Assembly (NCBI GenBank): GCA_027068085.1
Contig: JAMOUQ010000022.1
Span: forward strand, 23,907-87,906
Source: Desulfobacteraceae bacterium
GTDB lineage: Bacteria > Desulfobacterota > Desulfobacteria > Desulfobacterales > Desulfosarcinaceae
Direction: 5' to 3'
Length of the DNA: 64,000 nucleotides
In this document: positions 1-64,000 of the stretch, one piece after another
How positions within the stretch are numbered: the first letter of the stretch is position 1
How the letters are laid out: each line of letters opens with the position of its first letter
Notes under the pieces: generated by a model
The model's input: the letters and a program-made list of their open reading frames with translations, nothing else
Told to the model about the DNA's origin: nothing
Database searches by the model: none
Made by a program: the position numbers and the translations under genes

Positions 1-217
1 CGCCTTGGCCAGGGCCGTTTTCAGGGCCATGGGGCAAGAGGAAAAGATCGTCTATATCGATATGCCGCCGCAGTTCAGGGAGCATTACCAGTACTATACC
101 CAGGCCGAAATGGAAAAGCTGAAGTCTTCCGGCTGCCAGGTGGCATGCAGGCAGCTGGAGGAAGCCGTCGAAGATTACATTCAAGGATATCTCAATACCG
201 ATGACCCGTATCTGTAA
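1..217 (+). CDS. hldD: ADP-L-glycero-D-manno-heptose 6-epimerase (HldD/RfaD), C-terminal fragment; 5' end lies outside the window
   Basis: ORF 5..217 reads ...IVYIDMPPQFREHYQYYTQAEMEKLKSSG... This is colinear with the C-terminal [29 protein letters not shown] region of E. coli HldD (from memory). It lies directly upstream of gmhA and hldE. Confidence 0.7.
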   Translation, partial: ALARAVFRAMGQEEKIVYIDMPPQFREHYQYYTQAEMEKLKSSGCQVACRQLEEAVEDYIQGYLNTDDPYL

Positions 218-806
218 GCCAAACAGCGAGCATAAACCGTGGACGCAGGTGATAGATGAGCACCTGCGATGCGTGGAGTCTTTGCGGGCAGCCGCTGACA
301 GCGTTGAAAAAGCCGCCCGGGCCATGACATCCTCCCTGGCAAGGGGCAACAAGATCATGGCCTGCGGCAACGGCGGCTCGGCCGCCGACTGTCAGCATTT
401 TGTGGCTGAAATCGTGGGTCGCTTCAAGCTTGACCGCCCCGGCTGGCCCGCTCTGGCCCTGACCACCGACACCTCCGTACTGACGGCGGTGGGCAACGAT
501 TTCGGCTACCGCCGGGTTTTCAGCCGGCAGGTGGAGGCCCTGGGGCTTGCCGGTGACGTTCTGGTGGGCATATCCACTTCAGGATGCTCGGCCAACGTGA
601 TCGAGGCCTTTGAAGTGGCGGCCGGGAAAGAGATCTTCACCATCGCCCTTACCGGTGCGGCCGATTCGTCCATGGCCATGATGGCCGACCTGGCAATCGG
701 TGTCCCTTCTAGTTCGACGGCCCGGATCCAGGAAGCCCACATCCTGATACTGCATTACTGGGCCCGGAGTGTGGAACAGGCCATGGCCGGCCGGAGGGAA
801 GGATGA
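201..806 (+). CDS. gmhA: D-sedoheptulose-7-phosphate isomerase (SIS domain)
   Basis: 201 aa with GmhA-type motifs KIMACGNGGSAADCQHFVAEIVGRF and GISTSGCSANV. The ATG at 201 overlaps the hldD stop; the true start may be slightly downstream. Confidence 0.85.
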   Translation: MTRICKPNSEHKPWTQVIDEHLRCVESLRAAADSVEKAARAMTSSLARGNKIMACGNGGSAADCQHFVAEIVGRFKLDRPGWPALALTTDTSVLTAVGNDFGYRRVFSRQVEALGLAGDVLVGISTSGCSANVIEAFEVAAGKEIFTIALTGAADSSMAMMADLAIGVPSSSTARIQEAHILILHYWARSVEQAMAGRREG

Positions 807-811
807 GTTAA

Positions 812-2254
812 ATGCAGCTTACACCGGCTTTTGACAAGCACACCGTTGTGGTGGTCGGCGACGTGATGCTCGATATCTACTACTGGGGCGAGGTAAAGAG
901 GATATCGCCGGAAGCGCCTGTTCCCGTGGTGCTGGTGGAGCACAAGACCAACCGCCTGGGAGGAGCGGGCAATGTGGCCATGAACCTGGCGGCCCTGGGC
1001 TGCAAGTGCCGGCTGGCGGGAGTACGGGGACGTGACCTGCCGGGCGAGGTCCTGGAGCGCAGGCTCCGACAGGCGGGCATAGAAGGCCGCCTTCTAAAGA
1101 GCCGGAACCACGTTACCACCACCAAGACGCGCATAATCGGAGGCGGGCAGCAGCTGGTGCGCCTGGATGACGAAACCGTCCGGCCCCTGGACCGGGAGTC
1201 GGCTCAAGGCGTCTTGAAACAGTTTGATCAGGCCGTTGAAGGCGCTCATGCGGTGGTGATTTCCGATTACGGCAAGGCGGTCTTCAAAGGAGACCTGGCA
1301 GCCAGGATAATCGACCATTGCCGCAGCCGGGGCATACCGGTTCTGGTCGATCCCAAGGGCCCGGACTGGTCCGGCTACCGGGGAGCGACCTGCGTCACCC
1401 CCAACTGGTCCGAGTTTCTCCAGGCCGCTGCCAGTTACAACCTGGGGGGCGAGATGGAGGATGTGGCCCGGGGACTGCTGGAGGCCGCCGACCTGGACTA
1501 TCTGCTGGTCACCCGCGGTGCAAAGGGGATGGAGCTTTTCGGCCGCCGGGCCGAGCGGGCTTCCATCGGCGCCCTGGCCAGGGAGGTGTTCGATGTTTCC
1601 GGCGCCGGAGACACGGTGATTTCAACCCTGGCCGCCTGCCTTGCCAGCGGAACCGACATGCAGACCGCGGCCCGGATGGCCAACGCGGCCGCCGGTGTGG
1701 TGGTTGGCAAACTGGGAACCAATCCGGTCACCCGCCAGGAACTGGAACAGGCCCTGGCCACGGAAGGGCTCGTGGGCGGCGGCAAGGTCAAGACCCGGGA
1801 CCAGGCGGCCGCCCTGGTGGCCACCTGGAAGAGCCGGGGCCGGAAAGTGGTTTTCACCAACGGCTGCTTCGATCTTCTGCACGTGGGCCATGTCCGGTTG
1901 CTCGAGGCTGCGGCCTCCAGGGGAGACGCACTGGTGGTGGGGCTCAACTCGGACGACTCGGTCACCCGCCTCAAAGGTCCTTCCAGGCCCATCATGGACC
2001 AGAAGCAGCGGGCCGCCATGCTGGCGGGGATAACGGCGGTAGACCTGGTGGTGATTTTCGATCAGGACACGCCCCTGGAACTGATCAGGACCCTCAAGCC
2101 CGACATCCTCGTCAAGGGAGGAGATTACACCGTCGAAACGGTCGTCGGTCACGAGCTTGTTGCAAGCTGGGGCGGCCGGGTGGAACTGGTTCCACTTGTT
2201 GACGGCATCAGCACCAGCCAGGTGATCGCCTCGGTCAAACAGCGTTGCGGCTGA
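812..2254 (+). CDS. hldE: bifunctional D-beta-D-heptose 7-phosphate kinase / D-beta-D-heptose 1-phosphate adenylyltransferase
   Basis: 480 aa. N-terminal PfkB-type kinase (DVSGAGDTVIS) and C-terminal cytidylyltransferase fold (VVFTNGCFDLLHVGHVRLL). Confidence 0.9.
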   Translation: MQLTPAFDKHTVVVVGDVMLDIYYWGEVKRISPEAPVPVVLVEHKTNRLGGAGNVAMNLAALGCKCRLAGVRGRDLPGEVLERRLRQAGIEGRLLKSRNHVTTTKTRIIGGGQQLVRLDDETVRPLDRESAQGVLKQFDQAVEGAHAVVISDYGKAVFKGDLAARIIDHCRSRGIPVLVDPKGPDWSGYRGATCVTPNWSEFLQAAASYNLGGEMEDVARGLLEAADLDYLLVTRGAKGMELFGRRAERASIGALAREVFDVSGAGDTVISTLAACLASGTDMQTAARMANAAAGVVVGKLGTNPVTRQELEQALATEGLVGGGKVKTRDQAAALVATWKSRGRKVVFTNGCFDLLHVGHVRLLEAAASRGDALVVGLNSDDSVTRLKGPSRPIMDQKQRAAMLAGITAVDLVVIFDQDTPLELIRTLKPDILVKGGDYTVETVVGHELVASWGGRVELVPLVDGISTSQVIASVKQRCG

Positions 2255-2274
2255 CGAACGGCCGCAGATTTTTA
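2246..2274 (+). terminator. possible intrinsic terminator after hldE
   Basis: TGCGGC-(9 nt loop containing the hldE stop)-GCCGCA followed by GATTTTTA. The stem is short (6 bp). Confidence 0.4.
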
Positions 2275-2335
2275 CCAGAGCCAAGGCTTCTTTCCCACAA
2301 TTATACGCCTGCCTTACCGGCATACCACCGCCTGC

Positions 2336-2349
2336 GTCAAGAAATTGAC
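2336..2349. promoter_or_regulatory. FleQ-box-like palindrome GTCAAGAAATTGAC (candidate enhancer/UAS)
   Basis: Perfect GTCAA-N4-TTGAC palindrome centred about 84 bp upstream of the GG of the sigma54 promoter at 2426. Confidence 0.45.
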
Positions 2350-2425
2350 CGCAGGGTATGCTTCCGCCTGTCGGCCTGTGTAATTAACCCGAAGGAATAA
2401 CAGATGATTTTCAGTTTTCAGGAAT

Positions 2426-2441
2426 TGGTATATGCCTTGCA
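2426..2441 (+). promoter_or_regulatory. sigma54 (-24/-12) promoter of the sugar-nucleotide/glycosyltransferase operon
   Basis: TGGTATATGCCTTGCA matches TGGCACG-N4-TTGCW with exact GG-N10-GC spacing. It lies 86 nt upstream of the ATG at 2527, in a 272-bp intergenic gap. Confidence 0.65.
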
Positions 2442-2526
2442 AGCCTGTCATGGACAGAAGGAAAGCTGAAATCTGTCTGCCGGCAAGCAGGGTGACGGCA
2501 CGGGCAGCTCAGGCCAGGGCGGGAAT

Positions 2527-3306
2527 ATGGTTAAAGGCACGCATCACGGGAAGCAAAAACGTATCAGGACAGGCAGTCTCCGGGCGGTGATCCTGGCAGG
2601 GGGGCTGGGAACCAGGCTGAGGCCGGTTGTCAGCCATGTGCCCAAGACAATGGCCCCGGTGGGACAAAGGCCCTTTTTGTCCTACCTGCTGGACTGGCTC
2701 CAGGACCAGGGCATACGAAGGGTATTGCTTTGCACCGGGTATCTGGGAGAGCAGATCGAAGCTTGCTACGGAAGCGGCTACGGCCGGATCAGCCTTTCCT
2801 ACTGCAGGGAAGAAAAACCGATGGGGACAGGCGGAGCTTTGGCGCTGGCAAGTGGGCTGATCGATTCCGCCCACTTGCTGGTCTTGAACGGAGACTCTTT
2901 TTGCCAGGTGGACCTGGGGCATTTTCTGGAATGGCACCTGGGAAAAGGCGCCTGCGCTTCATTGGTCACTGTCCGCCGTCCGGACGCCGGGCGATACGGC
3001 AGGGTGAGTTTCAGCCGTTCCGGCAGGGTAACGGCCTTTGAAGAAAAACAGCAACAGAATATTCCCGGCTGGATAAACGGCGGAATCTACCTTTTCCGGA
3101 GCCGGGCCATCGCGGAACTTGAAAGAAAGGGGCCGTTTTCCATCGAGTACGACCTGCTGCCTTCGTTGTTGGCAAGAGGGCTTTTCGCCTTCCGGAGCCG
3201 GGGTGGCTTCATAGACATCGGCACACCGGAAGACTACCGCCGGGCAGGAGAGTTCTTTGCCGCACGGCGGCACGCGGAGTCTGCCGGGCAGGTTTCAATC
3301 TGTTGA
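2527..3306 (+). CDS. sugar-1-phosphate nucleotidyltransferase (HddC-like heptose-1-phosphate guanylyltransferase candidate)
   Basis: 259 aa. N-terminal AVILAGGLGTRLRP pyrophosphorylase signature. Adjacent to a COG2605-type GHMP kinase, as in GDP-heptose loci. Confidence 0.75.
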   Translation: MVKGTHHGKQKRIRTGSLRAVILAGGLGTRLRPVVSHVPKTMAPVGQRPFLSYLLDWLQDQGIRRVLLCTGYLGEQIEACYGSGYGRISLSYCREEKPMGTGGALALASGLIDSAHLLVLNGDSFCQVDLGHFLEWHLGKGACASLVTVRRPDAGRYGRVSFSRSGRVTAFEEKQQQNIPGWINGGIYLFRSRAIAELERKGPFSIEYDLLPSLLARGLFAFRSRGGFIDIGTPEDYRRAGEFFAARRHAESAGQVSIC

Positions 3307-3319
3307 CTGGCCACGGGAT

Positions 3320-4315
3320 ATGATCATTTCAAAGACACCATACCGGATTTCTTTTTTCGGAGGCGGAACCGACTATCCGGCCTGGTACCGCAGGCACGGC
3401 GGAGCGGTTCTTTCCACCACCATCGACAAGTACTGCTATATCAGTTGCCGGGTGCTGCCCCGTTTTTTCGACCACAAGTACCGGGTGGTCTGGTCGCACA
3501 TCGAAAACGTTTCCAGCATAGGAGAAATCCTGCATCCTGCCGTCCGGGAGGGGCTGCGCTACCTGGGAGTCAACGGCGAGATGGGGCTTGAAATCCATCA
3601 CCAGGGAGATCTTCCGGCCCGGGCCGGCATGGGATCGAGCTCGGCCTTTGCCGTCGGGCTGATCAAGGTCATTACGGCCCTCAAGGGCCAGATGCTGGAC
3701 AAACACCAGCTGGCCCTGGCAGCCATAGATTTCGAGCAGAACGTGCTCAAGGAGAACGTGGGTTCCCAGGACCAGATGGCGACGGCCTACGGAGGCTTCA
3801 ATATCTTCCGCTTCAACCGGGACGGCTCCATTCAGGCAGAACCCATCACCCTGCCGCCGGAAAGGATCAGGGATCTGGAACGCCACCTGGTCATGCTTTA
3901 CACCGGCACCAGCCGCCTTTCTTCGGAGATTGCCGGAGAAATAATCTGTCAGGTGAGCCAACGCCAGGAGGTGTTGCAACAAATGAGACAGATGGTTGAC
4001 CGGGCGGTGGACATCCTGCGCGGCCCGGAATCCATAATCGAATTCGGCCGCCTGCTGGACCGCAGCTGGCACCTCAAACGGCAACTGGCCGATAAGGTAA
4101 GCAATCCGGCCATAGACCGCATCTACCGGAAAGCCCTGGAAAGCGGGGCCGTGGGAGGAAAGTTGCTGGGCGCCGGAGGTTCGGGGTTCATGATTTTCTT
4201 TGTTCCGCCTGAAAAAAGGATGCAGCTTCAGCAGGCCCTGGAAGGTTACCTCCAGGTGCCTTTCAGGTTCGAAAAACAGGGCGCAAGCCTTATTCACTAT
4301 TCCAATGATGACTGA
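3320..4315 (+). CDS. GHMP-family sugar kinase (HddA-like D-glycero-D-manno-heptose 7-phosphate kinase candidate)
   Basis: MIISKTPYRISFFGGGTDYP N-terminus and GHMP motif GDLPARAGMGSSSAF. The start is moved to the ATG at 3320 because the ORF-track start at 3257 overlaps the upstream gene. Confidence 0.75.
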   Translation: MIISKTPYRISFFGGGTDYPAWYRRHGGAVLSTTIDKYCYISCRVLPRFFDHKYRVVWSHIENVSSIGEILHPAVREGLRYLGVNGEMGLEIHHQGDLPARAGMGSSSAFAVGLIKVITALKGQMLDKHQLALAAIDFEQNVLKENVGSQDQMATAYGGFNIFRFNRDGSIQAEPITLPPERIRDLERHLVMLYTGTSRLSSEIAGEIICQVSQRQEVLQQMRQMVDRAVDILRGPESIIEFGRLLDRSWHLKRQLADKVSNPAIDRIYRKALESGAVGGKLLGAGGSGFMIFFVPPEKRMQLQQALEGYLQVPFRFEKQGASLIHYSNDD

Positions 4316-4321
4316 CAGGCA

Positions 4322-5173
4322 ATGCAGAAAAACTTGACAGCAAAGCAATTGGCTGAAACCGCCCGCCGCCTGCGCAAGGTGGTGCTGGAGATGTGCATCG
4401 CCCGGGGAGGGCATCTTGCATCTTCCTTTTCCTGCCTGGAGATCCTGGTGACCCTGTATCACGGCGGGGTTTTGAGATTCGATCCGCGACGGCCTGATTG
4501 GCCGGCAAGGGACCGCTTCGTTTTGAGCAAGGGCCATGCCGAAGCCGCCTACTACGCCGTTCTGGCCGATCTTGGATTCTTTCCTTCCTTCTGGCTGGAA
4601 AAGCACTACCGCCGGGGTGAATGCCGCCTGGGAGGACATCCCGATCACCGCCTGCCCGGGGTAGAGGTCAGCACCGGCGCCCTGGGCCACGGACTGGGTT
4701 TGGCGGTGGGAATGGCCATGGCCGCCAAGGCCGAGCGGGTGGCCAGGCGTCAATTTGTACTGATGGGTGATGCCGAGTGCACCGAGGGGGCCGTCTGGGA
4801 AGCGGCCCTGCTGGCAGCCCGCCGCGAACTCGACAATCTGGTGGCCATCATCGACCGCAACCGGATCGGCTCCATCGACTACACTGAGAATTATACCCGC
4901 CTGGAGCCTTTTAAGGACAAGTGGCAGGCTTTCGGCTGGCAGGTGGAGCAGTGCGACGGTCACGATCCGTCCCAGTTGCTACAGAAACTTGACAGCCTGC
5001 TGGAAAGCCAAAACCCAGCGCCTGGGATGTTGATTGCCAACACCGTAAAAGGCAAAGGGATTGATTTCATGGAGGACGATCCCATCTGGCACGTGCGTCC
5101 CCTGCAAGATCACGATCTTATCGCGGCGGCCCGCCGGCAGGTGGAAGGAGAACCTCTTCATGGAGATGCGTGA
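4322..5173 (+). CDS. transketolase, N-terminal (ThDP pyrophosphate-binding) subunit
   Basis: 283 aa with GGHLASSFSCLEILVTLY, HPDHRLPGVEVSTGALGHGLG and GDAECTEGAVWEAA motifs typical of split transketolases. Confidence 0.85.
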   Translation: MQKNLTAKQLAETARRLRKVVLEMCIARGGHLASSFSCLEILVTLYHGGVLRFDPRRPDWPARDRFVLSKGHAEAAYYAVLADLGFFPSFWLEKHYRRGECRLGGHPDHRLPGVEVSTGALGHGLGLAVGMAMAAKAERVARRQFVLMGDAECTEGAVWEAALLAARRELDNLVAIIDRNRIGSIDYTENYTRLEPFKDKWQAFGWQVEQCDGHDPSQLLQKLDSLLESQNPAPGMLIANTVKGKGIDFMEDDPIWHVRPLQDHDLIAAARRQVEGEPLHGDA

Positions 5174-6101
5174 CCGCTTCATAGACAGGATTTACCGGGC
5201 GGCCCTGGAAGATGAGCGGATCGTCTTCTTGTCGTGTGAATACGGGGCTCCCGGCCTGGACAGGTTCAGGGCCGATTTGCCGGACCAGTTCATCAATGTC
5301 GGCATCAGCGAGCAGAACGCCGTCTCGGTGGCTGCCGGCCTGGCCAAGGAGGGCAGGCGGGTTGTCGTTTACAGCATCGCCTCCTTCATAACCCTGCGCT
5401 GCCTGGAGCAGGTAAAACTCGATCTTTGCGCCATGGGCCTTCCGGTGACCATTGCCGCCGTGGGGCCGGGATGGGCCTACGGTGTGGACGGGCCGACCCA
5501 CCACGCCACCGAGGACCTGGCCCTGATGCGGGCCATGGCCGGCATGACCATCTTCAGCCCCGGCGACGGCATGACCGTGGAGCTGGCGGCCGACACGGCT
5601 CTGGGGTCAGACGGCCCTGTATATTGCCGCCTGGACCGGGGTGATTTCCCGGTTCTGGGTAAGATCTCGGCCGCGGACAAGCAAAACGGCTTCCGGCTTT
5701 TCGGTGGCCCGGCCCGCATCTGCCTGGTGACAACCGGTTCAATGGTGCACCAGGCTCTGGAGGCGGCCCGCAAGGTGGCCGGTCAGGGAGTGGAACTTGC
5801 CGTGCTGGATCTTTTCCGGATCAAGCCCCTGGAGACCCATGCCCTGGCAGAAGTTTTGGACGGATACGATTTTCTTCTGACCCTGGAGGAACACACCATC
5901 AACGGCGGGTTGGGATCGGCTGTGGCCGAGGTGTTGATTGATTACGGCCTGAAGGCCGGTTTGCGGAAAATGGCAATAGCTGACGAGCGCCTGTATGCTT
6001 ACGGTTCGCGCGACAGGTTGAGAAACAATGCCGGAATTGATGGTCCAGCCGTGGTTGATGCGGTCCTGGAGGCGGCTGGTAAGCGCCGTAGTGCGGCCTG
6101 A
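5160..6101 (+). CDS. transketolase, C-terminal (pyrimidine-binding) subunit
   Basis: The ATG at 5160 overlaps the upstream stop. FINVGISEQNAVSVAAGLA and GPTHHATEDLALMRAM motifs. Confidence 0.85.
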   Translation: MEMRDRFIDRIYRAALEDERIVFLSCEYGAPGLDRFRADLPDQFINVGISEQNAVSVAAGLAKEGRRVVVYSIASFITLRCLEQVKLDLCAMGLPVTIAAVGPGWAYGVDGPTHHATEDLALMRAMAGMTIFSPGDGMTVELAADTALGSDGPVYCRLDRGDFPVLGKISAADKQNGFRLFGGPARICLVTTGSMVHQALEAARKVAGQGVELAVLDLFRIKPLETHALAEVLDGYDFLLTLEEHTINGGLGSAVAEVLIDYGLKAGLRKMAIADERLYAYGSRDRLRNNAGIDGPAVVDAVLEAAGKRRSAA

Positions 6102-6121
6102 GGTAAAAGGAGTAAAGCTGG

Positions 6122-7054
6122 ATGAAGATCTTGGTGACAGGTGGAGCAGGCTACATCGGTTCGGTACTGGTACCGCAGCTTCTGGACAAGGGCTGGCAGG
6201 TGACGGTGGTGGACAATTTCATGTACGGGCAGGGCTCCTTGCTCGATTGCTGCCACCGGCAAGAACTGGAGATAATAAGGGGCGATGTGCGCGACAAGGA
6301 CCTGATGCGCCGGCTGGTCGCCGGCCACGACGCCATCCTGCCCCTTGCCTGCCTGGTGGGGGCTCCGCTTTGCGCCCTGAGGCCCGACGAGGCCCGGGCG
6401 GTAAACTACGATGCGGTCAAAACCATCGTCGAGGCTGCCGGAGCGCAGCAGGCCATAATTTTTCCCACCACCAACAGCGGCTACGGGGTGGGGCAGAAAG
6501 GGGTCTTTTGCACCGAGCAGACTCCCCTCAATCCGGTCTCACTCTACGGCCGGCTGAAAGTCGATATCGAAAAGGCCCTCCTTGACAGGGGCAACGCCAT
6601 AACCCTGAGGCTGGCCACGGTTTTCGGAATCAGCCCCAGGATGCGGATCGACCTGCTGGTCAACGATTTCACCTACCGGGCGGTGCACGACGGTTTCGTG
6701 GTCCTCTACCAGGCCCGTTTCATGCGCAACTACATCCATGTCCGCGACGTGGCCGCCGCCTTCATCCACTGCCTGGAAAACTTCGGCCGCCTGCCCAAGG
6801 AAGCCTACAACGTGGGACTGAGCGACGCCAACCTGAGCAAGTGGCAGCTTTGCCAGGAGATCAAGAAGCAGGTGCCTGATTTCTATTTTGTGGAGGCCGA
6901 GGTGGGAGAAGATCCGGACAAGCGCGATTACATCGTCAGCAACGCCAAGTTCGAGGCCACCGGTTTTTTGCCGGGCTTCGGTCTCCGGCAGGGGATCGCC
7001 GAGCTGATCAAGGGCTACCGGGTAATCAAGCGCAACCAGTACGCCAACCTGTGA
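6122..7054 (+). CDS. NAD-dependent epimerase/dehydratase (extended SDR)
   Basis: 310 aa. MKILVTGGAGYIGS Rossmann motif and a YGRLK catalytic YxxxK. Confidence 0.8.
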   Translation: MKILVTGGAGYIGSVLVPQLLDKGWQVTVVDNFMYGQGSLLDCCHRQELEIIRGDVRDKDLMRRLVAGHDAILPLACLVGAPLCALRPDEARAVNYDAVKTIVEAAGAQQAIIFPTTNSGYGVGQKGVFCTEQTPLNPVSLYGRLKVDIEKALLDRGNAITLRLATVFGISPRMRIDLLVNDFTYRAVHDGFVVLYQARFMRNYIHVRDVAAAFIHCLENFGRLPKEAYNVGLSDANLSKWQLCQEIKKQVPDFYFVEAEVGEDPDKRDYIVSNAKFEATGFLPGFGLRQGIAELIKGYRVIKRNQYANL

Positions 7055-7062
7055 GGAGGAAC

Positions 7063-8058
7063 ATGCAAACAGCCTACCGCAAGATCATGGTAACCGGTGC
7101 CAGCGCAGTGCTGGGAACCGCCATCTGCGCCGAAAGCCGCAACCATACCGGCCGGGATTTTCTTTTTCTTTCGTCCCGGGACTGCGACCTTACCGATCCT
7201 GAGGCCACCGACCGGCTGTTCGAGCGCTTCAGGCCGGATGCGGTCATGCACCTGGCGGCGGTAAGCGGCGGGATCGGCCTGAGCATGAAGTACCCGGCCA
7301 CCTTGCTGCGGGACAACGTGATGATGACCTTCAACGTCCTGGAGGCGGCCCGCCGGCACCAGGTGGCCAAGACCATCATGACCCTGACGACCGGCATGTA
7401 TCCGCCCCAGGCCCCCCTGCCGCTGAACGAGGACAACATCCACGACGGCTATCCCCACCAGTCCAACTACGGCTCGTCCTTTGCCAAGCGGCTGATCGAT
7501 CCGGCCATCAGGGCCTACCGCGAGCAGTACGGGCTGAACGTCATCGGGCTGATACCTTCGGGCATCTTCGGCGAAAACGACAATTTCAACCCCCAGGACG
7601 CACCCATGGTGCCGGCCCTGATAAGAAGGATGTATGCCGCCCGCAAAACCGATGAGCCCATCGTCATCTGGGGGGACGGAACTCCGTTGCGGGAATACAC
7701 CTATTGCCGCGATCTTGCCAGGATCTACTTTTGGGCCCTGGACAACTACGACGAGGGCCAGGTCCTGAACATCGGCACCACCGAGGAGAATTCCGTCAGG
7801 GACATCGCCTTCATGATTGCCGACAAGCTGGGCATAGACCGTGGCCGGATCCGCTTCGATCCGGCCAGGCCAAACGGGGTGTTGCGCAAAAGCACGGACA
7901 ACTCGCGGTTTATCCGCCTTTCGGGCTTCAGATACACGCCCTTTGAGGTGGGACTTGAAAAGACCATCGCCTGGTTTGTCAGGACCTATGAACAGAATCC
8001 CGGACAGCTCAGGATGGGATCCAAGGCCCGGGAGGCAGCGCAGCCACAGGCGGCCTGA
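7063..8058 (+). CDS. GDP-L-fucose-synthase-like SDR (NDP-4-keto-sugar epimerase/reductase candidate)
   Basis: KIMVTGASAVLGTAI Rossmann motif and overall GFS/WcaG-like layout (NEDNIHDGYPHQSNYGSSFAKR). ATG at 7063 is preceded by GAGGAGGA. Confidence 0.7.
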   Translation: MQTAYRKIMVTGASAVLGTAICAESRNHTGRDFLFLSSRDCDLTDPEATDRLFERFRPDAVMHLAAVSGGIGLSMKYPATLLRDNVMMTFNVLEAARRHQVAKTIMTLTTGMYPPQAPLPLNEDNIHDGYPHQSNYGSSFAKRLIDPAIRAYREQYGLNVIGLIPSGIFGENDNFNPQDAPMVPALIRRMYAARKTDEPIVIWGDGTPLREYTYCRDLARIYFWALDNYDEGQVLNIGTTEENSVRDIAFMIADKLGIDRGRIRFDPARPNGVLRKSTDNSRFIRLSGFRYTPFEVGLEKTIAWFVRTYEQNPGQLRMGSKAREAAQPQAA

Positions 8059-8082
8059 CCAGGGCCGCCGGGAAAGGGACGA

Positions 8083-9069
8083 ATGATGCAGTACCGCCGG
8101 CTTGGCACAACCGGAATCGAGGTGTCGGAGATAGGCCAGGGCACCTGGGGCCTGGGCGGCGACGCCTACGGTCCGGTAGATGAGCGGACATCGGTGGCCG
8201 TCCTGGAACGGGCATTTGCCGCCGGGGTGAACTTTTTCGACACCTCCGACCTTTACGGCAACGGCCGCAGCGAGCTGCTGCTGGCAAAGACCTTCAAGGG
8301 CCGCCGGGACAGGATCGTTATCGCCACCAAGGGCGGCATGCTGCCCCACCGCGGTTTCCACATGCCCCAGGATTTTTCCCCCGGCCACCTGGCCGGGTCC
8401 CTGGAGGCGAGCCTGAGGCGGCTGCAGACCGATTATGTCGATGTCTACCAGCTTCACAGCCCGCCGCGGGAAGTACTCGACCGGCAGGAAGTGTTCAAAC
8501 TGCTGGAAGACTTTCAGCGCCAGGGCAAGGTCAGAACCTTCGGCATTTCGGCCCGCTCGCCCGACGACGCCCTCTATGCCGTAAAAAAATACGCCATCGC
8601 CGTTGTCCAGGTGAACTTCAATCTTCTCGACCTGCGGGCCGTCGACAACGGGCTGTTTGCCGCCGCCGCCCGAAAGACGGGAATAATAGTTCGCACGCCG
8701 CTGGTTTTCGGGTTTCTCAGCGACAGCCTGAAGGCCGACCAGGGCTTTGCTCCCAATGACCACCGGGCCAACTGGCCCCCGGACCAGCGCCGGCGCTGGG
8801 TCGATGCCCGCGGCAGGTTCTCCTTTCTGTGGCATAAGACAGGCCGCACCCAGATTCAGGCGGCCCTGCGGTTCATCCTCGATTTCGAGGCGGTATCTAC
8901 CACCATCCCGGGCATGCTGACCTGCGGCCAGGTGGATGAAGACGTCCAGGCAAGCGGCCTGGCTCCGCTTTCAGAGGCAGAACACGAAAGGATCCGGATG
9001 ATCTACCATGAAAACGATTTCTATGACAAAAGCGCCAAACAACGGGGCAGGGGAGCCCAAGCCGCCTGA
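8083..9069 (+). CDS. aldo/keto reductase
   Basis: 328 aa. MQYRRLGTTGIEVSEIGQGTWGLGG, FFDTSDLYGNGRSE and DVYQLHSP motifs. Confidence 0.85.
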   Translation: MMQYRRLGTTGIEVSEIGQGTWGLGGDAYGPVDERTSVAVLERAFAAGVNFFDTSDLYGNGRSELLLAKTFKGRRDRIVIATKGGMLPHRGFHMPQDFSPGHLAGSLEASLRRLQTDYVDVYQLHSPPREVLDRQEVFKLLEDFQRQGKVRTFGISARSPDDALYAVKKYAIAVVQVNFNLLDLRAVDNGLFAAAARKTGIIVRTPLVFGFLSDSLKADQGFAPNDHRANWPPDQRRRWVDARGRFSFLWHKTGRTQIQAALRFILDFEAVSTTIPGMLTCGQVDEDVQASGLAPLSEAEHERIRMIYHENDFYDKSAKQRGRGAQAA

Positions 9070-9823
9070 CCCTTCCCGCTTCACCGAGCCCTCGCGTACC
9101 AGGCGATGGGAAATCGACTGGCGGGCCGGGGCCGGTGAATACTTCGATACCGGCATCGGAACCACAATAGAAAAGTTGCAGAACTTTGCCAAGTACGTTC
9201 CGACCCAGGACCTGCGCAAGTTCATCTGCCGCTGCGAGCTTTTCCGCAAGGTTCTCCATGTCCACGGCTCGATTATCGAGTGCGGGGTGCTCTACGGCGG
9301 GGGGCTGATGACCTGGGCTCAGCTGAGCGAGATTTTCGAACCCCTCAACCACACCCGCAACATCATCGGCTTCGACACCTTCGAAGGTTTTGTGAAAGTT
9401 TCGCCAAAAGACCGCCCGGGCAAAGCCGCCCAGTGCAAACCGGGAGGCCTGGCGTTAGACAGCTACCAGGACCTGCTGCGCTGCATCGAGCTGTACGATC
9501 AGAGCCGGTTTTTAGGCCATATCCCAAAGGTGCGGCTGGTCAAGGGGGACGTGGCTGAGACATTGCCGGTTTTCCTTGAGCAATTTCCTCATCTTGTGGT
9601 CAGCTTGTTGTGGCTCGATTTCGATCTTTACGAGCCCACGGCCGTGGCCCTGGAGCTGCTTGTACCCCGGATTCCAAAGGGCGGCATAATCGCCTTTGAT
9701 GAATTAAACCACGAGATGTGGCCCGGAGAGACGATCGCCGTGATGGAAAAGATAGGAATCACCGATCTGCGGGTCCAGAGGTTTCCCTTTGGGGGGACGG
9801 TGTCTTATGCAGTCATTGAATAG
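9008..9823 (+). CDS. TylF/MycF-like SAM-dependent O-methyltransferase
   Basis: 271 aa. GSIIECGVLYGGGLMTW ... GFDTFEGF ... LLWLDFDLYEPT pattern of the macrocin O-methyltransferase family. The start is uncertain because the ORF overlaps the AKR gene by 62 nt. Confidence 0.6.
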   Translation: MKTISMTKAPNNGAGEPKPPDPSRFTEPSRTRRWEIDWRAGAGEYFDTGIGTTIEKLQNFAKYVPTQDLRKFICRCELFRKVLHVHGSIIECGVLYGGGLMTWAQLSEIFEPLNHTRNIIGFDTFEGFVKVSPKDRPGKAAQCKPGGLALDSYQDLLRCIELYDQSRFLGHIPKVRLVKGDVAETLPVFLEQFPHLVVSLLWLDFDLYEPTAVALELLVPRIPKGGIIAFDELNHEMWPGETIAVMEKIGITDLRVQRFPFGGTVSYAVIE

Positions 9824-10832
9824 GAAGATTGAAAGCCCTGCCAGCCTGCCGGAGTCCCTTGTTTGCGATACGGCTGCCAACGGATGGAAGGCCGACGCCC
9901 GCCGGGCACGGGCCTTCAGCACGGCAGAGCTGGAAAGACTATTTGGCGCACTGCCGGGTAGCCTGGACCGGATCTACAATGCCTGTCTGGGAAGGGAGCC
10001 CTTGCGCTACCGATCCCTTACAGGCAGACAGCGGGATGAGTTGCTGCTTGAAATCGTGCAGACTGTCTTTGCTGAGGATCTCGAAGGTTGCGGAAGTCAT
10101 CGCCAGTCTCAATGGGAAAAAGGCTGGACATGGAATCTGGAGTATTTCGTTGCCAGCCGCTACCGCTTGGAGGCCCTTGTCCCGCGGTATTACAAACCCA
10201 TGGTACCTTTCCGTTTCGACGGCGATCTTTACATGGCTGCAAGCCGGCACCTGGTACGCAAAGTGACCGAGGTGTTCCGCACCTGGCTGTTTGAGCGCTT
10301 TTTCCCGGAGGTAAAAGACATCTTCGAATTCGGGTGCGGTTCGGGCTTTCACGTGGCACGGCTGGCGCAGCTGTTTCCTGAAAAGGAAGTTTGCGGCTAC
10401 GACTGGACCTCTGCCAGCTGCCGGATAATCGAGCTGCTGCGCAGGGAAAAGGGCCTCAGGGTTGCGGGAGGACATTTCGATTTTTACAACCCCGACAAAG
10501 ATGTGCCGGTGGAATCGTCGTCCGGAGTGCTGACCTTCGGTGCCCTGGAGCAGGTTGGGAAGAACTTTGAGCCTTTCCTGGAATTTTTGCTGCAAAAAAG
10601 GCCGGCTGTCTGCGTCCACGTAGAATGCATCGCCGAGTTCTACGATCCGTCCCGGCTGCTCGATTACCTGGCTCTGGCTTACCATAACCGCAGAAATTAC
10701 CTGGAAGGTTTCTGGACGGCATTGAAGAAACTTGAAGAAGAGAACAGGATACAAATACTTGCCTATCATCACCAACGTTTTGGCAATATTTACAACGACA
10801 GCCATTCCTATGTGGTCTGGCGGCCGCTTTGA
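9807..10832 (+). CDS. class I SAM-dependent methyltransferase
   Basis: DIFEFGCGSGFHVARL SAM-binding motif. ATG at 9807 is chosen over the ORF-track start at 9789. Confidence 0.6.
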   Translation: MQSLNRKIESPASLPESLVCDTAANGWKADARRARAFSTAELERLFGALPGSLDRIYNACLGREPLRYRSLTGRQRDELLLEIVQTVFAEDLEGCGSHRQSQWEKGWTWNLEYFVASRYRLEALVPRYYKPMVPFRFDGDLYMAASRHLVRKVTEVFRTWLFERFFPEVKDIFEFGCGSGFHVARLAQLFPEKEVCGYDWTSASCRIIELLRREKGLRVAGGHFDFYNPDKDVPVESSSGVLTFGALEQVGKNFEPFLEFLLQKRPAVCVHVECIAEFYDPSRLLDYLALAYHNRRNYLEGFWTALKKLEEENRIQILAYHHQRFGNIYNDSHSYVVWRPL

Positions 10833-10853
10833 TGGAAAGAAGATGGTGTCCTG

Positions 10854-11894
10854 ATGATGTTTTCTGAAAAAGATAAAATAGAATCACAGCCTCTGGTTTC
10901 GATAATCTGCTTTTGCAAGAATGCTGCTGGCACCATCGGACGGGCCATCGAAAGCATCCTGGCCCAGGATTATCCCAACATCCAGGTTGTCGTCCAGGAC
11001 GGAAATTCCACCGACGGGACATTGGAGATTCTGAAATCCTATGGCAGCAGAATCGAGCTTGTTTCAGAACCGGACCATGGGCCAGGCGATGCCATGTTCC
11101 GGGCCCTTGCCCGTGTAAGGGGAGAGTTCTTCGGTTCCTGTCTGGCAGACGAACAACTGCTGCCCCATGCGGTTGCATGGGCCGTTGAAAATCTCCGCCG
11201 GCGGCCGGATGCCGGTGGAATCTACGGAGACAACTATTTACTGGACACCAACGGGACTATCATCGGCCTTGTCAGGCCTGGTCCATGGGATTTTGGCAAG
11301 TTCATGCGTTCAGAATTCATGCCCACGTTTTGTGCTGCTTTTTTCAGAACTGCCTGCTACCTGGAAGTCGGCCCAAGGCACTACAGTGGTTGCGGCGAAT
11401 TCGAATTTTGGCTGAGGTTGGGAGCCCATTTCCCAATCTACTACCTTTCTGAGATTGTGGCTGGATACGGGTTGAGCAGGCAGCAGTTGAGTCAGCAAAT
11501 TGACGACTTGCATCTTCAGGCCAAGTCACGCAAACAGGCCCTGGAAAGCTTGTTCAGCCACTTAGTTCCAGGTTCTCAATATGCTCATGAGCGTTCGAGC
11601 GCAATGGCCGGTGTGGATGTGTGGCTGACAGAGTATTATGCAAAGTGTGGAGCATGGAACCTGGCTGTTGAGGCATTTCGGCGGGCGGCATCCACTATGT
11701 GCCGGTCTCGCCGTATGGTCAGGGTGGGCAGGTTGATCGTCGGGCATGGAATAGGACTGGCCAAAGCCGGTAAATTTTTCCAGGCTCGCGAATTTCTTCG
11801 GCTTCCGCTTGAATTTCCGGCTTCGTTTCCTGAACTGGTTCCCCTGCTGAAAACAATAGAAAGCCGGAAGGTTCCAGCGGGGGAGTTAACGTGA
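10854..11894 (+). CDS. glycosyltransferase family 2
   Basis: 346 aa. VSIICFCKNAAGTIGRAIESILAQDYPNIQVVVQDGNSTDGT, typical GT-A/GT2 N-terminus. Confidence 0.8.
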   Translation: MMFSEKDKIESQPLVSIICFCKNAAGTIGRAIESILAQDYPNIQVVVQDGNSTDGTLEILKSYGSRIELVSEPDHGPGDAMFRALARVRGEFFGSCLADEQLLPHAVAWAVENLRRRPDAGGIYGDNYLLDTNGTIIGLVRPGPWDFGKFMRSEFMPTFCAAFFRTACYLEVGPRHYSGCGEFEFWLRLGAHFPIYYLSEIVAGYGLSRQQLSQQIDDLHLQAKSRKQALESLFSHLVPGSQYAHERSSAMAGVDVWLTEYYAKCGAWNLAVEAFRRAASTMCRSRRMVRVGRLIVGHGIGLAKAGKFFQAREFLRLPLEFPASFPELVPLLKTIESRKVPAGELT

Positions 11895-14800
11895 AAATTG
11901 CGATGAATAATTGTTCGGCTGTAGACATAAAAGGTACGCAGCAGGTCCGTTGTCTGGTTTTTCTGCGTACCGATTCCATCGGCGACAGCCTGCTGTCCGA
12001 ACCGATGATCGAACATATCTACCAATTCTTCGGCCGCCCGCGGATAATCGTGGTTTGCCAGCAGGCCAGCGCGCCCCTGTACCGGCGAAATCCATGGGTG
12101 GCCGGGGTGATTGAGATTCCCAACGAGCACAAATGGGAAAACGCGGAAAAGTATGGTCAGTTTATCAGACAGCTGAAAGCCGAAAAGCCTGACATGCTGC
12201 TGAACCCAACTTACAGTGTTCATGAAATCTCCGATCTTCCCGGCCTGGATTTCATCCCCCGCAGGGTGGCTTTCCGCAACAGTTGCCTGGCTACCTATAC
12301 CCACCTGCTGGACCCCGGCCCGGAGAAGATGCCCGAGCTGAAACGGCACGCGAGATTCCTGGAACAGGTGGGCATGGATCCCGTCCCGGAGATACTTCCG
12401 CGAATGGTTGTGCCGGACGAAGATATGGGCTGGGCCGGAAATTTTTTTGAAAGGCACGAGCTAGATCCGGGCAAGACGATAATACTGTTTGCCTCGTCCA
12501 GGGTTGCCATCAAGGACTACAGGCACTGGGGAGAAGTTCTGGAGCCTGTTTGCCGGAAATACGGATCAAAGGTGGTTGCCCTGGGAGCAGAGAAAGACCG
12601 TGAGTTCGCCGATCTCCAGCTTGCTCCTCTCAGGGAAGGCGGAATCAATGCCTGCGGCCGCACGAGCCTTTTCCAGGCGGCGGCCCTGATCAAACAGGCG
12701 GCCCTGGCAGCAGGCTGCGATACCTCCCTTGCTCACATTGCCTGCGCGGTGGGAACGCCGAACGTGGTCGTGGCCGGCGGCGGTCATCCGGGCCGATTTC
12801 TGCCCTACAGCCCCTTGACGTCGGTGGTTTGCCGGCCCCTGGACTGTTTTGACTGCCGGTGGAAGTGCAAATATTCGCGTCCCCATTGCCTGGAAGATAT
12901 TGCGCCGCGGCTCGTGGGCCAGGCTGTCGAGGACAACCTGACAGAAAAGAGCCGTGAAAGGCCCAGAATCTACTTCCCGGCACCGGACAAAGACCATGCC
13001 GGCGGCAAGCCCTGCCCGGTGGAATGCAAGGCCGTTTTGCCCGACGGTCTCGATGTGGAGCTGGTGAGACTGGAAGGCCGGCCCAAGCTGGAGCGCCAGT
13101 GTGAAAAAAGACCGGCTGTAGAGGAAAAGCGCCGGGTCGAGCCTGCGCCGGTTTCAAGGCCGGGCCGGCATGAATTGCCCCTGATATCGGTGGTAACGGC
13201 TTGCCTGAACCAGGCCGGGTTTATCGAAGATTGTATGCGCTCGGTGCTGGACCAGGATTATCCTTACATCGAGTATATTGTCATGGACGGGGCAAGCAGC
13301 GACGGTTCGGCGGAGATCATCAAGAAATACTCCCACAGGCTGGCCTACTGGCAAAGCAGACCGGACGGAGGCCAGTACGCCGCCATCATGGAAGGCTTCC
13401 GGCATGCCCGGGGACAAATAATGACCTGGCTCAACGCCGATGACGTGTTTTATCCCGGTACATTTTCAGCCGTGGCAGCGGTTTTCGTCAAGCGCCCGCA
13501 GGTCGAATGGATCACCGGTCTTCCCAATTCCCTTAACCCGGATGGGAAAGAGGTCTTTGTCCTGCCAAGCCTGCCCCTGTGGTCCCGCAGCCGCTACCTC
13601 GAAAAGAAATACTTCACGCCTTTCATCCAGCAGGAGGGCACCTTCTGGCGCCGCAGCTTGTGGGACAAGGCCGGTGGGTATTTGCGCCATGACATGGAGA
13701 TGGCCGCCGACCTGGAGTTGTGGACCCGGTTTTTCCGCCACGCCCTGCTGCACAGCGTCGATTTTACCCTGGCTCTTTTTCGCCAGCATCCGGGCCAGAA
13801 GACCGACAACAACATGCACCTGTATTTCCGGGAAGCAGAGAACATCCTCAACGCGGAAATCGAGCGCCAGAACAAAGAGAGCCTGCCCCTGCCGCCGGCT
13901 CCCGTGCCCATAAGCTACGATCAGGTGCAATCCTATCTTGCAGAAACGGGTCTGCATAATCCAAGGTGTGACGCCGCTGAAAGATGTCCGCCGACAGGTT
14001 TGAAACGCACCGATGGCGATGGTGCGGCCGGGGCAGAGGTCGTGCCCGAAGGCTCCCAGTCGCCGGAGGCAAAAGACGGCGGGATCCTGGTTTCGGCCCT
14101 GGTTTCCACCTGCAACGCCGAGCGGTTCATCGAGGGCTGCCTGGAGGATCTGCTCCGTCAGACCATTGCCGGCCGCCTGGAGATCATCGTCGTCGACAGC
14201 GGCTCGCGCCAGGACGAGGCCCGGATAGTGAAGCGTTACCAGCAACACCATGCCGACATCCGCTATCTCAGAACCGAGCAGCGCGAAAGCGTATACCAGG
14301 CCTGGAACAGGGCCCTTGGGCTGGCCCGGGGCAGATATGTCACAAACGCCAACACCGACGACCGCCACCGGCGCGATGCCTTCGAGCAGATGGTGAAGGT
14401 GCTGGAGGACAATCAAGAGATTGCTCTTGTCTATGCCGACGTGCTGGTGACCGACAGGCCGTGTGCCGGTTTTGACGACTGCCGGCCGACCGGTTTTTTG
14501 CGCTGGTATGACTGGGACCGTCAGCTTTTGCTGGACAAGGGATGTTTTATCGGCCCCCAGCCCATGTGGCGGCGCAAGATGCACGAGTTTTTCGGCCTGT
14601 TCGACACCAGTTACAAGGTAGCCGCTGACTACGAGTTCTGGCTGCGGATATCCCAGGTGTTCGATTTCCATCACCTGGATCGTCCCATGGGAGTGTATCT
14701 TGAACGGGACGACAGTGTCGAGCATGCCAATACAGAACTCAAAAGACGGGAAGAACTGCTGATCGTTGAAAAATACAGGCAAGCCCGGGCCCGGCGCGTA

Positions 14801-16516
14801 TTGCTGGGATGCCCGCTTTTGAAGGGATTGGCTGCCAACGAGCAACCATCCCTTGGTGAAGTTGAAGAAAAATTGTTCATGTTGAGGCAGATGGCTGAAC
14901 TTGCCAACTGCTCAACGCCGTCACTGGCCGTGCTTGAAAGGCTGGCAGACCGGAAGATGGCGTCGGGCCCCCGGTGGCGGGCGGCATTGAGACAGACAGA
15001 GATTGAACTTTTGAAGGGAGGCAAGCAAATGTACTCAGAAAAAGAACTACTGGAAGGAATCGAGGCCATGACCGGCGCCGGGAAGACGGAGGCTGCCAGG
15101 TGGGCCCTGGAAAAGATGATCCAGGATTGTCCCGGCAGTGCCGTTGCCCATTTCAACCTGGCGGTGCTGGCATTCGACGCCAAGGACATGGAACAGGCCC
15201 GGGAGAGCTTTGAAACGGCGGCATCCCTGGCAGCGGACAATTTTGTCATCCAGAAGCAGCTGGCCGATTTTTACTACGTGGGCGCCGGCGATCCTGAAAA
15301 AGCCCTGGAACAGTATGGGATTGCCGTCAGGCTGAAACCCGACGACCGGGAAACCCTGATTACCATGGCTCACCTGAACGTGTCCCTGGAGCGTTTCGAC
15401 CAGGCCCGGCAGTACTACCTCAAGGCCCTGGAACTGGAGCCGGACAACCACGAGCTGCGCCAGATCCTGGCCAAGCTCGAAGGCAGGTCACGGGCCGGTA
15501 ACAGGGCCGCTCAATGCCCTTCGTCAGCTCAGGGTCCGGAACAGCTCTACAAGCAGGCCCGGGAGAAGATCGGGGCCGGAAGAAGGGACGAGGCTTTTGC
15601 GATCCTTGAGAGAATCACCAGGGAATATCCGGAATTTGCACCGGCCCACAATGATCTGGGGGTGTTGTCCTATGAGGCGGGAGACAAGGAGGCCGCCCGT
15701 GATTATTACCGGAAAGCTGTCGAGCTGGCGCCTGAAAGCCCCATTTTCCACAAGAACCTGGCCGATTTCTACCTGCTGGAAGACGGGCAGGTGAAAGAGG
15801 CCATGGAGCATTATCTGCGGGCCATGACACTGGATCCGACAGACATCGAAACCCTGATGGCAACCGGCAACGTCTGCCTGATGATGAACAAGGCCGAGGA
15901 TGCGTGTACGTTCTTCGAGCGGGTTCTCGAAATGGAGCCCTGGCACGAGGAGGCCCGCCGCCTGCTGGACCGGTGCGCCCGGCAGCCGGAGCGAGAACAA
16001 ATCGGGCAGCCGGCCCGGGACGTTCACAACAGCGGGGAAGAACAGGTAACCGAAGAGCCGCAGCTGAATGCGGCCATAGCTTCCCTGGAGCAAAAGCTGA
16101 GCCGTTTTCCCGACGATGCCACGGCCCACAACGACCTTGGTGTTTTATACTATGAAGCCGGCCGCAAGGAACAGGCCCTGGAACACTACCAGAAAGCAGT
16201 CCGGCTCGCACCTCACCAGGCGACTTTCAGGAAGAATCTTGCCGATTACTACTTCATGGAGCTGAATCAGCCCCGGAAGGCGATGGAGATCTACACCGAT
16301 CTGCTGAAAAACGATCCGCGTGACGCAGAAACCCTGGCGGCCCTTGGCCAGATGTGCCGCATGATGGGCAAATACGACGACGCGCGCCAGTTTCTGGGGC
16401 GGGCGCTCGAGCTGGAGCCCGGCAATCAGAATCTGCTCCGGGCGGTAAATCAGCTTGAGGACCAGGTGGCGGCCATGGCCGGACAGGGATCCGGAATAAG
16501 GCTGGCAGCCTCGTGA
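11891..16516 (+). CDS. 1541-aa multidomain glycosyltransferase: GT9 (heptosyltransferase-like) + GT2 + GT2 + C-terminal TPR array
   Basis: GTG start overlaps the upstream stop (GTGA). GT9: FLRTDSIGDSLLSEPMIEHI ... GCDTSLAHIACAVGTPNVVV. GT2 no.1: ISVVTACLNQAGFIEDCMRSVLDQDYPYIEYIVMDGASSDGS. GT2 no.2: VSALVSTCNAERFIEGCLEDLL...IIVVDSGSRQDE. TPRs begin at about 15030. Confidence 0.85.
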   Translation: MKIAMNNCSAVDIKGTQQVRCLVFLRTDSIGDSLLSEPMIEHIYQFFGRPRIIVVCQQASAPLYRRNPWVAGVIEIPNEHKWENAEKYGQFIRQLKAEKPDMLLNPTYSVHEISDLPGLDFIPRRVAFRNSCLATYTHLLDPGPEKMPELKRHARFLEQVGMDPVPEILPRMVVPDEDMGWAGNFFERHELDPGKTIILFASSRVAIKDYRHWGEVLEPVCRKYGSKVVALGAEKDREFADLQLAPLREGGINACGRTSLFQAAALIKQAALAAGCDTSLAHIACAVGTPNVVVAGGGHPGRFLPYSPLTSVVCRPLDCFDCRWKCKYSRPHCLEDIAPRLVGQAVEDNLTEKSRERPRIYFPAPDKDHAGGKPCPVECKAVLPDGLDVELVRLEGRPKLERQCEKRPAVEEKRRVEPAPVSRPGRHELPLISVVTACLNQAGFIEDCMRSVLDQDYPYIEYIVMDGASSDGSAEIIKKYSHRLAYWQSRPDGGQYAAIMEGFRHARGQIMTWLNADDVFYPGTFSAVAAVFVKRPQVEWITGLPNSLNPDGKEVFVLPSLPLWSRSRYLEKKYFTPFIQQEGTFWRRSLWDKAGGYLRHDMEMAADLELWTRFFRHALLHSVDFTLALFRQHPGQKTDNNMHLYFREAENILNAEIERQNKESLPLPPAPVPISYDQVQSYLAETGLHNPRCDAAERCPPTGLKRTDGDGAAGAEVVPEGSQSPEAKDGGILVSALVSTCNAERFIEGCLEDLLRQTIAGRLEIIVVDSGSRQDEARIVKRYQQHHADIRYLRTEQRESVYQAWNRALGLARGRYVTNANTDDRHRRDAFEQMVKVLEDNQEIALVYADVLVTDRPCAGFDDCRPTGFLRWYDWDRQLLLDKGCFIGPQPMWRRKMHEFFGLFDTSYKVAADYEFWLRISQVFDFHHLDRPMGVYLERDDSVEHANTELKRREELLIVEKYRQARARRVLLGCPLLKGLAANEQPSLGEVEEKLFMLRQMAELANCSTPSLAVLERLADRKMASGPRWRAALRQTEIELLKGGKQMYSEKELLEGIEAMTGAGKTEAARWALEKMIQDCPGSAVAHFNLAVLAFDAKDMEQARESFETAASLAADNFVIQKQLADFYYVGAGDPEKALEQYGIAVRLKPDDRETLITMAHLNVSLERFDQARQYYLKALELEPDNHELRQILAKLEGRSRAGNRAAQCPSSAQGPEQLYKQAREKIGAGRRDEAFAILERITREYPEFAPAHNDLGVLSYEAGDKEAARDYYRKAVELAPESPIFHKNLADFYLLEDGQVKEAMEHYLRAMTLDPTDIETLMATGNVCLMMNKAEDACTFFERVLEMEPWHEEARRLLDRCARQPEREQIGQPARDVHNSGEEQVTEEPQLNAAIASLEQKLSRFPDDATAHNDLGVLYYEAGRKEQALEHYQKAVRLAPHQATFRKNLADYYFMELNQPRKAMEIYTDLLKNDPRDAETLAALGQMCRMMGKYDDARQFLGRALELEPGNQNLLRAVNQLEDQVAAMAGQGSGIRLAAS

Positions 16517-18099
16517 CCGCTAAAAGGCCAAACCGGCCGAAGGAAAAGACGATGGACTCGGGATTCGATCGATACGCCCGGCGGCTGCTGGCTGATGAAG
16601 GCGGCCCGGAACTGGTAGGGGAGTTTCTCGACCTGGCAGTCAGGAAAAACCGGGCTACAGAGGGTGAAGCCGTCCTGGCAAAGCTGGCTGCGCGCCTGCC
16701 CGGCGACGACCGCATCCTGGGCGCCCGGGTGGCCCTGCTGCTGCAGGCGGGTCTGCCGGACAGGGCGATGGCCTTGATCCGCCGGCGCCTTGCGCGGGCA
16801 AGGGCCGACGATGACTTCCTGCAGGGGGCTTTGGCCGTCCGTGACATGATTTCCGGCAGGCAGAGGCAGCCGGCTTCAGATCCGGCCGACCGGATCTGCC
16901 TTTGCATGATAGTAAAAAACGAAGCCCTCAACCTGGCCCGCTGCCTGAACAACGTGCTGGAAATGGTCGATGAAATAGTCGTTGTGGACACAGGCTCCGA
17001 GGATGAAACCCCCGCTATCGCCAGGATTTTCGGGGCCCGGGTGTTGCGGTTTAAATGGTGTGACGATTTTTCGGCAGCCCGCAATTACGGACTGGCCGCG
17101 GCTGCCTCTGCCTGGATACTTGTCCTGGATGCCGATGAACTGATTGCCTCCCGGGACCTGTCGGTGCTGCGCAGGCTGGTGGAGCAGGCCCGGGGACGCA
17201 ACCCGGCCTACAGCCTGATGACCCGCAACTATACGCCCCTGGCCAACGTGGTGGGGTGGCGGGCCAACGACGGCCGTTATCCCGGCCTGGAGGCCGGCTG
17301 CGGATGGTTTCCCAGCTGGAAGGTGCGTCTTTTCAGGAAAGCGCCCGGAATCGAGTTCAGGTTTCCGGTCCACGAAAGGGTCGATCCGTCCCTGAAGGAA
17401 GCCGGAGTGACCATCGAGAAGACCGAGGTGGTGATCCATCATTACGGAAACCTGGATGCGGCCGGGTCGTCAGCCAAGGCTGAAAAATACTACCGCCTGG
17501 CACTGGCCAAGCTGGAGACCCTCCGCCGGGACCCGGCGGCCCTGAGGGAGCTTGCCGTCCAGGCCGGGCAGCTCGAAAAATGGGACCAGGCCGTAGAGCT
17601 CTGGAATGCTTTTTTGAAGCTGCGCCCCGACTGGGCCGAAGCCTGGGTCAACCTTGCCGGCGCCCATTGGCAACTGGGCAACTATCGGCAGACTGCGGAT
17701 CTGGCCGGAAGGGCCCTGGCTCTGGACAATGACTGCAAAGAGGCTTTTTTCAACCAGGCACTGGGGCTCTTGATGCAGGCCAAGCCGGCCAAGGCCCTGG
17801 CGATCCTCGAACCTCTGGCAAAGAGACATCCCGGGTACCTGGCAGCCGAGTTTCAGCTGGCCGTTTGCCTGGCCGCCGCCGGAAGAAAAGAAGCCGCCCG
17901 CACGGCGGCCGAAGAGCTTGCCGGCCGGATCGGCAAAGACGTCTGGAATGCCGCCATAGGTGATCTGGCCGGACGGATGCGGGCAGCAGGCCTGGAAAAG
18001 ATGGCCCGGGCGGTTATGGAACTTGAGTTTACAAAAGAAGCAAGGGGACTTTCATGCCATGCAGACCGGACTGGACAGTTTTCTGGAATGCCGGCCTGA
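16513..18099 (+). CDS. GT2 glycosyltransferase with C-terminal TPR domain (GmaR-like architecture)
   Basis: ICLCMIVKNEALNLARCLNNV...IVVVDTGSEDETPAIA...DDFSAARN, then TPRs (WAEAWVNLAGAHWQLGNY...). GTG at 16513 overlaps the upstream stop; an alternative ATG lies at 16552. Confidence 0.8.
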   Translation: MTAKRPNRPKEKTMDSGFDRYARRLLADEGGPELVGEFLDLAVRKNRATEGEAVLAKLAARLPGDDRILGARVALLLQAGLPDRAMALIRRRLARARADDDFLQGALAVRDMISGRQRQPASDPADRICLCMIVKNEALNLARCLNNVLEMVDEIVVVDTGSEDETPAIARIFGARVLRFKWCDDFSAARNYGLAAAASAWILVLDADELIASRDLSVLRRLVEQARGRNPAYSLMTRNYTPLANVVGWRANDGRYPGLEAGCGWFPSWKVRLFRKAPGIEFRFPVHERVDPSLKEAGVTIEKTEVVIHHYGNLDAAGSSAKAEKYYRLALAKLETLRRDPAALRELAVQAGQLEKWDQAVELWNAFLKLRPDWAEAWVNLAGAHWQLGNYRQTADLAGRALALDNDCKEAFFNQALGLLMQAKPAKALAILEPLAKRHPGYLAAEFQLAVCLAAAGRKEAARTAAEELAGRIGKDVWNAAIGDLAGRMRAAGLEKMARAVMELEFTKEARGLSCHADRTGQFSGMPA

Positions 18100-19117
18100 C
18101 CAGGGAAAGCTGGTAAGGCTCAAGGGGGTCAGCGCCCCTGATACCGGCCCGCCCTGGGTGGCGGTGCTCAGACAGGCGTGCCTGATAGGTCCGCTTACGG
18201 TCTATGCCGCACCAGGCTCCCGTCTGCATGCCCTGAACCTGGAAGACGGCACGGTTATCGCCGATTTTGCCAGCGGTCCCAAATTCGCCCCGGCCTGGGA
18301 CAGTTTCAGGCAGGAGGCCGTCAGTGTGCGCAGGGGCAGCTACCTGGCCCTGCACAACTACCGTTCTTACAACTTCTGGCACTGGACCATGGAGAGCCTG
18401 ATCAAGCTGATGGAGGCCGAAATGGCCGGGTTCACGGGCAAGCTCATCGTACCGGCCAGTCTTCCCCAAAACCGTTTCGTGGCCGAGTCCCTGGACCTGC
18501 TGGGAATCGCTCCAGAAAGGATTTTGCCCTATGACGGAAAGGCCTGGTGGGTGGAAGAACTTTTCGTTCCGCGGCCCATAGACGGATATTCCCGCCTGAG
18601 GTGGTACCCGGGCCTGTTTTTCAGGCTGCGCCGCAGGCTGCTGGCAGGAGCCGATGTGAGCGGTCCGCCCCTGAGGCTTTATATATCACGGAGCCGGGCC
18701 GACGAAGGCCGCCGGATAATCAACGAGGACGAACTGGTGGGGATGCTGGAGAATTTCGGTTTTCAGACGGTGATCATGGAAAACCTTCCTCTTCATGGCC
18801 AGATAAGCCTGGCGGCAAGGGCCGGCTGCCTGATAGGGCCCCACGGAGCCGGTATGACCCATAGCTTTTTCATGCCCCGCGCTTCTCTCGTGCTGGAGCT
18901 GTTTCCCCAGCAATACGTCAATCCCTGCATTCTGCCCGTGGCCGACCTTCTGGGTCATCGCTATTTCATGTATCCCAGCGCAAACTTCAAAGACGATGGT
19001 AAAAACGACATCGAGGCCCTGGTCTATGCCGTGGAGCTTACCCTGCGGCGTGAGCTGTCCGGAGCGCGGCTCCGGCGGGCCGATTTTTCAGGCCGGTTTT
19101 GCCGGGCCGTTGGTTGA
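18059..19117 (+). CDS. GT61/DUF563-like glycosyltransferase
   Basis: NFWHWTMESL and LIGPHGAGMTHSFFM motifs typical of the DUF563 (GT61) family. ATG at 18059 is chosen over the ORF-track start at 17960. Confidence 0.65.
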   Translation: MQTGLDSFLECRPDQGKLVRLKGVSAPDTGPPWVAVLRQACLIGPLTVYAAPGSRLHALNLEDGTVIADFASGPKFAPAWDSFRQEAVSVRRGSYLALHNYRSYNFWHWTMESLIKLMEAEMAGFTGKLIVPASLPQNRFVAESLDLLGIAPERILPYDGKAWWVEELFVPRPIDGYSRLRWYPGLFFRLRRRLLAGADVSGPPLRLYISRSRADEGRRIINEDELVGMLENFGFQTVIMENLPLHGQISLAARAGCLIGPHGAGMTHSFFMPRASLVLELFPQQYVNPCILPVADLLGHRYFMYPSANFKDDGKNDIEALVYAVELTLRRELSGARLRRADFSGRFCRAVG

Positions 19118-19122
19118 AGAAG

Positions 19123-21063
19123 ATGACAGCGCAATCCTCAGGAGCCGGCACCGGCCATTGCCTTGCAGGCAATTGCATGGAAATGGCGCGGCATGCGGCC
19201 CGGCTTGAAAGACAGGGCGAATTCGAGCAGGCCCTGGGCTGGTATCGCAAGGCGCTTGAAAGTGATCCCCGGTCCGGTAAGGTATGGCTGGCAGGTGGCA
19301 CCCTGCTGGCCCGCCAGGGCAGGCTCGAGGAGGCCGCGGCCTGGCTCGGGAAGGCGGCCGGCGACCCTTCCTGCAGGCCGCCCGCCCTGTACAACCTGTC
19401 CAGGGTGTACAAGGAGATGGGCCGTCTGAACCGGGCCCTCGAGACGATCCGGCTTTTTCTTGATATCAGCCCAGGCGACGGCGAAGGCTGGAACAACCTG
19501 GGAACTATCCTGATGGCCCGCGCCGATACGGAGTCCGCCTGCCGGGCTTTTGAAAAAGCGTCTGCTCTCAGACCGGAAGACCCGCTCATCCTGGCAAATT
19601 TTGCCCTGGCTCAAAAGCGCCGGGGCAGGCTCCTGAAAGCCATGGCGCTTGCCGGCCGCGCAAACCGGCTGGCCGGAGGCGGTCTATCCGCCCTTGCACT
19701 CCAGGCCCACCTGTTCCAGGAAACGTTTCACTGGCGCAGACTGGGCCGGGTGCTGACAAAGTTGCAGGAGGCAACCGGCGCGGCCCTGGCGGCCGGCCGG
19801 CGGCCGGCCGAACCGCCTTTTCTCAACTTCACCTGGTGCATGGATCCGGCCCGCAACCTGGCAGTCGCCAGGGCCTGGAGCAAATCAATAGCCCGGCGGG
19901 CCAGGCGGGCAGCCGGCGGGGTAAGTTTTCCTCACAGGCCCGGTCCCCGCAGGCGCCTGACCATCGGCTACCTTTCGGGCCAGTTCCGCAACGCGGCCAC
20001 CGGGCACCTGACCCGCAGCATGTTCCGGTACCACGACCGGCGCTTTTTCAGGGTGATTTGTTACAGCCTGCGACCGGCCACCGACGACCCCTACTGCGCC
20101 AGGATAGCTGCCGATGCCGACCGGTGGGTCGAGCTGGGTAACCTGGACGATATGCAGGCGGCCAAGCGGATTTACGATGACCGGGTGGACATTTTGGTGG
20201 ACATGACCGGTCACATGGAGGGCGGCCGGCTCGGAATCTGCGCCCTGCGGCCGGCTCCGGTCCAGGTTCACTACCTCGGTTATCCGGCCACAACCGGGGC
20301 CGATTTCATCGATTATCAGATAGTCGACCAAGTGGTGGCCCCGGAGGCGGAACAAAGGTTCTATTCCGAGCACCTGGCCTGGCTGCCCGGATGCTACCAG
20401 GTAAACGACGACGACCCTCCGCTTTCGGCCGCCAGTTTCAGCCGCGATCAGGTCGGGCTCCCACGGGACAGTTTCGTCTTCTGTTCCTTCAACACCGAGT
20501 ACAAGCTGGACCCGGTCCTCTTTCAGGCCTGGATGGATATCCTCAGGCGGACCGACAAGGGTGTCCTCTGGCTGCTGGTGCGCAGCAGGCCGGGACGCAG
20601 GATGCTCAAGGCCATGGCTGCCCGACGGGGCCTCGACCCCCGGCGGCTGGTTTTTGCCCGCCAACTGTCCAAACCGCTTCACCTGGCCAGGTTGTCCCTG
20701 GCCGACCTGGCCCTGGACACAAGGATCGTCAACGGCCATACCACCACCGCCGACGCCCTCCATGCCGGACTGCCGGTGGTTGCCCTGAAAGGAGCCCATT
20801 TTGCCTCCCGGGTTTCGGCCAGCCTGCTGGCCGCCGCCGGGCTGAGCGAGCTTGTAACCGGCAGCCTCGAAGATTACGTCGCCCTGGCGGTCTGTCTCGC
20901 AAGGGAACCGCGGCGGCTGGACTTTTTCAGGCAAAGATTGGCCCGCAGGCAGGAGATATCCCTTTTCAACACCCGCCAGACGGTTTCCCTGCTCCAGCAG
21001 GCATACCTCAAAATGTGGCAAAGATACGCGGCCGGCAGGCCGCCTGCGTCCTTCAGGGTTTGA
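19123..21063 (+). CDS. TPR + GT41 (SPINDLY/O-GlcNAc-transferase-like) protein
   Basis: N-terminal TPRs, then IGYLSGQFRNAATGHLTRSMFRYHDRRFFRVICYS and VDILVDMTGHMEGGRLGICALRPAPVQVHYLGYPATTGADFIDYQIVD, typical of bacterial OGT/SPY. In-frame TTG at 19099 is an alternative start. Confidence 0.8.
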   Translation: MTAQSSGAGTGHCLAGNCMEMARHAARLERQGEFEQALGWYRKALESDPRSGKVWLAGGTLLARQGRLEEAAAWLGKAAGDPSCRPPALYNLSRVYKEMGRLNRALETIRLFLDISPGDGEGWNNLGTILMARADTESACRAFEKASALRPEDPLILANFALAQKRRGRLLKAMALAGRANRLAGGGLSALALQAHLFQETFHWRRLGRVLTKLQEATGAALAAGRRPAEPPFLNFTWCMDPARNLAVARAWSKSIARRARRAAGGVSFPHRPGPRRRLTIGYLSGQFRNAATGHLTRSMFRYHDRRFFRVICYSLRPATDDPYCARIAADADRWVELGNLDDMQAAKRIYDDRVDILVDMTGHMEGGRLGICALRPAPVQVHYLGYPATTGADFIDYQIVDQVVAPEAEQRFYSEHLAWLPGCYQVNDDDPPLSAASFSRDQVGLPRDSFVFCSFNTEYKLDPVLFQAWMDILRRTDKGVLWLLVRSRPGRRMLKAMAARRGLDPRRLVFARQLSKPLHLARLSLADLALDTRIVNGHTTTADALHAGLPVVALKGAHFASRVSASLLAAAGLSELVTGSLEDYVALAVCLAREPRRLDFFRQRLARRQEISLFNTRQTVSLLQQAYLKMWQRYAAGRPPASFRV

Positions 21064-24016
21064 ATTTTGCCAGGGCCTCTTTCAACATGGCGACAACCGC
21101 GGCCCAGTCGCCGGGGACAGGTTGCCTGAAAAGGCGCATGGTGGGATACCAGGGACTTTGGCCGCCATCGGTTCCCCAGCGCCAGTCGGAGAATCTGGGC
21201 AGCAGGGTCCAGACCGGCCTGGCCATGGCACCGGCAAGATGGGCTGCGGCCGTATCGATACTGATTATAAGATCCAGGCAGTGGACCACGGCCGCCGTGT
21301 CGGCAAAGTCTTTCAGCTCCGGTCCCAGGTTGGCGGCCAGTAAACGGTTTCCCGCAGCCTGGCCGGCGGCAGGGCCTTTCTGGAGGCCGATGAAGGCGAT
21401 TTCGGGAAAGGCTTCCAGCAGGGGAGTCAGTTCGGCCAGATCAAGTGACCGCTGACGATAGGTTGCGTTGCCGCCCCAGACAAGGCCGACACGCAACCTG
21501 CCTTCGGGAAGCTTTTTTTGCCAGGTGCCAACCTTTTCCGCCTGCGCCCAGAGGTAGGGAACCTCGGCCGGAATGGTTTCGGCCGTCGTTCCGAACACGG
21601 CCGGCAGGCTGGCCAGGCCGATGTGGCAGTCCACACCTGTTTCGTTGGGCTTGTCAGGATCAAGGATGCAGAGACGGTCTATGGACGGCAGAGATTCCAG
21701 CAGGGAGGCCAGCGACTTGCGGGATTCGAATACGATCCGGCCGCCCTTGGCCTTGACCAGGGGCAGGTAGCGGACGAACTGGAGACAGTCCCCGATGCCC
21801 TGCTCGGTATGGACCAGTATCGTGCGTCCATTCAGGTCCGAGCCGTCCCAGCAGGGAGTTTTCAGGCGGTGGGGGTAGATCCTCTTCCAGTCCGCCACCC
21901 TGAAACGCCAGCTGTAATGCTTCCAGCCCCGGGAGAACCTGCCCTGAAGCAGACAGAGCACCGCCAGGTTGAGATGGGCCTCGGCGTATTCGGGATTTAT
22001 GGTCAGAGCCATGGCGTAGTATTTTTCGGCCTCCTGGTACTGCCCGGTTTCGTAAAACGTCCATCCCAGGTTTCCCCAGGCCCGGAAATGGAGGGGATCG
22101 ATGGTGGCGGCGCGCATGAAATGCTGAGCCGCTTCCCGGTGGCGGCCTTTTGCAAGGCACAGGTTGCCCAGGTTGTAATGGGCATCGGCCCGGAAAGGAT
22201 CGATGGCCAGCGCCCGGCCGAAGCATTGCTGAGCTGCGGCGTGATCTCCGAGTTCCATAAGCACTACTGCGCGGTTGACCAGGGCTTCGGTAAAGCCGGG
22301 CCGGTGGCGGCAGGCGTTGGCATAGGCCAACTGGGCCTGATCCAGCCTGCCGATGGCGTGGAAGATGTATCCCAGGTTGTACCAGGCTTCGGGAAAATCC
22401 GGTTTAAGAGCCAGGGATTTTTCCAGATGTTCGATGGCCGGCAGATAATTGCCCCGATCCATCATCCGGGATGCCTGCTCAAACAGTTTTTCAGCTCTGT
22501 CATGACAGTCAGGTTGCGATCCGGCCGTCTTCCGCTGTGAATTCAGGGCCAGACGGGCAAGTCTCCGGACCATCTTTGCGATGACCGGCCGCCAGTCGCC
22601 TTCCTCTTGCTGGCGCAGACAGGTTGCGCTGGGATACCAGCTGCAGGTCTCGCCCTCGGGCTGCCAGCGCCAGTCGGGCACCCTGGGAAGAAGCACCCAT
22701 ACCGGCAGACCCATGGCTCCTGCCAGGTGGGCGGCGGCGGTGTCGACGCTGATCAGCAGGTCCAGGCCGGCGCAGATGGCCGCCGTGTCGTCAAAATCTT
22801 TGATCATGGCCCCCAGGGACCTTACCCGCGATCTGAGCGGCGAATTTTCCGGCAAGGCCGCCGCCGGTCCTTTCTGAAGGCTGAAAAATTCCACGTTTTC
22901 CATCCGGGCCAGAGGCTCCAGCAGCTGCGGAGAAATGTCCCGCCGCGGGTCGAGGCCGCTGCCGGACCACACCAGGCCCACCCTGAACTTGCCGCTGTCG
23001 CCCAGCCTCGCGGCCCATAGGGCCCGGCGCCGTTCATCGGCCTGCAGGTAAGGCCTGTTGTCGACGGCTAAGGGATTGTATGCACCCAGCACCAGAGGCA
23101 GACTGCCGACAGGTACCTGAAGCTGGTGGCCTGCCGCGGGTTTTTGATCGGGGTCGAATTCCACGACCCGGTCGACGGCCTCCATCCTGGAAAGAAGGCT
23201 TACCAGGGGCTTGTGGGCTTCCAGGACGAGGGTTCCGGTCATCTTTTTTGCAAGCGGCAGGTAGCGGGCAAAGAAGATCATGTCGCCGTAGCCTTGTTCG
23301 GCATGGACCAGCAATGTCCCGGCAAAAGGTTCTCCGTGCCAGCGGGGAGCCTCCAGGCGGTGGGGATAGATTGAGCTGCCGTGGCAGGCAAAGCGCCATT
23401 CATATTCCTGCCAGCCCTGACGGTAGTTGCCGGACATCAACAGGGCGGATGATAGATTGAAACGGGCCGGGGCGTAATCCGGGTCGATGTCCAGGGCCCG
23501 CCTGTAAAAAGAGATGGCGGTATCTGTCTGCCCGCAGCCGTGCAGGAGCTTGCCGAGGTTGTTGAGGGCCTGCTTGTCGGTCCCATCGAGGGTGATGGCT
23601 TTCCGGTAACAGGCCTGGGCTTCGATTATGTCCCCGCAGCCGGCAAGGGCATTTCCAAGCCCCAGCAGGAGACCGGGATCGTCTTCAAGCCCCAGGCTGG
23701 CAGCCGCACGGTACTGGGCCACGGCCTTTTCGGATTGTCCCATGGCTGCCAGACAATCGCCCAGGGAGCGCCGGAAGACGGCCTCGGCCGGCGACAGCTC
23801 GACGGCTTTCTCCAGCTCGGCCAGGGCCTCCGGCAGCCTGTTCCGTTCATAGAGGGTCAGACCGGACAGGTGCCGGAGACGGGGATCGCCGGGAAAGCGC
23901 CGGATCAGACCGGTATATATCCGGCCGGCCTCCTCCAGGCGGCCGGCATCGATCAGGGAGGCTGCTTTTGCCAGGCGGGCACCGAGTTCAGCCAGCGGAT
24001 CGGCAGTTTTTTTCAT
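21053..24016 (-). CDS. 987-aa protein with two tandem TPR + GT9-like (heptosyltransferase-like) modules
   Basis: Each module has TPRs, then Y.WRF...YPHRL..P.W.G....G..LV..EQG.GD...F.RYLP ... DLLISVDTAAAHLAGAMG.PVW.LLP...DWRW...WYP. Start is set at MKKTADPL (ATG at 24016), which forms an ATGA overlap with the upstream stop. The ORF-track extension to 24496 is rejected. Confidence 0.8.
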   Translation of the reverse strand: MKKTADPLAELGARLAKAASLIDAGRLEEAGRIYTGLIRRFPGDPRLRHLSGLTLYERNRLPEALAELEKAVELSPAEAVFRRSLGDCLAAMGQSEKAVAQYRAAASLGLEDDPGLLLGLGNALAGCGDIIEAQACYRKAITLDGTDKQALNNLGKLLHGCGQTDTAISFYRRALDIDPDYAPARFNLSSALLMSGNYRQGWQEYEWRFACHGSSIYPHRLEAPRWHGEPFAGTLLVHAEQGYGDMIFFARYLPLAKKMTGTLVLEAHKPLVSLLSRMEAVDRVVEFDPDQKPAAGHQLQVPVGSLPLVLGAYNPLAVDNRPYLQADERRRALWAARLGDSGKFRVGLVWSGSGLDPRRDISPQLLEPLARMENVEFFSLQKGPAAALPENSPLRSRVRSLGAMIKDFDDTAAICAGLDLLISVDTAAAHLAGAMGLPVWVLLPRVPDWRWQPEGETCSWYPSATCLRQQEEGDWRPVIAKMVRRLARLALNSQRKTAGSQPDCHDRAEKLFEQASRMMDRGNYLPAIEHLEKSLALKPDFPEAWYNLGYIFHAIGRLDQAQLAYANACRHRPGFTEALVNRAVVLMELGDHAAAQQCFGRALAIDPFRADAHYNLGNLCLAKGRHREAAQHFMRAATIDPLHFRAWGNLGWTFYETGQYQEAEKYYAMALTINPEYAEAHLNLAVLCLLQGRFSRGWKHYSWRFRVADWKRIYPHRLKTPCWDGSDLNGRTILVHTEQGIGDCLQFVRYLPLVKAKGGRIVFESRKSLASLLESLPSIDRLCILDPDKPNETGVDCHIGLASLPAVFGTTAETIPAEVPYLWAQAEKVGTWQKKLPEGRLRVGLVWGGNATYRQRSLDLAELTPLLEAFPEIAFIGLQKGPAAGQAAGNRLLAANLGPELKDFADTAAVVHCLDLIISIDTAAAHLAGAMARPVWTLLPRFSDWRWGTDGGQSPWYPTMRLFRQPVPGDWAAVVAMLKEALAKFKP

Positions 24017-27000
24017 GCCGTAAGCCTCCTGCGACGAAGCATGACTTCCAGTTGGTCCCGGATCAGGGCCAGGGGATGATCCCATTGTCCGGGCCGGAGC
24101 TGGCGGAAAAGGCGCATGCCCGGGTACCAGGGGCTGTCGATCCGCTGAAGCAACCAGCGCCAGTCGGGCAGATAAGGAAGCAGGACCCAGACCGGACGGG
24201 CCAGGGCCCCTGCCAGATGGGCAGTCGCCGTGTCCACCGTGATGATCAGGTCGAGCCGGCAAATGGCTGCCGCAGTGTCGTCGAAATCCCTGAGCAACGG
24301 CCCCAGATCGGTAAGGTCGTACCCGACAATGTCCGGCGGGGCCGACTCTCCGGCCGGAAATTTCTGCAGACTGTGGAATGATATGTCCTTCAGGGCGAGC
24401 AGGGGCGCCAGTTGTTCCGGGTCCAGGTTGCGGCGGCTGTTGTGGCGATGAAACACTCCGCCTTGCCAGACGAGCCCGACTTTGAATTTTCCGCAATTCA
24501 GACGCCCGCTCCAGCGGGCCGTGGCTTCAGGGGTGGGCCGCAGGTAGGGGGTATGGCCGGGTATGGTCTCCAGGCGGGTGTTGAAAACGCCGGGCAGGTC
24601 CATCAGCGGCACATGGTAGTCCACAGCGAGCCGGCAGGGCTTTTCCGGATCGAGGGCCAGGACCTGGTCGACGGCTTCCATGGCGGCGACAAGACGCACC
24701 AGGGGGGGATGGACTTCGGCTATCACCCGGGCTCCCATCTGTTTGAGCCGGGGCAGGTAGCGGATAAACTGGACGGTGTCGCCATAGCCCTGTTCGCAAT
24801 GGGCCAGGATGGTCCGACCCTTGAGGGACTGGCCTTGCCAGCGCGGGCTTTTCAGGCGGTGGGGATAGATGTGGGTTCTGCATTCAGGAAGCCGGAAACG
24901 CCACCGGAAATGACGCCAGCCCGGCGGAAAGTCGCCTTCCAGCAGGCAGGTCTCTGCCAGGGCGGTATGGGCGCCGGCATGCCGGGGATCAATTTCCAGG
25001 GCCTTTTCAAGGTATTCACGGGCTTTTTTCAGCCGCAGCCACTGCCGGCAAAGCTCTGCCTGCCGGATGTAGTCGTCGGCCGTGGGGCCTGCCAGCTCGA
25101 TGGCTTTTGCATGGCAGTCGATGGCCGTGTCCGGCTCGCCGCAGTCCAGCCAGACATTGCCCAGGTTCTGATAGGCTCGGGCGAAATCCGGCTTCAGGGA
25201 AACTGCCCGCCGGAGTGCTTCCCGGGCCTTGAGCAGGTTGCCCAGCCTCTGGTAGGCAACTGCCAGGTCGTTCCAGGCCAGGTGATTGCCGGGCCGGGTC
25301 TCGACGGCCAGGCGCAGGGCCCTGGCTGCTTCCCGGTCATGGCCCCGGCGGAGGCAGATTCTTCCCAGGTTGTAGGCCGCCTCGCCAAAGCCGGGATCGA
25401 TCTTGAGGGCCTGAACGAAAGCCTCTCTGGATTCTTGCATTCGTCCCGCAGCCTCCAGGGCGCAGCCAAGATTGTTGGCTGCCCGGGCCAGGTCCGGCTG
25501 CAGATCGAGGGCTCGGCGGAACCAGCGGGCCGCTTGAGACGGTTTTTGCTCCTGGAGCAGGAGCAGGCCGAGATTGTAACAGGCCGCCGGTGCGGAAACC
25601 GGATCTGAGACGGCCAGGCGGCGGTAGATGGCCGCGGCCCGGTCGGGGAAGCCTTTTTGGGCCAGCTCCACCGCCCGGGCGAACCGGAGGTCTTCTTCAC
25701 CCCGTGATTCGGTGCGCCCGGAAGACTCCGCAGGGGCAGGGGAAGTCATGTTTTTGATGAACTCTTTCAGTCGAGCTGTCACCTGACGGACAACCGGGTG
25801 CCAGTCCAGGCACTTGTGCTGCCGGAAAAGACGCATCCCGGGATACCAGGGGCTGTCGGTGCGCTCCAGGAACCATCTCCAGTCGCAGGTGCGGGGCAGC
25901 ATGACCCATACCGGTTTGCCCATGGCTCCGGCCAGATGGGCAACGGCGGTGTCGATGGTGATCACCAGGTCGAGGTTGTCGATGATGGCGGCAGTCTGAT
26001 CGAAATCCGTAAGATGTTGATCCAGCATCACCAGCCAGTCATGTTTACGGTCAGAGTCTGACGGTTTTTTCTGCAGCCCGAAGAAGACCGCCGGCAGTTG
26101 GCTGCAAAGGTTCCCAAGCGGGGCCAGGTTGTCCAGGCCAACTGAGCGCGAAGGGTCGATACCGGTCGTGTTCTGCCAGAAGAGGCCGATTTTGACAGGC
26201 TTCTCGCCAGGCTTTTTACGGCCGGCAAGTAAGGCGAGACGCTTTTCCCAGAAGGCTGATTTTTCGGGGCCGGCCGCAATGTAGGGCACGGGGACGGGGA
26301 TATTGCTCATGGTGGTGCCAAGCAATAACGGCAGACTGGCAAGGGGCGAACACCAGTGGCAGGTGATTTCAGGCGGCCGGTCGCTGTCCCGGTCCAGCAC
26401 GTGCAGAAGGTAATCCTGGCGGGAGAAAAGTTCCAGCACCTGCCTGCGGGTTTCGAAAACCACCCCGGCGCCCCTGGAGGCGAGCAGTCGCAGGTAGCGG
26501 GCAAACAGGAAAATGTCTCCGAATCCCTGCTCGTCGTAAACCAGAATGTTGCGGCCATCGAGAGGCTGGCCTTTCCAGAGGGCAAGACCGTGTCTTTCGG
26601 GATAGTCCTTGCCGGAAGGCAGAAATTTCAGCCGCCACTGATAGTGGATCCATCCTTCTTGCATGCGGCCCAGGGCCAGAAGGACCATGGCCAGGTTGCA
26701 GTGGACTTCGGCCAGTTGCGGCTTGCGCTCCAGGGCCTGCCTGTAGAAGTATTCGGCCCGGTCGAGGATGCCCGTGTCTTTGTACGCATTTCCCAGATTT
26801 GCCAGGATCGCCGGTGAGTCCGGCTCAAGCTCCAGTGCTCTGTGGAGGCATTTGGCGGCAGCCCGGGGCTTTGACAGGCGGCGCAGGATGTTTCCCAGGG
26901 CTACCCAACCGGCCGGATGACCGGGGTCCGCTTTGACGGCCCGGCAAAACCAGTCTCTGGCGGACTTCAGATCTCCCTGCCGGCGGGCGGAGCGTCCGCG

Positions 27001-27054
27001 GAGGCTGAAAAATGTTCGGATGTCGGTTGCCCGTTGCGCCGTGAGCATTGCCAT
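24013..27054 (-). CDS. 1013-aa protein with two tandem TPR + GT9-like modules (paralog of 21053..24016)
   Basis: Same module grammar, twice: DLVITIDTAVAHLAGAMGKPVWVMLPRTCDWRW...SPWYPGMRLFRQ and DLIITVDTATAHLAGALARPVWVLLPYLPDWRW...SPWYPGMRLFRQ. Confidence 0.8.
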   Translation of the reverse strand: MAMLTAQRATDIRTFFSLRGRSARRQGDLKSARDWFCRAVKADPGHPAGWVALGNILRRLSKPRAAAKCLHRALELEPDSPAILANLGNAYKDTGILDRAEYFYRQALERKPQLAEVHCNLAMVLLALGRMQEGWIHYQWRLKFLPSGKDYPERHGLALWKGQPLDGRNILVYDEQGFGDIFLFARYLRLLASRGAGVVFETRRQVLELFSRQDYLLHVLDRDSDRPPEITCHWCSPLASLPLLLGTTMSNIPVPVPYIAAGPEKSAFWEKRLALLAGRKKPGEKPVKIGLFWQNTTGIDPSRSVGLDNLAPLGNLCSQLPAVFFGLQKKPSDSDRKHDWLVMLDQHLTDFDQTAAIIDNLDLVITIDTAVAHLAGAMGKPVWVMLPRTCDWRWFLERTDSPWYPGMRLFRQHKCLDWHPVVRQVTARLKEFIKNMTSPAPAESSGRTESRGEEDLRFARAVELAQKGFPDRAAAIYRRLAVSDPVSAPAACYNLGLLLLQEQKPSQAARWFRRALDLQPDLARAANNLGCALEAAGRMQESREAFVQALKIDPGFGEAAYNLGRICLRRGHDREAARALRLAVETRPGNHLAWNDLAVAYQRLGNLLKAREALRRAVSLKPDFARAYQNLGNVWLDCGEPDTAIDCHAKAIELAGPTADDYIRQAELCRQWLRLKKAREYLEKALEIDPRHAGAHTALAETCLLEGDFPPGWRHFRWRFRLPECRTHIYPHRLKSPRWQGQSLKGRTILAHCEQGYGDTVQFIRYLPRLKQMGARVIAEVHPPLVRLVAAMEAVDQVLALDPEKPCRLAVDYHVPLMDLPGVFNTRLETIPGHTPYLRPTPEATARWSGRLNCGKFKVGLVWQGGVFHRHNSRRNLDPEQLAPLLALKDISFHSLQKFPAGESAPPDIVGYDLTDLGPLLRDFDDTAAAICRLDLIITVDTATAHLAGALARPVWVLLPYLPDWRWLLQRIDSPWYPGMRLFRQLRPGQWDHPLALIRDQLEVMLRRRRLTA

Positions 27055-27147
27055 CGGGTTAAACCCCTGAAACCTTTGCCGGACCGGATGCGTTCAGGCC
27101 CGGCTTTTTTTCGCAAGCGAGCCGGGATCGGCTCAGACAGAAAGCCG

Positions 27148-27163
27148 TGCAATCTTTGTGCCT
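27148..27163 (-). promoter_or_regulatory. sigma54 promoter for the 27054->21053 TPR-GT9 operon
   Basis: The minus strand reads AGGCACAAAGATTGCA (GGCAC-N5... TTGCA, exact GG-N10-GC spacing). It lies about 95 nt upstream of the ATG at 27054. Confidence 0.6.
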
Positions 27164-27227
27164 TGACGGCTCTGGCTGAATACCGCCGGCAGGCTTGAGC
27201 CCGGAGTCCGGCGGACAATCCGAAAGC

Positions 27228-27241
27228 GTCAATTCTTTGTC
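27228..27241. promoter_or_regulatory. FleQ-box-like element GTCAATTCTTTGTC between divergent sigma54 promoters
   Basis: One mismatch to GTCAA-N4-TTGAC. Centred about 73 bp from the minus-strand promoter and about 97 bp from the plus-strand promoter. Confidence 0.4.
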
Positions 27242-27330
27242 GGTGGCAGGGACTGACGATATCACCGTCTCCGGCCGCCGAAGCCTTGCCGGCCGCAGCC
27301 CTGGCGTAAAATCACCCTGGCCGGAGCTTC

Positions 27331-27346
27331 TGGCGCGGCCCTTGCT
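27331..27346 (+). promoter_or_regulatory. sigma54 promoter for the 27434-30321 glycosyltransferase pair
   Basis: TGGCGCGGCCCTTGCT matches TGGCACG-N4-TTGCW with exact spacing. It lies 88 nt upstream of the ATG at 27434. Confidence 0.6.
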
Positions 27347-27433
27347 AACCAGTTTCTGGCAGGGACGCGTCCTGAAGCCCGGTTGCTTCAGGTCCTGTTT
27401 TGCCGGACAATCTCAACCCGGAGGGTAACCAGC

Positions 27434-28207
27434 ATGAGGCGCAGTTTCGTCATTCCGGTAATCGATTTTTCACCCCACAGCCCGTACGGCATCGAAACCC
27501 TGCTGGCCGACCTGGAGTCCATGCCCGGGGAGGTGATCTGCATCTTCAATTCAGGGGAAGTGTTTCAGAGGCTGGCCGGCCATCCGAGGATCGACAAGTT
27601 CTGTTACAACAAGCTCAACGCCGGGGTAAGCCGCTCCTGGAACATCGGAATCAACCTAAGCGAAGGTGACGCGGTCTATATTCTCAACTCCGACCTGCAC
27701 CTGGGGCCGTCGGCAGCCGATCAGCTGGAACATTACCTGTTCAGCCTGCCCAAGGCGGTGATAGTGGGTCCCCAGGGGTCACACCTGGATTTTAAAAAAC
27801 TCGAAGTGCGACGCTACTTTTCCAGGGGAACCTTCAGCGAGCCGGTGAAAACCCATGATGTCTCCGGGTTTTTCTTCTGCCTTCACCGCAGGCGCTTCCT
27901 GGATAACAAGCTCTGTTTCGATGTGCGCTACAGCCCCTGTTTCATGGAGGAATGGGACATGGCCCTCCAGGTGCTGGCCGCCGGTCTTGCCTGTTACGCG
28001 GTTCCGGTAACCGATTTCGAACATCACTGGGGGATTTCCGGCAGCAAAGAGAATTCGCCTGTCAACTATTTTGGCCGCACCGTTTACCGCAACGATATTC
28101 TGGCCGCCAACCGCGAGAAATTTCTGGCCAAATGGTTCGGCCGGCAGCAAAGAAAGCCCGGCGGCGTCTTTGACCGCAAGGAGGACAGATGCGCATCCTG
28201 TTTCTGA
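27434..28207 (+). CDS. GT2-like (GT-A fold) glycosyltransferase
   Basis: MRRSFVIPVIDFSPHSPYGIETLLADLES... and NAGVSRSWNIGINLSEGDAVYILNSDLHL. ATG at 27434 is preceded by GGAGGG (27420-27425). Confidence 0.6.
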   Translation: MRRSFVIPVIDFSPHSPYGIETLLADLESMPGEVICIFNSGEVFQRLAGHPRIDKFCYNKLNAGVSRSWNIGINLSEGDAVYILNSDLHLGPSAADQLEHYLFSLPKAVIVGPQGSHLDFKKLEVRRYFSRGTFSEPVKTHDVSGFFFCLHRRRFLDNKLCFDVRYSPCFMEEWDMALQVLAAGLACYAVPVTDFEHHWGISGSKENSPVNYFGRTVYRNDILAANREKFLAKWFGRQQRKPGGVFDRKEDRCASCF

Positions 28208-30321
28208 TCCATGAGTATCCAAACTACGTGCCCGACCTTTTGCTGCACGGCCTGCGCAAGATTTTGGGGCCTGAAGCGGTGGAATACCCGCGCAAGGACT
28301 GCCTTTACCGGGGGGTTATCGGCCTGGGTGTGTGCCCGCCGGACCAGCTTTGCCCGGGCTGGTTCCCTGACGACGGCGAAGCTGTCGACCGTTCCGATAT
28401 CGAGGCCAAGGTCAGGACCGGATACTTCGACCTGGTCATTGCCGACCAGCGCCTTGCACCCTGGCAGGACCGGCTTCTGGCAGACTGCGGTGCGGCCCTG
28501 GTGATCGTCGACGGCGAGGACCGGCCGGCCCCTGTTCCCGCCGGCGACTGGATCATCTGCCGCCGGGAGACAGATGGAAGCGACTTCAGCATACCCCTTC
28601 CCATGGCCCTGCCCGAGGAGGTCTTCAATATCATCGCCGGCTTCGATTCCGAACCCAAGCAATACAGCCTCGGCTTTCTGGGAAGCACCCACGACGGGCA
28701 AAGGCGGCAGATCGTTGAAAAACTTGCCCGCTGGTACCCTGACAGCCTCCTGGCGGCCACAGGCGTTCCCAGCCCGGAAGAGCCCAGACCGGAAGGCAGG
28801 CTGGCACGGGCGGACTACTACCGGATGCTGCAGCGCTGCAAGATGGTGCTCAGCCTTCCGGGGGCCGGATACGACACCTTTCGCTTCTGGGAAAATACCG
28901 CCTGTAACGCCCTGCACCTGGTGCAGCAGATGCCGCTTTTTATTCCCGACGATTTTGTATCCGGACGCCACGTGCTGCGCTTCGAGCAGCCGGAAAAACT
29001 GCGCCCTCACCTGGACGGGCTGCTGGCAGACCGGGAAGGTTGCCGGCAAATGATAAGCGAGCAGCGCTATCATCTTTACCGCCATCACCTGACTTCGGCC
29101 CGGGCCGCCTATTTCCTGGACAGGGTCAACCGGGCCCTGGGCAGACGGGTATTTCAGCCGGCCGGCGGACCGGTCCGGATACTGTCGGGGGGGCAGGCTG
29201 CCGCCGATCCGGCGGCCGGTGCCGGTGAGACCCCGGCAGCCAAAGACGAAGAATGCCTCTACCTGGGGCTTGTGCGGGGTGACAATTACGGTTGGGGTGT
29301 TTGCAGCGCAAAGCTGATCGAGGAACTGGGCCGTTTGCGCAAGGTCCATGTGTTGTCCGAAGAAGACGGATCGGCATCGGACCCAGATCTTGACGGCGAC
29401 CTTTTCCAGGCCCTGAAAAGCGTCGATTTTTTTCCCATGTTTTCCAAGGCAAGGGGAAGGCGCAATTTCGGGTACACCTTTTTCGAAAACGAGCTGACTG
29501 CCAATTCAATGCGTAACGCGCCGGCCTACGACCTTATCCTGGCCGGATCCACCTGGTGCCGGGACAGGCTGCTGGAAAAAGGAATAACCAACTGCGACGT
29601 TCTGCTCCAGGGCATCGATCCGGAAATCTTCTATCCTTCGGACGAACCGGCCAACAGGGATAGGTTTGTCATCTTTTCCGGCGGCAAGTTCGAACTGCGC
29701 AAGGGACAGGACCTGGTGCTGAAGGCCGTCAAGGTGCTGATGGACAAATATCCCGACGTCTTTCTGGTCACGTGCTGGTACAATCTCTGGCCTGAATCCC
29801 TGAAACTGATGGAATACTCCAAACATATAAATTTCAGGTACAGATCCGGCCTTTCCTGGCAAGAGCTGATGAACACCACCTGCGTGGAAAACGGGCTGGA
29901 TCCGGCCCGGGTGACTGTTCATGAACTTGTGCCCCATGACCGGTTGCGGCGCCTTTATCTCGACACCACCCTGGGCCTTTTCCCCAACCGCTGTGAAGGC
30001 GGAACCAACCTGGTCCTGATGGAATACATGGCCTGCGGCCGGCCGGTGATAGCATCTTTTACCAGCGGCCACAGGGACGTTGTCAATCAGGGCAACGCCC
30101 TGCTGCTGACCGAGCTTCAGGACTTTCTGGTGCGGATGGCAGACGGGAATCTGGTGGCCCGCTGGCAGGAAGCCGATTTTCACCAGCTGGTGGAGCACCT
30201 GGAGTACGCCTATCATAACCGGGACCAACTGGAAACCCTCGGCCGCCGGGCAGCCGGAGACATGGCCCGCCTGACCTGGGGGGCGAGCGCCCGCCGGCTT
30301 CTGGATATCCTTGCCGGATAA
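28189..30321 (+). CDS. 710-aa two-domain glycosyltransferase (N-terminal CgeB/exostosin-like domain + C-terminal GT1/GT4 domain)
   Basis: N-terminal half: YYRMLQRCKMVLSLPGAGYDTFRFWE. C-terminal half: RFVIFSGGKFELRKGQDLVL ... EGGTNLVLMEYMACGRPVIAS (GT-B, E-x7-E-like). AAGGAGGA lies before the ATG at 28189. Confidence 0.7.
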   Translation: MRILFLIHEYPNYVPDLLLHGLRKILGPEAVEYPRKDCLYRGVIGLGVCPPDQLCPGWFPDDGEAVDRSDIEAKVRTGYFDLVIADQRLAPWQDRLLADCGAALVIVDGEDRPAPVPAGDWIICRRETDGSDFSIPLPMALPEEVFNIIAGFDSEPKQYSLGFLGSTHDGQRRQIVEKLARWYPDSLLAATGVPSPEEPRPEGRLARADYYRMLQRCKMVLSLPGAGYDTFRFWENTACNALHLVQQMPLFIPDDFVSGRHVLRFEQPEKLRPHLDGLLADREGCRQMISEQRYHLYRHHLTSARAAYFLDRVNRALGRRVFQPAGGPVRILSGGQAAADPAAGAGETPAAKDEECLYLGLVRGDNYGWGVCSAKLIEELGRLRKVHVLSEEDGSASDPDLDGDLFQALKSVDFFPMFSKARGRRNFGYTFFENELTANSMRNAPAYDLILAGSTWCRDRLLEKGITNCDVLLQGIDPEIFYPSDEPANRDRFVIFSGGKFELRKGQDLVLKAVKVLMDKYPDVFLVTCWYNLWPESLKLMEYSKHINFRYRSGLSWQELMNTTCVENGLDPARVTVHELVPHDRLRRLYLDTTLGLFPNRCEGGTNLVLMEYMACGRPVIASFTSGHRDVVNQGNALLLTELQDFLVRMADGNLVARWQEADFHQLVEHLEYAYHNRDQLETLGRRAAGDMARLTWGASARRLLDILAG

Positions 30322-30353
30322 TCCCTCACTGGCCGCAGGCCGGCCGGTCCGAC

Positions 30354-33300
30354 CTAGAATTTCCTCCTCAGGTCCGCAAGCACCTGTTCGATTACAGAAT
30401 GCCAGTCCCTGAGCCGCGGCTGACGGTAGAGCCTCATGGAAGGATACCAGGGGCTGTCGCTGCGCTCCAGCATCCAGCGCCAGTCGGGCACGAAAGGCAG
30501 CAACACCCACACCGGCCGGCCCAGGGCCCCGGCCAGGTGGGCCACGGCCGTATCGACGGTTACCACCAGGTCGCAGAGGGAGATGACCGCGGCCGTATCG
30601 GTGAAATCTTCAAGCTCCGGACCCAGGTTGGCGATACGGCGGTCCGGGGAAATTTCAACGGCCTGGGCGGCGGCAGGACCTTTCTGGAGGCCGATGAAAT
30701 CAAGGTCGAGCTGCAACCAGGGCCAAAGCATTTCAAGGGACAGGGAACGGTTGCGGTCGTTGGTATGCCGGGGCCGTCCGGCCCAGACCAGGGCCACCCT
30801 TGGCCGGCCGCTGTCTCCGAGGCGCTGTCGCCATTGTCCGATTTTGGCCGGGGAGGCCTTCAGATAAGGAGTCCGGGCCGGAATCGAGTCGAGGCCGGTT
30901 CCAAAGACAAGGGGCAGGCTCATCAGGGCAATGGCGGCCCGGGCGGCAACCGCCGGATGCCGGCTGCCGCCGGGGCGCAGAACGATCCGGTCGATTCCCG
31001 GCAGATTTTCCAGAAGGGCTGCAAGCTCCGGGCGCGTTTCCAGAACCAGCTTGCGACAACGCCTGCGGGCAAGCTCCAGGTAACGCGCGAACTGGATGGT
31101 ATCGCCCAGGCCCTGTTCGTCGTGGACGAAAAGGGTGCCATCGATATTCGTGCCGTCCCAAACCGGAAGGTCCAGGCGAAAGGGGTAGATGGTCTTCCAG
31201 CGGTCGATCTTGAAACGCCATTGAAAATCACGCCAGCCGCGCCGGAAATCGCCTTTTAGCAGGCGGACGAAGGCCCGGTTCCAGCGGGCCGCGGCCAGAT
31301 CGGGGGCAAGATCGATCGCCTTGTCGAAGCACTCCAGTGCCCGTGAGTAACAGCCCCGGTTTTTGTACGTCAGGGCCAGATTGTTCCAGGCCTCGGCATA
31401 AGCAGGGGAAATTTCCAGGGCCCGTTTCAGGCAGGCCTCCGCCTGGCCGAACCGTTCAGCCAGACGCAGGGCGCTGCCCAGATTGTAATGGGCCTGGGCA
31501 AGACCGGGGCATGCCTCGACAACCTTCTCGTAACACTTGATGGCATTAGGTATATCTTCCTGAATCAACAAGATATTGCCAAGGTTATTATATGCCTGCC
31601 AGCACTGACGGTCCAGGGCAATGACCTTTTCGTAGGCCCTTCGGGCGGCGGCGTGCTTTTTCAGCCTGGTAAGGATGTCGGCCAGCCTCAGCCAGGCCTT
31701 CGGGTCCTCAGGGTCGATGCGGACAGCATTTTCCAGGGCCGCGGCGGCGTTTACCGGATCCCCCGCCTGTTCCAGGAGCAGTCCCAGGTTGAAATGGGCC
31801 GCCCGGTAGCCGGGCTTGAGCTCGATGGCCTTCCTGTAAGCCGCCGCAGCCTGGCCGTCGTCTCCCGAGGCTTCCAGGGCCGCGGCCAGATTGAACCATA
31901 CATCGGGCCGGTCAGGATCGTTTTTCAGCAGCCGGCGATAGGTTTCCACGGCCCGCCGGTACTTTCCCAGCTTGTGAAAGGCGACCGCCAGGTTGAACAG
32001 GGCCGTATCGTTCCGGGGAAAGCGGGACAGGCAGCGCTGGTAGAGGGGGATGGCCTCGGCGTCCCTGCCGCGCTGCTGCAGGTCCATGGCCTTTTGCAGC
32101 AATACTGAAGGATCGTCCGTTCCGGCCGGGACGGAACCGGTGATGGCGGAAGGGCTGCTTTCAGGCCGGCCGCCTCCCGGGGCCTTGCGGGCGGCCCGGT
32201 GCAGAAAATTTTCCAATTCGCGGACAAAAAGGCGATCTTCGCAGAGACGGTGGTGGTTGGCGGCTGTTTTTTGGCGGACCCGTTCAAGGAAATCCCTGTC
32301 GGATGCAAGGCGGACAGCTATCCGGCAATACTGTTGCTTGTCCCGGGCAATGGTTTCGCCGATGCCCATCATTTTCAGGAAGGCGTATGCGTGCCGGCCG
32401 CGCATGAACCTTCCGGGCAGGGTGACCACCGGCAGGCCGCAGGCAAGCGCCTCCAGGGTGGTCTTGCCCCCGGACCATTCCAGGCTGTCCAGCAGGACAT
32501 CGGCCGAAAGGTTGAGCCGCAGGAAATCGGCGTGCTCCATCCGGGCAACGAACAGGCAGTATTTTTCCATTTCCAGGCCGAAACTCCGGAAGGCCCTTCG
32601 CAGGCGTTTCCTGAAGACGGCGCCGGCCTGCTTGACCGGGGCCTCGATGAATACGAAAAGGCTGCCGGGCACCCTGCGGGCGATGCGGGGATAGATATCG
32701 TCGTGGCGGGGCAGGTATTTGAAAACGGACTGGGTGGAAAGAAAGACGAAAGCGTCTTTTCGGATGCCGAAACGCCGGCGGTCCGGGGCAAGGCCCCCGA
32801 GCTGCGGAGCGCTCCAGGCCAGGGCCAGGTTGGGCAGGCGGATCAGTTGCTCGGTATAGTGCTGCTGAGCATCGGCAGGCTCCATCAGGTCGCTTGACAG
32901 ATAATAGTCGATGGTTGGAAGCCCGGTGGTGACCGGGTGGCCCCAGCCCTTGCACTGAACCGGTGCCAGGCGCATTGCCGCCACCAGGGTGGTGACCGGA
33001 TTCATGCCGATGTCGGTGTGCACCAGAACATGCAGATCGTCTTGCAGGATGGCGGCCGCGGCCTTGGGGCATCCCTCGGGCAGATGCCTGAAGCTGTGGG
33101 CCAGGGCGGCCGTGGCAACCGTCTGGCGGTCGGTTTTGCGGCCAAGGTGATAGAGAAATACCCGGAAACGGTCTTTGTCCAGGTGTTTGAGCCATCCATG
33201 GAGGAATATGCCGACCGTATGGGAATAAAGGCACGAGGATACAAATCCTATCCGGATTCTTTTGCCGGGCCGCAGCTGCGGTGTGCGGGGACGGCAAAAT

Positions 33301-34109
33301 CGGGGGAAATTGGCTGACATGATTCTGGATACCAGATTGCCCCATATGGAAAGCAGGGCGCGGTCATTGCGGCCCTGGTACTGGAGAAAGAAATTGCTGG
33401 TGACTTTCAGGCCGGCAAGGGCCTGCTGCCTTCCGTTGGGAGTGTCGAGCCGCACCGCAGCGGCCAGCGCCTCCAGGTTGGAGGCAAAACGGTTCCGGCC
33501 GGACTCGATCTGTTGTTCGTTTTCGTAGATCATGGGCAGGGAAAGGTCGTGCAGCCACTTGGCGGGAGCGTAATCAGGGTCTGCCGCCAGAGCCCGGCGG
33601 TAGAGTTCCAGCCCCTGCCGGTAGGCGCCTTTTTTCTGCGCCACGATACCGAGGTTATAAAAGACTACCGGACTGCCCGGATTGATTGACAGGGCCTGTC
33701 GGAGGCAGACTTCGGCCTGGTCGAGTTTTTCGGCGTCGCGGAAAAGCACTCCCAGGTTGTTCCACAGCTTCCAGTCGTTCATGCCCCGGGGCAGCGCCCT
33801 GCGGAAGATTTCCAGGGCCCCGGAGTAGTCGCCGAGCTGCTGATGGCAGCGGAACAGGTTGTAAAGGGAACGGTAATCGTCGGGATCGAGCTCGATGGCC
33901 TTGCGGTATGCAACCACGGCCTGTCGAATGTCGTCCAGATCTTCAAGGGCGCTGCCGCAATTGTGCCAGGCAACGGCGAGTCCCGGGTCCATAGCTGTGG
34001 CCTGACGATAAAGATCGACCGCTTTTTCGAGGTCATTTTGCTGGTGATATCCTACGGCCCGGTTGTAGGCCGCAATGGCCGCATTTTCCGCCCCAGTGGT
34101 GACCGGCAT
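30354..34109 (-). CDS. about 1250-aa TPR + GT41 (SPY/OGT-like) + TPR + GT9-like fusion protein
   Basis: GT41 part: RIGFVSSCLYSHTVGIFLHGW...FRVFLYHLG and LAPVQCKGWGHPVTTGLPTIDYYLSSD. C-terminal part: DLVVTVDTAVAHLAGALGRPVWVLLPFVPDWRWMLERSDSPWYPSMRLYRQ. ATG at 34109 (AGGGAG upstream) is preferred to the TTG at 34166. Confidence 0.8.
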   Translation of the reverse strand: MPVTTGAENAAIAAYNRAVGYHQQNDLEKAVDLYRQATAMDPGLAVAWHNCGSALEDLDDIRQAVVAYRKAIELDPDDYRSLYNLFRCHQQLGDYSGALEIFRRALPRGMNDWKLWNNLGVLFRDAEKLDQAEVCLRQALSINPGSPVVFYNLGIVAQKKGAYRQGLELYRRALAADPDYAPAKWLHDLSLPMIYENEQQIESGRNRFASNLEALAAAVRLDTPNGRQQALAGLKVTSNFFLQYQGRNDRALLSIWGNLVSRIMSANFPRFCRPRTPQLRPGKRIRIGFVSSCLYSHTVGIFLHGWLKHLDKDRFRVFLYHLGRKTDRQTVATAALAHSFRHLPEGCPKAAAAILQDDLHVLVHTDIGMNPVTTLVAAMRLAPVQCKGWGHPVTTGLPTIDYYLSSDLMEPADAQQHYTEQLIRLPNLALAWSAPQLGGLAPDRRRFGIRKDAFVFLSTQSVFKYLPRHDDIYPRIARRVPGSLFVFIEAPVKQAGAVFRKRLRRAFRSFGLEMEKYCLFVARMEHADFLRLNLSADVLLDSLEWSGGKTTLEALACGLPVVTLPGRFMRGRHAYAFLKMMGIGETIARDKQQYCRIAVRLASDRDFLERVRQKTAANHHRLCEDRLFVRELENFLHRAARKAPGGGRPESSPSAITGSVPAGTDDPSVLLQKAMDLQQRGRDAEAIPLYQRCLSRFPRNDTALFNLAVAFHKLGKYRRAVETYRRLLKNDPDRPDVWFNLAAALEASGDDGQAAAAYRKAIELKPGYRAAHFNLGLLLEQAGDPVNAAAALENAVRIDPEDPKAWLRLADILTRLKKHAAARRAYEKVIALDRQCWQAYNNLGNILLIQEDIPNAIKCYEKVVEACPGLAQAHYNLGSALRLAERFGQAEACLKRALEISPAYAEAWNNLALTYKNRGCYSRALECFDKAIDLAPDLAAARWNRAFVRLLKGDFRRGWRDFQWRFKIDRWKTIYPFRLDLPVWDGTNIDGTLFVHDEQGLGDTIQFARYLELARRRCRKLVLETRPELAALLENLPGIDRIVLRPGGSRHPAVAARAAIALMSLPLVFGTGLDSIPARTPYLKASPAKIGQWRQRLGDSGRPRVALVWAGRPRHTNDRNRSLSLEMLWPWLQLDLDFIGLQKGPAAAQAVEISPDRRIANLGPELEDFTDTAAVISLCDLVVTVDTAVAHLAGALGRPVWVLLPFVPDWRWMLERSDSPWYPSMRLYRQPRLRDWHSVIEQVLADLRRKF

Positions 34110-34203
34110 GACAGTTTTTCTCCCTGATGGGCTCTTAAAACCCGGATTGAGCGTTTCAATGCTCAAAACGGGCTGAAAGATGTGCGTCTCACAGGATCAG
34201 CGA

Positions 34204-34219
34204 TGCAATCAGGATGCCA
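34204..34219 (-). promoter_or_regulatory. sigma54 promoter for the TPR-GT41-TPR-GT9 gene
   Basis: The minus strand reads TGGCATCCTGATTGCA (exact GG-N10-GC spacing, TTGCA -12 element), in the 226-bp gap downstream of flaF. Confidence 0.6.
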
Positions 34220-34392
34220 GGGGCCGCTTTTGCGGCAAGCGCACACAAATTCCTGTCGGGCCGACGGGCGTCTGTCGGGCCGGCTTGGCGTCCGGCCGGT
34301 TTCAGTCAGGCCCTGTTCGGCGTTTCAGACGACGGAATTATGACACCGCCCGCGGGCGCCGTGTACCGGAAAAGGCTGCGCAGGATCCGGTT

Positions 34393-34770
34393 TCAGCTGG
34401 GGGAGCCACGCAAGCCGGCGGCAATGTTCTGGTTTATTCTGATGATGATGTCCAGTTTTTCAGGGGAGGGAAAGGCCATGGTGTCGAAAATGCGACGGTC
34501 GATGAAACGGCTCAGCTGGAGCAGGCCGAGACGGATCTGTTTGGGCAGGGGATGATCCTTGCGGCACAATTCCACCTGAAATATGCTCCATACGCGCTGG
34601 TTGTAACGCAGGGCGGAGTCGAGCATCTCCCTGCGCGCGGGAGAATCCCAGTTCTGCTGGACCTCCATCAGTTTCAAGGCGCCCTGGGTCAGGACCCGGG
34701 CTTCGGTCTCGCGCCCGGAACTTGTGTTCCTATCCACATTTTCGTAAGCTTTGACTGCGTTGCTTAGCAC
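34393..34770 (-). CDS. flaF: flagellin synthesis regulator FlaF
   Basis: 125 aa, colinear with Caulobacter FlaF as recalled: AY...GRETEARVL..., ALRYNQRVWSIF......LPKQIRLGLLQLSRFI, IIRINQNIAAGL. Confidence 0.9.
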   Translation of the reverse strand: MLSNAVKAYENVDRNTSSGRETEARVLTQGALKLMEVQQNWDSPARREMLDSALRYNQRVWSIFQVELCRKDHPLPKQIRLGLLQLSRFIDRRIFDTMAFPSPEKLDIIIRINQNIAAGLRGSPS

Positions 34771-35149
34771 TTTCTATGGCCTCCCGTTCGTATGCGATCA
34801 GTTTTCGGGCTGTTTTCAGAGCCTTGTAATAATCCCGATGAACGATGTGCTCGCTGATGGCATCTATTATGCCGATGGCGGAAGGCGCGGCCCGGAGAAA
34901 GTCGCGCACCAGTCGCCAATAGAGATTATGGTGGGTGACGAGATTCTGCTCGTCGATATACATCAGCTGGACGACAAAGTAGATCCGGCGGGCAGGGGTG
35001 TCGGCCTCCTTTTCCCGCATTATGTTCTTTTCACGCAGGATCGGGACTTCGTTTTCCACTATCAGTTCGCAGCGGCCTCCGGCATTGGTGACAACCGCGC
35101 CACCAAGGATCATTCTTTCACCGGGTCTGAGTGTCAGTTTCAATGCCAT
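34730..35149 (-). CDS. flbT: flagellin translational regulator FlbT
   Basis: MALKLTLRPGERMILGGAVVTNAGGRCELIVENEVPILREKNIMREKEADTPARRIYFVVQLMYID... closely parallels Caulobacter FlbT. Start is set at the ATG at 35149; the ORF-track N-terminal extension is rejected. Confidence 0.9.
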   Translation of the reverse strand: MALKLTLRPGERMILGGAVVTNAGGRCELIVENEVPILREKNIMREKEADTPARRIYFVVQLMYIDEQNLVTHHNLYWRLVRDFLRAAPSAIGIIDAISEHIVHRDYYKALKTARKLIAYEREAIESAKQRSQSLRKCG

Positions 35150-35190
35150 GGCCCAAGTGTCTCCCCGTGTTAGCAGAACGGTTTCTTCCC

Positions 35191-35206
35191 TGCATGTTCC
35201 GTGCCC
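35191..35206 (-). promoter_or_regulatory. sigma54 promoter for flbT-flaF
   Basis: The minus strand reads GGGCACGGAACATGCA (GGCACG-N4-ATGCA, exact spacing). It lies between the stop of the 215-aa gene and the flbT ATG. Confidence 0.6.
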
Positions 35207-35214
35207 GGAGATTT

Positions 35215-35862
35215 CTAAATTCCGGACGCTATGGCCGCGGCCTTTTCCGACAGGACCCTGCGGCTTTCGGCAACCTTGCCGCGGGCGTTTTTGACAGCTT
35301 CCAGAGACTGTTCCAGACGGCCATCCGGGATCTGTCGCGGAAGCGGATCGATACCAAGCCAGCGGGCAGGATCGCGGCAATCTTCTGCCTTAAGGACATG
35401 ATCCTGCCGGCGGCCTTCAGGGATCGGGCCGGTCTCGATCACGTCTTTTTCCGGAGGTATCTCAAGCTTTTTCACCAGGCGCCACAATGCGTTGAATTGT
35501 TTCACAAGATCCAGCTGCTGGCGGCTTTCCGGAGGAAAAGGAGGATACTGTTTTACGAAGCCTTCAACCAGGGACTGCATCTTTCCCAGATAATCATCGA
35601 TGGCTTCCAGTGCCTGGTCGGACTTGCGGATTGACTGTGCAAGCTCCTGGAACCTGGTTTTGTCCTTTTCCAGGCGGGCAAAATCACCACCTTCCACCAC
35701 AACCTTTATTTCCCGGGGGTTCGGCGCCTGCTTGCCGGCCTGGCGGGACGAAATTTCCGGCCGCTGCCCCTGTTTGTGTCCCAAAGGCTCACGGTTGACC
35801 ATTGGCGAGTGGTCGACGCCGGTTATTGCCTTGAGGTGGGGTGGAATCTTTTCCATTTCCAT
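35215..35862 (-). CDS. hypothetical protein (215 aa) between flagellin and flbT
   Basis: Uninterrupted ORF in the locus orientation (MEMEKIPPHLKAITG...KQYPPFPPESRQQLDLVKQFNALW...). I recognise no family. There is no strong SD. Confidence 0.5.
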   Translation of the reverse strand: MEMEKIPPHLKAITGVDHSPMVNREPLGHKQGQRPEISSRQAGKQAPNPREIKVVVEGGDFARLEKDKTRFQELAQSIRKSDQALEAIDDYLGKMQSLVEGFVKQYPPFPPESRQQLDLVKQFNALWRLVKKLEIPPEKDVIETGPIPEGRRQDHVLKAEDCRDPARWLGIDPLPRQIPDGRLEQSLEAVKNARGKVAESRRVLSEKAAAIASGI

Positions 35863-35887
35863 CGCGGATCGCCTTGTTCATGGAATC

Positions 35888-35916
35888 GGTGGCAGGAGCC
35901 TGACGCCCCTGCCACC
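35888..35916 (-). terminator. stem-loop downstream of the flagellin gene (possible partial terminator)
   Basis: GGTGGCAGG-(11 nt)-CCTGCCACC, a perfect 9-bp stem about 40 nt after the flagellin stop. There is no U-tract. Confidence 0.35.
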
Positions 35917-35956
35917 GCGTTATTGCTCATGATCCGTGCGTCTGGCCGTCAAACTG

Positions 35957-36805
35957 CTAGAACAGCCGGAGCACTGACTGGGCTGCCTGGGAAGCCAGGC
36001 TCAGGGAAGTTGTACCCAGGGCCTGACGTGTCTGCAGCATCAGCATGTTGGCGCCTTCTTCGTTCATGTCGGCGTTGGTCAGGTTGGCGGCACCGTCTTC
36101 CAGGGTGTTGATCATGCCGGCCGTGAAATCCTGACGAATGTTGATGGTGCTCAAGTGGGTCGACAGCTTCTGGGCCTCGGTGCGCAGGGCCGACCGGGCG
36201 TTGTCCAGCTTGGTGATGGCCGAGTTGATTTCGGCCTTGTCAGCGGTTCCGCCGTCGCTTACCCAGGCATTGGTGCCGTGGGTGGAAAGGCTGAGGGTGG
36301 CGCCCAGGGCCGATGCGTCGAATCCGGTGATGGTCAGGGACGAATCGCCGGTCTCGTCGAACTTGATTTCATGGGTTACCGAAGTTCCATCCAGCAGGTT
36401 GACGCCCTTGTATCCGGAGTCGGCAGCCAGGAAATCGATCTGACACAACACTTCTTTGTACTGGTTGTAAAGAGTGTTGATTTCCGAAGTGGTGGAGCCT
36501 GAAAGAGCCGAGCTTGCCAGGGACTTGGCCGAGGCGATCAGGGCGGTGATGGCTTCGACGCCCTCGTTGGCAGCCGTAACCAGTTGAATGGATTCAGCCA
36601 TTTCGTCTTTACGTGAAGCCAGGTCCTCTGCCCTCTGGCGATGGCCCAGAGCCGTGAAATAGTTTACCGGGTCGTCGATCGCGTTACGGACCCTCAGGCC
36701 GGTGGCCAGGCGGTTCTGGGTCAGCTCCATCATCTTCTGGGTGTTCTGCAAGCTGAAAAGATTTTTCCGCATGCCGGATGTCAGGGTGATTTTGTCGAGT
36801 GCCAT
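35957..36805 (-). CDS. flagellin (short, alphaproteobacterial-type, 282 aa)
   Basis: N-terminus ITLTSGMRKNLFSLQNTQKMMELTQNRLATGLRVRNAIDDPVNYFTA and C-terminus NMLMLQTRQALGTTSLSLASQAAQSVLRLF. Ser/Thr-rich central part. AAGGAG SD lies 8 nt before the ATG. Confidence 0.92.
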   Translation of the reverse strand: MALDKITLTSGMRKNLFSLQNTQKMMELTQNRLATGLRVRNAIDDPVNYFTALGHRQRAEDLASRKDEMAESIQLVTAANEGVEAITALIASAKSLASSALSGSTTSEINTLYNQYKEVLCQIDFLAADSGYKGVNLLDGTSVTHEIKFDETGDSSLTITGFDASALGATLSLSTHGTNAWVSDGGTADKAEINSAITKLDNARSALRTEAQKLSTHLSTINIRQDFTAGMINTLEDGAANLTNADMNEEGANMLMLQTRQALGTTSLSLASQAAQSVLRLF

Positions 36806-36942
36806 GATGTTTTCTCCTTTTCTAGGTTTTCCCGGGCCTTCTTGCCCTTGGATTTCTGGTTGTCCTTTTCAACCGTTTCAAGCGGCGCGCATATGTTTTC
36901 TGCCTGCCTCCTTTCCCTTCGTATTTGCGCCTTCACCACCTG

Positions 36943-36969
36943 TTATCGGAATCAGACAGGTAAACTTTA
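36943..36969 (-). promoter_or_regulatory. sigma28 (FliA) promoter of the flagellin gene
   Basis: The minus strand reads TAAAGTTT-ACCTGTCTGAT-TCCGATAA, which is 15/16 identical to TAAAGTTT-N11-GCCGATAA with exact 11-nt spacing. It predicts a leader of about 130 nt. Confidence 0.75.
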
Positions 36970-37002
36970 GTCCAATTTCTTGTCAAAATCGGATGGAAAA
37001 GG

Positions 37003-37031
37003 AAAACCGGCTTCAAAAAAGAGCCGGTTTT
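37003..37031. terminator. orphan bidirectional intrinsic-terminator-like hairpin
   Basis: AAAACCGGCT-TCAAAAAAG-AGCCGGTTTT. The GC core is flanked by T-runs on both strands (plus TTTTCAC; minus TTTTCCTTTTCC). No annotated gene ends here. Confidence 0.45.
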
Positions 37032-37061
37032 CACACGACATATCAATAGGATAGAAATTGT

Positions 37062-37096
37062 TTGCAAAATGCAAAGACCGTGTTGCGATTTGCAAA
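37062..37096. promoter_or_regulatory. two TTGC-N5-GCAA inverted-repeat boxes spaced 21 bp apart
   Basis: TTGCAAAATGCAAA (37062-37075) and TTGCGATTTGCAAA (37083-37096). A third copy lies at 37261. Confidence 0.4.
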
Positions 37097-37260
37097 CAGA
37101 AAGCGGAAGAAATTACATACCGAAATCATTTGAATTTTCACGGATTTGGTTTGCAGGTCAGATGACAAGGTTCTGCCATTTTGAGAGTAACTTTCTTTAA
37201 AATAAAGAAAAAATATTTTTTGCCCGGAATATCGGTCAGTGGGCGTATCGGCGGATTATT

Positions 37261-37274
37261 TTGCAAATTGCAAA
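37261..37274. promoter_or_regulatory. third TTGC-N5-GCAA box
   Basis: TTGCAAATTGCAAA, about 143 bp upstream of the sigma54 promoter at 37404. Confidence 0.4.
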
Positions 37275-37403
37275 AATATCGGTCCTGACAGCATGACAAC
37301 ACGATCCCTGAAAAGAAAAGCCGGGTGTCCTGATAACAATATATGCCCATGGAAGGATCGCCTCACCCTCCATGTTGGGGTCGCCGGAGGAAGAAAAATG
37401 GAT

Positions 37404-37419
37404 CGGCACAACAATTGCT
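37404..37419 (+). promoter_or_regulatory. sigma54 promoter of the first EBP gene
   Basis: CGGCACAACAATTGCT (GGCAC-N5... TTGCT, exact spacing), 62 nt upstream of the TTG start at 37482. Confidence 0.65.
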
Positions 37420-37481
37420 TTTGAAAATATCCAGCAGGTCTGTCCTTGATTGTCATCAATCCTTAAAGATGGAGGGGAAGA

Positions 37482-38531
37482 TTGTCTGCTTTGACTGCTT
37501 CCAACGCGGCCCAAGACAGTTGTCTGTCCGGGGAAGAAAAAGGCAGGTACGCCGACAGGGCTCTCAGGAACGTGATTGGGCAAAGTCCGGCCATGCAAAA
37601 GGTTTTCAGCCTGGTCCGGCGTGTTTCCAACAGCGATTCCACCATCCTGATAAACGGTGAGACAGGCACCGGCAAAGGTGTGCTTGCCAAGGCGATCCAC
37701 AAGGCTTCATATCGCCGCAAGCGCCCCTTTGTGTCCATAAATTGCGGTGCAATTCCGGAGAACCTGCTCGAAAGCGAGCTTTTCGGTCATGTCAAGGGGG
37801 CCTTCACCGGTGCCACGGCGGCCAAAATCGGTAAGTTCGAGGCCGCCAACGGGGGTACGATCTTTCTGGACGAAATCGGTGACATGAGTCCGGACCTGCA
37901 GGTCAAGCTGCTCAAGGTGCTCGAAGAACAGGAATTTGAACCGGTGGGGGCCTGCAAGTCGGTAAAGGTCGATGTGCGGATAATCGCAGCCACCCACCGG
38001 GATCTTGAGGAGGAGGTCCAGAAAGGACAGTTCCGGGAAGATTTATTCTACCGCCTGTACGTGATACCGATCCGGCTTCCGGCCCTGCGCCAGAGAAAGG
38101 AAGACATCCCCTTGCTGGCAGAACATTTCCTCGGCAGACTGAACGATTCCAAGGCCACCGATATCCGGGGAATCAGGCAAGAGGCCATGGAGATATTACA
38201 AAATCACGACTGGCCCGGTAACGTCCGCGAACTTGCCAATTTGCTGGAAAGATTGGCGGTACTTAAGGGTGAGGGCCATATAGAAGCCGGCGACCTGCCG
38301 GACAAGATGATTAACGGCAGCATCAGGACCGGACTGCCCCTGCCGGACTGCGATATCGGAGAAGAGGGAATATCGCTGAGCACGGCCGTAAGTGAATTTG
38401 AAAAAAGCCTCATATATAAATCGCTTGAAAAAACCGACTGGGTAAAAAACAAAGCGGCCAAGCTGCTGAAAGTCAAAAGAACCACCCTGGTGGAGAAGAT
38501 CAAGCGCTATGATCTAAAAAAGTGCGCTTAA
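37482..38531 (+). CDS. sigma54-dependent transcriptional activator without a receiver/sensor domain (AAA+ + Fis-type HTH only)
   Basis: 349 aa. TTG start 5 nt after GGAGGGG. Walker A GETGTGKG, GAFTGA loop (HVKGAFTGA), C-terminal HTH KNKAAKLLKVKRTTLVEKIKRY. Only about 30 aa precede the AAA+ core. Confidence 0.85.
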   Translation: MSALTASNAAQDSCLSGEEKGRYADRALRNVIGQSPAMQKVFSLVRRVSNSDSTILINGETGTGKGVLAKAIHKASYRRKRPFVSINCGAIPENLLESELFGHVKGAFTGATAAKIGKFEAANGGTIFLDEIGDMSPDLQVKLLKVLEEQEFEPVGACKSVKVDVRIIAATHRDLEEEVQKGQFREDLFYRLYVIPIRLPALRQRKEDIPLLAEHFLGRLNDSKATDIRGIRQEAMEILQNHDWPGNVRELANLLERLAVLKGEGHIEAGDLPDKMINGSIRTGLPLPDCDIGEEGISLSTAVSEFEKSLIYKSLEKTDWVKNKAAKLLKVKRTTLVEKIKRYDLKKCA

Positions 38532-38578
38532 AACGGGCGGCCCCGGTATGCGGTTTTCCAAAAACGATTAAGGCGTCG

Positions 38579-39262
38579 ATGTCGCAGAAAGAACACAGTT
38601 TTCCGGAGATAGGAAAATCGGCCGGCTCACCCGCGGAGGCCGGAGGAGACGGTGGCAGGTTCCGTCCGCTGTTTGCGGGCGCTGTTACCGATGGCGGCAG
38701 AAGTGAAAATTGCGGTCGGGCCGATGAAAACGATGCCGAAAACGGACATGCAGGCTCGGTCAGGGAGGCCAGAAAGAAGGGTATGGATCAGGGCCGCCGG
38801 GCCGGCATCCTGGATGCTCATACCAGGTGCGCCGGAGAACTGATCGAGCTGCTTGAAATCCTGCTCGCGGCGGCGGAGCAATATCAAAACCGTAAAAAAG
38901 AGCTGCTGGCATCATCCGGCCAATGGATTCTGACTCTGGCGGAAGCCATATGCCGGAAAGTGATCGACAACGGTTTTGAACAGGATGCCGGTCTGCTGGA
39001 ACGATCCCTGGGGCGTTGGGTCGCATCCGGGATCAGAGATCGCCTGCCTTTCGGAGCGGCCGACAGCGATGCCCTCCAGGTTCTGCTTTCCGCGGGCGAG
39101 ATGCTGCTGCCCTGCGAGCAGGCAACGGCCGAGCGCCTTAAGTTGCGCCTCGATAAATTGAGCAACCTGGCCGATGATCAGATGCGGCCCGATGCCGATC
39201 GGCAGGCGGCTTCGATTGCGGAACTGGTCCGCGAGATACTGCCCAAACCAGAGCCTTCCTGA
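38579..39262 (+). CDS. hypothetical protein with FliH/YscL-like N-terminal segment
   Basis: EARKKGMDQGRRAGILDAH...ELLASSGQWILTLAEAICRKVI resembles the FliH E-A-x-x-K-G-x-x-x-G region plus the following helix. The start is uncertain (ATG 38579 or GTG 38522). Confidence 0.45.
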   Translation: MSQKEHSFPEIGKSAGSPAEAGGDGGRFRPLFAGAVTDGGRSENCGRADENDAENGHAGSVREARKKGMDQGRRAGILDAHTRCAGELIELLEILLAAAEQYQNRKKELLASSGQWILTLAEAICRKVIDNGFEQDAGLLERSLGRWVASGIRDRLPFGAADSDALQVLLSAGEMLLPCEQATAERLKLRLDKLSNLADDQMRPDADRQAASIAELVREILPKPEPS

Positions 39263-39270
39263 ATCCGGTC

Positions 39271-39284
39271 GTCAAGAAACTGAC
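39271..39284. promoter_or_regulatory. FleQ-box-like element GTCAAGAAACTGAC
   Basis: One mismatch to GTCAA-N4-TTGAC. Centred about 116 bp upstream of the sigma54 promoter at 39393. Confidence 0.4.
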
Positions 39285-39392
39285 ATGACGCCGGCCCGGT
39301 GATACACCCGCCTAAAACCCCGGTTTATCCAACCAGTTGATTTAGCGTAAGATCGCAATGATAAGCCTTGGACGGCAGGACCCTGCCCGGCA

Positions 39393-39408
39393 TGGCATAA
39401 TTATTGCC
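39393..39408 (+). promoter_or_regulatory. sigma54 promoter of the second EBP gene
   Basis: TGGCATAATTATTGCC (exact GG-N10-GC spacing), 76 nt upstream of the ATG at 39484. Confidence 0.65.
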
Positions 39409-39483
39409 GGAAACACTGATGATGGCATCTTGATTTTATAATCATGGCATAACTGACGAAGGTGTGGAAGCTCAGGCAATTAG

Positions 39484-40887
39484 ATGAACCCGGATACGAT
39501 ACTGCTGATTGATGATGACCGCGAAGCTGCCACGGCAATCGGGGCCGGCCTTGACGGCAGATCGATAAGAATCCGACATCGTTCAGGCCCTGCTTTCGAT
39601 CCCGCCATGCTGCCGGGCTGCAGCGCGGTCGTAATGAACGAAGAATCCCTGGACGACCCTGCGGCTGCGGTGCGAACGATCACGGCCGGCGCTGCCGGCA
39701 TACCATTGATAGTATACAGCCGGCGGCCAAAAGTCGAAAGCGCCGTAAAGATGCTCAAGGCCGGCGCCATGGATTATCTTGGCCTGACGGCCGGCGTGCC
39801 GGCAATCTGTATGGCCATTGCCGGCTTGCTCGATCATTCCAGGTCGCCGAGCGCTGCCGGCAGGACCGGCGGTCCAAGTCCGGTCGAGCCCCTTACCCGG
39901 GACGAGGCGATGCGCCGTTTGCTCAGACAGGCCCGCCAGGTGGCTTCCACCGATGCCACCGTTGTTATCCAGGGTGAAAGCGGAACCGGCAAGGAAGTGC
40001 TGGCCAGGTACATTCACAACTGCGGAAACAGAGCGGCCGGGCCGTTTGTGGCCGTAAATTGTGCCGCCCTGCCTGACCAGTTGGCCGAAAGTGAGCTTTT
40101 CGGTTACGAAAAAGGGGCCTTCACAGGGGCGCTGCGGCGCAGGCGGGGCAAATTCGAACAGGCCGACGGCGGCACTTTGCTCCTGGACGAAATCAGCGAG
40201 ATGCCGCTTTTCATGCAGGCCAAGCTTTTAAGGGCTTTGCAGGAAAAGGAAATCGACCGTATCGGCGGGTTCTCACCGGTTCCGGTGGATGTAAGGATTA
40301 TCGCCACCACCAATCGGAACCTGGAAGAAGCGGTCGCCGGCTGCCGGATGCGCAAAGATCTTTATTATCGCCTGAAGGTTATCGTATTCAGCCTTCCGCC
40401 TTTGAGCAGGCGCCGCCGGGACATCGGTTTGCTGGCATCCCGCTTTTTGGAGACGATGAACCGGCGTCACCGGAAAGAAATTAAGGGGTTTTCGGAAGAT
40501 GCGCTCGAAAAGCTGCAGCGTTACAGCTGGCCGGGCAATGTGCGCGAGCTTGAAAACGCTATCGAGAGGGCGGTGCTGCTCGACCGGGATTGCCTGCTGA
40601 CATCGGAAGACATTCTGCTTGAAGGTGAAGAGGTATTGACGACAGTTCCTGAATCCGGCGCCGGCAAAACGGAGTTGAAGGCCGGTATGACCGTGGAAGA
40701 AGCCGAAAGAGCCCTGATAATGAAGACCCTTGAACATGTCAATCAGAACCGTACGCGGGCCGCCCGGATGCTTGGAATCAGTATCCGCACCCTGCGCAAC
40801 AAAATAAACGCTTACCGCAATGCGAATCCCGGACAGTCGAACAGGGTCGAAAAGCCCGTGCACGGGGCCGGCGCCGGATCGTGGTAG
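39484..40887 (+). CDS. sigma54-dependent activator with degenerate receiver domain (FleQ-like architecture)
   Basis: 467 aa. REC-like N-terminus (ILLIDDD...) with Asn where the phospho-acceptor Asp is expected (AVVMNEE) and no conserved Lys (MDYLGLT). AAA+ core GESGTGKE and YEKGAFTGA. C-terminal HTH RTRAARMLGISIRTLRNKI. Confidence 0.88.
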   Translation: MNPDTILLIDDDREAATAIGAGLDGRSIRIRHRSGPAFDPAMLPGCSAVVMNEESLDDPAAAVRTITAGAAGIPLIVYSRRPKVESAVKMLKAGAMDYLGLTAGVPAICMAIAGLLDHSRSPSAAGRTGGPSPVEPLTRDEAMRRLLRQARQVASTDATVVIQGESGTGKEVLARYIHNCGNRAAGPFVAVNCAALPDQLAESELFGYEKGAFTGALRRRRGKFEQADGGTLLLDEISEMPLFMQAKLLRALQEKEIDRIGGFSPVPVDVRIIATTNRNLEEAVAGCRMRKDLYYRLKVIVFSLPPLSRRRRDIGLLASRFLETMNRRHRKEIKGFSEDALEKLQRYSWPGNVRELENAIERAVLLDRDCLLTSEDILLEGEEVLTTVPESGAGKTELKAGMTVEEAERALIMKTLEHVNQNRTRAARMLGISIRTLRNKINAYRNANPGQSNRVEKPVHGAGAGSW

Positions 40888-40975
40888 AGGCCGACTCGGC
40901 GATAAGGCAGGGCCTTGAGGTGCGGGTCGGCCGGAGAAAATTGCCGGGTCCATGGCGGCAAATTTTTCCCGGAGT

Positions 40976-40989
40976 GTCGGCCATTTGAC
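40976..40989. promoter_or_regulatory. weak FleQ-box-like element GTCGGCCATTTGAC
   Basis: Two mismatches to GTCAA-N4-TTGAC. Centred about 93 bp upstream of the flgB sigma54 promoter. Confidence 0.3.
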
Positions 40990-41074
40990 CGTCCGGAAGT
41001 TCATAGCGGGCGGGCATTCCGGGAAAAGGCAACAATAACAGATGGTAAGGATAATGAGCATCCCGGCGGGACTT

Positions 41075-41090
41075 TGGTATGTAATTTGCT
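41075..41090 (+). promoter_or_regulatory. sigma54 promoter of the flgB operon
   Basis: TGGTATGTAATTTGCT (exact spacing), 28 nt upstream of the flgB ATG. AGGGAG SD follows. Confidence 0.7.
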
Positions 41091-41117
41091 GAAACCATCA
41101 TACAGGGAGCAAATGAC

Positions 41118-41537
41118 ATGAGCACAGAAGGGATTTTCAGTGGTGTTGTGGAAACCGCCCGCAAGGCCCTCGCTTTGAGGTCCAGGCGTCACAGTCTTAT
41201 TGTGTCCAATTTGGCCAACGCCGACACCCCGGGCTACAAGGCCTTCGATATCGAGGTTGAAAAGGCCCTTCAGGAAGTATCAGGGACAAAGAAAGATATC
41301 CTGCTGCGAACGGACCCGCGGCATCTTGCTGCAGCGGAGTCCGGCGGCAGGGGGATTTTGGCGCACCAGGTGCTGATAGACGAGCAGGTTACCTTGCGCG
41401 GAGACGGCAACACTGTTGATATGGAAAGAGAAATGAGCAATCTGGCGGCAAACAGCCTGATGTACAAGGCGACCGCCCAGCTTCTCGGAAAAAAGCTTCA
41501 GCTTTTGAAAAGTGTCATCCAGGGAGGAAAACGCTGA
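41118..41537 (+). CDS. flgB: flagellar basal-body rod protein FlgB
   Basis: 139 aa; LIVSNLANADTPGYKA rod-protein N-terminal motif. Confidence 0.9.
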   Translation: MSTEGIFSGVVETARKALALRSRRHSLIVSNLANADTPGYKAFDIEVEKALQEVSGTKKDILLRTDPRHLAAAESGGRGILAHQVLIDEQVTLRGDGNTVDMEREMSNLAANSLMYKATAQLLGKKLQLLKSVIQGGKR

Positions 41538-41539
41538 CC

Positions 41540-41980
41540 ATGGGATTTTTGGAGATTCTGAAGACAAGTGCGGCCGGTTTGAGCGCCCAGAGATTCCGGA
41601 TGAAGCTCATTGCCAGTAACCTGGCCAATGTAAACACTACCCGTACTGCAGAAGGCGGGCCGTACCGGCGTAAGGACCCCGTTTTTGCGGCCGTGCCCGC
41701 CGGAGAAGAGTTCGGCCGGATGCTCAAAGGGAGCCTGGAAGAAGGAGCACTGACGGAAGTGAAAGTAATAGCCGTCCGGCAGGACGAGCGGCCGCCGGTT
41801 CTGAAATACGATCCCGGTCATCCGGATGCCGACGCCCGCGGGTACGTGGCCATGCCCAACATCAATGTGATCGAGGAAATGGTGAACATGATATCGGCCA
41901 CCCGCTCCTATGAGGCCAATGTCACCGCCGTCAAAGCCACCAAAGACATGGCCCTGGATGCTCTCGACATTGGAAGGTAA
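41540..41980 (+). CDS. flgC: flagellar basal-body rod protein FlgC
   Basis: 146 aa; LIASNLANVNTTRT N-terminus and SYEANVTAVKATKDMALDALDI C-terminus. Confidence 0.92.
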   Translation: MGFLEILKTSAAGLSAQRFRMKLIASNLANVNTTRTAEGGPYRRKDPVFAAVPAGEEFGRMLKGSLEEGALTEVKVIAVRQDERPPVLKYDPGHPDADARGYVAMPNINVIEEMVNMISATRSYEANVTAVKATKDMALDALDIGR

Positions 41981-41983
41981 GCC

Positions 41984-42283
41984 ATGAAGATTGAAAAGAC
42001 AGGTTTTGGGCAAGTAGACTTTGCGGCCGGCCTGCGCAAGGCAAAGCCGGCTGCAGGCAGGGCGGACGATTTCGGCAAATGGCTGGCCGGCAACCTGGCC
42101 GAAGTGGACGGACTCCAGAAACAGGCCGATGACGCTGCCCGGGATCTGATAGTGGGGCGTAACAACGCCATTGATGAGACCATGCTTTCTGTCCAGAAAG
42201 CTGAAATCTCTTTCAAGCTTTTGATGGAGGTCCGTAACAAGCTTATCAGCGCTTATGAAGAAATCCAGCGCATGCAGTTCTGA
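41984..42283 (+). CDS. fliE: flagellar hook-basal body complex protein FliE
   Basis: 99 aa; C-terminal KAEISFKLLMEVRNKLISAYEEIQRMQF. Confidence 0.88.
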   Translation: MKIEKTGFGQVDFAAGLRKAKPAAGRADDFGKWLAGNLAEVDGLQKQADDAARDLIVGRNNAIDETMLSVQKAEISFKLLMEVRNKLISAYEEIQRMQF

Positions 42284-42320
42284 GCAGCGGCTGCCGCAAA
42301 GCTTTAATTGTTCTCGATAG

Positions 42321-43931
42321 GTGGGCTTGAACGTGAAGGATATATTCATCCAGTTGGGTCAGATTTTGAAAGGCCTTTCTCCGGCGAAGAAAATGGCCCT
42401 GGCGGTGCTGATCATTGCCACCCTGGCCGGCATCATCACAATGATAAGCTGGTCGGGTTCATCCGAATACGCACCTTTGTTTACGAAGCTCACGCCCGAG
42501 GATGCCGGTGAAATTCTGTCCAAATTGAGGGAGCAAAGGATTCCCTACCGGATCCGGCACAACGGGAGCACCATAGAAATACCGCGGGAAAAGATCTATG
42601 AAACCCGGCTTGGCCTGGCTTCAGAAGGCCTTCCCAGGGGCAGCGGAATCGGTTTCGAGGTCTTCGATGAAACCAAGCTCGGAATAACCGAATTTGTCCA
42701 GAACATCAATTACCAGCGCGCACTGCAGGGAGAGCTGAGCCGCACAATAAACGGCCTTGAAGAAGTTGAATCTTGCCGGGTGCACATCGTGATGCCCAAA
42801 AGATCGTTGTTTATCGAAGACCGGCAGCCGGCAACGGCATCCATAATCCTGAAGTTAAGATCCGGCAGGAGGCTCGCTGAAGGTCAGGTGCGCGGAATAG
42901 TCCATCTGGTTTCGGCCAGCGTGCCGAACCTTAAACCGGACAATGTTACCGTGGTGGATGGAAACGGGCGCCTGCTGGCCGGGGATGACGATTCCGACGG
43001 TGTCAGAAGATATACCTCCGAGCAGCTGGAATACCAGCAGCGAAGAGAAAAGAGCCTGGAAGCCGGTGTTCGCAGCATGCTTGAAAAGGCACTGGGAAAG
43101 GGCAAGGCGATAGTGCGGGTGGCCTGCGACATTGATTTTATGCGCCAGGAAGAAACAGAGGAGAAGTATCTGGCAGACAACAAGGTCGTGCGCAGCGAGC
43201 AACTGTCAAGCGAGCAGTCGTCCAGCCTCAAAGGGATACCGGCGGGAGTTCCGGGACTGGCATCCAACGTGACGGGAAATACTCGGCAGACAAAAACCGG
43301 AGGCCGGAGCAACGGTTACAGCAAGAAAGACCAGACCAGAAATTACGAGATAGGCAAAGTGGTAAGCCGGCGGGTCCTTCCGGTCGGAAAGCTGAAAAGG
43401 TTGTCGGTGGCCGTGATTGTCGACGGCACCTACAAGAAGGTTGTCGAGGGCGAAGGGCAAGAAGCGGTCGAGAAACTGCAATACGAACCCCGCAGCCCGG
43501 AGGAACTGAAACAAATCGAGAGTCTGGTCAAAAACGCCGTCAATTTCGATCCGGCCCGGGGCGACCGGGTGAAGGTAACCAACATGGAATTTTACAGCGA
43601 GCCTTCTGTTCCGGCCAGCCGGCCCGCCACCTGGAAGGTTGCGCTGGCGGTCCTGTCAAGACATGCGGGAGTGCTGAAGTACCTGGCGGTTGCGGCGTTT
43701 GTCGCCCTGTCTTTCCTGCTGGTCATCAAGCCGCTCGTGGGGTGGCTGACCACCAGCGCATGGGAAGAATTGGAACTGCTCGAACAGCTGCCGAAGACAA
43801 TCGCCGAGCTTGAAAACGAATATGACAGAGAACATTCCCGGCAGCCGGTGGTTGCGAAGGCGGCCGAAATAATCAGCAAGGATCAGCAACAGGCCCTTGA
43901 GCTGATGCAGAAATGGCTGTCGGACCAGTAG
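42321..43931 (+). CDS. fliF: flagellar MS-ring protein FliF
   Basis: 536 aa; GTG start. N-terminal TM, then EQRIPYRI...GLASEGLPRGSGIGFEVFD...NYQRALQGELSRTI, and a C-terminal TM. Confidence 0.92.
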   Translation: MGLNVKDIFIQLGQILKGLSPAKKMALAVLIIATLAGIITMISWSGSSEYAPLFTKLTPEDAGEILSKLREQRIPYRIRHNGSTIEIPREKIYETRLGLASEGLPRGSGIGFEVFDETKLGITEFVQNINYQRALQGELSRTINGLEEVESCRVHIVMPKRSLFIEDRQPATASIILKLRSGRRLAEGQVRGIVHLVSASVPNLKPDNVTVVDGNGRLLAGDDDSDGVRRYTSEQLEYQQRREKSLEAGVRSMLEKALGKGKAIVRVACDIDFMRQEETEEKYLADNKVVRSEQLSSEQSSSLKGIPAGVPGLASNVTGNTRQTKTGGRSNGYSKKDQTRNYEIGKVVSRRVLPVGKLKRLSVAVIVDGTYKKVVEGEGQEAVEKLQYEPRSPEELKQIESLVKNAVNFDPARGDRVKVTNMEFYSEPSVPASRPATWKVALAVLSRHAGVLKYLAVAAFVALSFLLVIKPLVGWLTTSAWEELELLEQLPKTIAELENEYDREHSRQPVVAKAAEIISKDQQQALELMQKWLSDQ

Positions 43932-44021
43932 GGCCGCAGGGGACATGGTTTTCGAAGCAGGCCGAAACACGCCGGGCCAAGATGAACCTACAGCATAACC
44001 GAAGCGGGCAGAGGTGGGCAA

Positions 44022-45011
44022 ATGCATCTGGACACAAGGAAACTGGCCGGTTCCTTGAAAGCAGCGATTCTGATCAGGGCAGTAGGGCGGAATGTGGCCG
44101 GGCCGCTTCTGGAGCAGCTGCCCGAGGATCAGAAATCCCTGATCCTCAGGCTTCAGGCGCAGGTGGGAGATGTGCCGGATCGGCTGGTGGAAAAAGTCGT
44201 GGCCGAATTTCTGTCACAGGCCGGATACCTTCCGGCGCCTGAAGAAAAAAAGGCCGAGAAACAGGATGTCGAGAAGAAAAAGGAAAAACAGGAAGAGAAA
44301 AAAAATGATGATACGCCCAGGAGCCTGAAAGCCCTGCAATCGATTGCGCCCGACCAGCTTTTTCAGCTCATCAAGGATGAGCATCCCCAGACGATTGCCC
44401 TCATAGTCGCCCACCTGAAGCCCAGTGTGGGCAGCGATATTCTCAGCCGGCTGCCGGATGAGCTTAAATCCGACGTGGCCTTACGGATCGCCAACCTGGA
44501 CAAGATAATATCGGGCATGGTCGAGGAAGTCGACAAGATATTTGAGCAGATACTCAAAGACAAGGATCATTCAGCCATTCAGGAGGCCGGCGGCGTGTCC
44601 CGGCTTGCAGAGATCCTGAACCAGATCGACGGAGCCTCGGCCGAACAGATAATAGACGACATAGAGGAAAACGATCCGGAACTGGCCGATGAAATCAAGC
44701 AGAAAATGTTCGTCTTCGAAGATATCATCCTGGTAGATGACAAGGGACTGCAGAAAGTGCTGCGGGCCATCGAGACCCAGGAGCTGGCGATGGCCCTGAA
44801 AGCCGCCTCCGACGAGGTCAAGGAGAAGATCTTCAGCAATATGTCCGAGCGGGCGGCCGACATACTCAAGGAAGAGATGGAGGTGTCCGGCGCCGTTCGC
44901 ATGAAAGACGTCACGGACGCGCAGCAAAAGATAACCAAGGTGATCCAGGAAATGGAACGCAAGGGCGAGCTGATAATAAGCGGACGGGGAGGAGAAGAAT
45001 TCATTGGCTGA
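44022..45011 (+). CDS. fliG: flagellar motor switch protein FliG
   Basis: 329 aa; EHPQTIALIVAHL, MFVFEDIILVDDKGLQKVLR, SERAADILKEEME motifs. Contains a Lys/Glu-rich insert at 44232-44312. Confidence 0.92.
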   Translation: MHLDTRKLAGSLKAAILIRAVGRNVAGPLLEQLPEDQKSLILRLQAQVGDVPDRLVEKVVAEFLSQAGYLPAPEEKKAEKQDVEKKKEKQEEKKNDDTPRSLKALQSIAPDQLFQLIKDEHPQTIALIVAHLKPSVGSDILSRLPDELKSDVALRIANLDKIISGMVEEVDKIFEQILKDKDHSAIQEAGGVSRLAEILNQIDGASAEQIIDDIEENDPELADEIKQKMFVFEDIILVDDKGLQKVLRAIETQELAMALKAASDEVKEKIFSNMSERAADILKEEMEVSGAVRMKDVTDAQQKITKVIQEMERKGELIISGRGGEEFIG

Positions 45012-45642
45012 AGACTTTGATGATTATCTTACCGGACAAATCGACGGCGGTTACGAGTTTCCCTGTCTGGATGAGAGCAATGGGGAGGAAAAAACAGGAA
45101 GCGGGCAGGGGAAAAACGCCACAGCCTCCCATCAGGCGGATGTTCTGGCGGATATCGAAAAGCAGAGTTTTGAGCGCTCCTATGGCGACAGTTTCGATGC
45201 GACCATCGCCGAACGGAGTGAGGCCGTGGCCAGGGCCCGCACGGTGGTTGGCAAGCAGCAGGCCGCCTGGAAGAACATGCAGCAGGCGATGGAGCGCAAG
45301 GTGTCCAGGGCGGTTGTCGGAGGAGCTCTGGAACTTGCAACCATAATGATCGGGCGCGCCCTGGAAGCAGATCCGGGCCTTGTCCGCAAAGTGGTTTCCA
45401 GGGCGCTGGAGATGGTGGTTGCCAAAAGCGACATAGTTATCAGAAGCAATCCCGAAGACTGGCAGGTGGTGAAAGAAATGGTTGAAAACAGGGAAAGCGA
45501 ACCCGGCAATCACGGCAAGGTGCGGGTGGAGTCAGACAGCAGCATCGGACGCGGTGGTTGCATCATCGAGACGGAGTTCGGAATAATCGATGCCCGGATC
45601 AGTTCCCAGCTGGATGTGATCCGCAGGGCGCTGGAAGTCTGA
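45004..45642 (+). CDS. fliH: flagellar assembly protein FliH
   Basis: 212 aa; TTG start overlaps the fliG stop. C-terminal GGCIIETEFGIIDARISSQLDVI. Located between fliG and fliI. Confidence 0.85.
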   Translation: MAEDFDDYLTGQIDGGYEFPCLDESNGEEKTGSGQGKNATASHQADVLADIEKQSFERSYGDSFDATIAERSEAVARARTVVGKQQAAWKNMQQAMERKVSRAVVGGALELATIMIGRALEADPGLVRKVVSRALEMVVAKSDIVIRSNPEDWQVVKEMVENRESEPGNHGKVRVESDSSIGRGGCIIETEFGIIDARISSQLDVIRRALEV

Positions 45643-46983
45643 ATGGAAGAGCTTCAAAAAGATGACAGTTCTATGACGGAGATCGAAAAGCTGGTCACGC
45701 TGGTAGCCGAGACAAACCCGGTACGGGCGCACGGCAAGGTGACAAAGGTGGTCGGCATGGTGGTGGAAGCAAACGGTCCGGCCGTGGAGCTCGGATGCCT
45801 TTGTGAAATTCATTCCTGCGATGAACGTCACAGCGTCAGGGCCGAAGTGCTGGGTTTCAGGCAGAGAGCGGTTTTGCTGATGCCACTGGAAGAACTCCAG
45901 GGTATCGGTCCGGGAAGCAGGGTGATCGCCCTGCAGTCCAAGGCCCGCCTTGCCGTGGGCGACCGGTTGATGGGCAGGGTCATAGACGGACTGGGAAATC
46001 CAATCGACGGCAAGGGCGTGATACCTGCTGAAGAGCACTACCCGGTTTACGCCAAACCCATAAACCCCCTGCTCAGATCGAGAATAGTCAGACCCCTCGA
46101 CCTGGGGATCAGGGCCGTCAATGCTCTGCTGACCATCGGTTGCGGACAGAGGATGGGAATTTTCGCCGGATCAGGTGTGGGCAAGAGTGTCCTGATGGGG
46201 ATGATAGCCCGCAAATCGACCGCCGATGTCAACGTTATCGCCCTGATCGGTGAAAGAGGCCGCGAACTGAACGAATTCATAGAGCGCGAACTCGGCCCGG
46301 AAGGTCTGAAACGTTCGGTGGTTGTGGTGGCGACCTCCGATCATCTGCCGCTGGTGCGGGTGCGAGGGGCTTTCATTGCCACCGCCATAGCAGAGTACTT
46401 CCGCGACCGGGGCCTTACGGTCAATCTGATGATGGATTCACTGACCAGGTTCGCCATGGCCCAGCGGGAAATCGGGCTGGCACTGGGAGAGCCGCCGACC
46501 ACCAAAGGCTATACGCCGTCGGTGTTCAATCTGATGCCCAGGCTGCTTGAAAGAGCGGGAACCTCCCAGCATCGGGGCTCCATAACCGGCCTGTATACCG
46601 TTTTGGTGGAAGGTGACGATCTGAACGATCCCATCGCCGACGCCGCCCGGTCGATTCTCGACGGCCACATCGTTCTTTCCAGGAAACTTGCCGATCGCAA
46701 CCACTATCCGGCCATCGATATCCTCAAAAGTGTAAGCCGGGTAATGAACGACATCACGGAAATGGAACACAGGTACAATGCGGCCCGTTTCAAAGAACTG
46801 CTGGCCGTTTATGAAAAAGCAGAAGACCTGATCAACATCGGGGCCTATGTCAAGGGCAGCAGTGCCGAAATAGATCGTGCCGTGGAGAAGATAGACGCCT
46901 TCAACAACTTTTTGCGCCAACCCATGGACAGCTATGTTTCCCTGGAACAGAGCCTGAAGGAACTGGAACAGGTGGTAAGCTGA
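45643..46983 (+). CDS. fliI: flagellum-specific ATPase FliI
   Basis: 446 aa; Walker A GIFAGSGVGKS and T3SS ATPase core (LMMDSLTRFAMAQREIGL). Confidence 0.95.
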   Translation: MEELQKDDSSMTEIEKLVTLVAETNPVRAHGKVTKVVGMVVEANGPAVELGCLCEIHSCDERHSVRAEVLGFRQRAVLLMPLEELQGIGPGSRVIALQSKARLAVGDRLMGRVIDGLGNPIDGKGVIPAEEHYPVYAKPINPLLRSRIVRPLDLGIRAVNALLTIGCGQRMGIFAGSGVGKSVLMGMIARKSTADVNVIALIGERGRELNEFIERELGPEGLKRSVVVVATSDHLPLVRVRGAFIATAIAEYFRDRGLTVNLMMDSLTRFAMAQREIGLALGEPPTTKGYTPSVFNLMPRLLERAGTSQHRGSITGLYTVLVEGDDLNDPIADAARSILDGHIVLSRKLADRNHYPAIDILKSVSRVMNDITEMEHRYNAARFKELLAVYEKAEDLINIGAYVKGSSAEIDRAVEKIDAFNNFLRQPMDSYVSLEQSLKELEQVVS

Positions 46984-47008
46984 TACAAGCGGGGGAGATT
47001 TGCCTCAT

Positions 47009-47473
47009 ATGGCTGGATTCAAGTACGAACCGGTTTTGCGATACCGCAAGTTCCAGGAGGAAAAACTACAGCGGGAGCTTTCCGAAACCAACCGCAGTCT
47101 GGAGGCTGAAAAAGAGCTTCTCGGCAGCCTGGAAAACCAGTTGGAAGACGCCAGGCGCAAGTTCAGGCTGAGCGTCGGAAGGCCGGTAAACAGCCCTGTC
47201 CTGCTGATGCACAACCGTTTTCTGGAACGGCTGTGTATGAAAATTGCGCGCCAGCTCGAAAGAGTCGAAGCGGCCGAAGTCAAATGCCGGCAAAAGCGCG
47301 CCCAGGTGGTGGAAGCCCTGAAAAACCGCAAGAGTCTTGAAAAGGTGAAAGAAAATTTCCTGATACGGCAACGGGCGTTGCAGAAAAAGCTTCAGGGCAA
47401 GTTCATGGACGAAATAGGAGTCAACAAATACATACGCAGACAATCAGACGGGGAAGACGAATGCAGCCAATGA
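47009..47473 (+). CDS. fliJ: flagellar export chaperone FliJ
   Basis: Coiled-coil protein FKYEPVLRYRKFQEEKLQRELSE after fliI. ATG at 47009 follows GGGGGAG; the ORF-track TTG at 47000 is too close to the SD. Confidence 0.8.
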   Translation: MAGFKYEPVLRYRKFQEEKLQRELSETNRSLEAEKELLGSLENQLEDARRKFRLSVGRPVNSPVLLMHNRFLERLCMKIARQLERVEAAEVKCRQKRAQVVEALKNRKSLEKVKENFLIRQRALQKKLQGKFMDEIGVNKYIRRQSDGEDECSQ

Positions 47474-48843
47474 TAGAAAACAATACCGAGATGTCGTTAC
47501 CGGTTGTTACGGCCGGTGAAGTTATGAACAAAAAAGCGGGGCCGGAGCACCCGGATCGGGACATTCCCGATTGCTTTTCGGATCTGGTGGGCGAGCTTCT
47601 TAGCGCCAGCTTTTTGCCGGGCAGTCAGCTGCCGGAGGACGGCCGACCCGGCCAGGCAGAAGGCTCCGTATTTGAAGAAACGGCCGGAGAGACCATGGAA
47701 ACGGTCCTGACGGGCCTGCAGGGGCGGGAAAAGTCAAATCCGCAAAGAACGGATCAAAGTGCGGACTTGCTGCGCTGGCCGGTTCGCCCGGATGATCCCG
47801 GCGCGGAAGATACGGGTGTGACAGCAGATCTGCGGGCGGAACGGGCTTGCGGGCCGCAGGAGCCGTTGATCAGCGTCGGCCGGGAGACGGCTGGAAACAA
47901 GACGGGCGTAAAAAGTTTTCAGGGCCGGGCGGCAGAGCCGGACCCCGATGGCGTCAAGGCTCTGTCCGGCCAAACGGCGGATTTACCGGACGCCGGCGCA
48001 ACGGCGGGGACGGGCGCCGGCAACCGTGACCCGGCTCAAATCTTTGAGGCCGGCAGCGGTTCGGAATCAGCCGGGGAAACATTCGGAGAAGACGGCAAAG
48101 ATGCGCCTGTCGCCAAAAACCGACCGCAAAGGACCCGGCCGGCAAAGGCGGATCGCACCCGGCCGGCGGCCCGGCAGGGCGACGGATCGTTCAGGATGGA
48201 ATTCAGGGCCGCCGCTGTTGCAAACGGGCAGAGCGGGGAAACAGAGCCGGGAGAAGATGAGGATTCGCCGGCCGGCGGCCGCAGGAACGGGTCTCAGTCC
48301 GGAGCCGGCGAAAGATCAGGCAGCCCGGCGGCGGTTGCCGCAAAGCAAATGGACCCCGCCGGGCAGGTACAGCCCGGGATCGGCAGGCCTGCCGGTCACA
48401 CCCCCGCGCCCAAGGGCATTGAAGGTGAAGTCATCAGGCAGGTGGCTGCCAGAATCCGTTTGAACAAGGCCAGGATTCCTTCAAGAGCCAGCATACGGCT
48501 GGAGCCGGCATCGCTGGGGAAATTACATGTGGATTTGAGGGCCGACGGACACCAGGTCAGCATCAGGATGGTGGCTGAAACCCACGTGGTCAGAGATCTG
48601 CTGGAAGCCAACCTGTCCCACCTGCGCAGTGAACTCCAGCAGCAGGGTATGGATCTGAGGCATGTGGAGGTGTTTGTGGGCCGGGACCCGGGCGACGGCA
48701 GACAGCCGGAAACCCGCCGCAGACCGAAAGGGGACCGCAAATTCCAGGTGTCCGGAGTCGAAGAACCGGACGAAGCCCGACCGCCAGCAGCGCGGACGAC
48801 CGGTCTTTTCGACAGAAATAAAGAGGTCGACACCTTTGCCTGA
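47461..48843 (+). CDS. fliK: flagellar hook-length control protein FliK
   Basis: 460 aa; low-complexity Pro/Gly/Ala-rich body. C-terminal FliK domain IRLEPASLGKLHVDLRADGHQVSIRMVAETHVVRDLLEANLSHLRSELQQQG. Confidence 0.85.
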   Translation: MQPMIENNTEMSLPVVTAGEVMNKKAGPEHPDRDIPDCFSDLVGELLSASFLPGSQLPEDGRPGQAEGSVFEETAGETMETVLTGLQGREKSNPQRTDQSADLLRWPVRPDDPGAEDTGVTADLRAERACGPQEPLISVGRETAGNKTGVKSFQGRAAEPDPDGVKALSGQTADLPDAGATAGTGAGNRDPAQIFEAGSGSESAGETFGEDGKDAPVAKNRPQRTRPAKADRTRPAARQGDGSFRMEFRAAAVANGQSGETEPGEDEDSPAGGRRNGSQSGAGERSGSPAAVAAKQMDPAGQVQPGIGRPAGHTPAPKGIEGEVIRQVAARIRLNKARIPSRASIRLEPASLGKLHVDLRADGHQVSIRMVAETHVVRDLLEANLSHLRSELQQQGMDLRHVEVFVGRDPGDGRQPETRRRPKGDRKFQVSGVEEPDEARPPAARTTGLFDRNKEVDTFA

Positions 48844-48876
48844 GCCCGGCGGCAGTCCGGAAGGGAGGTTTTCATC

Positions 48877-49545
48877 ATGAGTATTACCGGTTTGGAGTCT
48901 ATTCCATCCAAGGCCGCGGCTGTGGCTGATCCCAAGCAGAAAAGCATGGGGAAAAACGATTTCCTGAAAATGCTTGTGGCCCAGCTTCAATCCCAGGACC
49001 CGCTCAATCCGATGGACAGCACCGGCTTCACCGCTCAGCTGGCCCAGTTCAGCAGCCTGGAACAGTTGCAGAATATCGATGCCAGCCTCAGCGCCCTAAA
49101 GTCTGCCCAGAAGGTGTCGACAAACGCCAAGGCCGTGGATTTCATCGGCCGGGAAATTACGGCCGTTGGCGATCATTTTCTGCTGGAAAGCGGCCGGGAC
49201 CCGGTTTTGGCCTACCGCCTGGACCAGGAGGCGGACTCCGTATACATGAAAATCTATGACGCCGATGGCAACTTCGTGGCGGATCTCGAGCTGGGAGCCG
49301 AGCCGGCCGGTAACCATACCGCCACTTGGGACGGCAGGGATTTACAGGGACGCAGAATGCCGGCCGGCAAATATTCCTTCCAGGTCATGGCGGTGGACCG
49401 GGAGGGATCGGCCGTTTCCAGCCATACATTTACTTCCGGAAAGGTCAGCGGGGTGGATTTCAAGGACGGCAAGGCCTACCTGCTGGTTGACGGACGGCAG
49501 ATAGGGCTGGGAGAAATCGTGCGGGTGAAAGAACATCAGCCGTGA
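48877..49545 (+). CDS. flgD: flagellar hook assembly (capping) protein FlgD
   Basis: 222 aa; GKNDFLKMLVAQLQSQDPLNPMDSTGFTAQLAQFSSLEQL. Confidence 0.92.
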   Translation: MSITGLESIPSKAAAVADPKQKSMGKNDFLKMLVAQLQSQDPLNPMDSTGFTAQLAQFSSLEQLQNIDASLSALKSAQKVSTNAKAVDFIGREITAVGDHFLLESGRDPVLAYRLDQEADSVYMKIYDADGNFVADLELGAEPAGNHTATWDGRDLQGRRMPAGKYSFQVMAVDREGSAVSSHTFTSGKVSGVDFKDGKAYLLVDGRQIGLGEIVRVKEHQP

Positions 49546-49602
49546 TATCGGATACCGGATCATTTACGAAGCAATAAAGAATAACAAAGAAAGGGGTATA
49601 TC

Positions 49603-50823
49603 ATGATAGGATCATTGTATTCAGGCATTTCAGGCTTGAAGGCCAACACGAGCGCCATGGCGGTAATAGGGGACAATATCGCCAATGTCGAAACAACCGG
49701 TTTCAAGGCCTCCAAGGTGGCGTTCGCCAATGTTTTCAATGCCACCCTCGGCCAGAGCCGACTCCAGATCGGACGGGGTGTCACCATGTCGGGCACCAGC
49801 TCGAACTGGAACGCCGGTACTTTGCAGAACACGGAAAATGTCACCGATCTGGCGATCAACGGCAAGGGCATGTTCATCGTGCGGGACGCCAATGATAACG
49901 CCCAGTATTACACCCGTGCCGGCAAGTTCGAATTCGACCGCAGTCGGAGGCTGGTGACCCCGGACGGACTGGTGGTGCAGGGCTATGAGCTGGATTCGTC
50001 CGGGGCACTGGGATCGTTCGGCAACATAACCCTGCCGTCAGGCATGAACCAGCCCCAGGCAACCGACACCCTGACCATGAACCTGAACCTGGATGCCAGC
50101 GCTTCCAACGGTGACACGTACGACACCACGATTACAGTGTACGATTCCCTGGGCAACGCCGTAGACCTTAGCTTCAATTTCACCAAGACCTCCAGCGGCT
50201 GGGATTGGTATGTGACTTCATCGGAAGGATCGGCGACTCCGTCGTCGTCTTCGCCCTACAGCCTGGCCTTCACCACTTCCGGGGCGCTCGATCCTGCCAA
50301 CAGTACTCCGGCATCGTCCAATCCCACCATTTCCGTAACCGGCCTGTCGGGAGCCGACCTGTCCATAACCTGGGACTATCTCGACGGCACGGCCACCGAC
50401 GGAAGCATTACCGGGTACGCCGGTGATTCGGTCAAAACCGCCCAGACCCAGAACGGCTATCCCACCGGAATGCTCCAGGGGGTTGCGGTCGATGACGACG
50501 GAATTTTCACCGCGCTGTACTCTAACGGCACCATGATGCCGTTCGCCAGGATAGCCCTGGCTGATTTTGCCAATTATTCCGGCCTTTCAAAGCAGGGAAG
50601 CAACCTCTACACGTCTTCCCTGATTTCCGGCCAGGCGGTTATCTCCCCGCCTAACACGGCCGGGGTGGGAGGTATAGCGGCCAATGCGCTGGAAATGTCG
50701 AATGTCGACCTGGCCTCGGAATTCGTGGAGCTGATAACCACACAGAGGGCATTTCAGGCCAACAGCAAGGTCATCACCACCAGCGACGAAGTGCTGTCCG
50801 ACCTGATCAATATCAAGCGCTGA
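49603..50823 (+). CDS. flgE: flagellar hook protein FlgE
   Basis: 406 aa; N-terminus SLYSGISGLKANTSAMAVIGDNIANVETTGFK and C-terminus TTQRAFQANSKVITTSDEVLSDLINIKR. Confidence 0.92.
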   Translation: MIGSLYSGISGLKANTSAMAVIGDNIANVETTGFKASKVAFANVFNATLGQSRLQIGRGVTMSGTSSNWNAGTLQNTENVTDLAINGKGMFIVRDANDNAQYYTRAGKFEFDRSRRLVTPDGLVVQGYELDSSGALGSFGNITLPSGMNQPQATDTLTMNLNLDASASNGDTYDTTITVYDSLGNAVDLSFNFTKTSSGWDWYVTSSEGSATPSSSSPYSLAFTTSGALDPANSTPASSNPTISVTGLSGADLSITWDYLDGTATDGSITGYAGDSVKTAQTQNGYPTGMLQGVAVDDDGIFTALYSNGTMMPFARIALADFANYSGLSKQGSNLYTSSLISGQAVISPPNTAGVGGIAANALEMSNVDLASEFVELITTQRAFQANSKVITTSDEVLSDLINIKR

Positions 50824-50862
50824 TGGCATTGCATAGAGCCTGTCGCGTTGCGCTGCATTCTT

Positions 50863-50907
50863 CCGTTGTGACTGCGGTCTTGCCCAACCGGGCCGCAGTC
50901 ACAACGG
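50863..50907 (+). terminator. strong stem-loop after flgE (terminator or mRNA 3' stabiliser)
   Basis: Perfect 15-bp inverted repeat CCGTTGTGACTGCGG / CCGCAGTCACAACGG with a 15-nt loop, 40 nt after the flgE stop. There is no immediate U-tract. Confidence 0.35.
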
Positions 50908-50971
50908 GATGCGCGACGCCCCGGCCCCCCGTCTTTTGGCTACGCCGTCCCGTTCAAAGCCCCAACCCATT

Positions 50972-50985
50972 GTCAAGCCTTTGAC
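50972..50985. promoter_or_regulatory. FleQ-box-like palindrome GTCAAGCCTTTGAC
   Basis: Perfect GTCAA-N4-TTGAC, centred about 136 bp upstream of the motA sigma54 promoter. An extra TTGAC half-site lies at 50999-51003. Confidence 0.45.
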
Positions 50986-51113
50986 CCCCGGCTGCAAAAT
51001 TGACACCGCCCTGAACGGTTACCCAACTGGGGCGAACAGATAATACCGAGTGATAACAAAGATATATCGCAAGATCACGGTTGATGGCGATCCTTGCCGG
51101 GTCCCTGTCCGCA

Positions 51114-51129
51114 TGGCACGGTACATGCT
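51114..51129 (+). promoter_or_regulatory. sigma54 promoter of the motA-...-flhB operon
   Basis: TGGCACGGTACATGCT (TGGCACG-N4-ATGCT, exact spacing), 66 nt upstream of the motA GTG. Confidence 0.7.
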
Positions 51130-51195
51130 ACTTTCTCTTGGCAACGGAAAGAGCGAGCCCGATGCTCATCAAAAACCAATCGGCAGGAGTCAAAT

Positions 51196-51963
51196 GTGGA
51201 TCTTGCAACTTTTCTGGGGCTGCTGGTAGCCGGTGGTCTGGTCGTAGCATCGATCATAATGGGAGGATCAGGGGCGTGGTTCGTGAACACTCCTTCGATG
51301 ATGATCGTTGCCGGCGGGACCATGGGGGCGACTTTGATCAATTATCCGCTCTCGGAAGTGGTGAGCGTGTTCAAGGTTACCAAAAACGCATTTCTGCACC
51401 GCACTGTCTCGGCCCTCAATCTCATCCCGATGCTGGTAGATTTCGCCAAGAAGGCGCGCCGCGAGGGCATCCTGTCTTTTGAATCCCGCCTCAAGGAGAT
51501 CGATGACCCTTTCCTGGCAAAGGGCATTCAGATGGCCATCGACGGAATGGAGTCCAGCGCCATCGAAGAGGTGCTGACCACGGAAATTATGTATCTAGAA
51601 GAACGGCACCGCCTGGGGGCCGAGATATTTTCCACCATGGGGACGTATGCCCCGGCGGTGGGGATGCTGGGCACCATAATCGGTCTGGTGCAAATGCTTA
51701 TGCAGATGAAAGATCCGAGCGCCATCGGCGCTCCCATGGCGGTGGCTTTGCTGACCACTTTTTACGGGACATTGTTGGCCAACCTGCTGTTTCTGCCGAT
51801 TTCAGGGAAACTCAAGATCAGGAGCCGCCAGGAAGTACTGGCCAAGCAGATGGTGCTGGAAGGAGTGCTGGCAATTCAAGCCGGGGACAATCACAGGGTA
51901 GTGGAGCAGAAGTTGAAGGCCTTCATTGCCCCCAGTCTGCGCGCGGCAACGGAGAAGCAATGA
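51196..51963 (+). CDS. motA: flagellar stator protein MotA
   Basis: GTG at 51196 lies 6 nt after AGGAG. 255 aa with MotA/TolQ/ExbB channel motifs (PAVGMLGTIIGLVQM, ALLTTFYGTLLANLLFLPI). The ORF-track start at 51094 is rejected. Confidence 0.88.
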   Translation: MDLATFLGLLVAGGLVVASIIMGGSGAWFVNTPSMMIVAGGTMGATLINYPLSEVVSVFKVTKNAFLHRTVSALNLIPMLVDFAKKARREGILSFESRLKEIDDPFLAKGIQMAIDGMESSAIEEVLTTEIMYLEERHRLGAEIFSTMGTYAPAVGMLGTIIGLVQMLMQMKDPSAIGAPMAVALLTTFYGTLLANLLFLPISGKLKIRSRQEVLAKQMVLEGVLAIQAGDNHRVVEQKLKAFIAPSLRAATEKQ

Positions 51964-52733
51964 ATATGAGGATCAGAAAGGCCCGCGGCGGTCACAACCG
52001 CCGGCAAGGCGGCAATAGCGGAGGCTGGGAGATAGTGTATACCGGCTTCATTCTGATCCTGTTGTGTTTTTTCATCATGCTGACTTCTTTTGCCTCGCTG
52101 AAACAGTCGAAAATAACCCGTTTCGCCAGGTCTTTTTCAGCAGCCGTGAGTGTTCTGGGCGGCGGAATCAGCTTCGAGGAAGGCGAAACGGTTCTTTTCA
52201 ATCCGGGACAGCTCGTTCACAAAGAGGACGAACTGGCCAGATTGTTCCAGAAGATCAGGCTGCTTTCGGCCTCGGTCGGCCTCGATCCGGACCTGGTGAC
52301 CGTTACCGAGCGGGGAGTTGTCCTGACCCTGGCCGGGGCTGTAGTTTTCGATCTTGGCCGGGCAACCATCAGCCCCGGAGCCGCCGGGGTTCTGGACAAG
52401 GTGGCGGCTCTTATCAAACAGGTGCCGATGCATGTCAGGATAGAGGGGCACACCGATGATCTGCCGGTCAGATCGGGGCGATATCCTTCAAACTGGGAGT
52501 TGTCTACTGCAAGGGCCACCAATGTCCTGCGATACCTGATAAAAAGGCATGGCATTGCACCGTCGCGGCTGTCGGCAGTGGGCTTTGCACAGTACCATCC
52601 GCTGGTTCCCAATGACGGCAGCGCCGGACGGGCCAGAAACAGAAGGGTGGAATTCGTTTTCGATATCAACCTCCGGACACCATCGGACAGGAGCCGTGAT
52701 GCGCAAAAGACGGGCACAAACAGAGCGGCCTGA
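51960..52733 (+). CDS. MotB-family protein lacking the conserved TM aspartate (OmpA-like C-terminus intact)
   Basis: 257 aa; ATGA overlap with motA. TM segment GGWEIVYTGFILILLCFFIML aligns with E. coli [21 protein letters not shown], placing Gly29 at the Asp32 position. OmpA motif IEGHTDD...NWELSTARA...NRRVEF. Confidence 0.8.
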   Translation: MNMRIRKARGGHNRRQGGNSGGWEIVYTGFILILLCFFIMLTSFASLKQSKITRFARSFSAAVSVLGGGISFEEGETVLFNPGQLVHKEDELARLFQKIRLLSASVGLDPDLVTVTERGVVLTLAGAVVFDLGRATISPGAAGVLDKVAALIKQVPMHVRIEGHTDDLPVRSGRYPSNWELSTARATNVLRYLIKRHGIAPSRLSAVGFAQYHPLVPNDGSAGRARNRRVEFVFDINLRTPSDRSRDAQKTGTNRAA

Positions 52734-53406
52734 AGCCGGTCAGCATTGGCTCACTACCTTCAACGACATGATTACTTTGCTTATGGTTTTTTTCGTTCTG
52801 CTTTTCACCATGGGAACCCTCGATGTAAAGCGGGTAAAGCATTTTCAGAACGCACTCCAGAGTGCCATAGGGGTGTTGAATCAGGGAGAGCGCGCGGGCG
52901 TGGGAGTGATTCAGGCACTTGAATGGAACGATGAAGATATCCGGCGCGCAGAGCAACTTGCTCGTGCACGCCGCAGGGAGAAACTTGCCCAATACTACCA
53001 GATGTTGAAGGCCGGTCTGGGAGACAAGGCGAAGCTGACCCAAAAGGGTATCAGGATCACCCTCGAGGACGAATTACTGTTTCCGGCGGCAAGCGCCAGC
53101 CTGACTCCGGCGGGCAGGAAGCTGCTGGATAAAATATGCACGATGCTGAAGCAGACCAATCTGTACATCAGAGTTGAAGGTCACACGGACAACCTGCCGA
53201 TTGCAACCAGGCAGTTCCCTTCAAACTGGGAACTGTCGACGGCAAGAGCGGTGAATGTGGTCAAGTACCTGATGAGAAAAGGAATCGATCCAAAGAGATT
53301 GTCGGCAGCCGGTTACGGTGACGTCAAACCGGTGGCGTCTAACTCTACCCGGGCCGGTCGCGCCAGGAACAGGAGAGTAGAGCTGGTGCTTAGTCCGACC
53401 CTTTGA
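52699..53406 (+). CDS. motB: flagellar stator protein MotB (canonical, Asp present)
   Basis: ATG at 52699 lies 6 nt after AGGAG. HWLTTFNDMITLLMVFFVLLF carries the conserved Asp (D23). OmpA motif VEGHTDN...NWELSTARA...NRRVEL. Confidence 0.85.
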   Translation: MRKRRAQTERPEAGQHWLTTFNDMITLLMVFFVLLFTMGTLDVKRVKHFQNALQSAIGVLNQGERAGVGVIQALEWNDEDIRRAEQLARARRREKLAQYYQMLKAGLGDKAKLTQKGIRITLEDELLFPAASASLTPAGRKLLDKICTMLKQTNLYIRVEGHTDNLPIATRQFPSNWELSTARAVNVVKYLMRKGIDPKRLSAAGYGDVKPVASNSTRAGRARNRRVELVLSPTL

Positions 53407-53446
53407 GGTTTACGAGCCTGAAAATACAAAAGCGGGAGGCTTGAAT

Positions 53447-53914
53447 ATGTCTAGCAAAATGTTGATCATCATTCTGGCGGTGGTTGTACTGCTCATGGCC
53501 ATGATGGGTGCCGGCTTTTTCCTTATGTGGAACAAGATGTCGGCTGCCGTGGCGCAGGTTCAGACAGCGGGAGAACCGGCAGAAGAAGAAAATGCCGTGG
53601 AAGAAGATGCTTTCGGTCCCCTTTTCAAACTGGATACCATGATAGTCAACCTGGCCGACAAAGGCGGAAAGCGTTATCTGCGGGTGACCATGGAACTCGA
53701 ATTGTCTTCGCAGGAAACCGCGGCCGAGATCGAAAAAAGAATGCCGATGATCCGCGACAGTATCTTGATGATCCTGCCCTCAAAGACCTATGCCGAAATC
53801 AGCACGACCGAGGGCAAGATAGCGCTCCGCAACCAGATCATGACAAAAATCAATGAGCTGTTGCACGCAGGCAGCGTGAAAAATATCTACTTTACCGAGT
53901 TTGTGGTTCAGTAG
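53447..53914 (+). CDS. fliL: flagellar basal body-associated protein FliL
   Basis: Single N-terminal TM, then LFKLDTMIVNLADKGGKRYLRVTMELELSS...MPMIRDSIL. GGGAGG precedes the ATG at 53447. Confidence 0.85.
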   Translation: MSSKMLIIILAVVVLLMAMMGAGFFLMWNKMSAAVAQVQTAGEPAEEENAVEEDAFGPLFKLDTMIVNLADKGGKRYLRVTMELELSSQETAAEIEKRMPMIRDSILMILPSKTYAEISTTEGKIALRNQIMTKINELLHAGSVKNIYFTEFVVQ

Positions 53915-53926
53915 CCCGGATGTGAT

Positions 53927-54910
53927 ATGGCTGAGCAGATTCTATCACAGGAAGAGATCGATGCCCTGCTCAACGCGATGGACAGCGGCGAGGTCGATCT
54001 CGATAAAGAGAACGATGAAAAAGACGGGTACGAGGTCAAGGCATATGACCTGACAGCTCAGGCCCTGACTCTCAGGGACCAGTTCGATGCCCTGGATGAA
54101 GTCTACGACAAATTCGTGAACATTCTCAATTCGTCCCTGTCTTCTTCCCTGCAGCGCACCATCGGCGTCAAACTTGCCTCCAAGGAAATTGTGAAGTTTG
54201 GCGAATTTCTGCAGGCCTTTGCCAACCCGACAGGATTTGCCATCTATTCCATGGAACCGCTGATAGGCTCGGCAATGATGGCTCTGGAACCCAAACTAGG
54301 TTTTTCGCTGATAGACTGCATGTTCGGCGGAGACGGAAAACCGCTGTCAAAGATACGAGAATTTACGGAAATCGAAAAGCACATGCTGGCAAAGATCTAC
54401 CAGACCGTGCTTCACGATCTCGAGCTGGCCTGGAAGGTTGCCTACTCGGTCAATATAACCGTCAAGAAGACCGAGACCAAGCCTGAATTCGTCAACCTGG
54501 TCGGTCCCAGCGATCTTGTGCTGACGTTTGTTTTCGAAATAAGCGGAGAGCAGTTCAGCGGCAATATTCACATTTGCACCCCCTACCTGATGCTCGAACC
54601 AATCAAGGACAAGCTTTCTTCCCGTTATCTGAGGGAAAAGGACCGCGCCCATGTCTTCCGCAACCAGCTGACCAAGCTGCTGAAAGATACCAGCCTCAAC
54701 CTGGTGGCCGAGCTTGGCAAGACCACCTGTTCGATAAGGGATATCCTCGAGCTTGAAGTCGGGGATGTGATCAGGCTGTCGAGCGGTCCCAAGGAACCGG
54801 TGGTCATCAACGTGGAGAAAGTTCCAAAGTATACCGGCATGCCGGGAGTCGTCAATGGCAGCAGAGCGGTGAAGATAACGGGGCTTATCCACAACAATGA
54901 CGGAGAATAG
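53927..54910 (+). CDS. fliM: flagellar motor switch protein FliM
   Basis: 327 aa; N-terminal LSQEEIDALL motif, middle CheC-like domain and C-terminal SpoA-like domain. Confidence 0.92.
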   Translation: MAEQILSQEEIDALLNAMDSGEVDLDKENDEKDGYEVKAYDLTAQALTLRDQFDALDEVYDKFVNILNSSLSSSLQRTIGVKLASKEIVKFGEFLQAFANPTGFAIYSMEPLIGSAMMALEPKLGFSLIDCMFGGDGKPLSKIREFTEIEKHMLAKIYQTVLHDLELAWKVAYSVNITVKKTETKPEFVNLVGPSDLVLTFVFEISGEQFSGNIHICTPYLMLEPIKDKLSSRYLREKDRAHVFRNQLTKLLKDTSLNLVAELGKTTCSIRDILELEVGDVIRLSSGPKEPVVINVEKVPKYTGMPGVVNGSRAVKITGLIHNNDGE

Positions 54911-54912
54911 TT

Positions 54913-55317
54913 ATGGCGACAGAAGAAAAGACTGACGCAATCACAGACGAGGACGGGCGGCCGGAGGAACCTTCGCAACAGCCGGAAGAAGGTCAGGATA
55001 CGGTGGAAGACGGCTTTTCCTTCAATAACCTGGAAGGAAAAGACGAAGGCCGGGCCGAAAGGGATCTGGATTTCATTCTGGACATACCCCTGGAAATTAC
55101 GGTGGAACTTGGCAGGACCAAGATGCTGATCAATGATCTGCTGAAACTCGGCCAGGGTTCGATCATAGAGCTTCCCAAACCGGCCGGCGAGACCCTTGAG
55201 ATACTTGCCAACAACCGCCTCATAGCCAAGGGCGACGTGGTTGTGGTGAACGAAAAATATGGAATCCGCCTGACCGAAGTCATAAGCACGGTCAAACGTC
55301 TGGAGCAACTGAAATGA
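54913..55317 (+). CDS. fliN: flagellar motor switch protein FliN
   Basis: 134 aa; LDIPLEITVELGRTKMLINDLLKLGQGSIIELPKPAGETLEILANNRLIAKGDVVVVNEKYGIRLTEV (SpoA domain). Confidence 0.92.
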   Translation: MATEEKTDAITDEDGRPEEPSQQPEEGQDTVEDGFSFNNLEGKDEGRAERDLDFILDIPLEITVELGRTKMLINDLLKLGQGSIIELPKPAGETLEILANNRLIAKGDVVVVNEKYGIRLTEVISTVKRLEQLK

Positions 55318-55718
55318 ATCCGGTACCCGATCTGTCTTTTTCGGTTATCAAAATCTTTGCCGCCATGGCATTGGTGATAGGGCTCCTGCTGCTGGTCAAC
55401 TGGTTGAAGACAGGGAAAATAGGCCGCCGGCCCGCTTCAGGTATCGAGCTGGAAATGCTTGGCGCAATCACCCTGGGCATGAAGAAATCGATCGCGCTGG
55501 TCAAGGTCGCCGACCGGATTCTGGTTGTCGGAATCGGGCAAGAAAGAATCCAGCTGCTGGATAAAATAGAAGATGCAGAGAAGATCGCCGGGCTCGAAAA
55601 TCAGGACTCGACTCAGGCAGGCGGCTTCGGCAGGCAGCTGAAAAGATTATTGAGGCAAAACAGCAGGCCGGCCGTAAGTGAAGATTCCGGCCGCCGGGAT
55701 GACTTGCAGGTGGGATGA
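55314..55718 (+). CDS. fliO: flagellar biosynthesis protein FliO
   Basis: 134 aa; one TM, then GAITLGMKKSIALVKVADRILVVGIGQERIQLL. ATGA overlap with fliN; precedes fliP. Confidence 0.8.
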   Translation: MNPVPDLSFSVIKIFAAMALVIGLLLLVNWLKTGKIGRRPASGIELEMLGAITLGMKKSIALVKVADRILVVGIGQERIQLLDKIEDAEKIAGLENQDSTQAGGFGRQLKRLLRQNSRPAVSEDSGRRDDLQVG

Positions 55719-56491
55719 TGAAGTTACTTAAGCCATCTGTAGTGGTCATTGGCCTGACATTTGCGGTTCTTGCCGGTGCGGTAACGGCACATGCCCAGGG
55801 ACAGGCCGTTGATCGGCCGGCTTTCATAAACATCGACCTGCAAAAAGGCGATGACCCGGGGCAGGTCAGCGTGGTGATGCAGATCTTTCTGCTGCTGACG
55901 GTTCTGTCGCTTGCGCCGGCAATCCTGATAATGCTGACTTCTTTTACCAGGATAACCATCGTTCTGTCGCTTTTGCGCCAGGCCCTCGGTTCCCACCAGC
56001 TGCCGCCCAATCAGATCATAATCGGCCTGTCACTGTTTCTGACGTTTTTTGTCATGGCCCCGGTGTGGCAGAAGGCAAACCAGCAGGCCCTTCAGCCTTA
56101 TCTGGAACGCCGGATAAGCTCGTCCGAGGCTTTCAGGGCGGCCATGGAGCCGGTGCGCAAGTTCATGATCGGCCAGACCAGGGAAAAGGACCTGGCCCTG
56201 ATGATCGAGGTGGCCAAATTGAAGCGTCCGCCAAACATTGATGCGGTTCCCAACCACATACTGATCCCGGCCTTTGTGATCAGCGAATTGAAGACGGCTT
56301 TTCAAATCGGCTTTTTACTCTACCTGCCGTTTTTGATCATCGACATGGTGGTGGCCAGTGTCTTGTTGTCCATGGGGATGATGATGCTGCCGCCGGTGAT
56401 GGTTTCTCTGCCATTCAAACTGATGATATTCGTTTTGGCAGACGGCTGGTACCTGATTGTCGGTTCTCTGGTCAAGGGATTCACAGCCTGA
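55715..56491 (+). CDS. fliP: flagellar export apparatus protein FliP
   Basis: 258 aa; signal-like N-terminus; ILIMLTSFTRITIVLSLLRQALG and FVISELKTAFQIGFLLYLPFLIIDMVVASVLLSMGMMMLPP. Confidence 0.95.
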   Translation: MMKLLKPSVVVIGLTFAVLAGAVTAHAQGQAVDRPAFINIDLQKGDDPGQVSVVMQIFLLLTVLSLAPAILIMLTSFTRITIVLSLLRQALGSHQLPPNQIIIGLSLFLTFFVMAPVWQKANQQALQPYLERRISSSEAFRAAMEPVRKFMIGQTREKDLALMIEVAKLKRPPNIDAVPNHILIPAFVISELKTAFQIGFLLYLPFLIIDMVVASVLLSMGMMMLPPVMVSLPFKLMIFVLADGWYLIVGSLVKGFTA

Positions 56492-56505
56492 AAGCAGGAG
56501 GTGTC

Positions 56506-56775
56506 ATGACGCCCGAATTTGTAATCGGAATTTTCCTGGAAGCCATCAAAACCACCATCTTTCTGGCCGGACCGATTCTGGCCGTGGGATTGGTGGTAGG
56601 CATTTTGGTAAGTCTTTTTCAGGCAGCCACCCAGATAAATGAAATGACCCTGGTGTTTGTGCCCAAGATGCTGGCCGTGGCCGTGGCGGTACTGGTTTTT
56701 TTCCCCTGGATGCTGAAACTGATCACAGCATTTACCGAAAAACTTTTCATCAACATGACGCTTTACGTCCATTGA
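56506..56775 (+). CDS. fliQ: flagellar export apparatus protein FliQ
   Basis: 89 aa; two TM segments; LAGPILAVGLVVGILVSLFQAATQINEMTLVFVPK. Confidence 0.93.
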   Translation: MTPEFVIGIFLEAIKTTIFLAGPILAVGLVVGILVSLFQAATQINEMTLVFVPKMLAVAVAVLVFFPWMLKLITAFTEKLFINMTLYVH

Positions 56776-56862
56776 ACCTGAATTGAGCGTTTCGCATCTT
56801 AAGGCGCCACCGAAAAGCGCTCTGCCCGGGTTGAAAACAGGACGGGACGAAAGGGAAAGAAG

Positions 56863-57639
56863 ATGGTATCGCTGAGCATCCCTTTGCAGGACCTGCAGGC
56901 CTTCATGCTGGTGCTGGCCCGGGTGGCCGCGATTCTGTTTGCCATTCCTTTTCTGGATTCCCGCAGCGTGCCGGCTGTTTTCAAGGCCGGGTTGGCGGTG
57001 GCCGCCAGCATCATGGTATTGGGCCAGGCCCGGGTGGAGTTGAATTCTTTTCCGGATTCTGTCCTGGGCGTTTTCCTGGCCGTGGCCGCAGAAGTGGTGT
57101 TCGGCCTGGCCATCGGATTCATGGTAAAGCTTATTTTCGCCGGTTTTCAGCTGGCCGGCCAGCTGGCCGGTTTTCAGATGGGATTTGCCATCGCCAATGT
57201 GGTCGATCCAGCCTCCAGCCTTCAGATTCCGATCCTGGCCCAGTTCATCAATCTTTTCGCGATGCTGATATTCCTGGCAACCAACATGCATTACTGGTTT
57301 TTTAAAGCCCTGGTGGACAGTTTCCGGATCGTTGCCCCCATGCAGCTCGAATTTCAGCAGGGCCTGGTGCAACCCATTCTGAGGGCCGCAGCCGGAATGT
57401 TCATCATTGCCCTTAAAGTCGGCGCCCCGGTCATCGTCGCCCTGATCCTGACCCACGTGGCGCTGGGCCTGATGGCGCGCACGGTGCCCCAGATGCAGGT
57501 GTTCATAGTGGCCATGCCCCTGCAGATCGTCGTCGGAATCGTATTTTTGGGATTGAGCCTGCCTTTCTGGGCCGCTTACATGAAGGACCTGTTCAGCCAG
57601 ATTGGCCAAACCATGTTGCAGATGTTGAGGTTGTTTTGA
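56863..57639 (+). CDS. fliR: flagellar export apparatus protein FliR
   Basis: 258-aa polytopic membrane protein (FMLVLARVAAILFAIPF..., GFQMGFAIANVVDP) between fliQ and flhB. Confidence 0.92.
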   Translation: MVSLSIPLQDLQAFMLVLARVAAILFAIPFLDSRSVPAVFKAGLAVAASIMVLGQARVELNSFPDSVLGVFLAVAAEVVFGLAIGFMVKLIFAGFQLAGQLAGFQMGFAIANVVDPASSLQIPILAQFINLFAMLIFLATNMHYWFFKALVDSFRIVAPMQLEFQQGLVQPILRAAAGMFIIALKVGAPVIVALILTHVALGLMARTVPQMQVFIVAMPLQIVVGIVFLGLSLPFWAAYMKDLFSQIGQTMLQMLRLF

Positions 57640-57724
57640 AATCGTTTTCCATGCCGGCTGATAAAATCCCCACCGGGTTGGGTAACCGGCTTTTCAGAGA
57701 CGGTTGCTGTTAGAGGCTTGAAAG

Positions 57725-58807
57725 ATGGCGGCGGGCTACGATCAGGACAAAACCGAACCGGCGACACCGAAAAAGCGGCAGGATGCCCGCGAAAAAGGCC
57801 AGGTGGCCCTTACCCGCGAAATTCCCACCGTCATGATACTGTTCAGCGGGGTAATCTTCTTCATGTGGGCCGGAAACTGGTTTTTCAACAGCCTGGTGCT
57901 CTTTACCCGCCACGTCTTTCATTCCATGGGCAGCATGCAGCTGACTTGCCCGAACGCAGCGGCGTTCCTGTGGGATGTGTTTTACAGGATCGTGCCGCTC
58001 GTTCTGCCTCTGATGCTGGCGGTTGCCGTCGCCGGTGTGATCGGCCATGTGGTGCAGATCGGTTTTCTGCTCACGGGCGAGCCCCTCACCCCCAAGTTTG
58101 ACAAATTGAATCCCCTCAATGGTATCAAGCGTCTTTTCTCGATCAGGTCCCTGGCGGAGCTGGTTAAATCGGTCCTCAAGGTCGTTATCGTAGGCGTGGC
58201 CGGGGGGCTTGCGTTACGCCGTTTAATCGGCCAGGTGCCGGCCCTGGTCATGCTGGATGCGGGCGCCCTGCCGGGATTCATCGGCCACGGCGCCTTCCTG
58301 ATCTGCCTTTACACGGGCCTGGTCCTGATCGTGCTGGCGGCGGGAGACTACGTTTTTCAGCGCTGGCAGCATGAGCGCGATCTGCGGATGACAAAGCAGG
58401 AAGTAAAGGACGAGTACAAACAAAGGGAAGGTGATCCGACCGTCAAGTCACGCATCCGTTCGGCCCAGCGGGAAATGGCCATGCGCAGGATGATGGCCGC
58501 CGCTGCCGAGGCCACCGTGGTCATCACCAACCCCACCCGCCTGGCCGTGGCCCTGAAGTACGACAATCAGCTGCCGGCCCCCCGGGTGGTGGCCAAGGGA
58601 GCCGGTCCGGTGGCCGAACGGATAAAGGCCGTGGCCCGGCAAAACGATGTGCCCGTGGTAGAGCAAAAACCCCTGGCGCGGACCCTTTTCGCCATGGTCG
58701 ATATCGATCAATACATACCGGCCGAACTATACCGGGCCGTGGCGGAAGTACTGGCCTATGTCTACCGGCTCAGGCAGGCTGCGTCTCCGGGCACGGCGGA
58801 TATTTGA
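57725..58807 (+). CDS. flhB: flagellar export switch protein FlhB
   Basis: 360 aa; KTEPATPKKRQDAREKGQVA N-terminus. C-terminal domain has NPTR (58529-58540) at the N269-P270-T271-H272 autocleavage position. Confidence 0.93.
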   Translation: MAAGYDQDKTEPATPKKRQDAREKGQVALTREIPTVMILFSGVIFFMWAGNWFFNSLVLFTRHVFHSMGSMQLTCPNAAAFLWDVFYRIVPLVLPLMLAVAVAGVIGHVVQIGFLLTGEPLTPKFDKLNPLNGIKRLFSIRSLAELVKSVLKVVIVGVAGGLALRRLIGQVPALVMLDAGALPGFIGHGAFLICLYTGLVLIVLAAGDYVFQRWQHERDLRMTKQEVKDEYKQREGDPTVKSRIRSAQREMAMRRMMAAAAEATVVITNPTRLAVALKYDNQLPAPRVVAKGAGPVAERIKAVARQNDVPVVEQKPLARTLFAMVDIDQYIPAELYRAVAEVLAYVYRLRQAASPGTADI

Positions 58808-58937
58808 CGCCGGTGACAAAAAAATCCTCCACCGGCAGGAGGCGGGAGCTTTGCCCCGCCGCCGTGAAAAGACGGAATAATCGTGGGTTCAAAGGGTTAG
58901 GCCGGAAAAAATCTGCCGGTCTGCCAAATCAGGTTCC

Positions 58938-58953
58938 AGGCATGGAATGTGCA
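58938..58953 (+). promoter_or_regulatory. possible sigma54 promoter of flhA-flhF-flhG-fliA
   Basis: AGGCATGGAATGTGCA has correct GG-N10-GC spacing but a weaker match (GGCATG / TGCA). It lies 47 nt upstream of the flhA ATG. Confidence 0.45.
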
Positions 58954-58999
58954 GAACCAATGGCTGCGAGATAACAAAGAACCATACGGCAGGAAGACC

Positions 59000-61102
59000 A
59001 TGGAGATAGCGCAGGCAAAAATCGGAGCGGGAAGACTTTCGCTGATTCTGGACAACACCGACATCTTCATGGGATTCGCAGCCATGTGCATCCTGATGGT
59101 GATGGTGATTCCCATCCCGCCGACTTTGCTGGACCTTTTTCTTACCTTCAATATTACTTTCGCCCTGGTCATTCTTCTGGTGGGCATGTACGTGATGAAT
59201 CCGCTGGAATTTTCGTCTTTTCCCTCGATTCTGCTGCTGGCCACCCTTTTCCGTCTTTCCCTAAACGTGGCTTCGACCAGGATGATCCTTTTGCACGGCA
59301 GCGAAGGCACCCAGGCGGCGGGGAAAGTGATCAAGGCCTTTGGAAACTTCGTGGTCGGCGGAAACTATGTCGTCGGGGTGATCGTCTTCCTTATCCTGGT
59401 GGTGGTCAACTTCGTGGTCATCACCAAAGGGGCCGGAAGGATCGCCGAGGTCGCCGCCCGTTTCACCCTGGACGCCATGCCGGGCAAACAGATGAGCATA
59501 GACGCAGATCTGAATGCCGGCCTGATCGATGAAAGCGAGGCCCGCCGCAGAAGAGAACAGATAGCGCGCGAATCGGAATATTACGGAGCCATGGACGGGG
59601 CCAACAAGTTCGTCCGGGGCGATGCCATAGCCGGTATAATCATCACTCTCATCAACATCGTGGCCGGCTTTGCCATCGGTGTTCTGCAAAACGGGATGTC
59701 CTTCGGCCAGGCGGCCCAGACCTACACCCTGCTCACCGTCGGAGACGGTCTCGTAAGCCAGGTGCCGGCTCTGATAATTTCCACGGCGGCCGGTATCGTG
59801 GTCAGCCGGGCAGGCTCCGACAGCGGCATGGGCCGGGAGATCGCTTCCCAGCTGTTTTTCCAGCCCCGGGCAGTTGCCGTGGCGTCGGTTATTCTTTTCG
59901 GGTTCGGGCTTATTCCGGGCCTGCCGGCCTTTCCCTTTTTCATGCTTTCGGGCATCAGCGGACTGGTCGCCTATCTGGTTTTTCAAACCAAACAAAGCGA
60001 TGGGCAGGCCGAGACAGAAGAAGCCGCCGGGGAACAGGAAGACGAAGGCGAGCTTGGTTTTCAGCCCCTGCCGCCGCTTGACATCCTGGGACTCGAAGTG
60101 GGCTACGGCCTGATCCCGTTGGTGGACGTTGAACAGGACGGCCAGCTGCTGGAGCGGATCAAGTCCATCCGCCGCCAGATAGCCCAGGAAGTGGGCATAG
60201 TCGTACCTTCCATCCACATCCAGGACAACATGCAGCTAAAGCCCGGTCAGTACTGCATCAAGCTCAGGGGCGTGGAGGTGGCCTCCGGGGAACTGATGAT
60301 AAACTACTACCTGGCCATGAGCCCTGACCCCGGAATCGAGCCCCTGGACGGCATAGCAACCAAGGAGCCGACATACGGGCTGGATGCCTACTGGATCAAA
60401 GAAGCCGAGCGGGAAAAGGCGATGGCCAAAGGTTACACGGTGGTGGACCTGGCCACGGTTCTGACAACCCATTTGTCGGAGGTGATCCGGCGCCATGCCC
60501 ATGAATTGCTGGGACGGCAGGAGGTCCAGCAGCTGATCGACACCGTCAAGGAAACCCATCCCAAGGTCGTTGAAGAACTGGTTCCCAACCAGCTCAGCCT
60601 CGGGGCCGTGGTGAAGGTGTTGCAGAACCTGCTCAAAGAACAGGTGCCCATCAGGGATCTGCTGACCATCCTGGAGGCCCTGGCCGACTGGGCGCCGGCG
60701 GTCAAGCAGGTGGACGAGCTGACCGAATATGTCCGCCAGTCCCTTGCCAGGACCATAACCCGCCAGTACCAGGGACCTGACGGTACGCTGGAGGTTATAA
60801 CCCTGGATCATGGCCTGGAAAAGCAGCTTGCCGATGCCGTTCAGCACACCGAGCAGGGCAGTTTCATGTCCATCGATCCGCAGACAGCCCAGAGGATCAT
60901 GAATGTGCTGGCGCTCAGGCTTGAGGCTTTCGCCGGGAAAGGGGTCCAGCCGGTTGTTCTGTGTTCGGCCCAGATCCGGCCGCATTTCAAGAAGATGATC
61001 GACCGGTTCATCCCCAACCTTACGATTCTGTCATACGAGGAGATCGAGCCTCAGGTAAAAATTCATTCAGTGGGCGTCGTGGAGCTGACAGATGCAGATT
61101 AA
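59000..61102 (+). CDS. flhA: flagellar export gate protein FlhA
   Basis: About 700 aa from the ATG at 59000. FVVITKGAGRIAEVAARFTLDAMPGKQMSIDADLNAGLIDE and a conserved cytoplasmic domain. Confidence 0.95.
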   Translation: MEIAQAKIGAGRLSLILDNTDIFMGFAAMCILMVMVIPIPPTLLDLFLTFNITFALVILLVGMYVMNPLEFSSFPSILLLATLFRLSLNVASTRMILLHGSEGTQAAGKVIKAFGNFVVGGNYVVGVIVFLILVVVNFVVITKGAGRIAEVAARFTLDAMPGKQMSIDADLNAGLIDESEARRRREQIARESEYYGAMDGANKFVRGDAIAGIIITLINIVAGFAIGVLQNGMSFGQAAQTYTLLTVGDGLVSQVPALIISTAAGIVVSRAGSDSGMGREIASQLFFQPRAVAVASVILFGFGLIPGLPAFPFFMLSGISGLVAYLVFQTKQSDGQAETEEAAGEQEDEGELGFQPLPPLDILGLEVGYGLIPLVDVEQDGQLLERIKSIRRQIAQEVGIVVPSIHIQDNMQLKPGQYCIKLRGVEVASGELMINYYLAMSPDPGIEPLDGIATKEPTYGLDAYWIKEAEREKAMAKGYTVVDLATVLTTHLSEVIRRHAHELLGRQEVQQLIDTVKETHPKVVEELVPNQLSLGAVVKVLQNLLKEQVPIRDLLTILEALADWAPAVKQVDELTEYVRQSLARTITRQYQGPDGTLEVITLDHGLEKQLADAVQHTEQGSFMSIDPQTAQRIMNVLALRLEAFAGKGVQPVVLCSAQIRPHFKKMIDRFIPNLTILSYEEIEPQVKIHSVGVVELTDAD

Positions 61103-62507
61103 ACGTTTCGAAGCCCGGAATATGTCGGAAGCGCTGAAGATGATCAAAAAGGAATTCGGCGAGGAAGCCGTGATCCTGTCGGCCCGCAACAATCGTCCCG
61201 GCCGTTCGATTTTCGGCCGGCGCAGGACAAAGGGGGTGGTGGTGACGGCGGCCGTCGATCACCAGGCAGGCAGGGATAATCTTCAGACCGGCCGGGATCC
61301 GGGAATGAGATCCGCGCCGGATCGGGATCGGGGCAAGCGGCCCGATGTTTCGGACCGGGGGGGCACCGGCCGCATAATTCATCAGTTTAAGCCCATAACT
61401 CCCACCGGGCAGAGAATCTGGCAGCTCAGGTCGGCGTCGGGAAACGGGCTGTCCGGTGAAGCGTCCGTCAACCGGCAGTTGTACAGAAAACTTGTCAGCC
61501 AGGGAGTTGAGGAAAAGCTCGCCGAAAGCTGGAGCCGCCAGAGCGACAAGCTGGTGGATCAGTCCCTGCCGCTGAAGCAGCAATTACAGCGGGCTCTGGT
61601 TCAGTTGCTGGCGGCCCAGGGGATTGTTGTCACCATGGCCGATTCGCGCCGGCGCAAAAAGGCGGGCCTGGTGGTCATGGTGGGACCGGCGGGCGCAGGC
61701 AAAACCACCATGGTGGCGAAGCTGGCGGTGGGGCACCTGCTGGAAAAAAGCGGCACGTGCGCCATGATATCGCTCGATGACAGTAAGGTGGGCGGATCGT
61801 ACGAACTGGAAGCCTACGGCCGGGCAACCGGCATAAGGGTTCTGAAAGCCTATGACGGCCGGCAGCTCGAACGGGGGCTTGCGGAAGTTGAAGGCTGCCG
61901 GCAGGTCTATGTCGATACTCCCGCTGTCAGAGGCTCTGATGCCCGGTCGATTTCACAGCTGCGCCGCATGCTGGCCAAACTGCCGTCGGCCGTAATATAC
62001 CTTGCCATCTGCGCGACCGCCCGGCAGGACGTAATAGCCAAATGGATAGAGCTATACCGTCCCCTGGGAATCGAAGCTGTCGTTGTGACCCGCCTGGACG
62101 AATGCAGCCGGATCGGACACGTGGTCAATCTGCTGGTAAAAGAGCGGCTGCCGGTGGCCTATCTGAGCAACGGGCCGTCGGTGCCGGAAGATTGCAGCAA
62201 GGCCGATGCCCAGGCCGTGGCCCGCTTTCTGCTGCCCGGCGATCATGAGCGCCAAGAAGGGGACCGGAAACCGGAGGCCGGTCTAAAGCACGATCGGTCC
62301 GGACAGTATGTGGCCAACCGCAATTCCGATATTTTCCACCGGCACGACTGCAAGGCCGTAAAGAGAATCAATCAGGACAACATGGTGTTTTTCGATGATC
62401 AATTCGATGCCCTGGGACAGGGCTTCAAGCCTTGCCGGATGTGCTGTTCGGAATTGGTCGACACGGTGCGGTTCAGCAGAAATCTGTATGCGGCAGGTGC
62501 CCGCTGA
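61092..62507 (+). CDS. flhF: flagellar GTPase FlhF with C-terminal Ada-like Cys/His domain
   Basis: 471 aa; MQIKRFEARNMSEALKMIKKEFGEEAVILS B-domain; G1 VGPAGAGKTT; TRLDE G4. An extra segment of about 90 aa follows, ending ...YVANRNSDIFHRHDCKAVKRINQDNMVFFDDQFDALGQGFKPCRMCC... Confidence 0.9.
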   Translation: MQIKRFEARNMSEALKMIKKEFGEEAVILSARNNRPGRSIFGRRRTKGVVVTAAVDHQAGRDNLQTGRDPGMRSAPDRDRGKRPDVSDRGGTGRIIHQFKPITPTGQRIWQLRSASGNGLSGEASVNRQLYRKLVSQGVEEKLAESWSRQSDKLVDQSLPLKQQLQRALVQLLAAQGIVVTMADSRRRKKAGLVVMVGPAGAGKTTMVAKLAVGHLLEKSGTCAMISLDDSKVGGSYELEAYGRATGIRVLKAYDGRQLERGLAEVEGCRQVYVDTPAVRGSDARSISQLRRMLAKLPSAVIYLAICATARQDVIAKWIELYRPLGIEAVVVTRLDECSRIGHVVNLLVKERLPVAYLSNGPSVPEDCSKADAQAVARFLLPGDHERQEGDRKPEAGLKHDRSGQYVANRNSDIFHRHDCKAVKRINQDNMVFFDDQFDALGQGFKPCRMCCSELVDTVRFSRNLYAAGAR

Positions 62508-62533
62508 AATTCAAGCTGAGGAGCAATGCAAAG

Positions 62534-63436
62534 ATGAGTTCACCCAACGGCAGTAGCGGCAAAGTGATTCACCTCAATCCGGGCGGACGGAAAGGATTGG
62601 CTGCCTCGGGCGGCCATGGCGCGGCCCGGTCCGGACAGGCCCCCCGCAGTATAGCCATAACCTCCGGCAAGGGGGGAGTGGGCAAGACCAATATCGTTGC
62701 CAATCTCGGATACTCCCTGGCCCGCACGGGCAAAAGCGTACTTGTCTTCGATGCCGATCTGGGCCTGGGCAACCTGGACGTGCTGCTGGGGCTGGCTCCC
62801 AGGTTCAATCTGTCGCATGTGATTCAGGGGCAGGCCGATCTGGAGCAGATCGTGGTCGCCGGTCCCGGAGGGATGAAGATTTTGCCGGCTTCTTCCGGGA
62901 TACAGGAGATGACCAGCCTCAGCCGGTCGGAAAGAAGCGAGCTGAGCCGGCAGCTGAAGAACTTTGTCAACCGCTTCGACGTCCTGCTGATCGACACGGC
63001 CGCGGGGATATCCGGCAACGTACTGCATTTCAATATCTCGGCCGATGACGTGATGGTGGTGGTCAACCCGGAGCCGACTTCCATTACCGACGCCTATGCC
63101 CTGATGAAGGTCCTGTCGGTCCAGTACGGCCTGGAGCGTTTCAACCTGCTGGTCAACGCCGCCCGCGATGCCAGGGAGGCTGAAGAGGTCTGCCGGCAGC
63201 TATGCCTGGTCAGCGACAGGTTTCTCAGGATTGAAATAGATTATCTGGGTTTTGTGCCTTTTGACGAGAATGTAAAAGCGGCTGTGAAAAAGCAGACCAT
63301 CATCAGCGAATTTCAGCCTGATTCAGGAGCCAGCCGCAGTTTTGTTTCCATCGCGCGCAGGATTGCTTACCTGCAGCCGATGCTCGCTGCCGGTCAATGC
63401 CCGCGCAACCCGGAAATAGGGGACTTGCTGATTTAA
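62534..63436 (+). CDS. flhG: MinD/ParA-type ATPase FlhG (FleN)
   Basis: Deviant Walker A ITSGKGGVGKTN; VLVFDADLGLGNLD. ATG at 62534 follows GAGGAG. The ORF-track start at 62432 lies inside flhF and is rejected. Confidence 0.88.
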   Translation: MSSPNGSSGKVIHLNPGGRKGLAASGGHGAARSGQAPRSIAITSGKGGVGKTNIVANLGYSLARTGKSVLVFDADLGLGNLDVLLGLAPRFNLSHVIQGQADLEQIVVAGPGGMKILPASSGIQEMTSLSRSERSELSRQLKNFVNRFDVLLIDTAAGISGNVLHFNISADDVMVVVNPEPTSITDAYALMKVLSVQYGLERFNLLVNAARDAREAEEVCRQLCLVSDRFLRIEIDYLGFVPFDENVKAAVKKQTIISEFQPDSGASRSFVSIARRIAYLQPMLAAGQCPRNPEIGDLLI

Positions 63437-63468
63437 CCATGATTGCCGGAAACATGCGGAGAGAAAAA

Positions 63469-64000
63469 ATGGAATTGGCAGAATCGCGTTTGAACTCGCT
63501 GTCAAAGGACGACCATAGCCTGCGGAACGAGATAATTGCCGAGTATCTGCCTTATGTGAGCAGGATAGTAAACCGGATCGCGGTTCACCTGCCTCCCACG
63601 GTGGAAATAGACGATCTGATCAACGTCGGCATAATCGGCCTTATCCAGGCAATCGAACGCTACGATCCCAGCCGCGACAACAAGTTCATGACCTATGCGG
63701 TCTTCCGCATAAAGGGGGCTGTCCTGAGCGAACTGCGCTCGCGCGATTTTCTCGGCCGCACCACACGCCGCAAGATCAGAAGCCTGGAAAAGGCTTACCT
63801 CAAGCTTGAACAGAAGTTGGGCCGCAGCGCCAGCGACGAGGAAGTGGCCCGGGAATTGAACATGGACCTGGACCAGCTTTACCAGGTAAAGCGCATGAGC
63901 AACATCTCTTTCATCAGTTTTGAAGAAATAGGGTACACGTCCAGGGAAGAAAAGGACAACTTCATCAACGCCCTGATGCGCAACGAATCGGACGACGCCC
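63469..64000 (+). CDS. fliA: flagellar sigma factor FliA (sigma28), N-terminal part; 3' end outside the window
   Basis: My own translation gives MELAESRLNS...IIAEYLPYVSRIVNRIAVHLPPTVEIDDLINVGIIGLIQAIERYDPSRDNKFMTYAVFRIKGAVLSELRSRDF (sigma70 region 2, FliA/WhiG type). The frame is open to base 64000. In-frame ATGs also occur at 63439 and 63454; 63469 follows GGAGAG. Confidence 0.85.
   Translation, partial: MELAESRLNSLSKDDHSLRNEIIAEYLPYVSRIVNRIAVHLPPTVEIDDLINVGIIGLIQAIERYDPSRDNKFMTYAVFRIKGAVLSELRSRDFLGRTTRRKIRSLEKAYLKLEQKLGRSASDEEVARELNMDLDQLYQVKRMSNISFISFEEIGYTSREEKDNFINALMRNESDDA

Follow-up and report, generated by a model that had tools for sequence, protein, structure and literature searches.

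The sugar-transferase island that lies beside the flagellin gene in a 64,000-nt stretch of DNA (the window) is most likely part of the flagellar programme of an uncultured sulfate-reducer-type bacterium, since its sigma-54 promoters are real and the upstream enhancer of three of its four transcription units is common to flagellar genes. An earlier note on this DNA had described the island as a sigma-54 flagellar-regulon module. This description stands in so far as the promoters are conserved and the enhancer is common with the EBP2 and motA genes, and it falls short for unit D, which has no such box. The genome is that of a member of the Desulfobacterota and not of an alphaproteobacterium.

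The earlier note took the sigma-54 wiring as the strongest sequence-level link between the island and the flagellum. The promoters are indeed conserved in relatives, but sigma-54 alone is no proof of membership in the flagellar regulon, because Desulfobacteria genomes carry 50-70 EBP genes each (PMC12316311); it is the shared enhancer that makes the case. The link is in fact stronger than could be seen at that stage, owing to this shared FleQ-type palindrome and to a conserved gene order. The order island-flaF-flbT-fliC-EBP1-EBP2-flgBC is kept in many genomes, the island adjoins flaF-flbT-fliC in at least 12 genomes, and in all the relatives examined EBP1 keeps its synteny with both the island and the flagellin gene. 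Taken as a whole, a reading in which sigma-54 units are controlled by EBP1 acting on the palindrome, with the island switched on alongside the flagellar tier, is probable and accounts best for the sequence.

Sigma-54 promoters in the window

Intergenic DNA makes up only 2731 nt (4.3%) of the window, which was scanned with the consensus TGGCACG-N4-TTGCW, GG and GC being fixed. The bare GG-N10-GC spacing is uninformative (1103 matches in the window versus 1109 expected). The fuller consensus gives 12 matches with at most two mismatches, seven of them in the gaps (Fisher p = 1.7e-7); after dinucleotide shuffling the gaps contain 0.24 such matches on average, and none of 2000 shuffles reaches seven. 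When three mismatches are allowed, the gaps hold ten matches versus a shuffle mean of 1.4, and these are exactly the ten intergenic elements that had been listed in the earlier note, four in the island and six at flagellar genes. All ten point toward the downstream gene. The whole window holds 45 three-mismatch sites, mostly within coding DNA. The weakest elements, with three mismatches each, are those of unit A, EBP2 and flhA, the first two being rescued by their conservation in relatives. No sigma-70-like consensus was seen in the island gaps, and no rpoN gene was found within the window.

Judged from its sequence, each of the four island units (A, B, C and D) starts at a genuine sigma-54 (-24/-12) promoter. 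Unit A (2527-21063, plus strand) consists of 14 genes with internal gaps of at most 25 nt, and its promoter, TGGTATATGCCTTGCA (2426-2441, plus strand), lies 86 nt from the start codon, as measured, like the distances below, after re-assessment of the starts. This promoter is kept in the related loci L162 and L164/L165, with the core GAATTGGTAYATGCCTTGCAAG invariant in L162 and L164. The genes of the unit encode HddC/HddA-like heptose activation, a split transketolase, two epimerases, an aldo-keto reductase, a TylF-type methyltransferase, a GT2, a 1541-aa GT9/GT2/TPR protein, a GT2-TPR, a GT61 and a TPR-GT41 protein.

Units B and C are divergent. Unit B (21053-27054, minus strand) encodes two TPR/GT9-like giants, B1 (24013-27054) and B2 (21053-24018, ATG at 24016), behind the promoter AGGCACAAAGATTGCA (27148-27163, minus strand, 94 nt from the start codon), which reads AGGCACGGAGTTTGCA in L169 and AGGCATAATGCTTGCA in L002. 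Unit C (27434-30321, plus strand) encodes the 257-aa C1, whose homologue in L169 gives a weak GT2 match, and C2, a 710-aa double GT-B glycosyltransferase; its promoter is TGGCGCGGCCCTTGCT (27331-27346, plus strand), 88 nt from the ATG at 27434, and a counterpart precedes the C1 homologues of ten related loci. The B and C promoters are conserved also in about ten further Desulfobacterota loci. Unit D (30354-34109, minus strand) encodes a 1251-aa TPR-GT41-GT9 protein with its ATG at 34109, 95 nt from the promoter TGGCATCCTGATTGCA (34204-34219, minus strand), which is identical in L169 and has a site at the same place in seven other loci.

Among the flagellar genes, sigma-54 promoters were located before flbT-flaF (GGGCACGGAACATGCA, 35191-35206, minus strand), EBP1 (CGGCACAACAATTGCT, 37404-37419, plus strand, kept before nine of nine EBP1 homologues examined), EBP2 (TGGCATAATTATTGCC, 39393-39408, plus strand), flgB (TGGTATGTAATTTGCT, 41075-41090, plus strand) and motA (TGGCACGGTACATGCT, 51114-51129, plus strand). 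The site before flhA (AGGCATGGAATGTGCA, 58938-58953, plus strand) is weak and only putatively sigma-54-like. The start codons are probably GTG 51196 for motA and ATG 59000 for flhA. The flagellin gene (fliC) has the sigma-28-type promoter that had been attributed to it, TAAAGTTT-N11-TCCGATAA, at 36943-36969 on the minus strand.

A FleQ-type enhancer palindrome

The promoters of units A, B and C, of EBP2 and of motA are all preceded, at a distance of 78-142 nt (78-103 nt for the island units), by the 14-bp palindrome GTCAA-N4-TTGAC. The window contains nine matches to it versus 1.14 expected, a number reached by none of 100 shuffles, and both exact copies as well as two one-mismatch copies sit upstream of sigma-54 sites. 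Box A (GTCAAGAAATTGAC, 2336-2349), an exact palindrome, stands 90 nt ahead of promoter A. A single copy (GTCAATTCTTTGTC, 27228-27241) lies between the divergent promoters B (78 nt) and C (103 nt) and could serve both. Further copies precede EBP2 (GTCAAGAAACTGAC, 39271-39284, 122 nt from the promoter) and motA (GTCAAGCCTTTGAC, 50972-50985, with exact half-sites, 142 nt from the promoter), and a degenerate copy, GTCGGCCATTTGAC, is found near the flgB promoter (40976-40989). The promoter of unit D has no recognisable box upstream, so that this unit is tied to the flagellar regulon by its position and its sigma-54 promoter only.

In the orthologous intergenic DNA of related Desulfobacterota, no long block is conserved apart from the box and the -24/-12 element. 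Before unit A, where the relatives' A01 protein is 54-62% identical, these blocks are the box and GAATTGGTAYATGCCTTGCAAG; the box is identical in L162 and is the exact box GTCAATAAATTGAC in L164, and the flanks diverge. The box between units B and C, identical in L002 and GTCAATACTTTGTC in L169, is kept with both promoters in these two loci, and box and promoter are also found together before the EBP2 homologues of four loci. Related Desulfobacterota loci totalling 490 kb contain 46 boxes, 25 of which are accompanied by a sigma-54 site 40-220 nt away, and 41 box-plus-promoter pairs were counted versus 5.5 expected; a 441-kb soil control has none, and 773 kb of sequence from other phyla has three. 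Downstream of the pairs stand homologues of B1, C1, C2, the TPR-GT41 protein, an NTP-transferase, an epimerase and EBP2.

The earlier note let the island begin at 2336. The four units are present as described, but the regulated region reaches further left, to a fifth unit, kinase-rfaD-gmhA-hldE, whose tail (a gmhA-like SIS gene and hldE, identified by Pfam matches) occupies 201-2254 on the plus strand. A terminator-like hairpin followed by ATTTTT (2245-2267, plus strand), directly after the hldE stop codon, separates it from unit A. The fifth unit has its promoter some 2.15 kb beyond the left edge of the window, with a box 195 nt upstream of that promoter. The upstream genes are seen in locus L168, where the box GTCAAAAGATTGAC and the element TGGTATGAAAATTGCT precede the kinase gene, and the arrangement is alike in L162 and L164.

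Candidate activators

EBP1 (37482-38531, plus strand) is an AAA+ (GAFTGA) and HTH activator of the FleQ/DVU2894 kind that has no N-terminal domain. Among solved structures it is closest to P. aeruginosa FleQ, HTH included (KRTTLVEKIKRY versus RRTTLVEKMRKY), and in local alignment with the HTH of DVU2894 (IKRTTLIEKLKK) it scores 90, compared with 74 for a neighbouring REC-EBP and 41 for EBP2. EBP2 (39484-40887, plus strand) is an FlrC/FlbD/NtrC-like activator with a generic Fis-type HTH and a degenerate receiver domain, in which N occupies the phospho-acceptor position. The helix KRTTLVEK is common to FleQ, DVU2894 and EBP1, and because of this FleQ/DVU2894-type DNA-binding helix EBP1 is likely the protein that binds the box.

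The palindrome could instead be bound by another activator with its own signal, either the 462-aa REC-EBP and the histidine kinase, both encoded at the island's left end, or EBP2 acting on itself, the island then being a separate surface-glycan module that merely overlaps some flagellar genes. The REC-EBP gene is divergent from the fifth box-driven unit, the first gene of which is the kinase, and its HTH score is not negligible; the box before EBP2 fits autoregulation too, and Desulfobacteria have many EBPs to choose from. We nevertheless consider this explanation unlikely: EBP2 and REC-EBP carry ISIRTLRNK and INITTVYRK in place of the KRTTLVEK recognition helix, the core flagellar genes motA and EBP2 have the same box, and it is EBP1 that accompanies the island and the flagellin gene in all relatives examined.

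Discussion

With EBP1 as the box-binding protein, the AAA+ and HTH activator would bind the palindrome and reach the sigma-54 holoenzyme through DNA looping, thereby opening the promoters. Activation of sugar-nucleotide synthesis and of the TPR-glycosyltransferases would therefore coincide with that of the early or middle flagellar tier and come ahead of sigma-28 transcription of the flagellin gene. A different activator, for which EBP2 is the simplest candidate, probably acts on unit D, flbT-flaF and flgB, whose sigma-54 promoters have no clear palindrome.

The regulation could be as described and the island nonetheless build another surface glycan (LPS core, capsule, S-layer or pilin glycan) in place of a flagellin glycan, one that a FleQ-like regulator would control along with motility, much as Pseudomonas FleQ does with exopolysaccharides. 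FleQ is known to control pel, psl and adhesin genes besides flagella (PMC6120874, PMC3424551), and gmhA, hldE and rfaD, the ADP-heptose genes, are classically those of the LPS core. Several features make this quite improbable. Pfam scans of the island revealed no flippase, polymerase, lipid-carrier transferase or export gene, and the six TPR-glycosyltransferase fusions share their architecture with FlmG, a flagellin glycosyltransferase that binds flagellin through its TPR domain (PMC7591256). Moreover, the island keeps its place next to flaF-flbT-fliC, and the boxes stand at enhancer distance from sigma-54 promoters in flagellar style, not over sigma-70 promoters as at pel. Flagellin is the putative substrate. 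Finally, the ten elements might have arisen by chance, as matches that GC-rich DNA readily offers to a consensus so short and degenerate. This reading, suggested by the frequency of the bare spacing and of three-mismatch sites in coding DNA, is effectively refuted by the intergenic enrichment and shuffle tests, the uniformly correct orientation, the retention of sites at orthologous positions while flanks diverge, and a box pairing at 7-8 times the chance rate.

In sequence the palindrome matches the box of FleQ, FlrA and DVU2894. The closest case, in the same phylum, is the DVU2894 regulon of Desulfovibrionales (Kazakov et al. 2015, PMC4641369), which has the predicted motif yGTCA-N6-TGACr, sigma-54 targets and a flagellar function; the published site CGTCAATTTCTTGACC is the reverse complement of box A. 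The recognition helix of DVU2894, an FlrA/FleQ-like single-component EBP, is nearly that of EBP1 (VKRTTLVEKIKRY), the HTH being the sole basis for judging orthology. As published, the regulon has few members (DVU0047-0043, DVU0410-0409 and the gene of the regulator itself), and the word 'glycosyl' is absent from the paper and its searched supplements (PMC4641369). Here, in contrast, the box would drive a glycosylation island over 30 kb long as well as EBP2 and motA, and no copy was seen ahead of EBP1, unlike in DVU2894 orthologues, where the regulator's gene is preceded by one (PMC4641369).

The system resembles Pseudomonas FleQ and Vibrio FlrA, which work with FleN/FlhG and in a cascade to FleSR/FlrBC, in its box consensus (GTCaNTAAAtTGAC or GTCAaAAAAtTGAC), in the sigma-54 dependence of class II promoters, in having a second EBP gene among the targets and in the presence of flhF and flhG. 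The FleQ consensus proposed in Pseudomonas, GTCaNTAAAtTGAC, predicts ChIP peaks poorly (PMC6120874). Unlike FleQ, EBP1 lacks the N-terminal FleQ (REC-like) domain, and unlike in the FleSR/FlrBC cascade, no sensor kinase gene lies beside EBP2, whose receiver has no phospho-acceptor Asp.

A flagellin-glycosylation gene under RpoN in the flagellar hierarchy is also found at flaB-jhp0106 of H. pylori (Epsilonproteobacteria). There just one Maf-type gene depends on the flaB promoter, and the sugar pathway genes pseB, pseC, pseH, pseG and pseI are not reduced in a csrA mutant (PMC5368276); here a whole pathway and six TPR-glycosyltransferases would be served by dedicated sigma-54 promoters that have an enhancer of their own. 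FlmG of Caulobacter crescentus (PMC7591256) shares the TPR-plus-GT architecture, the flaF/flbT neighbours, a short flagellin and the timing of glycosylation genes before flagellin secretion. Caulobacter differs in its CtrA regulation, as opposed to sigma-54 and a FleQ-type activator, in its sugar, which is pseudaminic acid where the pathway described here looks heptose-based, and in having one FlmG compared with six TPR-glycosyltransferase proteins.

Sigma-54 promoters of the island

The earlier proposal that the glycosylation island is a sigma-54 module of the flagellar regulon is supported in large part. Three of its four transcription units (A, B and C) have an upstream element, hereafter the box, in common with two core flagellar promoters, those of the second-tier regulator EBP2 and of motA, but unit D carries no box.

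The gene map was drawn from Pfam and NCBIfam scans. Unit A (2527-21063, plus strand) encodes HddC/HddA-like heptose-activating enzymes, a split transketolase, two epimerases, an aldo-keto reductase, a TylF-type methyltransferase and proteins with GT2, GT61, GT41 and GT9 domains; several of these glycosyltransferase domains share a polypeptide with long TPR arrays. Unit B (27054-21053, minus strand) consists of two TPR/GT9-like giants, unit C (27434-30321, plus strand) of a 257-aa protein without assigned function and a 710-aa double GT-B protein, and unit D (34109-30354, minus strand) of a 1251-aa TPR-GT41-GT9 protein. To the right of the island follow flaF, flbT, a 215-aa ORF, a 282-aa flagellin and the genes of two sigma-54 activators, EBP1 (37482-38531) and EBP2 (39484-40887), then flgBC-fliE-fliF...flgE, motAB, fliL...flhB, flhA, flhF, flhG and the start of fliA. 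The sigma-54 gene rpoN is not among the genes of the window.

All ten -24/-12 elements described earlier were recovered, before units A (2426), B (27148), C (27331) and D (34204) and before flbT (35191), EBP1 (37404), EBP2 (39393), flgB (41075), motA (51114) and flhA (58938), each oriented towards its downstream gene. Their confinement to intergenic gaps was borne out, the gaps holding exactly these ten at up to 3 mismatches, against 1.4 expected. GG-N10-GC spacing alone is uninformative as a promoter test, with 1103 matches in the window for 1109 expected. For scoring, GG and GC were required and the other ten defined positions of TGGCACG-N4-TTGCW were counted for mismatches. Allowing up to 2 mismatches gives 12 sites in the window, and 7 of them are intergenic, with the gaps totalling 2731 nt or 4.3% of the sequence (Fisher p = 1.7e-7). 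In 2000 dinucleotide-shuffled versions of the gaps the mean was 0.24 such sites, and 7 was never reached. In the four island sites GG and GC are exactly 10 nt apart, with 1-3 mismatches to the consensus, and the promoters lie 86-95 nt 5' of their genes' start codons, which were re-assessed using ribosome-binding sites and gene calls. No sigma-70-type consensus beyond chance was found in the island gaps, and a terminator-like hairpin directly 3' of hldE (812-2254) implies that unit A needs a promoter of its own. The flagellin gene fliC does have the sigma-28 promoter attributed to it, TAAAGTTT-N11-TCCGATAA at 36943-36969 on the minus strand.

One good sigma-54-like match lies antisense within the transketolase gene (window 4526-4541, minus strand) and recurs in the related locus L162 (8030-8045, minus strand). 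It is probably not a promoter, its recurrence being probably explained by the conserved protein-coding sequence.

A box shared with flagellar promoters

Side-by-side comparison of the promoter regions revealed the box, a 14-bp palindrome GTCAA-N4-TTGAC. With up to 1 mismatch it occurs 9 times in the window against 1.14 expected, and none of 100 shuffles reached 9. An exact copy at 2336-2349 lies 90 nt 5' of promoter A; the copy at 27228-27241 is placed between the divergent promoters B (at 78 nt) and C (at 103 nt); that at 39271-39284 precedes the EBP2 promoter by 122 nt; and another exact copy at 50972-50985 precedes the motA promoter by 142 nt. A further copy with exact half-sites, GTCAGCAAATTGAC, is found at 11491-11504 inside the coding region of the unit A gene A10, 400 nt 5' of a gene for a 1541-aa protein, and has no sigma-54 partner.

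At up to 1 mismatch over the ten positions of the pattern, the box is absent from unit D, flbT, flgB, flhA and EBP1; the sequence at 40976, before flgB, is no more than a degenerate copy. The published DVU1063/FlrC-type motif GGMA-N5-TKCC, named after a D. vulgaris flagellar regulator, has one match before flgB (40957), and GGMA-N4-6-TKCC dyads of inconsistent spacing stand near the promoters of flgB (40957-40969), flbT (35269-35280), EBP2 (39374-39387) and flhA (58904-58917); a search for the DVU1063/FlrC-type motif at unit D found nothing. Anchored promoter sets were also inspected for another shared dyad, and the only one to emerge was TTGCA-N3/4-TGCAA, which is located 5' of EBP1 homologues in five related loci (L169, L010, L011, L018, L026). 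It resembles a 17-bp palindrome, TTTTGCAAATTGCAAAA, at 37259-37275, about 145 nt 5' of the EBP1 sigma-54 promoter, which may serve as input to the hierarchy at its topmost level.

The left boundary of the regulated region, previously set at 2336, has to be moved further left. In the 10 kb of the same organism that adjoin the window on this side (L168), a histidine-kinase gene is followed by rfaD, gmhA and hldE, and in front of this unit stand an exact box, GTCAAAAGATTGAC, and TGGTATGAAAATTGCT, an arrangement that recurs in L162 and L164. The genes at 201-2254 are thus the tail of a fifth box-plus-sigma-54 unit of the same design. At L168 5344-9029, which is 7.0 to 10.7 kb left of window position 1, the kinase gene heads the box-driven rfaD-gmhA-hldE unit, and divergent from it lie genes for a CxxCxxCC protein, a receiver-domain sigma-54 activator of 462 aa (REC-EBP), a single-domain receiver and a PilZ protein.

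Conservation in related genomes

One genome per species was scanned with an alignment of homologues of the unit C protein C2, which gave 80 loci. Protein mapping showed that the gene order island - flaF - flbT - fliC - EBP1 - EBP2 - flgBC is kept in many Desulfobacterales MAGs, so that the island is physically linked to the flagellin gene across genomes. The window is part of a metagenome contig, and the closest relatives of its proteins come from Desulfobacteraceae, Desulfosarcinaceae and 'delta proteobacterium' MAGs; an alphaproteobacterial genome, which the presence of flbT and flaF could suggest, is ruled out since all close relatives are Desulfobacterota MAGs.

The sigma-54 sites are conserved at orthologous positions while the neighbouring DNA diverges. 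In L169, the closest relative (C2 77% identical), every window element is present and the D and EBP1 promoters are identical. A sigma-54 site precedes the homologue of the unit C gene C1 in ten loci (L002, L003, L007, L009, L015, L018, L019, L026, L070, L169), with a box 75-209 nt 5' of the site, and a second site usually points the opposite way, to a TPR-glycosyltransferase gene. When the window's gap between C1 and the unit B gene B1 is aligned with its counterparts in L169 and L002, the conserved blocks are confined to the box and both promoters. Sites are also conserved before flgB (5/5 loci), EBP1 (9/9) and flbT (6/8), as well as downstream of flaF, before a D-type gene (9/14), and the box before EBP2 homologues is kept in L010, L012, L014 and L169.

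Relatives of unit A were obtained by looking up homologues of its protein A01 on their contigs. The hldE-A01 junction is kept in L162 (A01 62% identical) and in L164/L165 (54%; L165 and L002 come from one MAG), where the only long invariant stretches are GTCAAGAAATTGAC or GTCAATAAATTGAC and then, 87-90 nt on, GAATTGGTACATGCCTTGCAAG. This invariance rescues promoter A, the weakest of the four island sites. When metagenomes were scanned with A01, nothing but generic NTP-transferase loci of up to 52% identity came back; these had no value for synteny and served instead as a negative control.

Box and promoter are associated well beyond the window. The Desulfobacterota loci (490 kb) contain 46 boxes, 25 with a promoter partner, which form 41 pairs at 40-220 nt against 5.5 expected. 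Loci of other phyla from the same scan (773 kb) gave 29 boxes, 2 with a partner, and 3 such pairs against 0.67 expected; the unrelated soil contigs (441 kb) gave 14 boxes, none with a partner, and no pair against 0.99 expected. Behind the pairs are homologues of B1, C1, C2, a TPR-GT41 protein, an NTP-transferase, an epimerase and EBP2. Pooling gave a box profile of cGTCAA-N4-TTGACg and, from the 54 sites in box-plus-promoter pairs, a promoter profile of TGGCAYG-N4-TTGCW; the median spacing is 109 nt. A search signature follows, GTCAA-N4-TTGAC and then, usually 55-210 nt off, TGGCAYG-N4-TTGCW, often as a divergent pair, with which uncultured Desulfobacterota can be searched for modules of this kind.

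Candidate activator of the box promoters

The box, which contains the palindrome GTCA-N6-TGAC at enhancer distance from its target promoters, matches both the Pseudomonas FleQ motifs GTCaNTAAAtTGAC and GTCAaAAAAtTGAC (quoted in PMC6120874) and the motif yGTCA-N6-TGACr predicted for DVU2894, an FlrA/FleQ-like activator of D. vulgaris (PMC4641369). Published DVU2894 sites include CGTCAATTTCTTGACC, the reverse complement of the window's GTCAAGAAATTGAC (PMC4641369).

Two activator genes lie in the window, where activator sites were found for units A, B and C and none for unit D. EBP1 has an AAA+ GAFTGA domain and a FleQ-type HTH, and among solved structures it matches P. aeruginosa FleQ best, HTH included. 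Its AAA+ domain begins at residue 31, and the homologues are of the same length (349-350 aa); EBP1 lacks the N-terminal REC-like FleQ domain, so its likeness to FleQ is confined to the AAA+ and HTH domains. The recognition helix reads KRTTLVEKIKRY in EBP1, RRTTLVEKMRKY in FleQ and IKRTTLIEKLKK in DVU2894. EBP2 resembles FlrC, ZraR, NtrC and FlbD, with a generic Fis-type HTH and a receiver domain that has Asn at the phospho-acceptor position, and the recognition helix of REC-EBP, beside the fifth unit, differs again. Local alignment to the DVU2894 HTH scored 90 for EBP1, 74 for REC-EBP and 41 for EBP2. No named NCBIfam equivalog was obtained for EBP1 or EBP2, all scores being below the cut-offs. 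From its structural match to FleQ, its recognition helix and its leading score against the DVU2894 HTH, we infer that EBP1 is the best candidate for binding the box.

Proposed pathway and substrate

Judged from its genes, the sugar pathway of the island looks heptose-based. Signs of this are the HddC/HddA-like genes, gmhA, hldE and rfaD, the split transketolase, the aldo-keto reductase and the TylF-type O-methyltransferase (2527-9823 and 201-2254). GT9 (heptosyltransferase-like) domains are carried on giant TPR proteins (11891-16516, 21053-27054, 30354-34109). Together with the heptose genes they suggest that the flagellin protein is O-heptosylated, which recalls the AAH/TibC autotransporter heptosyltransferases. 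The island combines nucleotide-sugar synthesis genes with TPR-glycosyltransferases of the cytoplasmic, protein-modifying type, for which the Caulobacter flagellin glycosyltransferase FlmG is a precedent, and the Pfam scans found no lipid-carrier or export genes in it. This absence, the conserved linkage to the flagellin gene and the TPR-glycosyltransferase architecture point to flagellin as the likely substrate.

EBP1 would bind the palindrome and activate the sigma-54 holoenzyme at units A, B and C, the fifth unit, EBP2 and motA; a different activator, in the simplest case EBP2, would act at unit D, flbT-flaF and flgB, and sigma-28 would drive fliC. Sugar synthesis and glycosyltransferases would thereby be in place ahead of flagellin production, a timing logic that has been shown for FlmG in Caulobacter (PMC7591256). 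Tentatively, and with slightly less than even confidence, we propose that, across a broad group within the Desulfobacterales, a minimal FleQ homologue with AAA+ and HTH domains alone directly activates a very large system for flagellin modification, which would form an early class of flagellar genes. This system would probably be heptose-based. It would comprise six giant TPR-glycosyltransferases and five sigma-54 units, four of which are controlled via single enhancers, often shared by a divergent promoter pair. If this is true, the capacity for filament glycosylation is built into the flagellar programme at the level of the master regulator and is not a housekeeping add-on.

Flagellar regulons that depend on sigma-54 and a FleQ/FlrA-like activator are established for Gammaproteobacteria and predicted for Desulfovibrionales (PMC4641369), and in H. 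pylori a flagellin glycosyltransferase gene was shown to be under RpoN control (PMC5368276). One TPR protein, DVU0318, does belong to the published D. vulgaris flagellar regulon, where it is assigned to the flagellar regulator DVU1063 instead of DVU2894, and the word 'glycosyl' does not occur in the available text of that paper and its supplements (PMC4641369). The principle is already known, as glycosylation genes are wired into the flagellar hierarchy in Helicobacter and Caulobacter, and the advance therefore lies in scope and lineage, not in concept. What is added here is the apparent placing of an entire glycosylation system, over 30 kb in size, under a FleQ-type box, the recurrent design of one box for two divergent promoters, and the spread of this design across Desulfobacterales. 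The predicted FleQ/DVU2894 regulon of sulfate-reducer-type bacteria would be extended to filament glycosylation, and giant TPR-glycosyltransferases that are otherwise unannotated, along with an unusual heptose-type pathway, would be tied to the flagellum by regulatory logic beyond proximity.

Other features of the flagellar region

The 215-aa ORF between the flagellin gene and flbT (35215-35862, minus strand) is called as a gene by gene callers and has no family match; weak homologues occupy the same place in L006, L009 and L169. Between the two activator genes there is an ORF at 38522-39262 (227-246 aa) whose sole match, a FliH-like one, is faint (E = 2.4e-5); its position is kept in L169. 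The tandem MotB-like ORFs at 51960-52733 and 52549-53406 (region 51960-53406) overlap by 185 nt as listed, so the second one probably starts later. FlhF (61092-62507) has a C-terminal match to an Ada zinc-binding domain (PF02805, E = 4.6e-7, residues 406-452), which is unusual for FlhF.

Follow-up and report, generated by a model that had tools for sequence, protein, structure and literature searches.

The window, a 64-kb stretch of a contig from a hydrothermal-vent metagenome (an uncultured Desulfobacterales bacterium), contains the flagellar flgB and motA operons, the genes of two sigma-54 activators (EBP1 and EBP2), a gene for a FlhG/FleN-type ATPase, and operons for sugar-nucleotide and glycosyltransferase functions (Table 1). 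An earlier note had described five copies of the palindrome GTCAA-N4-TTGAC (hereafter Box A) upstream of sigma-54 promoters, and all five were recovered at the coordinates it gave. A -24/-12 match lies downstream of every site, and the distance from box center to promoter GG, given there as 73-136 bp, was measured as 72.5-136.5 bp. The true start of motA is a GTG at 51196, with AGGAG before it. The one public sequencing run found to contain this sequence is a DNA run, and no RNA run is listed.

Table 1. Box A sites, sigma-54 promoter matches, Box B-like elements and regulatory genes in the 64-kb window
Feature	Position	Strand	Sequence	Description
Box A site 1	2336-2349		GTCAAGAAATTGAC (= cGTCAAGAAATTGACc)	Perfect; upstream of sugar-nucleotide/glycosyltransferase operon starting at 2527; center to GG of 2426-2441 promoter 84.5 bp
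Promoter match	2426-2441	+	TGGTAT-N5-TTGCA, TGGTATATGCCTTGCA	For operon from 2527 (nucleotidyl transferase, Pfam PF00483)
Promoter match	27148-27163	-	AGGCAC-N5-TTGCA, AGGCACAAAGATTGCA	For minus-strand TPR/GT9 gene ending at 27054
Box A site 2	27228-27241		GTCAATTCTTTGTC	1 mismatch; common to two divergent sigma-54 promoters; center to GG 72.5 bp (minus-strand 27148-27163) and 97.5 bp (plus-strand 27331-27346)
Promoter match	27331-27346	+	TGGCGC-N5-TTGCT, TGGCGCGGCCCTTGCT	For glycosyltransferase pair 27383-30321
EBP1	37482-38531	+		349-aa sigma-54 activator; AAA+ with GAFTGA, lid, Fis-type HTH
Box A site 3	39271-39284		GTCAAGAAACTGAC (= cGTCAAGAAACTGACa)	1 mismatch; upstream of ebp2; center to GG of 39393-39408 promoter 116.5 bp
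Promoter match	39393-39408	+	TGGCAT-N5-TTGCC, TGGCATAATTATTGCC	For ebp2
EBP2	39484-40887	+		467-aa FlbD-like sigma-54 activator, degenerate receiver
Box B-like element	40933-40945		GGAGAAAATTGCC	GGCA-N5-TGCC type; upstream of flgB
Box B-like element	40957-40969		GGCAAATTTTTCC	GGCA-N5-TGCC type; upstream of flgB
Box A site 4	40976-40989		GTCGGCCATTTGAC (= tGTCGGCCATTTGACc)	2 mismatches, GTCG half-site; upstream of flgB; center to GG of 41075-41090 promoter 93.5 bp
Promoter match	41075-41090	+	TGGTAT-N5-TTGCT, TGGTATGTAATTTGCT	For flgB-flgC-fliE-fliF...
Box A site 5	50972-50985		GTCAAGCCTTTGAC (= tGTCAAGCCTTTGACc)	Perfect; upstream of motA-motB-...-fliL-fliM-fliN-fliOP operon; center to GG of 51114-51129 promoter 136.5 bp
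Promoter match	51114-51129	+	TGGCAC-N5-ATGCT, TGGCACGGTACATGCT	For motA
FlhG/FleN-type MinD-like ATPase	62432-63436	+		NCBIfam MinD-family matches

We scanned the window and 29 related flagellar loci (453 kb) for enrichment of Box A and for its association with promoters, counting sites with up to one mismatch as near-perfect. In the window, two perfect copies were seen against 0.02 expected from dinucleotide shuffles, and the claim that perfect copies exceed chance, made with an expectation of ~0.06, holds on recomputation. Near-perfect sites were likewise in excess (9 seen, 1.14 expected, 0 of 100 shuffles reaching 9), as was the core GTCA-N6-TGAC (5 seen, 0.62 expected). The 4-bp spacer alone was enriched, with 2 perfect and 9 near-perfect sites in the window, where other spacers within 0-12 bp gave 0 perfect and 0-5 near-perfect sites; the corresponding numbers in the 453 kb of related loci were 16 and 74 for the 4-bp spacer and 0-1 and 8-37 for other spacings. 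Intergenic DNA makes up roughly 6% of the window, yet four of the nine near-perfect sites lie in it. The coding-sequence scan returned five more sites with at most one mismatch, in genes at 3294, 6659, 11491, 55395, and 56471, and one additional core match at 55745. None of these six in-gene matches has a suitably placed sigma-54 promoter-like site, and the pyrimidine that directly precedes the box at all intergenic sites is missing from five of them.

Because the five coding near-matches have no promoter nearby, some near-matches are background. The same five sites, and the start of site 3 only 9 bp past a stop codon, would fit a reading of the matches as products of chance or composition, or as small RNA hairpins or terminators. 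This reading is strongly disfavored, and we give it almost no weight: the shuffle, spacing, and background controls contradict chance (unrelated metagenome loci held 13 near-matches in 373 kb), and a 5-bp stem without a T-run makes a poor terminator. Moreover, the half-sites in the related loci are kept by sequence and not by compensatory change, with G, T, C, A, and A each retained in 41-44 of 44 sites; the spacer is free.

In the window alone, the association of the box with permissively called promoters was marginal (P = 0.048). In the related loci, which are not phylogenetically independent, 15 of 16 perfect boxes (P = 3e-14) and 40 of 74 near-perfect boxes (P = 2e-20) were followed by a sigma-54 promoter match at 40-400 bp, compared with 10% of random positions; the median box-to-promoter distance was 150 bp. 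Immediately 5′ of the box, 41 of 44 sites have a pyrimidine, and A predominates immediately 3′ of it, which extends the motif to yGTCAA-N4-tTGACa; these flanks, unselected in the search, fit the published yGTCA-N6-TGACr.

Two box positions are orthologous in the relatives, one before the second activator gene and one before the motA/fliL operon. Among the related loci examined, 17 had a box upstream of the ebp2 ortholog (e.g., GTCAAAGAACTGAC, shared by L027 and L028, and GTCAACACCTTGAC, shared by L019 and L029), and the ebp2 promoter in relatives is of a conserved TGGCATGCTTATTGCC type. The intergenic region from flgE to motA/fliL has a perfect or near-perfect box in >15 related loci across Desulfobacterales, and also in loci from Syntrophales, Desulfobulbales, and Desulfuromonadales, with promoters at the motA position of the TGGCA(C/T)-N5-(A/C/G)TGCT type. 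Nearly all Desulfobacterales relatives keep the flgB promoter TGGTA(C/T)-N5-TTGCT, and the closest relatives have the GTCG-N6-TGAC form of site 4 in the corresponding position (GTCGATCATTTGAC in L001, GTCGATCCTATGAC in L004, and GTCGGGCTTTTGAC in L005).

Box A resembles sites published for flagellar regulators elsewhere. The FleQ box consensus of P. aeruginosa, GTCaNTAAAtTGAC (Baraquet and Harwood 2016, as reproduced in PMC6120874; PMC10723142), had been quoted correctly in the earlier note; it is likewise a pseudopalindrome of 14 bp whose arms are GTCAA and TTGAC, and site 1 differs from it solely at position 6. The Pseudomonas spacer is AT-rich, whereas the spacer here is not. The boxes here lie at the classical upstream enhancer distance, whereas FleQ binds near several Pseudomonas flagellar promoters (PMC6120874). 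In V. cholerae, the FlrA site upstream of flrBC is GTCA-N6-TGGC (as cited in PMC4641369). A correspondence in both motif and target is seen with the DVU2894 regulon of D. vulgaris Hildenborough, for which yGTCA-N6-TGACr was predicted computationally (Kazakov et al. 2015, PMC4641369): this predicted motif is the Box A palindrome, y and r flanks included, and Box A is thus not new, having already been predicted in Desulfovibrio. The predicted DVU2894 targets include the fliL operon, the same target as that of site 5, where the box precedes a sigma-54 promoter by 100-400 bp, and a GTCG half-site such as that of site 4 is also found among the published DVU2894 sites (CGTCGCTTTCTTGACG).

A 5-N4-5 palindrome is a common format among dimeric regulators, many of which use it, and an unrelated dimeric factor (CRP/FNR-like or another HTH protein, encoded elsewhere) might bind the box and modulate these promoters while the activators use other sequences. 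We consider this very improbable, given that sigma-54 promoters depend on enhancer-binding proteins and that the distance of the box from them is typical of an enhancer, that the everted FNR/FixK-type arrangement TTGAC-N4-GTCAA is absent from the window (0 copies), that the motif matches experimentally footprinted FleQ boxes, and that the box co-occurs with a FleQ-type HTH across lineages. Of the 22 near-complete loci encoding an activator with the helix RTTL(V/I/L)EK, 20 had a box placed before a sigma-54 promoter, vs. 3 of 21 loci without such an activator (Fisher P = 3.6e-7, the related loci not being phylogenetically independent).

That helix is found in EBP1. Its Pfam matches are Sigma54_activat (residues 31-197) and HTH_8 (303-343), with no N-terminal regulatory domain, and the best match among solved structures is FleQ (8p53_C, E = 1.8e-92, spanning FleQ chain residues 133-483). 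A (K/R)RTTL(V/I)EK recognition helix is common to EBP1 (KRTTLVEKIKRY; HTH, LLKVKRTTLVEKIKRY), FleQ (RRTTLVEKMRKY; HTH, RLRIRRTTLVEKMRKY), and DVU2894 (KRTTLIEKLKKK; HTH, ILGIKRTTLIEKLKKK), and EBP1 orthologs in relatives retain (K/N)RTTL(V/I)EKIK. In the published FleQ model, an arginine pair of the recognition helix reads the GxC ends of the box (PMC10723142). Because FleQ is its best PDB match and the recognition helices are alike, EBP1 is by sequence a FleQ homolog, a protein of the FleQ/DVU2894 type. FleQ is itself a flagellar sigma-54 activator whose RTTLVEK helix is identical in EBP1, and the cluster here, as with FleQ, includes a gene for a FleN/FlhG-type ATPase. However, FleQ has a FleQ/REC-like N-terminal domain that EBP1 lacks, and FleQ R185 and N186 correspond to K and A in EBP1; nothing here points to c-di-GMP control or repressor action. 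DVU2894 is FlrA/FleQ-like and, as EBP1, without an N-terminal domain; KRTTLIEK and KRTTLVEK represent the same recognition helix, whereas DVU2894 has GAFTHA and EBP1 GAFTGA.

The FleQ-like architecture earlier attributed to the activator at 39484 was not found. EBP2 has no FleQ-domain match, its receiver match is weak and partial (E = 0.0047), and its best NCBIfam match is Caulobacter FlbD (401.8 bits, under the cutoff of 750). It could be argued that EBP2 is the binder of the box, as the earlier note implied, and that it autoregulates and drives the whole regulon: the box conserved before ebp2, both here and in most of the relatives, could equally mean EBP2 autoregulation, which is the proposal made for DVU2894, and ebp2 lies directly upstream of flgB. 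We regard this as unlikely. The EBP2 HTH (NRTRAARMLGISIRTLRNKI) is of the generic Fis/NtrC type, with FleQ not among its matches, and the FleQ/DVU2894 recognition helix occurs in EBP1 only; FlbD, the closest named family, and DVU1063 use GGCA-N4/5-TGCC sites. In addition, flgB is adjoined in L018 and L020-L024 by an EBP1-type activator alone, with no neighboring EBP2, and there the box GTCAACGATATGAC precedes the flgB promoter by ~106 bp. EBP2 is accordingly disfavored as a Box A binder; the candidate binder is likely EBP1, and the ebp2 gene is more likely a Box A target.

For EBP2 together with the flgB-upstream Box B-like elements, the closest match is provided by Caulobacter FlbD/ftr and D. 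vulgaris DVU1063, with the motif GGCAxxxxTGCC (Rajeev et al. 2011, PMC3333781), a comparison that pertains to Box B and not to the palindrome. The atypical receiver is a shared feature, and the flgB-fliI operon is a target, a putative one in the case of EBP2; in D. vulgaris it is under the control of DVU1063, the second, FlbD-like activator. The EBP2 HTH differs from that of DVU1063. GGCAA-N3-TTGCC occurs at the same flgB-upstream place in L002, L004, L005, L009, L028, and L029, and Box B showed no enrichment over the window as a whole. The GGCA-N5-TGCC-like element upstream of flgB is the more likely candidate for an EBP2 site.

On the strength of the statistics, the cross-species conservation at orthologous promoters, and the identity with the FleQ, FlrA, and DVU2894 motifs, we interpret yGTCAA-N4-tTGACa as the predicted upstream activating sequence of a FleQ/FlrA-type activator, with EBP1 as candidate binder, at a probability of ~0.8; the description of the palindrome as FleQ-box-like at sigma-54 flagellar promoters is thereby sustained. 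Binding, activation, and regulatory order are what we infer from the observed motif, positions, conservation, and protein similarities, and we grade the regulon prediction as solid. EBP1 would be a FleQ homolog that has lost its N-terminal receiver-like domain. The two Fis-type HTHs of its dimer (helix KRTTLVEK) would sit on the GTCA/TGAC half-sites, 70-140 bp upstream of the -24/-12 promoters, and the AAA+ oligomer would contact the sigma-54 holoenzyme via DNA looping through its GAFTGA loop and use ATP for promoter opening. Predicted direct targets are the gene of the FlbD-like second activator, the motA...fliL-fliP operon, and the flgB operon, the last via the weaker GTCG-variant box beside the GGCA-N5-TGCC-type element.

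This proposed order parallels that of V. cholerae, where FlrA, the master sigma-54 activator, binds a GTCA-N6 palindrome before the next-tier activator operon; the ebp2-upstream box has the corresponding position. Unlike in V. cholerae, the two activator genes here have no histidine kinase gene between them, and EBP2, with its degenerate receiver, is closer to FlbD than to FlrC. Unlike in Desulfovibrio, the two activator genes are adjacent and next to flgB, and the box stands before the gene of the second activator and not, as there, before the regulator's own gene; no box was found in the 260 bp upstream of the ebp1 promoter. Beyond the DVU2894 regulon, the glycosylation operons are added putative targets: the operon for sugar-nucleotide functions (2527) and the divergent pair of TPR-glycosyltransferase operons (27148/27331) may be directly controlled, as read from this window alone, and one metagenome scan returned no orthologous context for them.

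EBP1 lacks a sensory domain, and its activity is probably governed by how much of it is made from its own sigma-54-dependent promoter, with the FlhG/FleN-type ATPase perhaps contributing. By analogy with FleN, an antiactivator that acts on FleQ (PMC10723142), this ATPase is a candidate antiactivator of EBP1.

The five sites of the 14-bp palindrome GTCAA-N4-TTGAC (Box A) lie where the earlier note had placed them, and their centers are 72.5-136.5 bp upstream of the GG of a sigma-54 promoter, which reproduces the 73-136 bp reported there. Perfect copies (no mismatch) occur twice in the window (sites 1 and 5), against 0.02 expected from dinucleotide-preserving shuffles. Near-perfect copies (up to one mismatch) occur nine times against 1.14 expected (none of 100 shuffles reached nine), and the core GTCA-N6-TGAC occurs five times against 0.62 expected. 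When the spacer was varied from 0 to 12 bp as a control, the 4-bp spacer alone was enriched (two perfect and nine near-perfect boxes), with no perfect and 0-5 near-perfect matches at any other length; the everted form TTGAC-N4-GTCAA, i.e., the FNR/FixK format, does not occur in the window. As a background control, 373 kb of metagenome loci outside flagellar context contained 1 perfect and 13 near-perfect boxes.

Positions in the window of gene regions, boxes, and other palindromic elements
Feature	Position	Sequence
Sugar-nucleotide and glycosyltransferase region	about 200-34200	
flaF/flbT-like genes and short flagellin	after the glycosyltransferase region	
Two adjacent sigma-54 activator genes (ebp1; ebp2)	37482-38531; 39484-40887	
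flgB to flhG and fliA	after the activator genes	
Box A, sites 1-5 (first base)	2336; 27228; 39271; 40976; 50972	
TTGC-N5-GCAA copies upstream of ebp1	37062-37074; 37083-37095; 37261-37273	TTGCAAAATGCAA; TTGCGATTTGCAA; TTGCAAATTGCAA
GGCA-N5-TGCC-like elements upstream of flgB, 24 bp apart	40933-40945; 40957-40969	GGAGAAAATTGCC; GGCAAATTTTTCC

Scanning for TGGCAC-N5-TTGCW returned eight intergenic sigma-54 promoter candidates in the window, six of which, spread over five intergenic regions, have a box upstream of the GG; the other two, which belong to the first activator gene (promoter at 37404) and to the TPR-glycosyltransferase gene (promoter at 34219, minus strand), lack one. The coding sequence of the window yielded five further near-perfect sites and one further core match. 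None of these six in-gene matches has a promoter match at the right place, five lack the 5′ pyrimidine that is present at all five intergenic sites, and we treated them as background. The association between box and promoter is weak in the window taken by itself (P = 0.048 with permissive promoter calls), so the cross-species test carries the weight.

A FliI scan of species-representative genomes gave 80 loci, none longer than 21 kb, onto which the window proteins were mapped. The window comes from an ENA metagenome assembly (contig of 91.6 kb), and no species representative has a FliI more than 74% identical to the one it encodes; by FliI, Desulfobacteraceae, Desulfatitalea, and Desulfosarcina are closest. 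The 29 Desulfobacterales-type loci (453 kb) contain 16 perfect boxes; with any other spacing the count is 0-1. In these loci, 15 of the 16 perfect boxes (P = 3e-14) and 40 of the 74 near-perfect boxes (P = 2e-20) lie 40-400 bp upstream of a promoter match, compared with 10% of random positions, and the median distance from box to promoter in the relatives is 150 bp. The perfect boxes of the relatives fall at two orthologous positions, each upstream of a sigma-54 promoter match: one follows the hook gene, ahead of the motA or fliL operon, and the other is upstream of the second activator gene. The same arrangement is found in loci of Syntrophales, Desulfobulbales, and Desulfuromonadales, and the form GTCA-N6-TGAC is present in Nitrospirota-type loci. 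For footprinting of site 1, the sugar operon's first gene was used as a query against metagenomes; all matches were of at most 52% identity and in non-flagellar context, and they supplied the background control given above.

In 44 sites associated with a promoter, the half-sites hardly vary and the spacer is compositionally free at its four bases, often G/C; the flanks, which had not been selected for, show a 5′ pyrimidine in 41 sites and mostly A at the 3′ base, so that the motif reads yGTCAA-N4-tTGACa. A palindrome could also act as an RNA hairpin, but it is the sequence, rather than the pairing potential, that is conserved, which argues for a protein site. The FleQ box has been described as GTCAAT and ATTGAC repeats two bases apart (PMC10723142), with the consensus GTCaNTAAAtTGAC in Pseudomonas aeruginosa, as the earlier note had correctly stated, and GTCAaAAAAtTGAC in P. 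putida (PMC6120874). The window boxes have the arms of a FleQ box (a 14-bp pseudopalindrome with GTCA/TGAC cores 6 bp apart) and, in the window and the relatives alike, its location at sigma-54-dependent flagellar promoters; calling the palindrome FleQ-box-like was right, and the finding is real. The two differ in the central spacer, which is AT-rich in Pseudomonas (TAAA/AAAA) but not in the window (GAAA, TTCT, GAAA, GCCA, and GCCT).

Protein comparisons indicate that the regulator assignment should move from the second activator (EBP2, at 39484), which had been credited with a FleQ-like architecture, to the first (EBP1, at 37482), so that EBP1 and not its neighbor is the counterpart of FleQ. 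EBP2 (467 aa) has no FleQ-domain match, and its helix-turn-helix is of the generic Fis/NtrC type: the helix NRTxAAxxLGISxRTLRNK matches Fis and NtrC-type proteins, with FleQ not among the matches. In NCBIfam it comes closest to Caulobacter FlbD, at a score below the family cutoff, and at its N-terminus Response_reg is matched only weakly and in part (E 0.0047). Among solved structures, P. aeruginosa FleQ (8p53_C) is closest to EBP1 (349 aa, with about 30 residues ahead of the AAA+ domain), at E 1.8e-92. The alignment spans FleQ chain residues 133-483, i.e., all but the receiver-like domain, and that N-terminal FleQ domain is absent from EBP1. EBP1 has a central sigma-54 AAA+ domain, whose loop reads GAFTGA, and, at its C-terminus, a Fis-type helix-turn-helix, for which, used alone, FleQ is the second-best PDB match, and its recognition helix is of the RRTTLVEK type (KRTTLVEKIKRY, compared with RRTTLVEKMRKY in FleQ). 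The arginine pair at the start of this helix has been proposed to read the GxC ends of the box, and the c-di-GMP-contacting residues of FleQ are R144, R185, N186, E330, and R334 (PMC10723142). R144, E330, and R334 are identical in EBP1, whereas EBP1 has K in place of R185 and A in place of N186 (the FleQ chain numbering in the alignment is native +2).

EBP1 orthologues in all relatives keep (K/N)RTTL(V/I)EKIK. Among 43 near-complete loci, which are not phylogenetically independent, a box upstream of a sigma-54 promoter was found in 20 of the 22 loci with an RTTLVEK-type helix and in 3 of the 21 without it (Fisher P = 3.6e-7). The sole activator adjoining flgB in one clade (L018 and L020-L024) is EBP1-type, and there the flgB sigma-54 promoter is preceded, at a distance of about 106 bp, by the box GTCAACGATATGAC (GTCAACAATATGAC in L021); the post-flgE region has no box in L018 and L020, the two of L018, L020, L021, L022, and L024 that reach it. 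These comparisons suggest conservation across phyla of the FleQ recognition helix together with its DNA box, even with the receiver-like domain lost.

The motif and the REC-less type of regulator are already known from Desulfovibrionales. DVU2894 of Desulfovibrio vulgaris is a FlrA/FleQ-like activator without the N-terminal domain, and its predicted motif, yGTCA-N6-TGACr, was likened to the site that FlrA of Vibrio cholerae has upstream of flrBC (Kazakov et al. 2015, PMC4641369). Its helix-turn-helix is ILGIKRTTLIEKLKKK, and its sites include CGTCAATTCCTTGACC, CGTCATTGCCCTGACA (upstream of the fliL-fliN-fliOPQ operon), and CGTCGCTTTCTTGACG (PMC4641369 supplement). This system is closer to that of the window than Pseudomonas FleQ is, the two sharing the protein type (no N-terminal domain), the KRTTL(I/V)EK helix, the motif with its y/r flanks, and the fliL operon as a target, site 5 lying upstream of the motA...fliL operon. 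The GTCG variant at site 4 also has a published counterpart among the DVU2894 sites. The boxes of the window and its relatives lend independent comparative support to a Desulfovibrio motif that had previously just been predicted. DVU2894 differs in having a box upstream of its own gene: ebp1 has none, even with up to three mismatches, in the 200 bp upstream of its promoter at 37404, nor do the Desulfobacterales relatives upstream of ebp1, whereas some Nitrospirota-type loci have one. For Geobacter FgrM, a literature search, judged at the level of search results, gave nothing relevant to binding sites.

In the window, unlike in known systems, the two activator genes are not separated by a kinase gene. 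A histidine kinase at this place in distant relatives was considered and rejected: in Thermodesulfobacteriota/Nitrospirota loci (L030, L031, L033, L034, L035, L039, L043, L060, and L070) an ORF of 475-890 aa lies between the ebp1 and ebp2 orthologues, and these ORFs, judged by eye, look TPR-rich, with a signal-peptide-like start. By eye, those of 550-890 aa resemble secreted TPR-rich proteins and not kinases, and the analogy with flrABC was dropped. Several of the distant loci have a GTCA-N6-TGAC box directly 3′ of ebp1, and some have one upstream of it.

A second palindrome, Box B, lies upstream of flgB, where the closest relatives have a GTCG-N6-TGAC box with GGCAA-N3-TTGCC just upstream of it. 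The FlbD-like activator DVU1063 has the DAP-chip motif GGCAxxxxTGCC (PMC3333781), and the D. vulgaris flgB-fliI operon is one of its targets. Because Box B has the format of the DVU1063 motif and of Caulobacter ftr, and because flgB-fliI is a DVU1063 target, we assign the GGCA-N5-TGCC-like element at flgB to EBP2 as its predicted site. Confidence in this assignment is only moderate, since DVU1063 and EBP2 have different helices and Box B shows no enrichment across the window (nine matches to GGCAA-N3-TTGCC against 5.2 expected, not significant), the support for Box B being conservation upstream of flgB only.

Upstream of the ebp1 sigma-54 promoter (37404-37419) are three copies of TTGC-N5-GCAA, and nearly all Desulfobacterales relatives have a TTGCAA-N-TTGCAA element ahead of their ebp1 orthologue. 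This element looks like a third type of enhancer, one that would control the FleQ-like gene itself. Some relatives (L017, L025, and L026) have a third activator gene just upstream.

Most likely, an EBP1 dimer binds Box A through its FleQ-type helix-turn-helix. EBP1 would then oligomerize, loop to the sigma-54 holoenzyme, and open the promoters of ebp2, motA...fliP, and flgB; on the evidence of this window alone, it may also open those of the sugar operon and the divergent TPR-glycosyltransferase operons. EBP1 has no sensory domain; it is probably controlled through its own sigma-54-dependent transcription, and possibly through the FlhG/FleN-type ATPase at 62432-63436. If the glycosylation operons are targets, flagellin modification would be co-regulated with early flagellar assembly.

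A broader reading, to which we give somewhat less than an even chance, is a kinase-free, sigma-54-only flagellar cascade that is read out by three different palindromes and includes the glycosylation island. The conserved TTGC-N5-GCAA, in its three copies, would turn on the REC-less FleQ, which through GTCAA-N4-TTGAC would activate the FlbD-like activator and the motor/export operon and, through the same box, a flagellin-glycosylation island of roughly 25 kb; the FlbD-like activator would in turn drive the flgB-fliI operon through GGCA-N5-TGCC. Were this true, protein-glycosylation genes would be direct early-class targets of a FleQ-type regulator, and the pairing of RTTLVEK with GTCA-N6-TGAC would be a recognition code extending from Pseudomonadota to Desulfobacterota and Nitrospirota. 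None of these results overturns current understanding; they offer a testable wiring diagram of flagellar control for an uncultured hydrothermal-vent lineage of sulfate reducers. A search of public runs for this sequence found one hydrothermal-vent metagenome DNA run, and no RNA run was listed.

Adjoining the activator genes, within 34730-36805 on the minus strand, are an FlbT-like gene (NCBIfam FlbT, E 1e-38) and the gene of a flagellin of 282 aa, of the short type known from alphaproteobacteria, which is Caulobacter-style flagellin control in a Desulfobacterales bacterium. At 38522-39262, the last bases of ebp1 overlap with an ORF (227-246 aa) for which Pfam gave no match and the only matches, FliH-like, were weak (best E 2.4e-5). 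It was rejected as a conserved partner of EBP1 or a core component, its counterpart being found only in the closest relatives (L004 and L005), with no gene there in Desulfosarcina-type loci. Just past the hook gene, about 70 bp upstream of site 5, a 15-bp inverted repeat (GTTGTGACTGCGGTC...GGCCGCAGTCACAAC, 50865-50905) with no T-run may be a terminator or an RNA-stability hairpin between two operons. The longest motA ORF (TTG at 51094) contains the sigma-54 promoter at 51114-51129; the true start is almost certainly the GTG at 51196, which has AGGAG ahead of it and gives a 255-aa MotA beginning MDLATFLGLL.

Follow-up and report, generated by a model that had tools for sequence, protein, structure and literature searches.

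The FlhF/FlhG pair is the textbook switch for flagellar number and position, and the locus described here raises the question of why an FlhF should continue for 88 residues beyond the end of its SRP-type G domain and what such an extension could contribute to the switch. The window, i.e. the whole 64,000-nucleotide stretch analyzed, carries flagellar genes in the order flhB-flhA-flhF-flhG-fliA, and all features given below lie on its + strand. The flhF reading frame (61092..62507) encodes 471 aa comprising a B-N-G core, a linker, a zinc module and a C-terminal peptide. Directly upstream lies flhA (58949..61102; FHIPEP family, Pfam E 9e-286), while the gene directly downstream of flhG encodes the sigma-28-type factor FliA (63469..64000; Pfam Sigma70_r2 and Sigma70_r3) and continues past the end of the window. 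TIGR03499 (FlhF) was by far the best-matching family, spanning aa 1-277 with 145.7 bits (E 2.7e-42), a score that stays below the equivalog cut-off of 174.15; the N-terminal B segment is conserved, and the gene is located between flhA and flhG. The SRP-type G domain (61671..62234, aa 194-381) was recognized by Pfam SRP54 with E 4.5e-21. An extension of about 90 aa past this domain had been proposed in the original prediction and agrees with the 88 aa found, with the codon frame of the tail starting at 62241 instead of 62240, from which position stop codons occur in frame.

The same prediction had assigned the extension to a C-terminal Ada-like Cys/His domain, and both profile and structure searches bear this out. 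The peptide quoted at the time, YVANRNSDIFHRHDCKAVKRINQDNMVFFDDQFDALGQGFKPCRMCC, sits exactly at 62307..62447 and corresponds to aa 406-452, a 47-aa ADA_N-like or sunset-type zinc module with a predicted strand-strand-helix-strand-helix fold. Pfam Ada_Zn_binding (PF02805), whose curated gathering cut-off is 23 bits, matched this segment with 30.2 bits when the whole protein was searched and with 34.3 bits (E 2.3e-8) when the tail was searched alone, and a match of this strength is far above chance; the concern that no Ada-like profile would recognize the tail has thus been removed. A PDB search with a profile of 24 tails returned only chains of the Ada N-domain (1adn, E 1.6e-6). In an AF2 model of the tail, the zinc-module core reached pLDDT values of ~88-90, and Foldseek on the predicted tail gave 1u8b, 1zgw and 1wpk as the sole real matches, with probabilities of 0.99-1.0 and TM values of ~0.5 for a query that contained 20 disordered residues besides the zinc module. 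Searches of the FlhF protein against Pfam and NCBIfam detected SRP54/FlhF and the zinc module only, with neither an AraC-type HTH nor an O6-MeG methyltransferase domain.

In the HMM alignment, the H-x3-C of the tail coincides exactly with Ada C38-x3-C42 and its C-x2-C with Ada C69-x2-C72. The first predicted metal ligand is His416 (codon CAC, 62337..62339), which occupies the position of the Ada methyl-acceptor Cys38 (FHrkdC aligned with FCRPSC), just as had been anticipated when H-x3-C was read as a replacement of C-x3-C. The remaining predicted ligands are Cys420 (62349..62351), equivalent to Ada Cys42, and the two cysteines of C448-R-M-C451 (62433..62444), equivalent to Ada C69-x-x-C72. Three basic residues of the tail have basic counterparts in Ada (K421 aligned with R43, K446 with R67 and R449 with K70), and the mean net charge of the zinc core amounts to +2.8, with about +1 in the window protein and +6 in Ada. 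These alignments and models identify the tail as an Ada-N-type His-Cys3 structural zinc module with a predicted metal site.

The module is connected to the G domain by a variable linker (62241..62306, aa 384-405) that is predicted to be disordered, shows no conservation in the alignment of relatives and ranges from ~20 to 45 aa in length across the clade. In the full-length AF2 model, linker residues 385-401 fell below a pLDDT of 50, while the zinc module reached 82-89 and aa 458-471 were again low. These last residues belong to a C-terminal peptide (62448..62504, aa 453-471) with a short predicted helix (tail residues 70-80) and a clade-typical A-G-x-R end, for which the alignment includes endings such as ...YAGxR, ...ISGYR and ...AAGAR. 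Judging from the model, the zinc module would represent an independent unit on a flexible tether.

As to how widespread this architecture is, the fusion was found in 80 full-length relatives. After removal of redundancy, 49 FlhF loci carry it unbroken, and within Desulfobacterales these loci span at least 15 GTDB families; its carriers include the cultured species Desulfatitalea alkaliphila. Each of the four ligands H416, C420, C448 and C451 is 100% conserved in the 49 non-redundant tails, which settles the check on conservation that had been asked for at the outset, and the same holds for A408, N409, S412, I426, F434 and A440. In a sample of 400 genomes across the phylum, FlhF-sized frames with the tail were restricted to Desulfobacterales; outside this order, the domain occurred in frames of ~210-260 aa or 85-136 aa. 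On the strength of these sequence comparisons, the tail represents a genuine domain fusion that is kept across a clade.

Within Desulfobacterota, the closest non-FlhF copies are found at the C-terminus of secreted SNase-type nucleases, and NCBIfam lists sunset-domain variants of the ribosomal proteins L17, L20 and S2, although the same domain is also frequent in secreted proteins with tandem repeats that show no evident connection to nucleic acids. The FlhF tail belongs to a His-first "sunset / ADA_N-like" subfamily; among the 147 best library matches, His opens the motif in each of its 249 copies. Its link to the NCBIfam sunset profile NF051437 is indirect because only homologues match the profile: the FlhF tail itself gave no match up to E 10, the tail homologue P0101 scored 32.9 bits (cut-off 27), and the homologues P0086 and P0081 matched below the cut-off. 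The ECOD curators (Pei et al. 2025, PMC12353581) describe ADA_N-like domains as having no established function.

The neighboring gene provides the second peculiarity of this locus. flhG (62534..63436) encodes a MinD-type ATPase of 300 aa with Pfam and NCBIfam MinD/ParA matches (TIGR01969 and TIGR01968, E 1e-37 to 1e-43) and a deviant Walker A motif, KGGVGKT. The glutamine of the FlhG DQAxxLR motif has been described as a co-catalytic element for FlhF, and current reviews regard the enhancer helix that carries it as a central, conserved part of the mechanism (PMC12826062). The window FlhG contains no DQAxxLR motif, its N-terminus reading MSSPNGSSGKVIHLNPGGRK, nor does its C-terminus show the canonical GNIKFFxKR membrane-targeting sequence when termini are compared across clades. 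Where DQAxxLR sits in other FlhGs, a G-K-V-I-H-L motif is found (62558..62575, FlhG aa 9-14), which represents a clade-specific xKVIxL. This motif occurs in the FlhG beside 49/49 tail-bearing FlhFs and beside 7 FlhFs that belong to this clade but have no tail, and in 0/23 DQA-type loci; accordingly, tail and KVI coincide in 49 loci and tail and DQA in none, while 23 loci combine the absence of a tail with DQA and 7 with KVI. The change in FlhG is thus somewhat wider than the tail, and the tail is dispensable for the KVI-type FlhG part of the rewiring, since seven clade FlhFs lost it yet keep a KVI-type FlhG.

An FlhF tree separates the DQA from the KVI proteins with an SH-aLRT support of 99 and places every tail-bearing protein in one clade. 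According to its topology, the fusion has a single origin close to the base of a Desulfobacterales FlhF clade, and gain of the tail and loss of DQAxxLR fall on one and the same branch. The correlation between tail and FlhG type reflects essentially one evolutionary event and not many independent ones. The GTPase motifs of FlhF follow the same division. The window protein retains G1 (GPAGAGKT) and the Asp of G4, while its G2 carries K232 for Arg, G3 (DTPA) carries A278 for Gly, and G4 (TRLD) carries R334 for Lys. Arg in G2, Gly in G3 and Lys in G4 occur in 23/23 rows of the DQA clade, compared with 48/56, 47/56 and 27/56 in the KVI clade, and the three motifs are relaxed in the latter. In line with the original prediction, the adjacent FlhG lacks DQAxxLR, and this goes with the tail (0/49 tail-bearing FlhFs lie beside a DQAxxLR FlhG); the counts of tail and FlhG type and the relaxed motifs also support its further point that the FlhF/FlhG cycle may be wired differently. 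Because FlhF has a conserved zinc tail and FlhG is without its usual activating motif, we concluded that the switch probably works differently in this clade.

What the zinc module adds to such a switch can be approached from its homology. The Ada N-domain, the sole characterized homologue of the tail, binds the DNA backbone, and He et al. reportedly identified methylated Ada as the DNA-binding form in 2005. The Zn(His)(Cys)3 site would carry the same net charge as that of methylated Ada, an analogy that favors a role in nucleic-acid binding. We therefore lean, tentatively, towards a flexibly tethered nucleic-acid-binding domain that operates in a switch without classical FlhG-stimulated hydrolysis, a reading we regard as possible and still short of probable. 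In the FlhG of this clade, the DQAxxLR enhancer helix, the normal source of the co-catalytic Gln, has been replaced by xKVIxL; in the corresponding mechanism, the zinc module would give FlhF one more contact within a switch that has dispensed with FlhG-stimulated hydrolysis. The tethered module would contact the backbone of a nucleic acid, either DNA or RNA, and could tie FlhF, for example, to flagellar promoters, the nucleoid or RNA; binding to promoters of flagellar genes has been reported for FlhF of C. jejuni (PMC7105676). The SNase and ribosomal-protein contexts of the domain and the aligned basic residues K421, K446 and R449 speak for nucleic-acid binding, while the just mildly basic zinc core, the secreted tandem-repeat contexts, the view of the ECOD curators on ADA_N-like domains, the existence of tail-less KVI-clade members and the essentially single origin of the correlation between tail and FlhG type speak against it.

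Somewhat doubtful, yet deserving serious consideration, is a role as a protein-protein adaptor, in which the zinc module, alone or together with the A-G-x-R peptide, would attach FlhF to a landmark at the cell pole, to a protein of the flagellar basal body or to a second FlhF. Small zinc fingers are a frequent means of contact between proteins, the charge of the module is near neutral, and a flexible linker followed by a conserved terminal peptide resembles many short linear interaction motifs. In other bacteria, FlhF localization relies on lineage-specific partners (PMC11236974, PMC12826062), and an adaptor would parallel the HubP or FipA contacts of gamma-proteobacteria. However, no candidate partner gene co-occurs in the examined loci, where the flhA-flhF-flhG-fliA order is unchanged, and the proteins in which the family otherwise occurs (SNase, ribosomal proteins, Ada) point to nucleic acids. 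Nor is the KVI motif of FlhG the partner, as loci that lost the tail have kept this motif. The related idea of the zinc module as a dock for the FlhG xKVIxL peptide was likewise weakened by the seven tail-less FlhFs that keep a KVI-type FlhG.

The coincidence of tail gain and DQAxxLR loss on one branch, together with the relaxed GTPase motifs of the clade, could also be explained if the tail folded onto the NG domain or bridged the FlhF homodimer and thereby adjusted how FlhF binds or hydrolyzes GTP, standing in for the FlhG helix that was lost. We consider such intramolecular regulation improbable, as tail-less clade members exist, the conserved tail residues are mostly ligands and core positions as in unrelated sunset domains, and the full-length AF2 model predicts a disordered linker and no rise in the pLDDT of the domain when placed in context.

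Zinc-thiolate sites can act as redox switches, and the hosts are anaerobic sulfate reducers with an extra Cys452 common in the family of the window protein, all of which would suit a redox or zinc sensor whose Zn(His)(Cys)3 site loses its metal upon oxidation or zinc limitation and thereby switches flagellar assembly. With the same domain working in secreted proteins, and hence in an oxidizing environment, and with Cys452 not conserved over the wider clade, this reading is highly unlikely. A very slim chance is given to the proposal that the tail binds RNA, be it on the surface of the ribosome or rRNA or in the form of a small RNA or mRNA dedicated to this task, as a regained SRP-RNA-like cofactor; if true, FlhF would act as a GTPase within a ribonucleoprotein or would target flagellar proteins co-translationally. 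The Gln of FlhG DQAxxLR, lost in this clade, is a protein analogue of SRP RNA.

Homology to the Ada N-domain and a generic proposal of methyl acceptance for ADA_N-like domains (PMC12353581) might point to an alkylation sensor that takes methyl groups from damaged DNA, but the Cys38 position is His in 49/49 FlhF tails and in 249/249 copies among the best library matches, neither an HTH nor an AlkB/AlkA partner accompanies the tail, and no further Ada_Zn_binding domain was found elsewhere in the same genome. As the replacement of Cys38 by His excludes Ada-type methyl transfer at the canonical site, the Ada-type methyl acceptor was rejected, and alkylation sensing appears exceedingly improbable. 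A frameshift or mis-assembly that fused a small ORF to flhF was rejected and has next to no likelihood, given that the same unbroken frame without internal stops is kept in dozens of independent assemblies, some of them with 1-7 contigs.

We found no description in the literature of an FlhF joined to an Ada-like or sunset zinc domain, and neither zinc nor Desulfobacterota is mentioned in the 2025 FlhF/FlhG review (PMC12826062). Automated annotation already flags the architecture of FlhF plus zinc domain. In this Desulfobacterales branch of at least 15 GTDB families, three departures from the known switch are linked, namely a missing FlhG motif, relaxed FlhF GTPase motifs and an FlhF zinc finger whose sole characterized relative binds DNA. 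The clade is a natural experiment that bears on the running of the switch without its known activation step, and it offers a first cytoplasmic, functionally framed context for the uncharacterized ADA_N-like/sunset family. Since D. alkaliphila is cultured and carries the fusion, the fusion proteins can be made and tested.

Compared with the canonical FlhF-FlhG switch of B. subtilis, Vibrio, Shewanella and Pseudomonas, the locus shares the operon position flhA-flhF-flhG-fliA, the FlhF B segment and NG core, and a MinD-type FlhG with KGGVGKT. It differs in the extra zinc module and the variable G2, G3 and G4 of FlhF, and in an FlhG that is without the DQAxxLR helix and its co-catalytic Gln and, in the family of the window protein, also without the GNIKFF-type membrane-targeting helix. 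The Ada N-domain (N-Ada10; 1adn, 1eyf, 1u8b; PF02805), the only real structural and sequence match of the tail, resembles it in fold, in the x3/x2 ligand spacing with the two pairs ~26 residues apart, in hydrophobic core positions and in several aligned basic residues. In contrast to Ada, the FlhF module has His as its first ligand, is missing the ~17 first profile positions, lies at the C-terminus instead of the N-terminus, is not followed by an AraC-type HTH or methyltransferase domain and has a much lower net charge. With the ADA_N-like (ECOD X-group) or NF051437 sunset domains, the tail shares both the C-terminal location and the His-first H-x3-C...C-x2-C pattern. Members of that family are fused to SNase, ComEC, cell-wall-binding repeats and ribosomal proteins, and FlhF is absent as a host from the architectures listed by ECOD (PMC12353581) or named by NCBIfam; many of them are secreted and in tandem, whereas the FlhF tail is cytoplasmic and present in a single copy. 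The secreted SNase plus HCCC-domain nucleases of Desulfobacterota (~210-260 aa) have the same C-terminal placement and ligand pattern as the FlhF tail and differ from FlhF in their signal peptide and nuclease catalytic domain; rather than sharing its function, they are likely the donor of the tail domain.

The flhF gene of the window (61092-62507, forward strand) encodes a protein of 471 aa and lies in a long flagellar operon, which also holds fliI, flgE, motA, fliM, fliP, fliR and flhB, with flhA (FHIPEP, E 9e-286) on one side and a MinD-type flhG followed by fliA on the other. Residues 1-383 correspond to a normal FlhF, with matches to the FlhF family TIGR03499 (NCBIfam; aa 1-277, E 2.7e-42) and the SRP54 GTPase (Pfam; aa 194-381, E 4.5e-21). 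The TIGR03499 equivalog score of 145.7 bits lies below the cut-off of 174, which helps to account for the fact that PGAP called some orthologues "AAA family ATPase", or named them for their Ada domain, and not FlhF. Beyond ...VARFLLPG, a further 88 aa follow in frame. For this tail the original prediction gave a start at 62240, which is one base out of frame as the codon begins at 62241, while the peptide placed at 62307-62447 corresponds exactly to aa 406-452.

Profile and structure searches bore out the proposed Ada-like Cys/His module and revealed both its homology and its fold. Ada_Zn_binding (PF02805, Pfam) matched aa 406-452 above its curated cut-off of 23, at 30.2 bits when the whole protein was searched and at 34.3 bits (E 2.3e-8) when the tail was searched by itself. 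Searching all PDB sequences with a profile built from 24 FlhF tails returned four Ada N-domain sequences as sole matches (1adn/1eyf, 1wpk, 1zgw and 1u8b; E 1.6e-6 to 4.9e-6), in which F-H416-x3-C420 and P-C448-x2-C451 of the tail align with F-C38-x3-C42 and P-C69-x2-C72 of Ada. The His noted in place of the first Cys of the Ada pattern, His416, sits at the position of the methyl acceptor Cys38, which is absent here. AlphaFold2 predicted a strand-strand-helix-strand-helix topology for the tail with a pLDDT of ~88-90 across the 50-residue core, and Foldseek comparison of this model with the PDB gave meaningful matches only to 1u8b, 1zgw and 1wpk (probability 0.99-1.0). The module (62307-62447, forward strand), predicted equally well alone and within the full-length protein, is preceded by a linker (aa 384-405) that is variable in both length and sequence, with predicted disorder (pLDDT <50), and is followed on the same strand by a C-terminal peptide (aa 453-471, 62448-62504) with a short helix and a recurrent A-G-x-R/Y end; as modelled, the tail has the layout of a flexibly tethered module that folds on its own. 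In many families the sequence past the zinc module closes with this short motif at the extreme C-terminus, for example as ...YAGxR(Y), ...ISGYR or ...AAGAR, and the motif could represent a linear interaction or degradation signal. No second Ada_Zn_binding domain was found in the window's genome (3.1 Mb, 96% complete), where the FlhF tail is the sole match, and thus no canonical Ada regulator is detectable there.

A word-indexed search with the tail alone as query recovered it in 80 proteins of FlhF length, encoded in assemblies from NCBI, JGI, ENA and Logan; PGAP calls a few of these proteins, e.g. in Desulfatitalea alkaliphila, "Ada metal-binding domain-containing protein". An assembly or frameshift artefact is ruled out by this conservation of the fusion across assemblies. 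When 32 full-length proteins were aligned, conservation was highest in the tail and the N-terminal B segment, and the anticipated conservation of the Cys/His ligands held throughout, as A408, N409, S412, H416, C420, I426, F434, A440, C448 and C451 are 100% conserved in 49 non-redundant tails. Within the window's family, whole-genome searches located the tail in the majority of flagellated genomes; FlhF itself was located in 104 of 201 sampled genomes across Desulfobacterales, about 40 of which, from at least 15 GTDB families, reach query residue 450 or beyond. Named genomes with the tail comprise Desulfatitalea, Desulfobacteraceae, Desulfosarcinaceae and Desulfobacterales MAGs. When 400 genomes were sampled across the phylum, frames of FlhF size bearing the tail were confined to Desulfobacterales.

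Outside FlhF, the family is larger. Searching 1.84 billion representative proteins with the tail yielded 1527 relatives (E up to 0.001), including secreted proteins that repeat the domain 2-7 times in tandem, fusions to staphylococcal nuclease (SNase), small proteins of ~90-160 aa and 43 clusters of FlhF-like proteins. His comes first in all 249 recognisable motif copies of the 147 best matches (window protein excluded) and Cys in none. Four of the secreted proteins (P0081, P0082, P0089, P0093) contain 5-7 tandem His-Cys3 modules separated by Pro- or Ala-rich linkers. Three non-FlhF relatives matched the "sunset domain" NF051437 (NCBIfam), one of them (P0101) above the cut-off, and the same search also hit NCBIfam models of ribosomal proteins L17, L20 and S2 in their sunset-domain variants; the window FlhF tail did not reach a match to NF051437, so that this link runs through homologues. 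An ECOD curation by Pei et al. 2025 treats this superfamily under the name "ADA_N-like domains", mostly C-terminal and of undetermined function, with ComEC, cell-wall-binding repeats, LGFP repeats and ribosomal protein L4 as partners and without FlhF among the listed architectures (PMC12353581). In the 400-genome Desulfobacterota sample, domain-bearing frames outside the order were ~210-260 aa long or small ORFs, the former recurring across the phylum as judged from their size. Four frames of ~230 aa fetched from relatives within the order (L094, L097, L098 and L099) consist of a signal peptide, an SNase domain and a C-terminal His-Cys3 module. A secreted protein of this kind, which the window's genome lacks, could plausibly have supplied the tail of FlhF.

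Canonical FlhG carries an N-terminal enhancer helix with DQAxxLR, the Gln of which acts as a co-catalytic residue on the FlhF homodimer and has been called a protein analogue of SRP RNA (PMC12826062). As had been suspected, the FlhG next to flhF is devoid of this motif, its start reading MSSPNGSSGKVIHLNPGGRK. Across flhF-flhG pairs from 79 non-redundant Desulfobacterales loci, the zinc tail was accompanied by an xKVIxL-type FlhG in 49 (three of them read by eye) and by a DQAxxLR FlhG in none; tail-less FlhFs were paired with DQAxxLR in 23 loci and with the xKVIxL type in seven. The motif of this KVI clade, [ST]-x-[KN]-[VI]-I-x-[LIM]-x-x-[RK], lies ~8-12 residues from the start (62534-62620 in the window; L002-L078 in relatives), where other Desulfobacterales FlhGs carry DQAxxLR, and is kept in the seven tail-less loci. 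In a maximum-likelihood tree built from the core columns of FlhF, without those of the tail, DQA- and KVI-associated FlhFs were split (SH-aLRT 99), and five changes of tail state fall inside the KVI clade, which would most simply reflect one gain near its base and then about four losses. As tail gain and FlhG change map to the same deep branch, the association is real, yet represents roughly one evolutionary event, and the seven tail-less members indicate that the KVI motif is independent of the tail. Some tail-less FlhFs of this clade (L069, L071 and L073, from genomes G110, G097 and G196) bear C-terminal extensions of 40-80 aa without the Cys/His pattern, which may be degenerated or replaced tails.

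In the DQA clade, FlhG uniformly ends in an amphipathic membrane-targeting segment of the GNIKFFxKR type (23/23); in the KVI clade this C-terminus has diverged, with W-x-L-T-E-I-P or IGDLLI endings in the window's family. The window FlhG (C-terminus 63340-63436) ends in ...NPEIGDLLI and sister genera in W-x-L-T-E-I-P; an N-x-F-W-x-H-L variant is kept in other KVI-clade families. Along with the tail and the changed FlhG, the GTPase motifs of FlhF are relaxed: G2 Arg, G3 Gly and G4 Lys are each present in 23/23 DQA-clade proteins, and in 48/56, 47/56 and 27/56 KVI-clade proteins, respectively. The window FlhF deviates at all three, with Lys for the G2 Arg (K232, 61785-61787), DTPA for DTPG in G3 (A278, 61923-61925) and TRLD for TKLD in G4 (R334, 62091-62093), all on the forward strand. 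Deviations at these positions were confined to the KVI/zinc-tail clade in this comparison, suggesting that the GTPase cycle has been altered or weakened.

Both FlhF and the Ada-like module are known families, and their pairing has already been captured by automated annotation, as a PGAP name and as precomputed Pfam hits. The literature searched contained no description of a zinc or Ada-like domain on FlhF, nor of a DQAxxLR-less FlhG clade paired with such an FlhF. We regard the fusion as a new architecture within a lineage-wide re-engineering of the FlhF-FlhG switch.

For the function of the tail, we tentatively favor nucleic-acid binding, in which the zinc module of FlhF would contact the nucleic-acid backbone. 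To our knowledge, the N-terminal domain of Ada is the sole characterised member of the family, and it binds to the phosphate of DNA. Within the phylum, the closest paralogues of the tail are attached to secreted nucleases; other members of the family are attached to ribosomal proteins, and several basic residues of the tail align with basic residues of Ada. In the electrostatic-switch model of He et al. 2005, as cited in PMC12353581, methylated Ada is reportedly the DNA-binding state, and by analogy the Zn(His)(Cys)3 centre would have a reduced negative charge like that of methylated Ada. Against this reading, the core is only mildly basic (mean net charge +2.8, about +1 in the window protein, versus +6 in Ada) and many family members are secreted repeat proteins with no assigned function. 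The tail might instead be a protein adaptor, e.g. for polar anchoring, which we regard as possible and only somewhat less likely. Regulation of the GTPase from within FlhF, whose G motifs are themselves relaxed, appears improbable, and a redox or zinc switch built on the invariant ligands more improbable still. Ada-like alkyl sensing, with His at the acceptor position, is very hard to credit. Returning to nucleic-acid binding, the FlhF of C. jejuni, which unlike the window FlhF is without such a zinc domain, was reported to bind flagellar promoters by EMSA and ChIP-qPCR (PMC7105676), and a DNA-linked role of FlhF thus has precedent.
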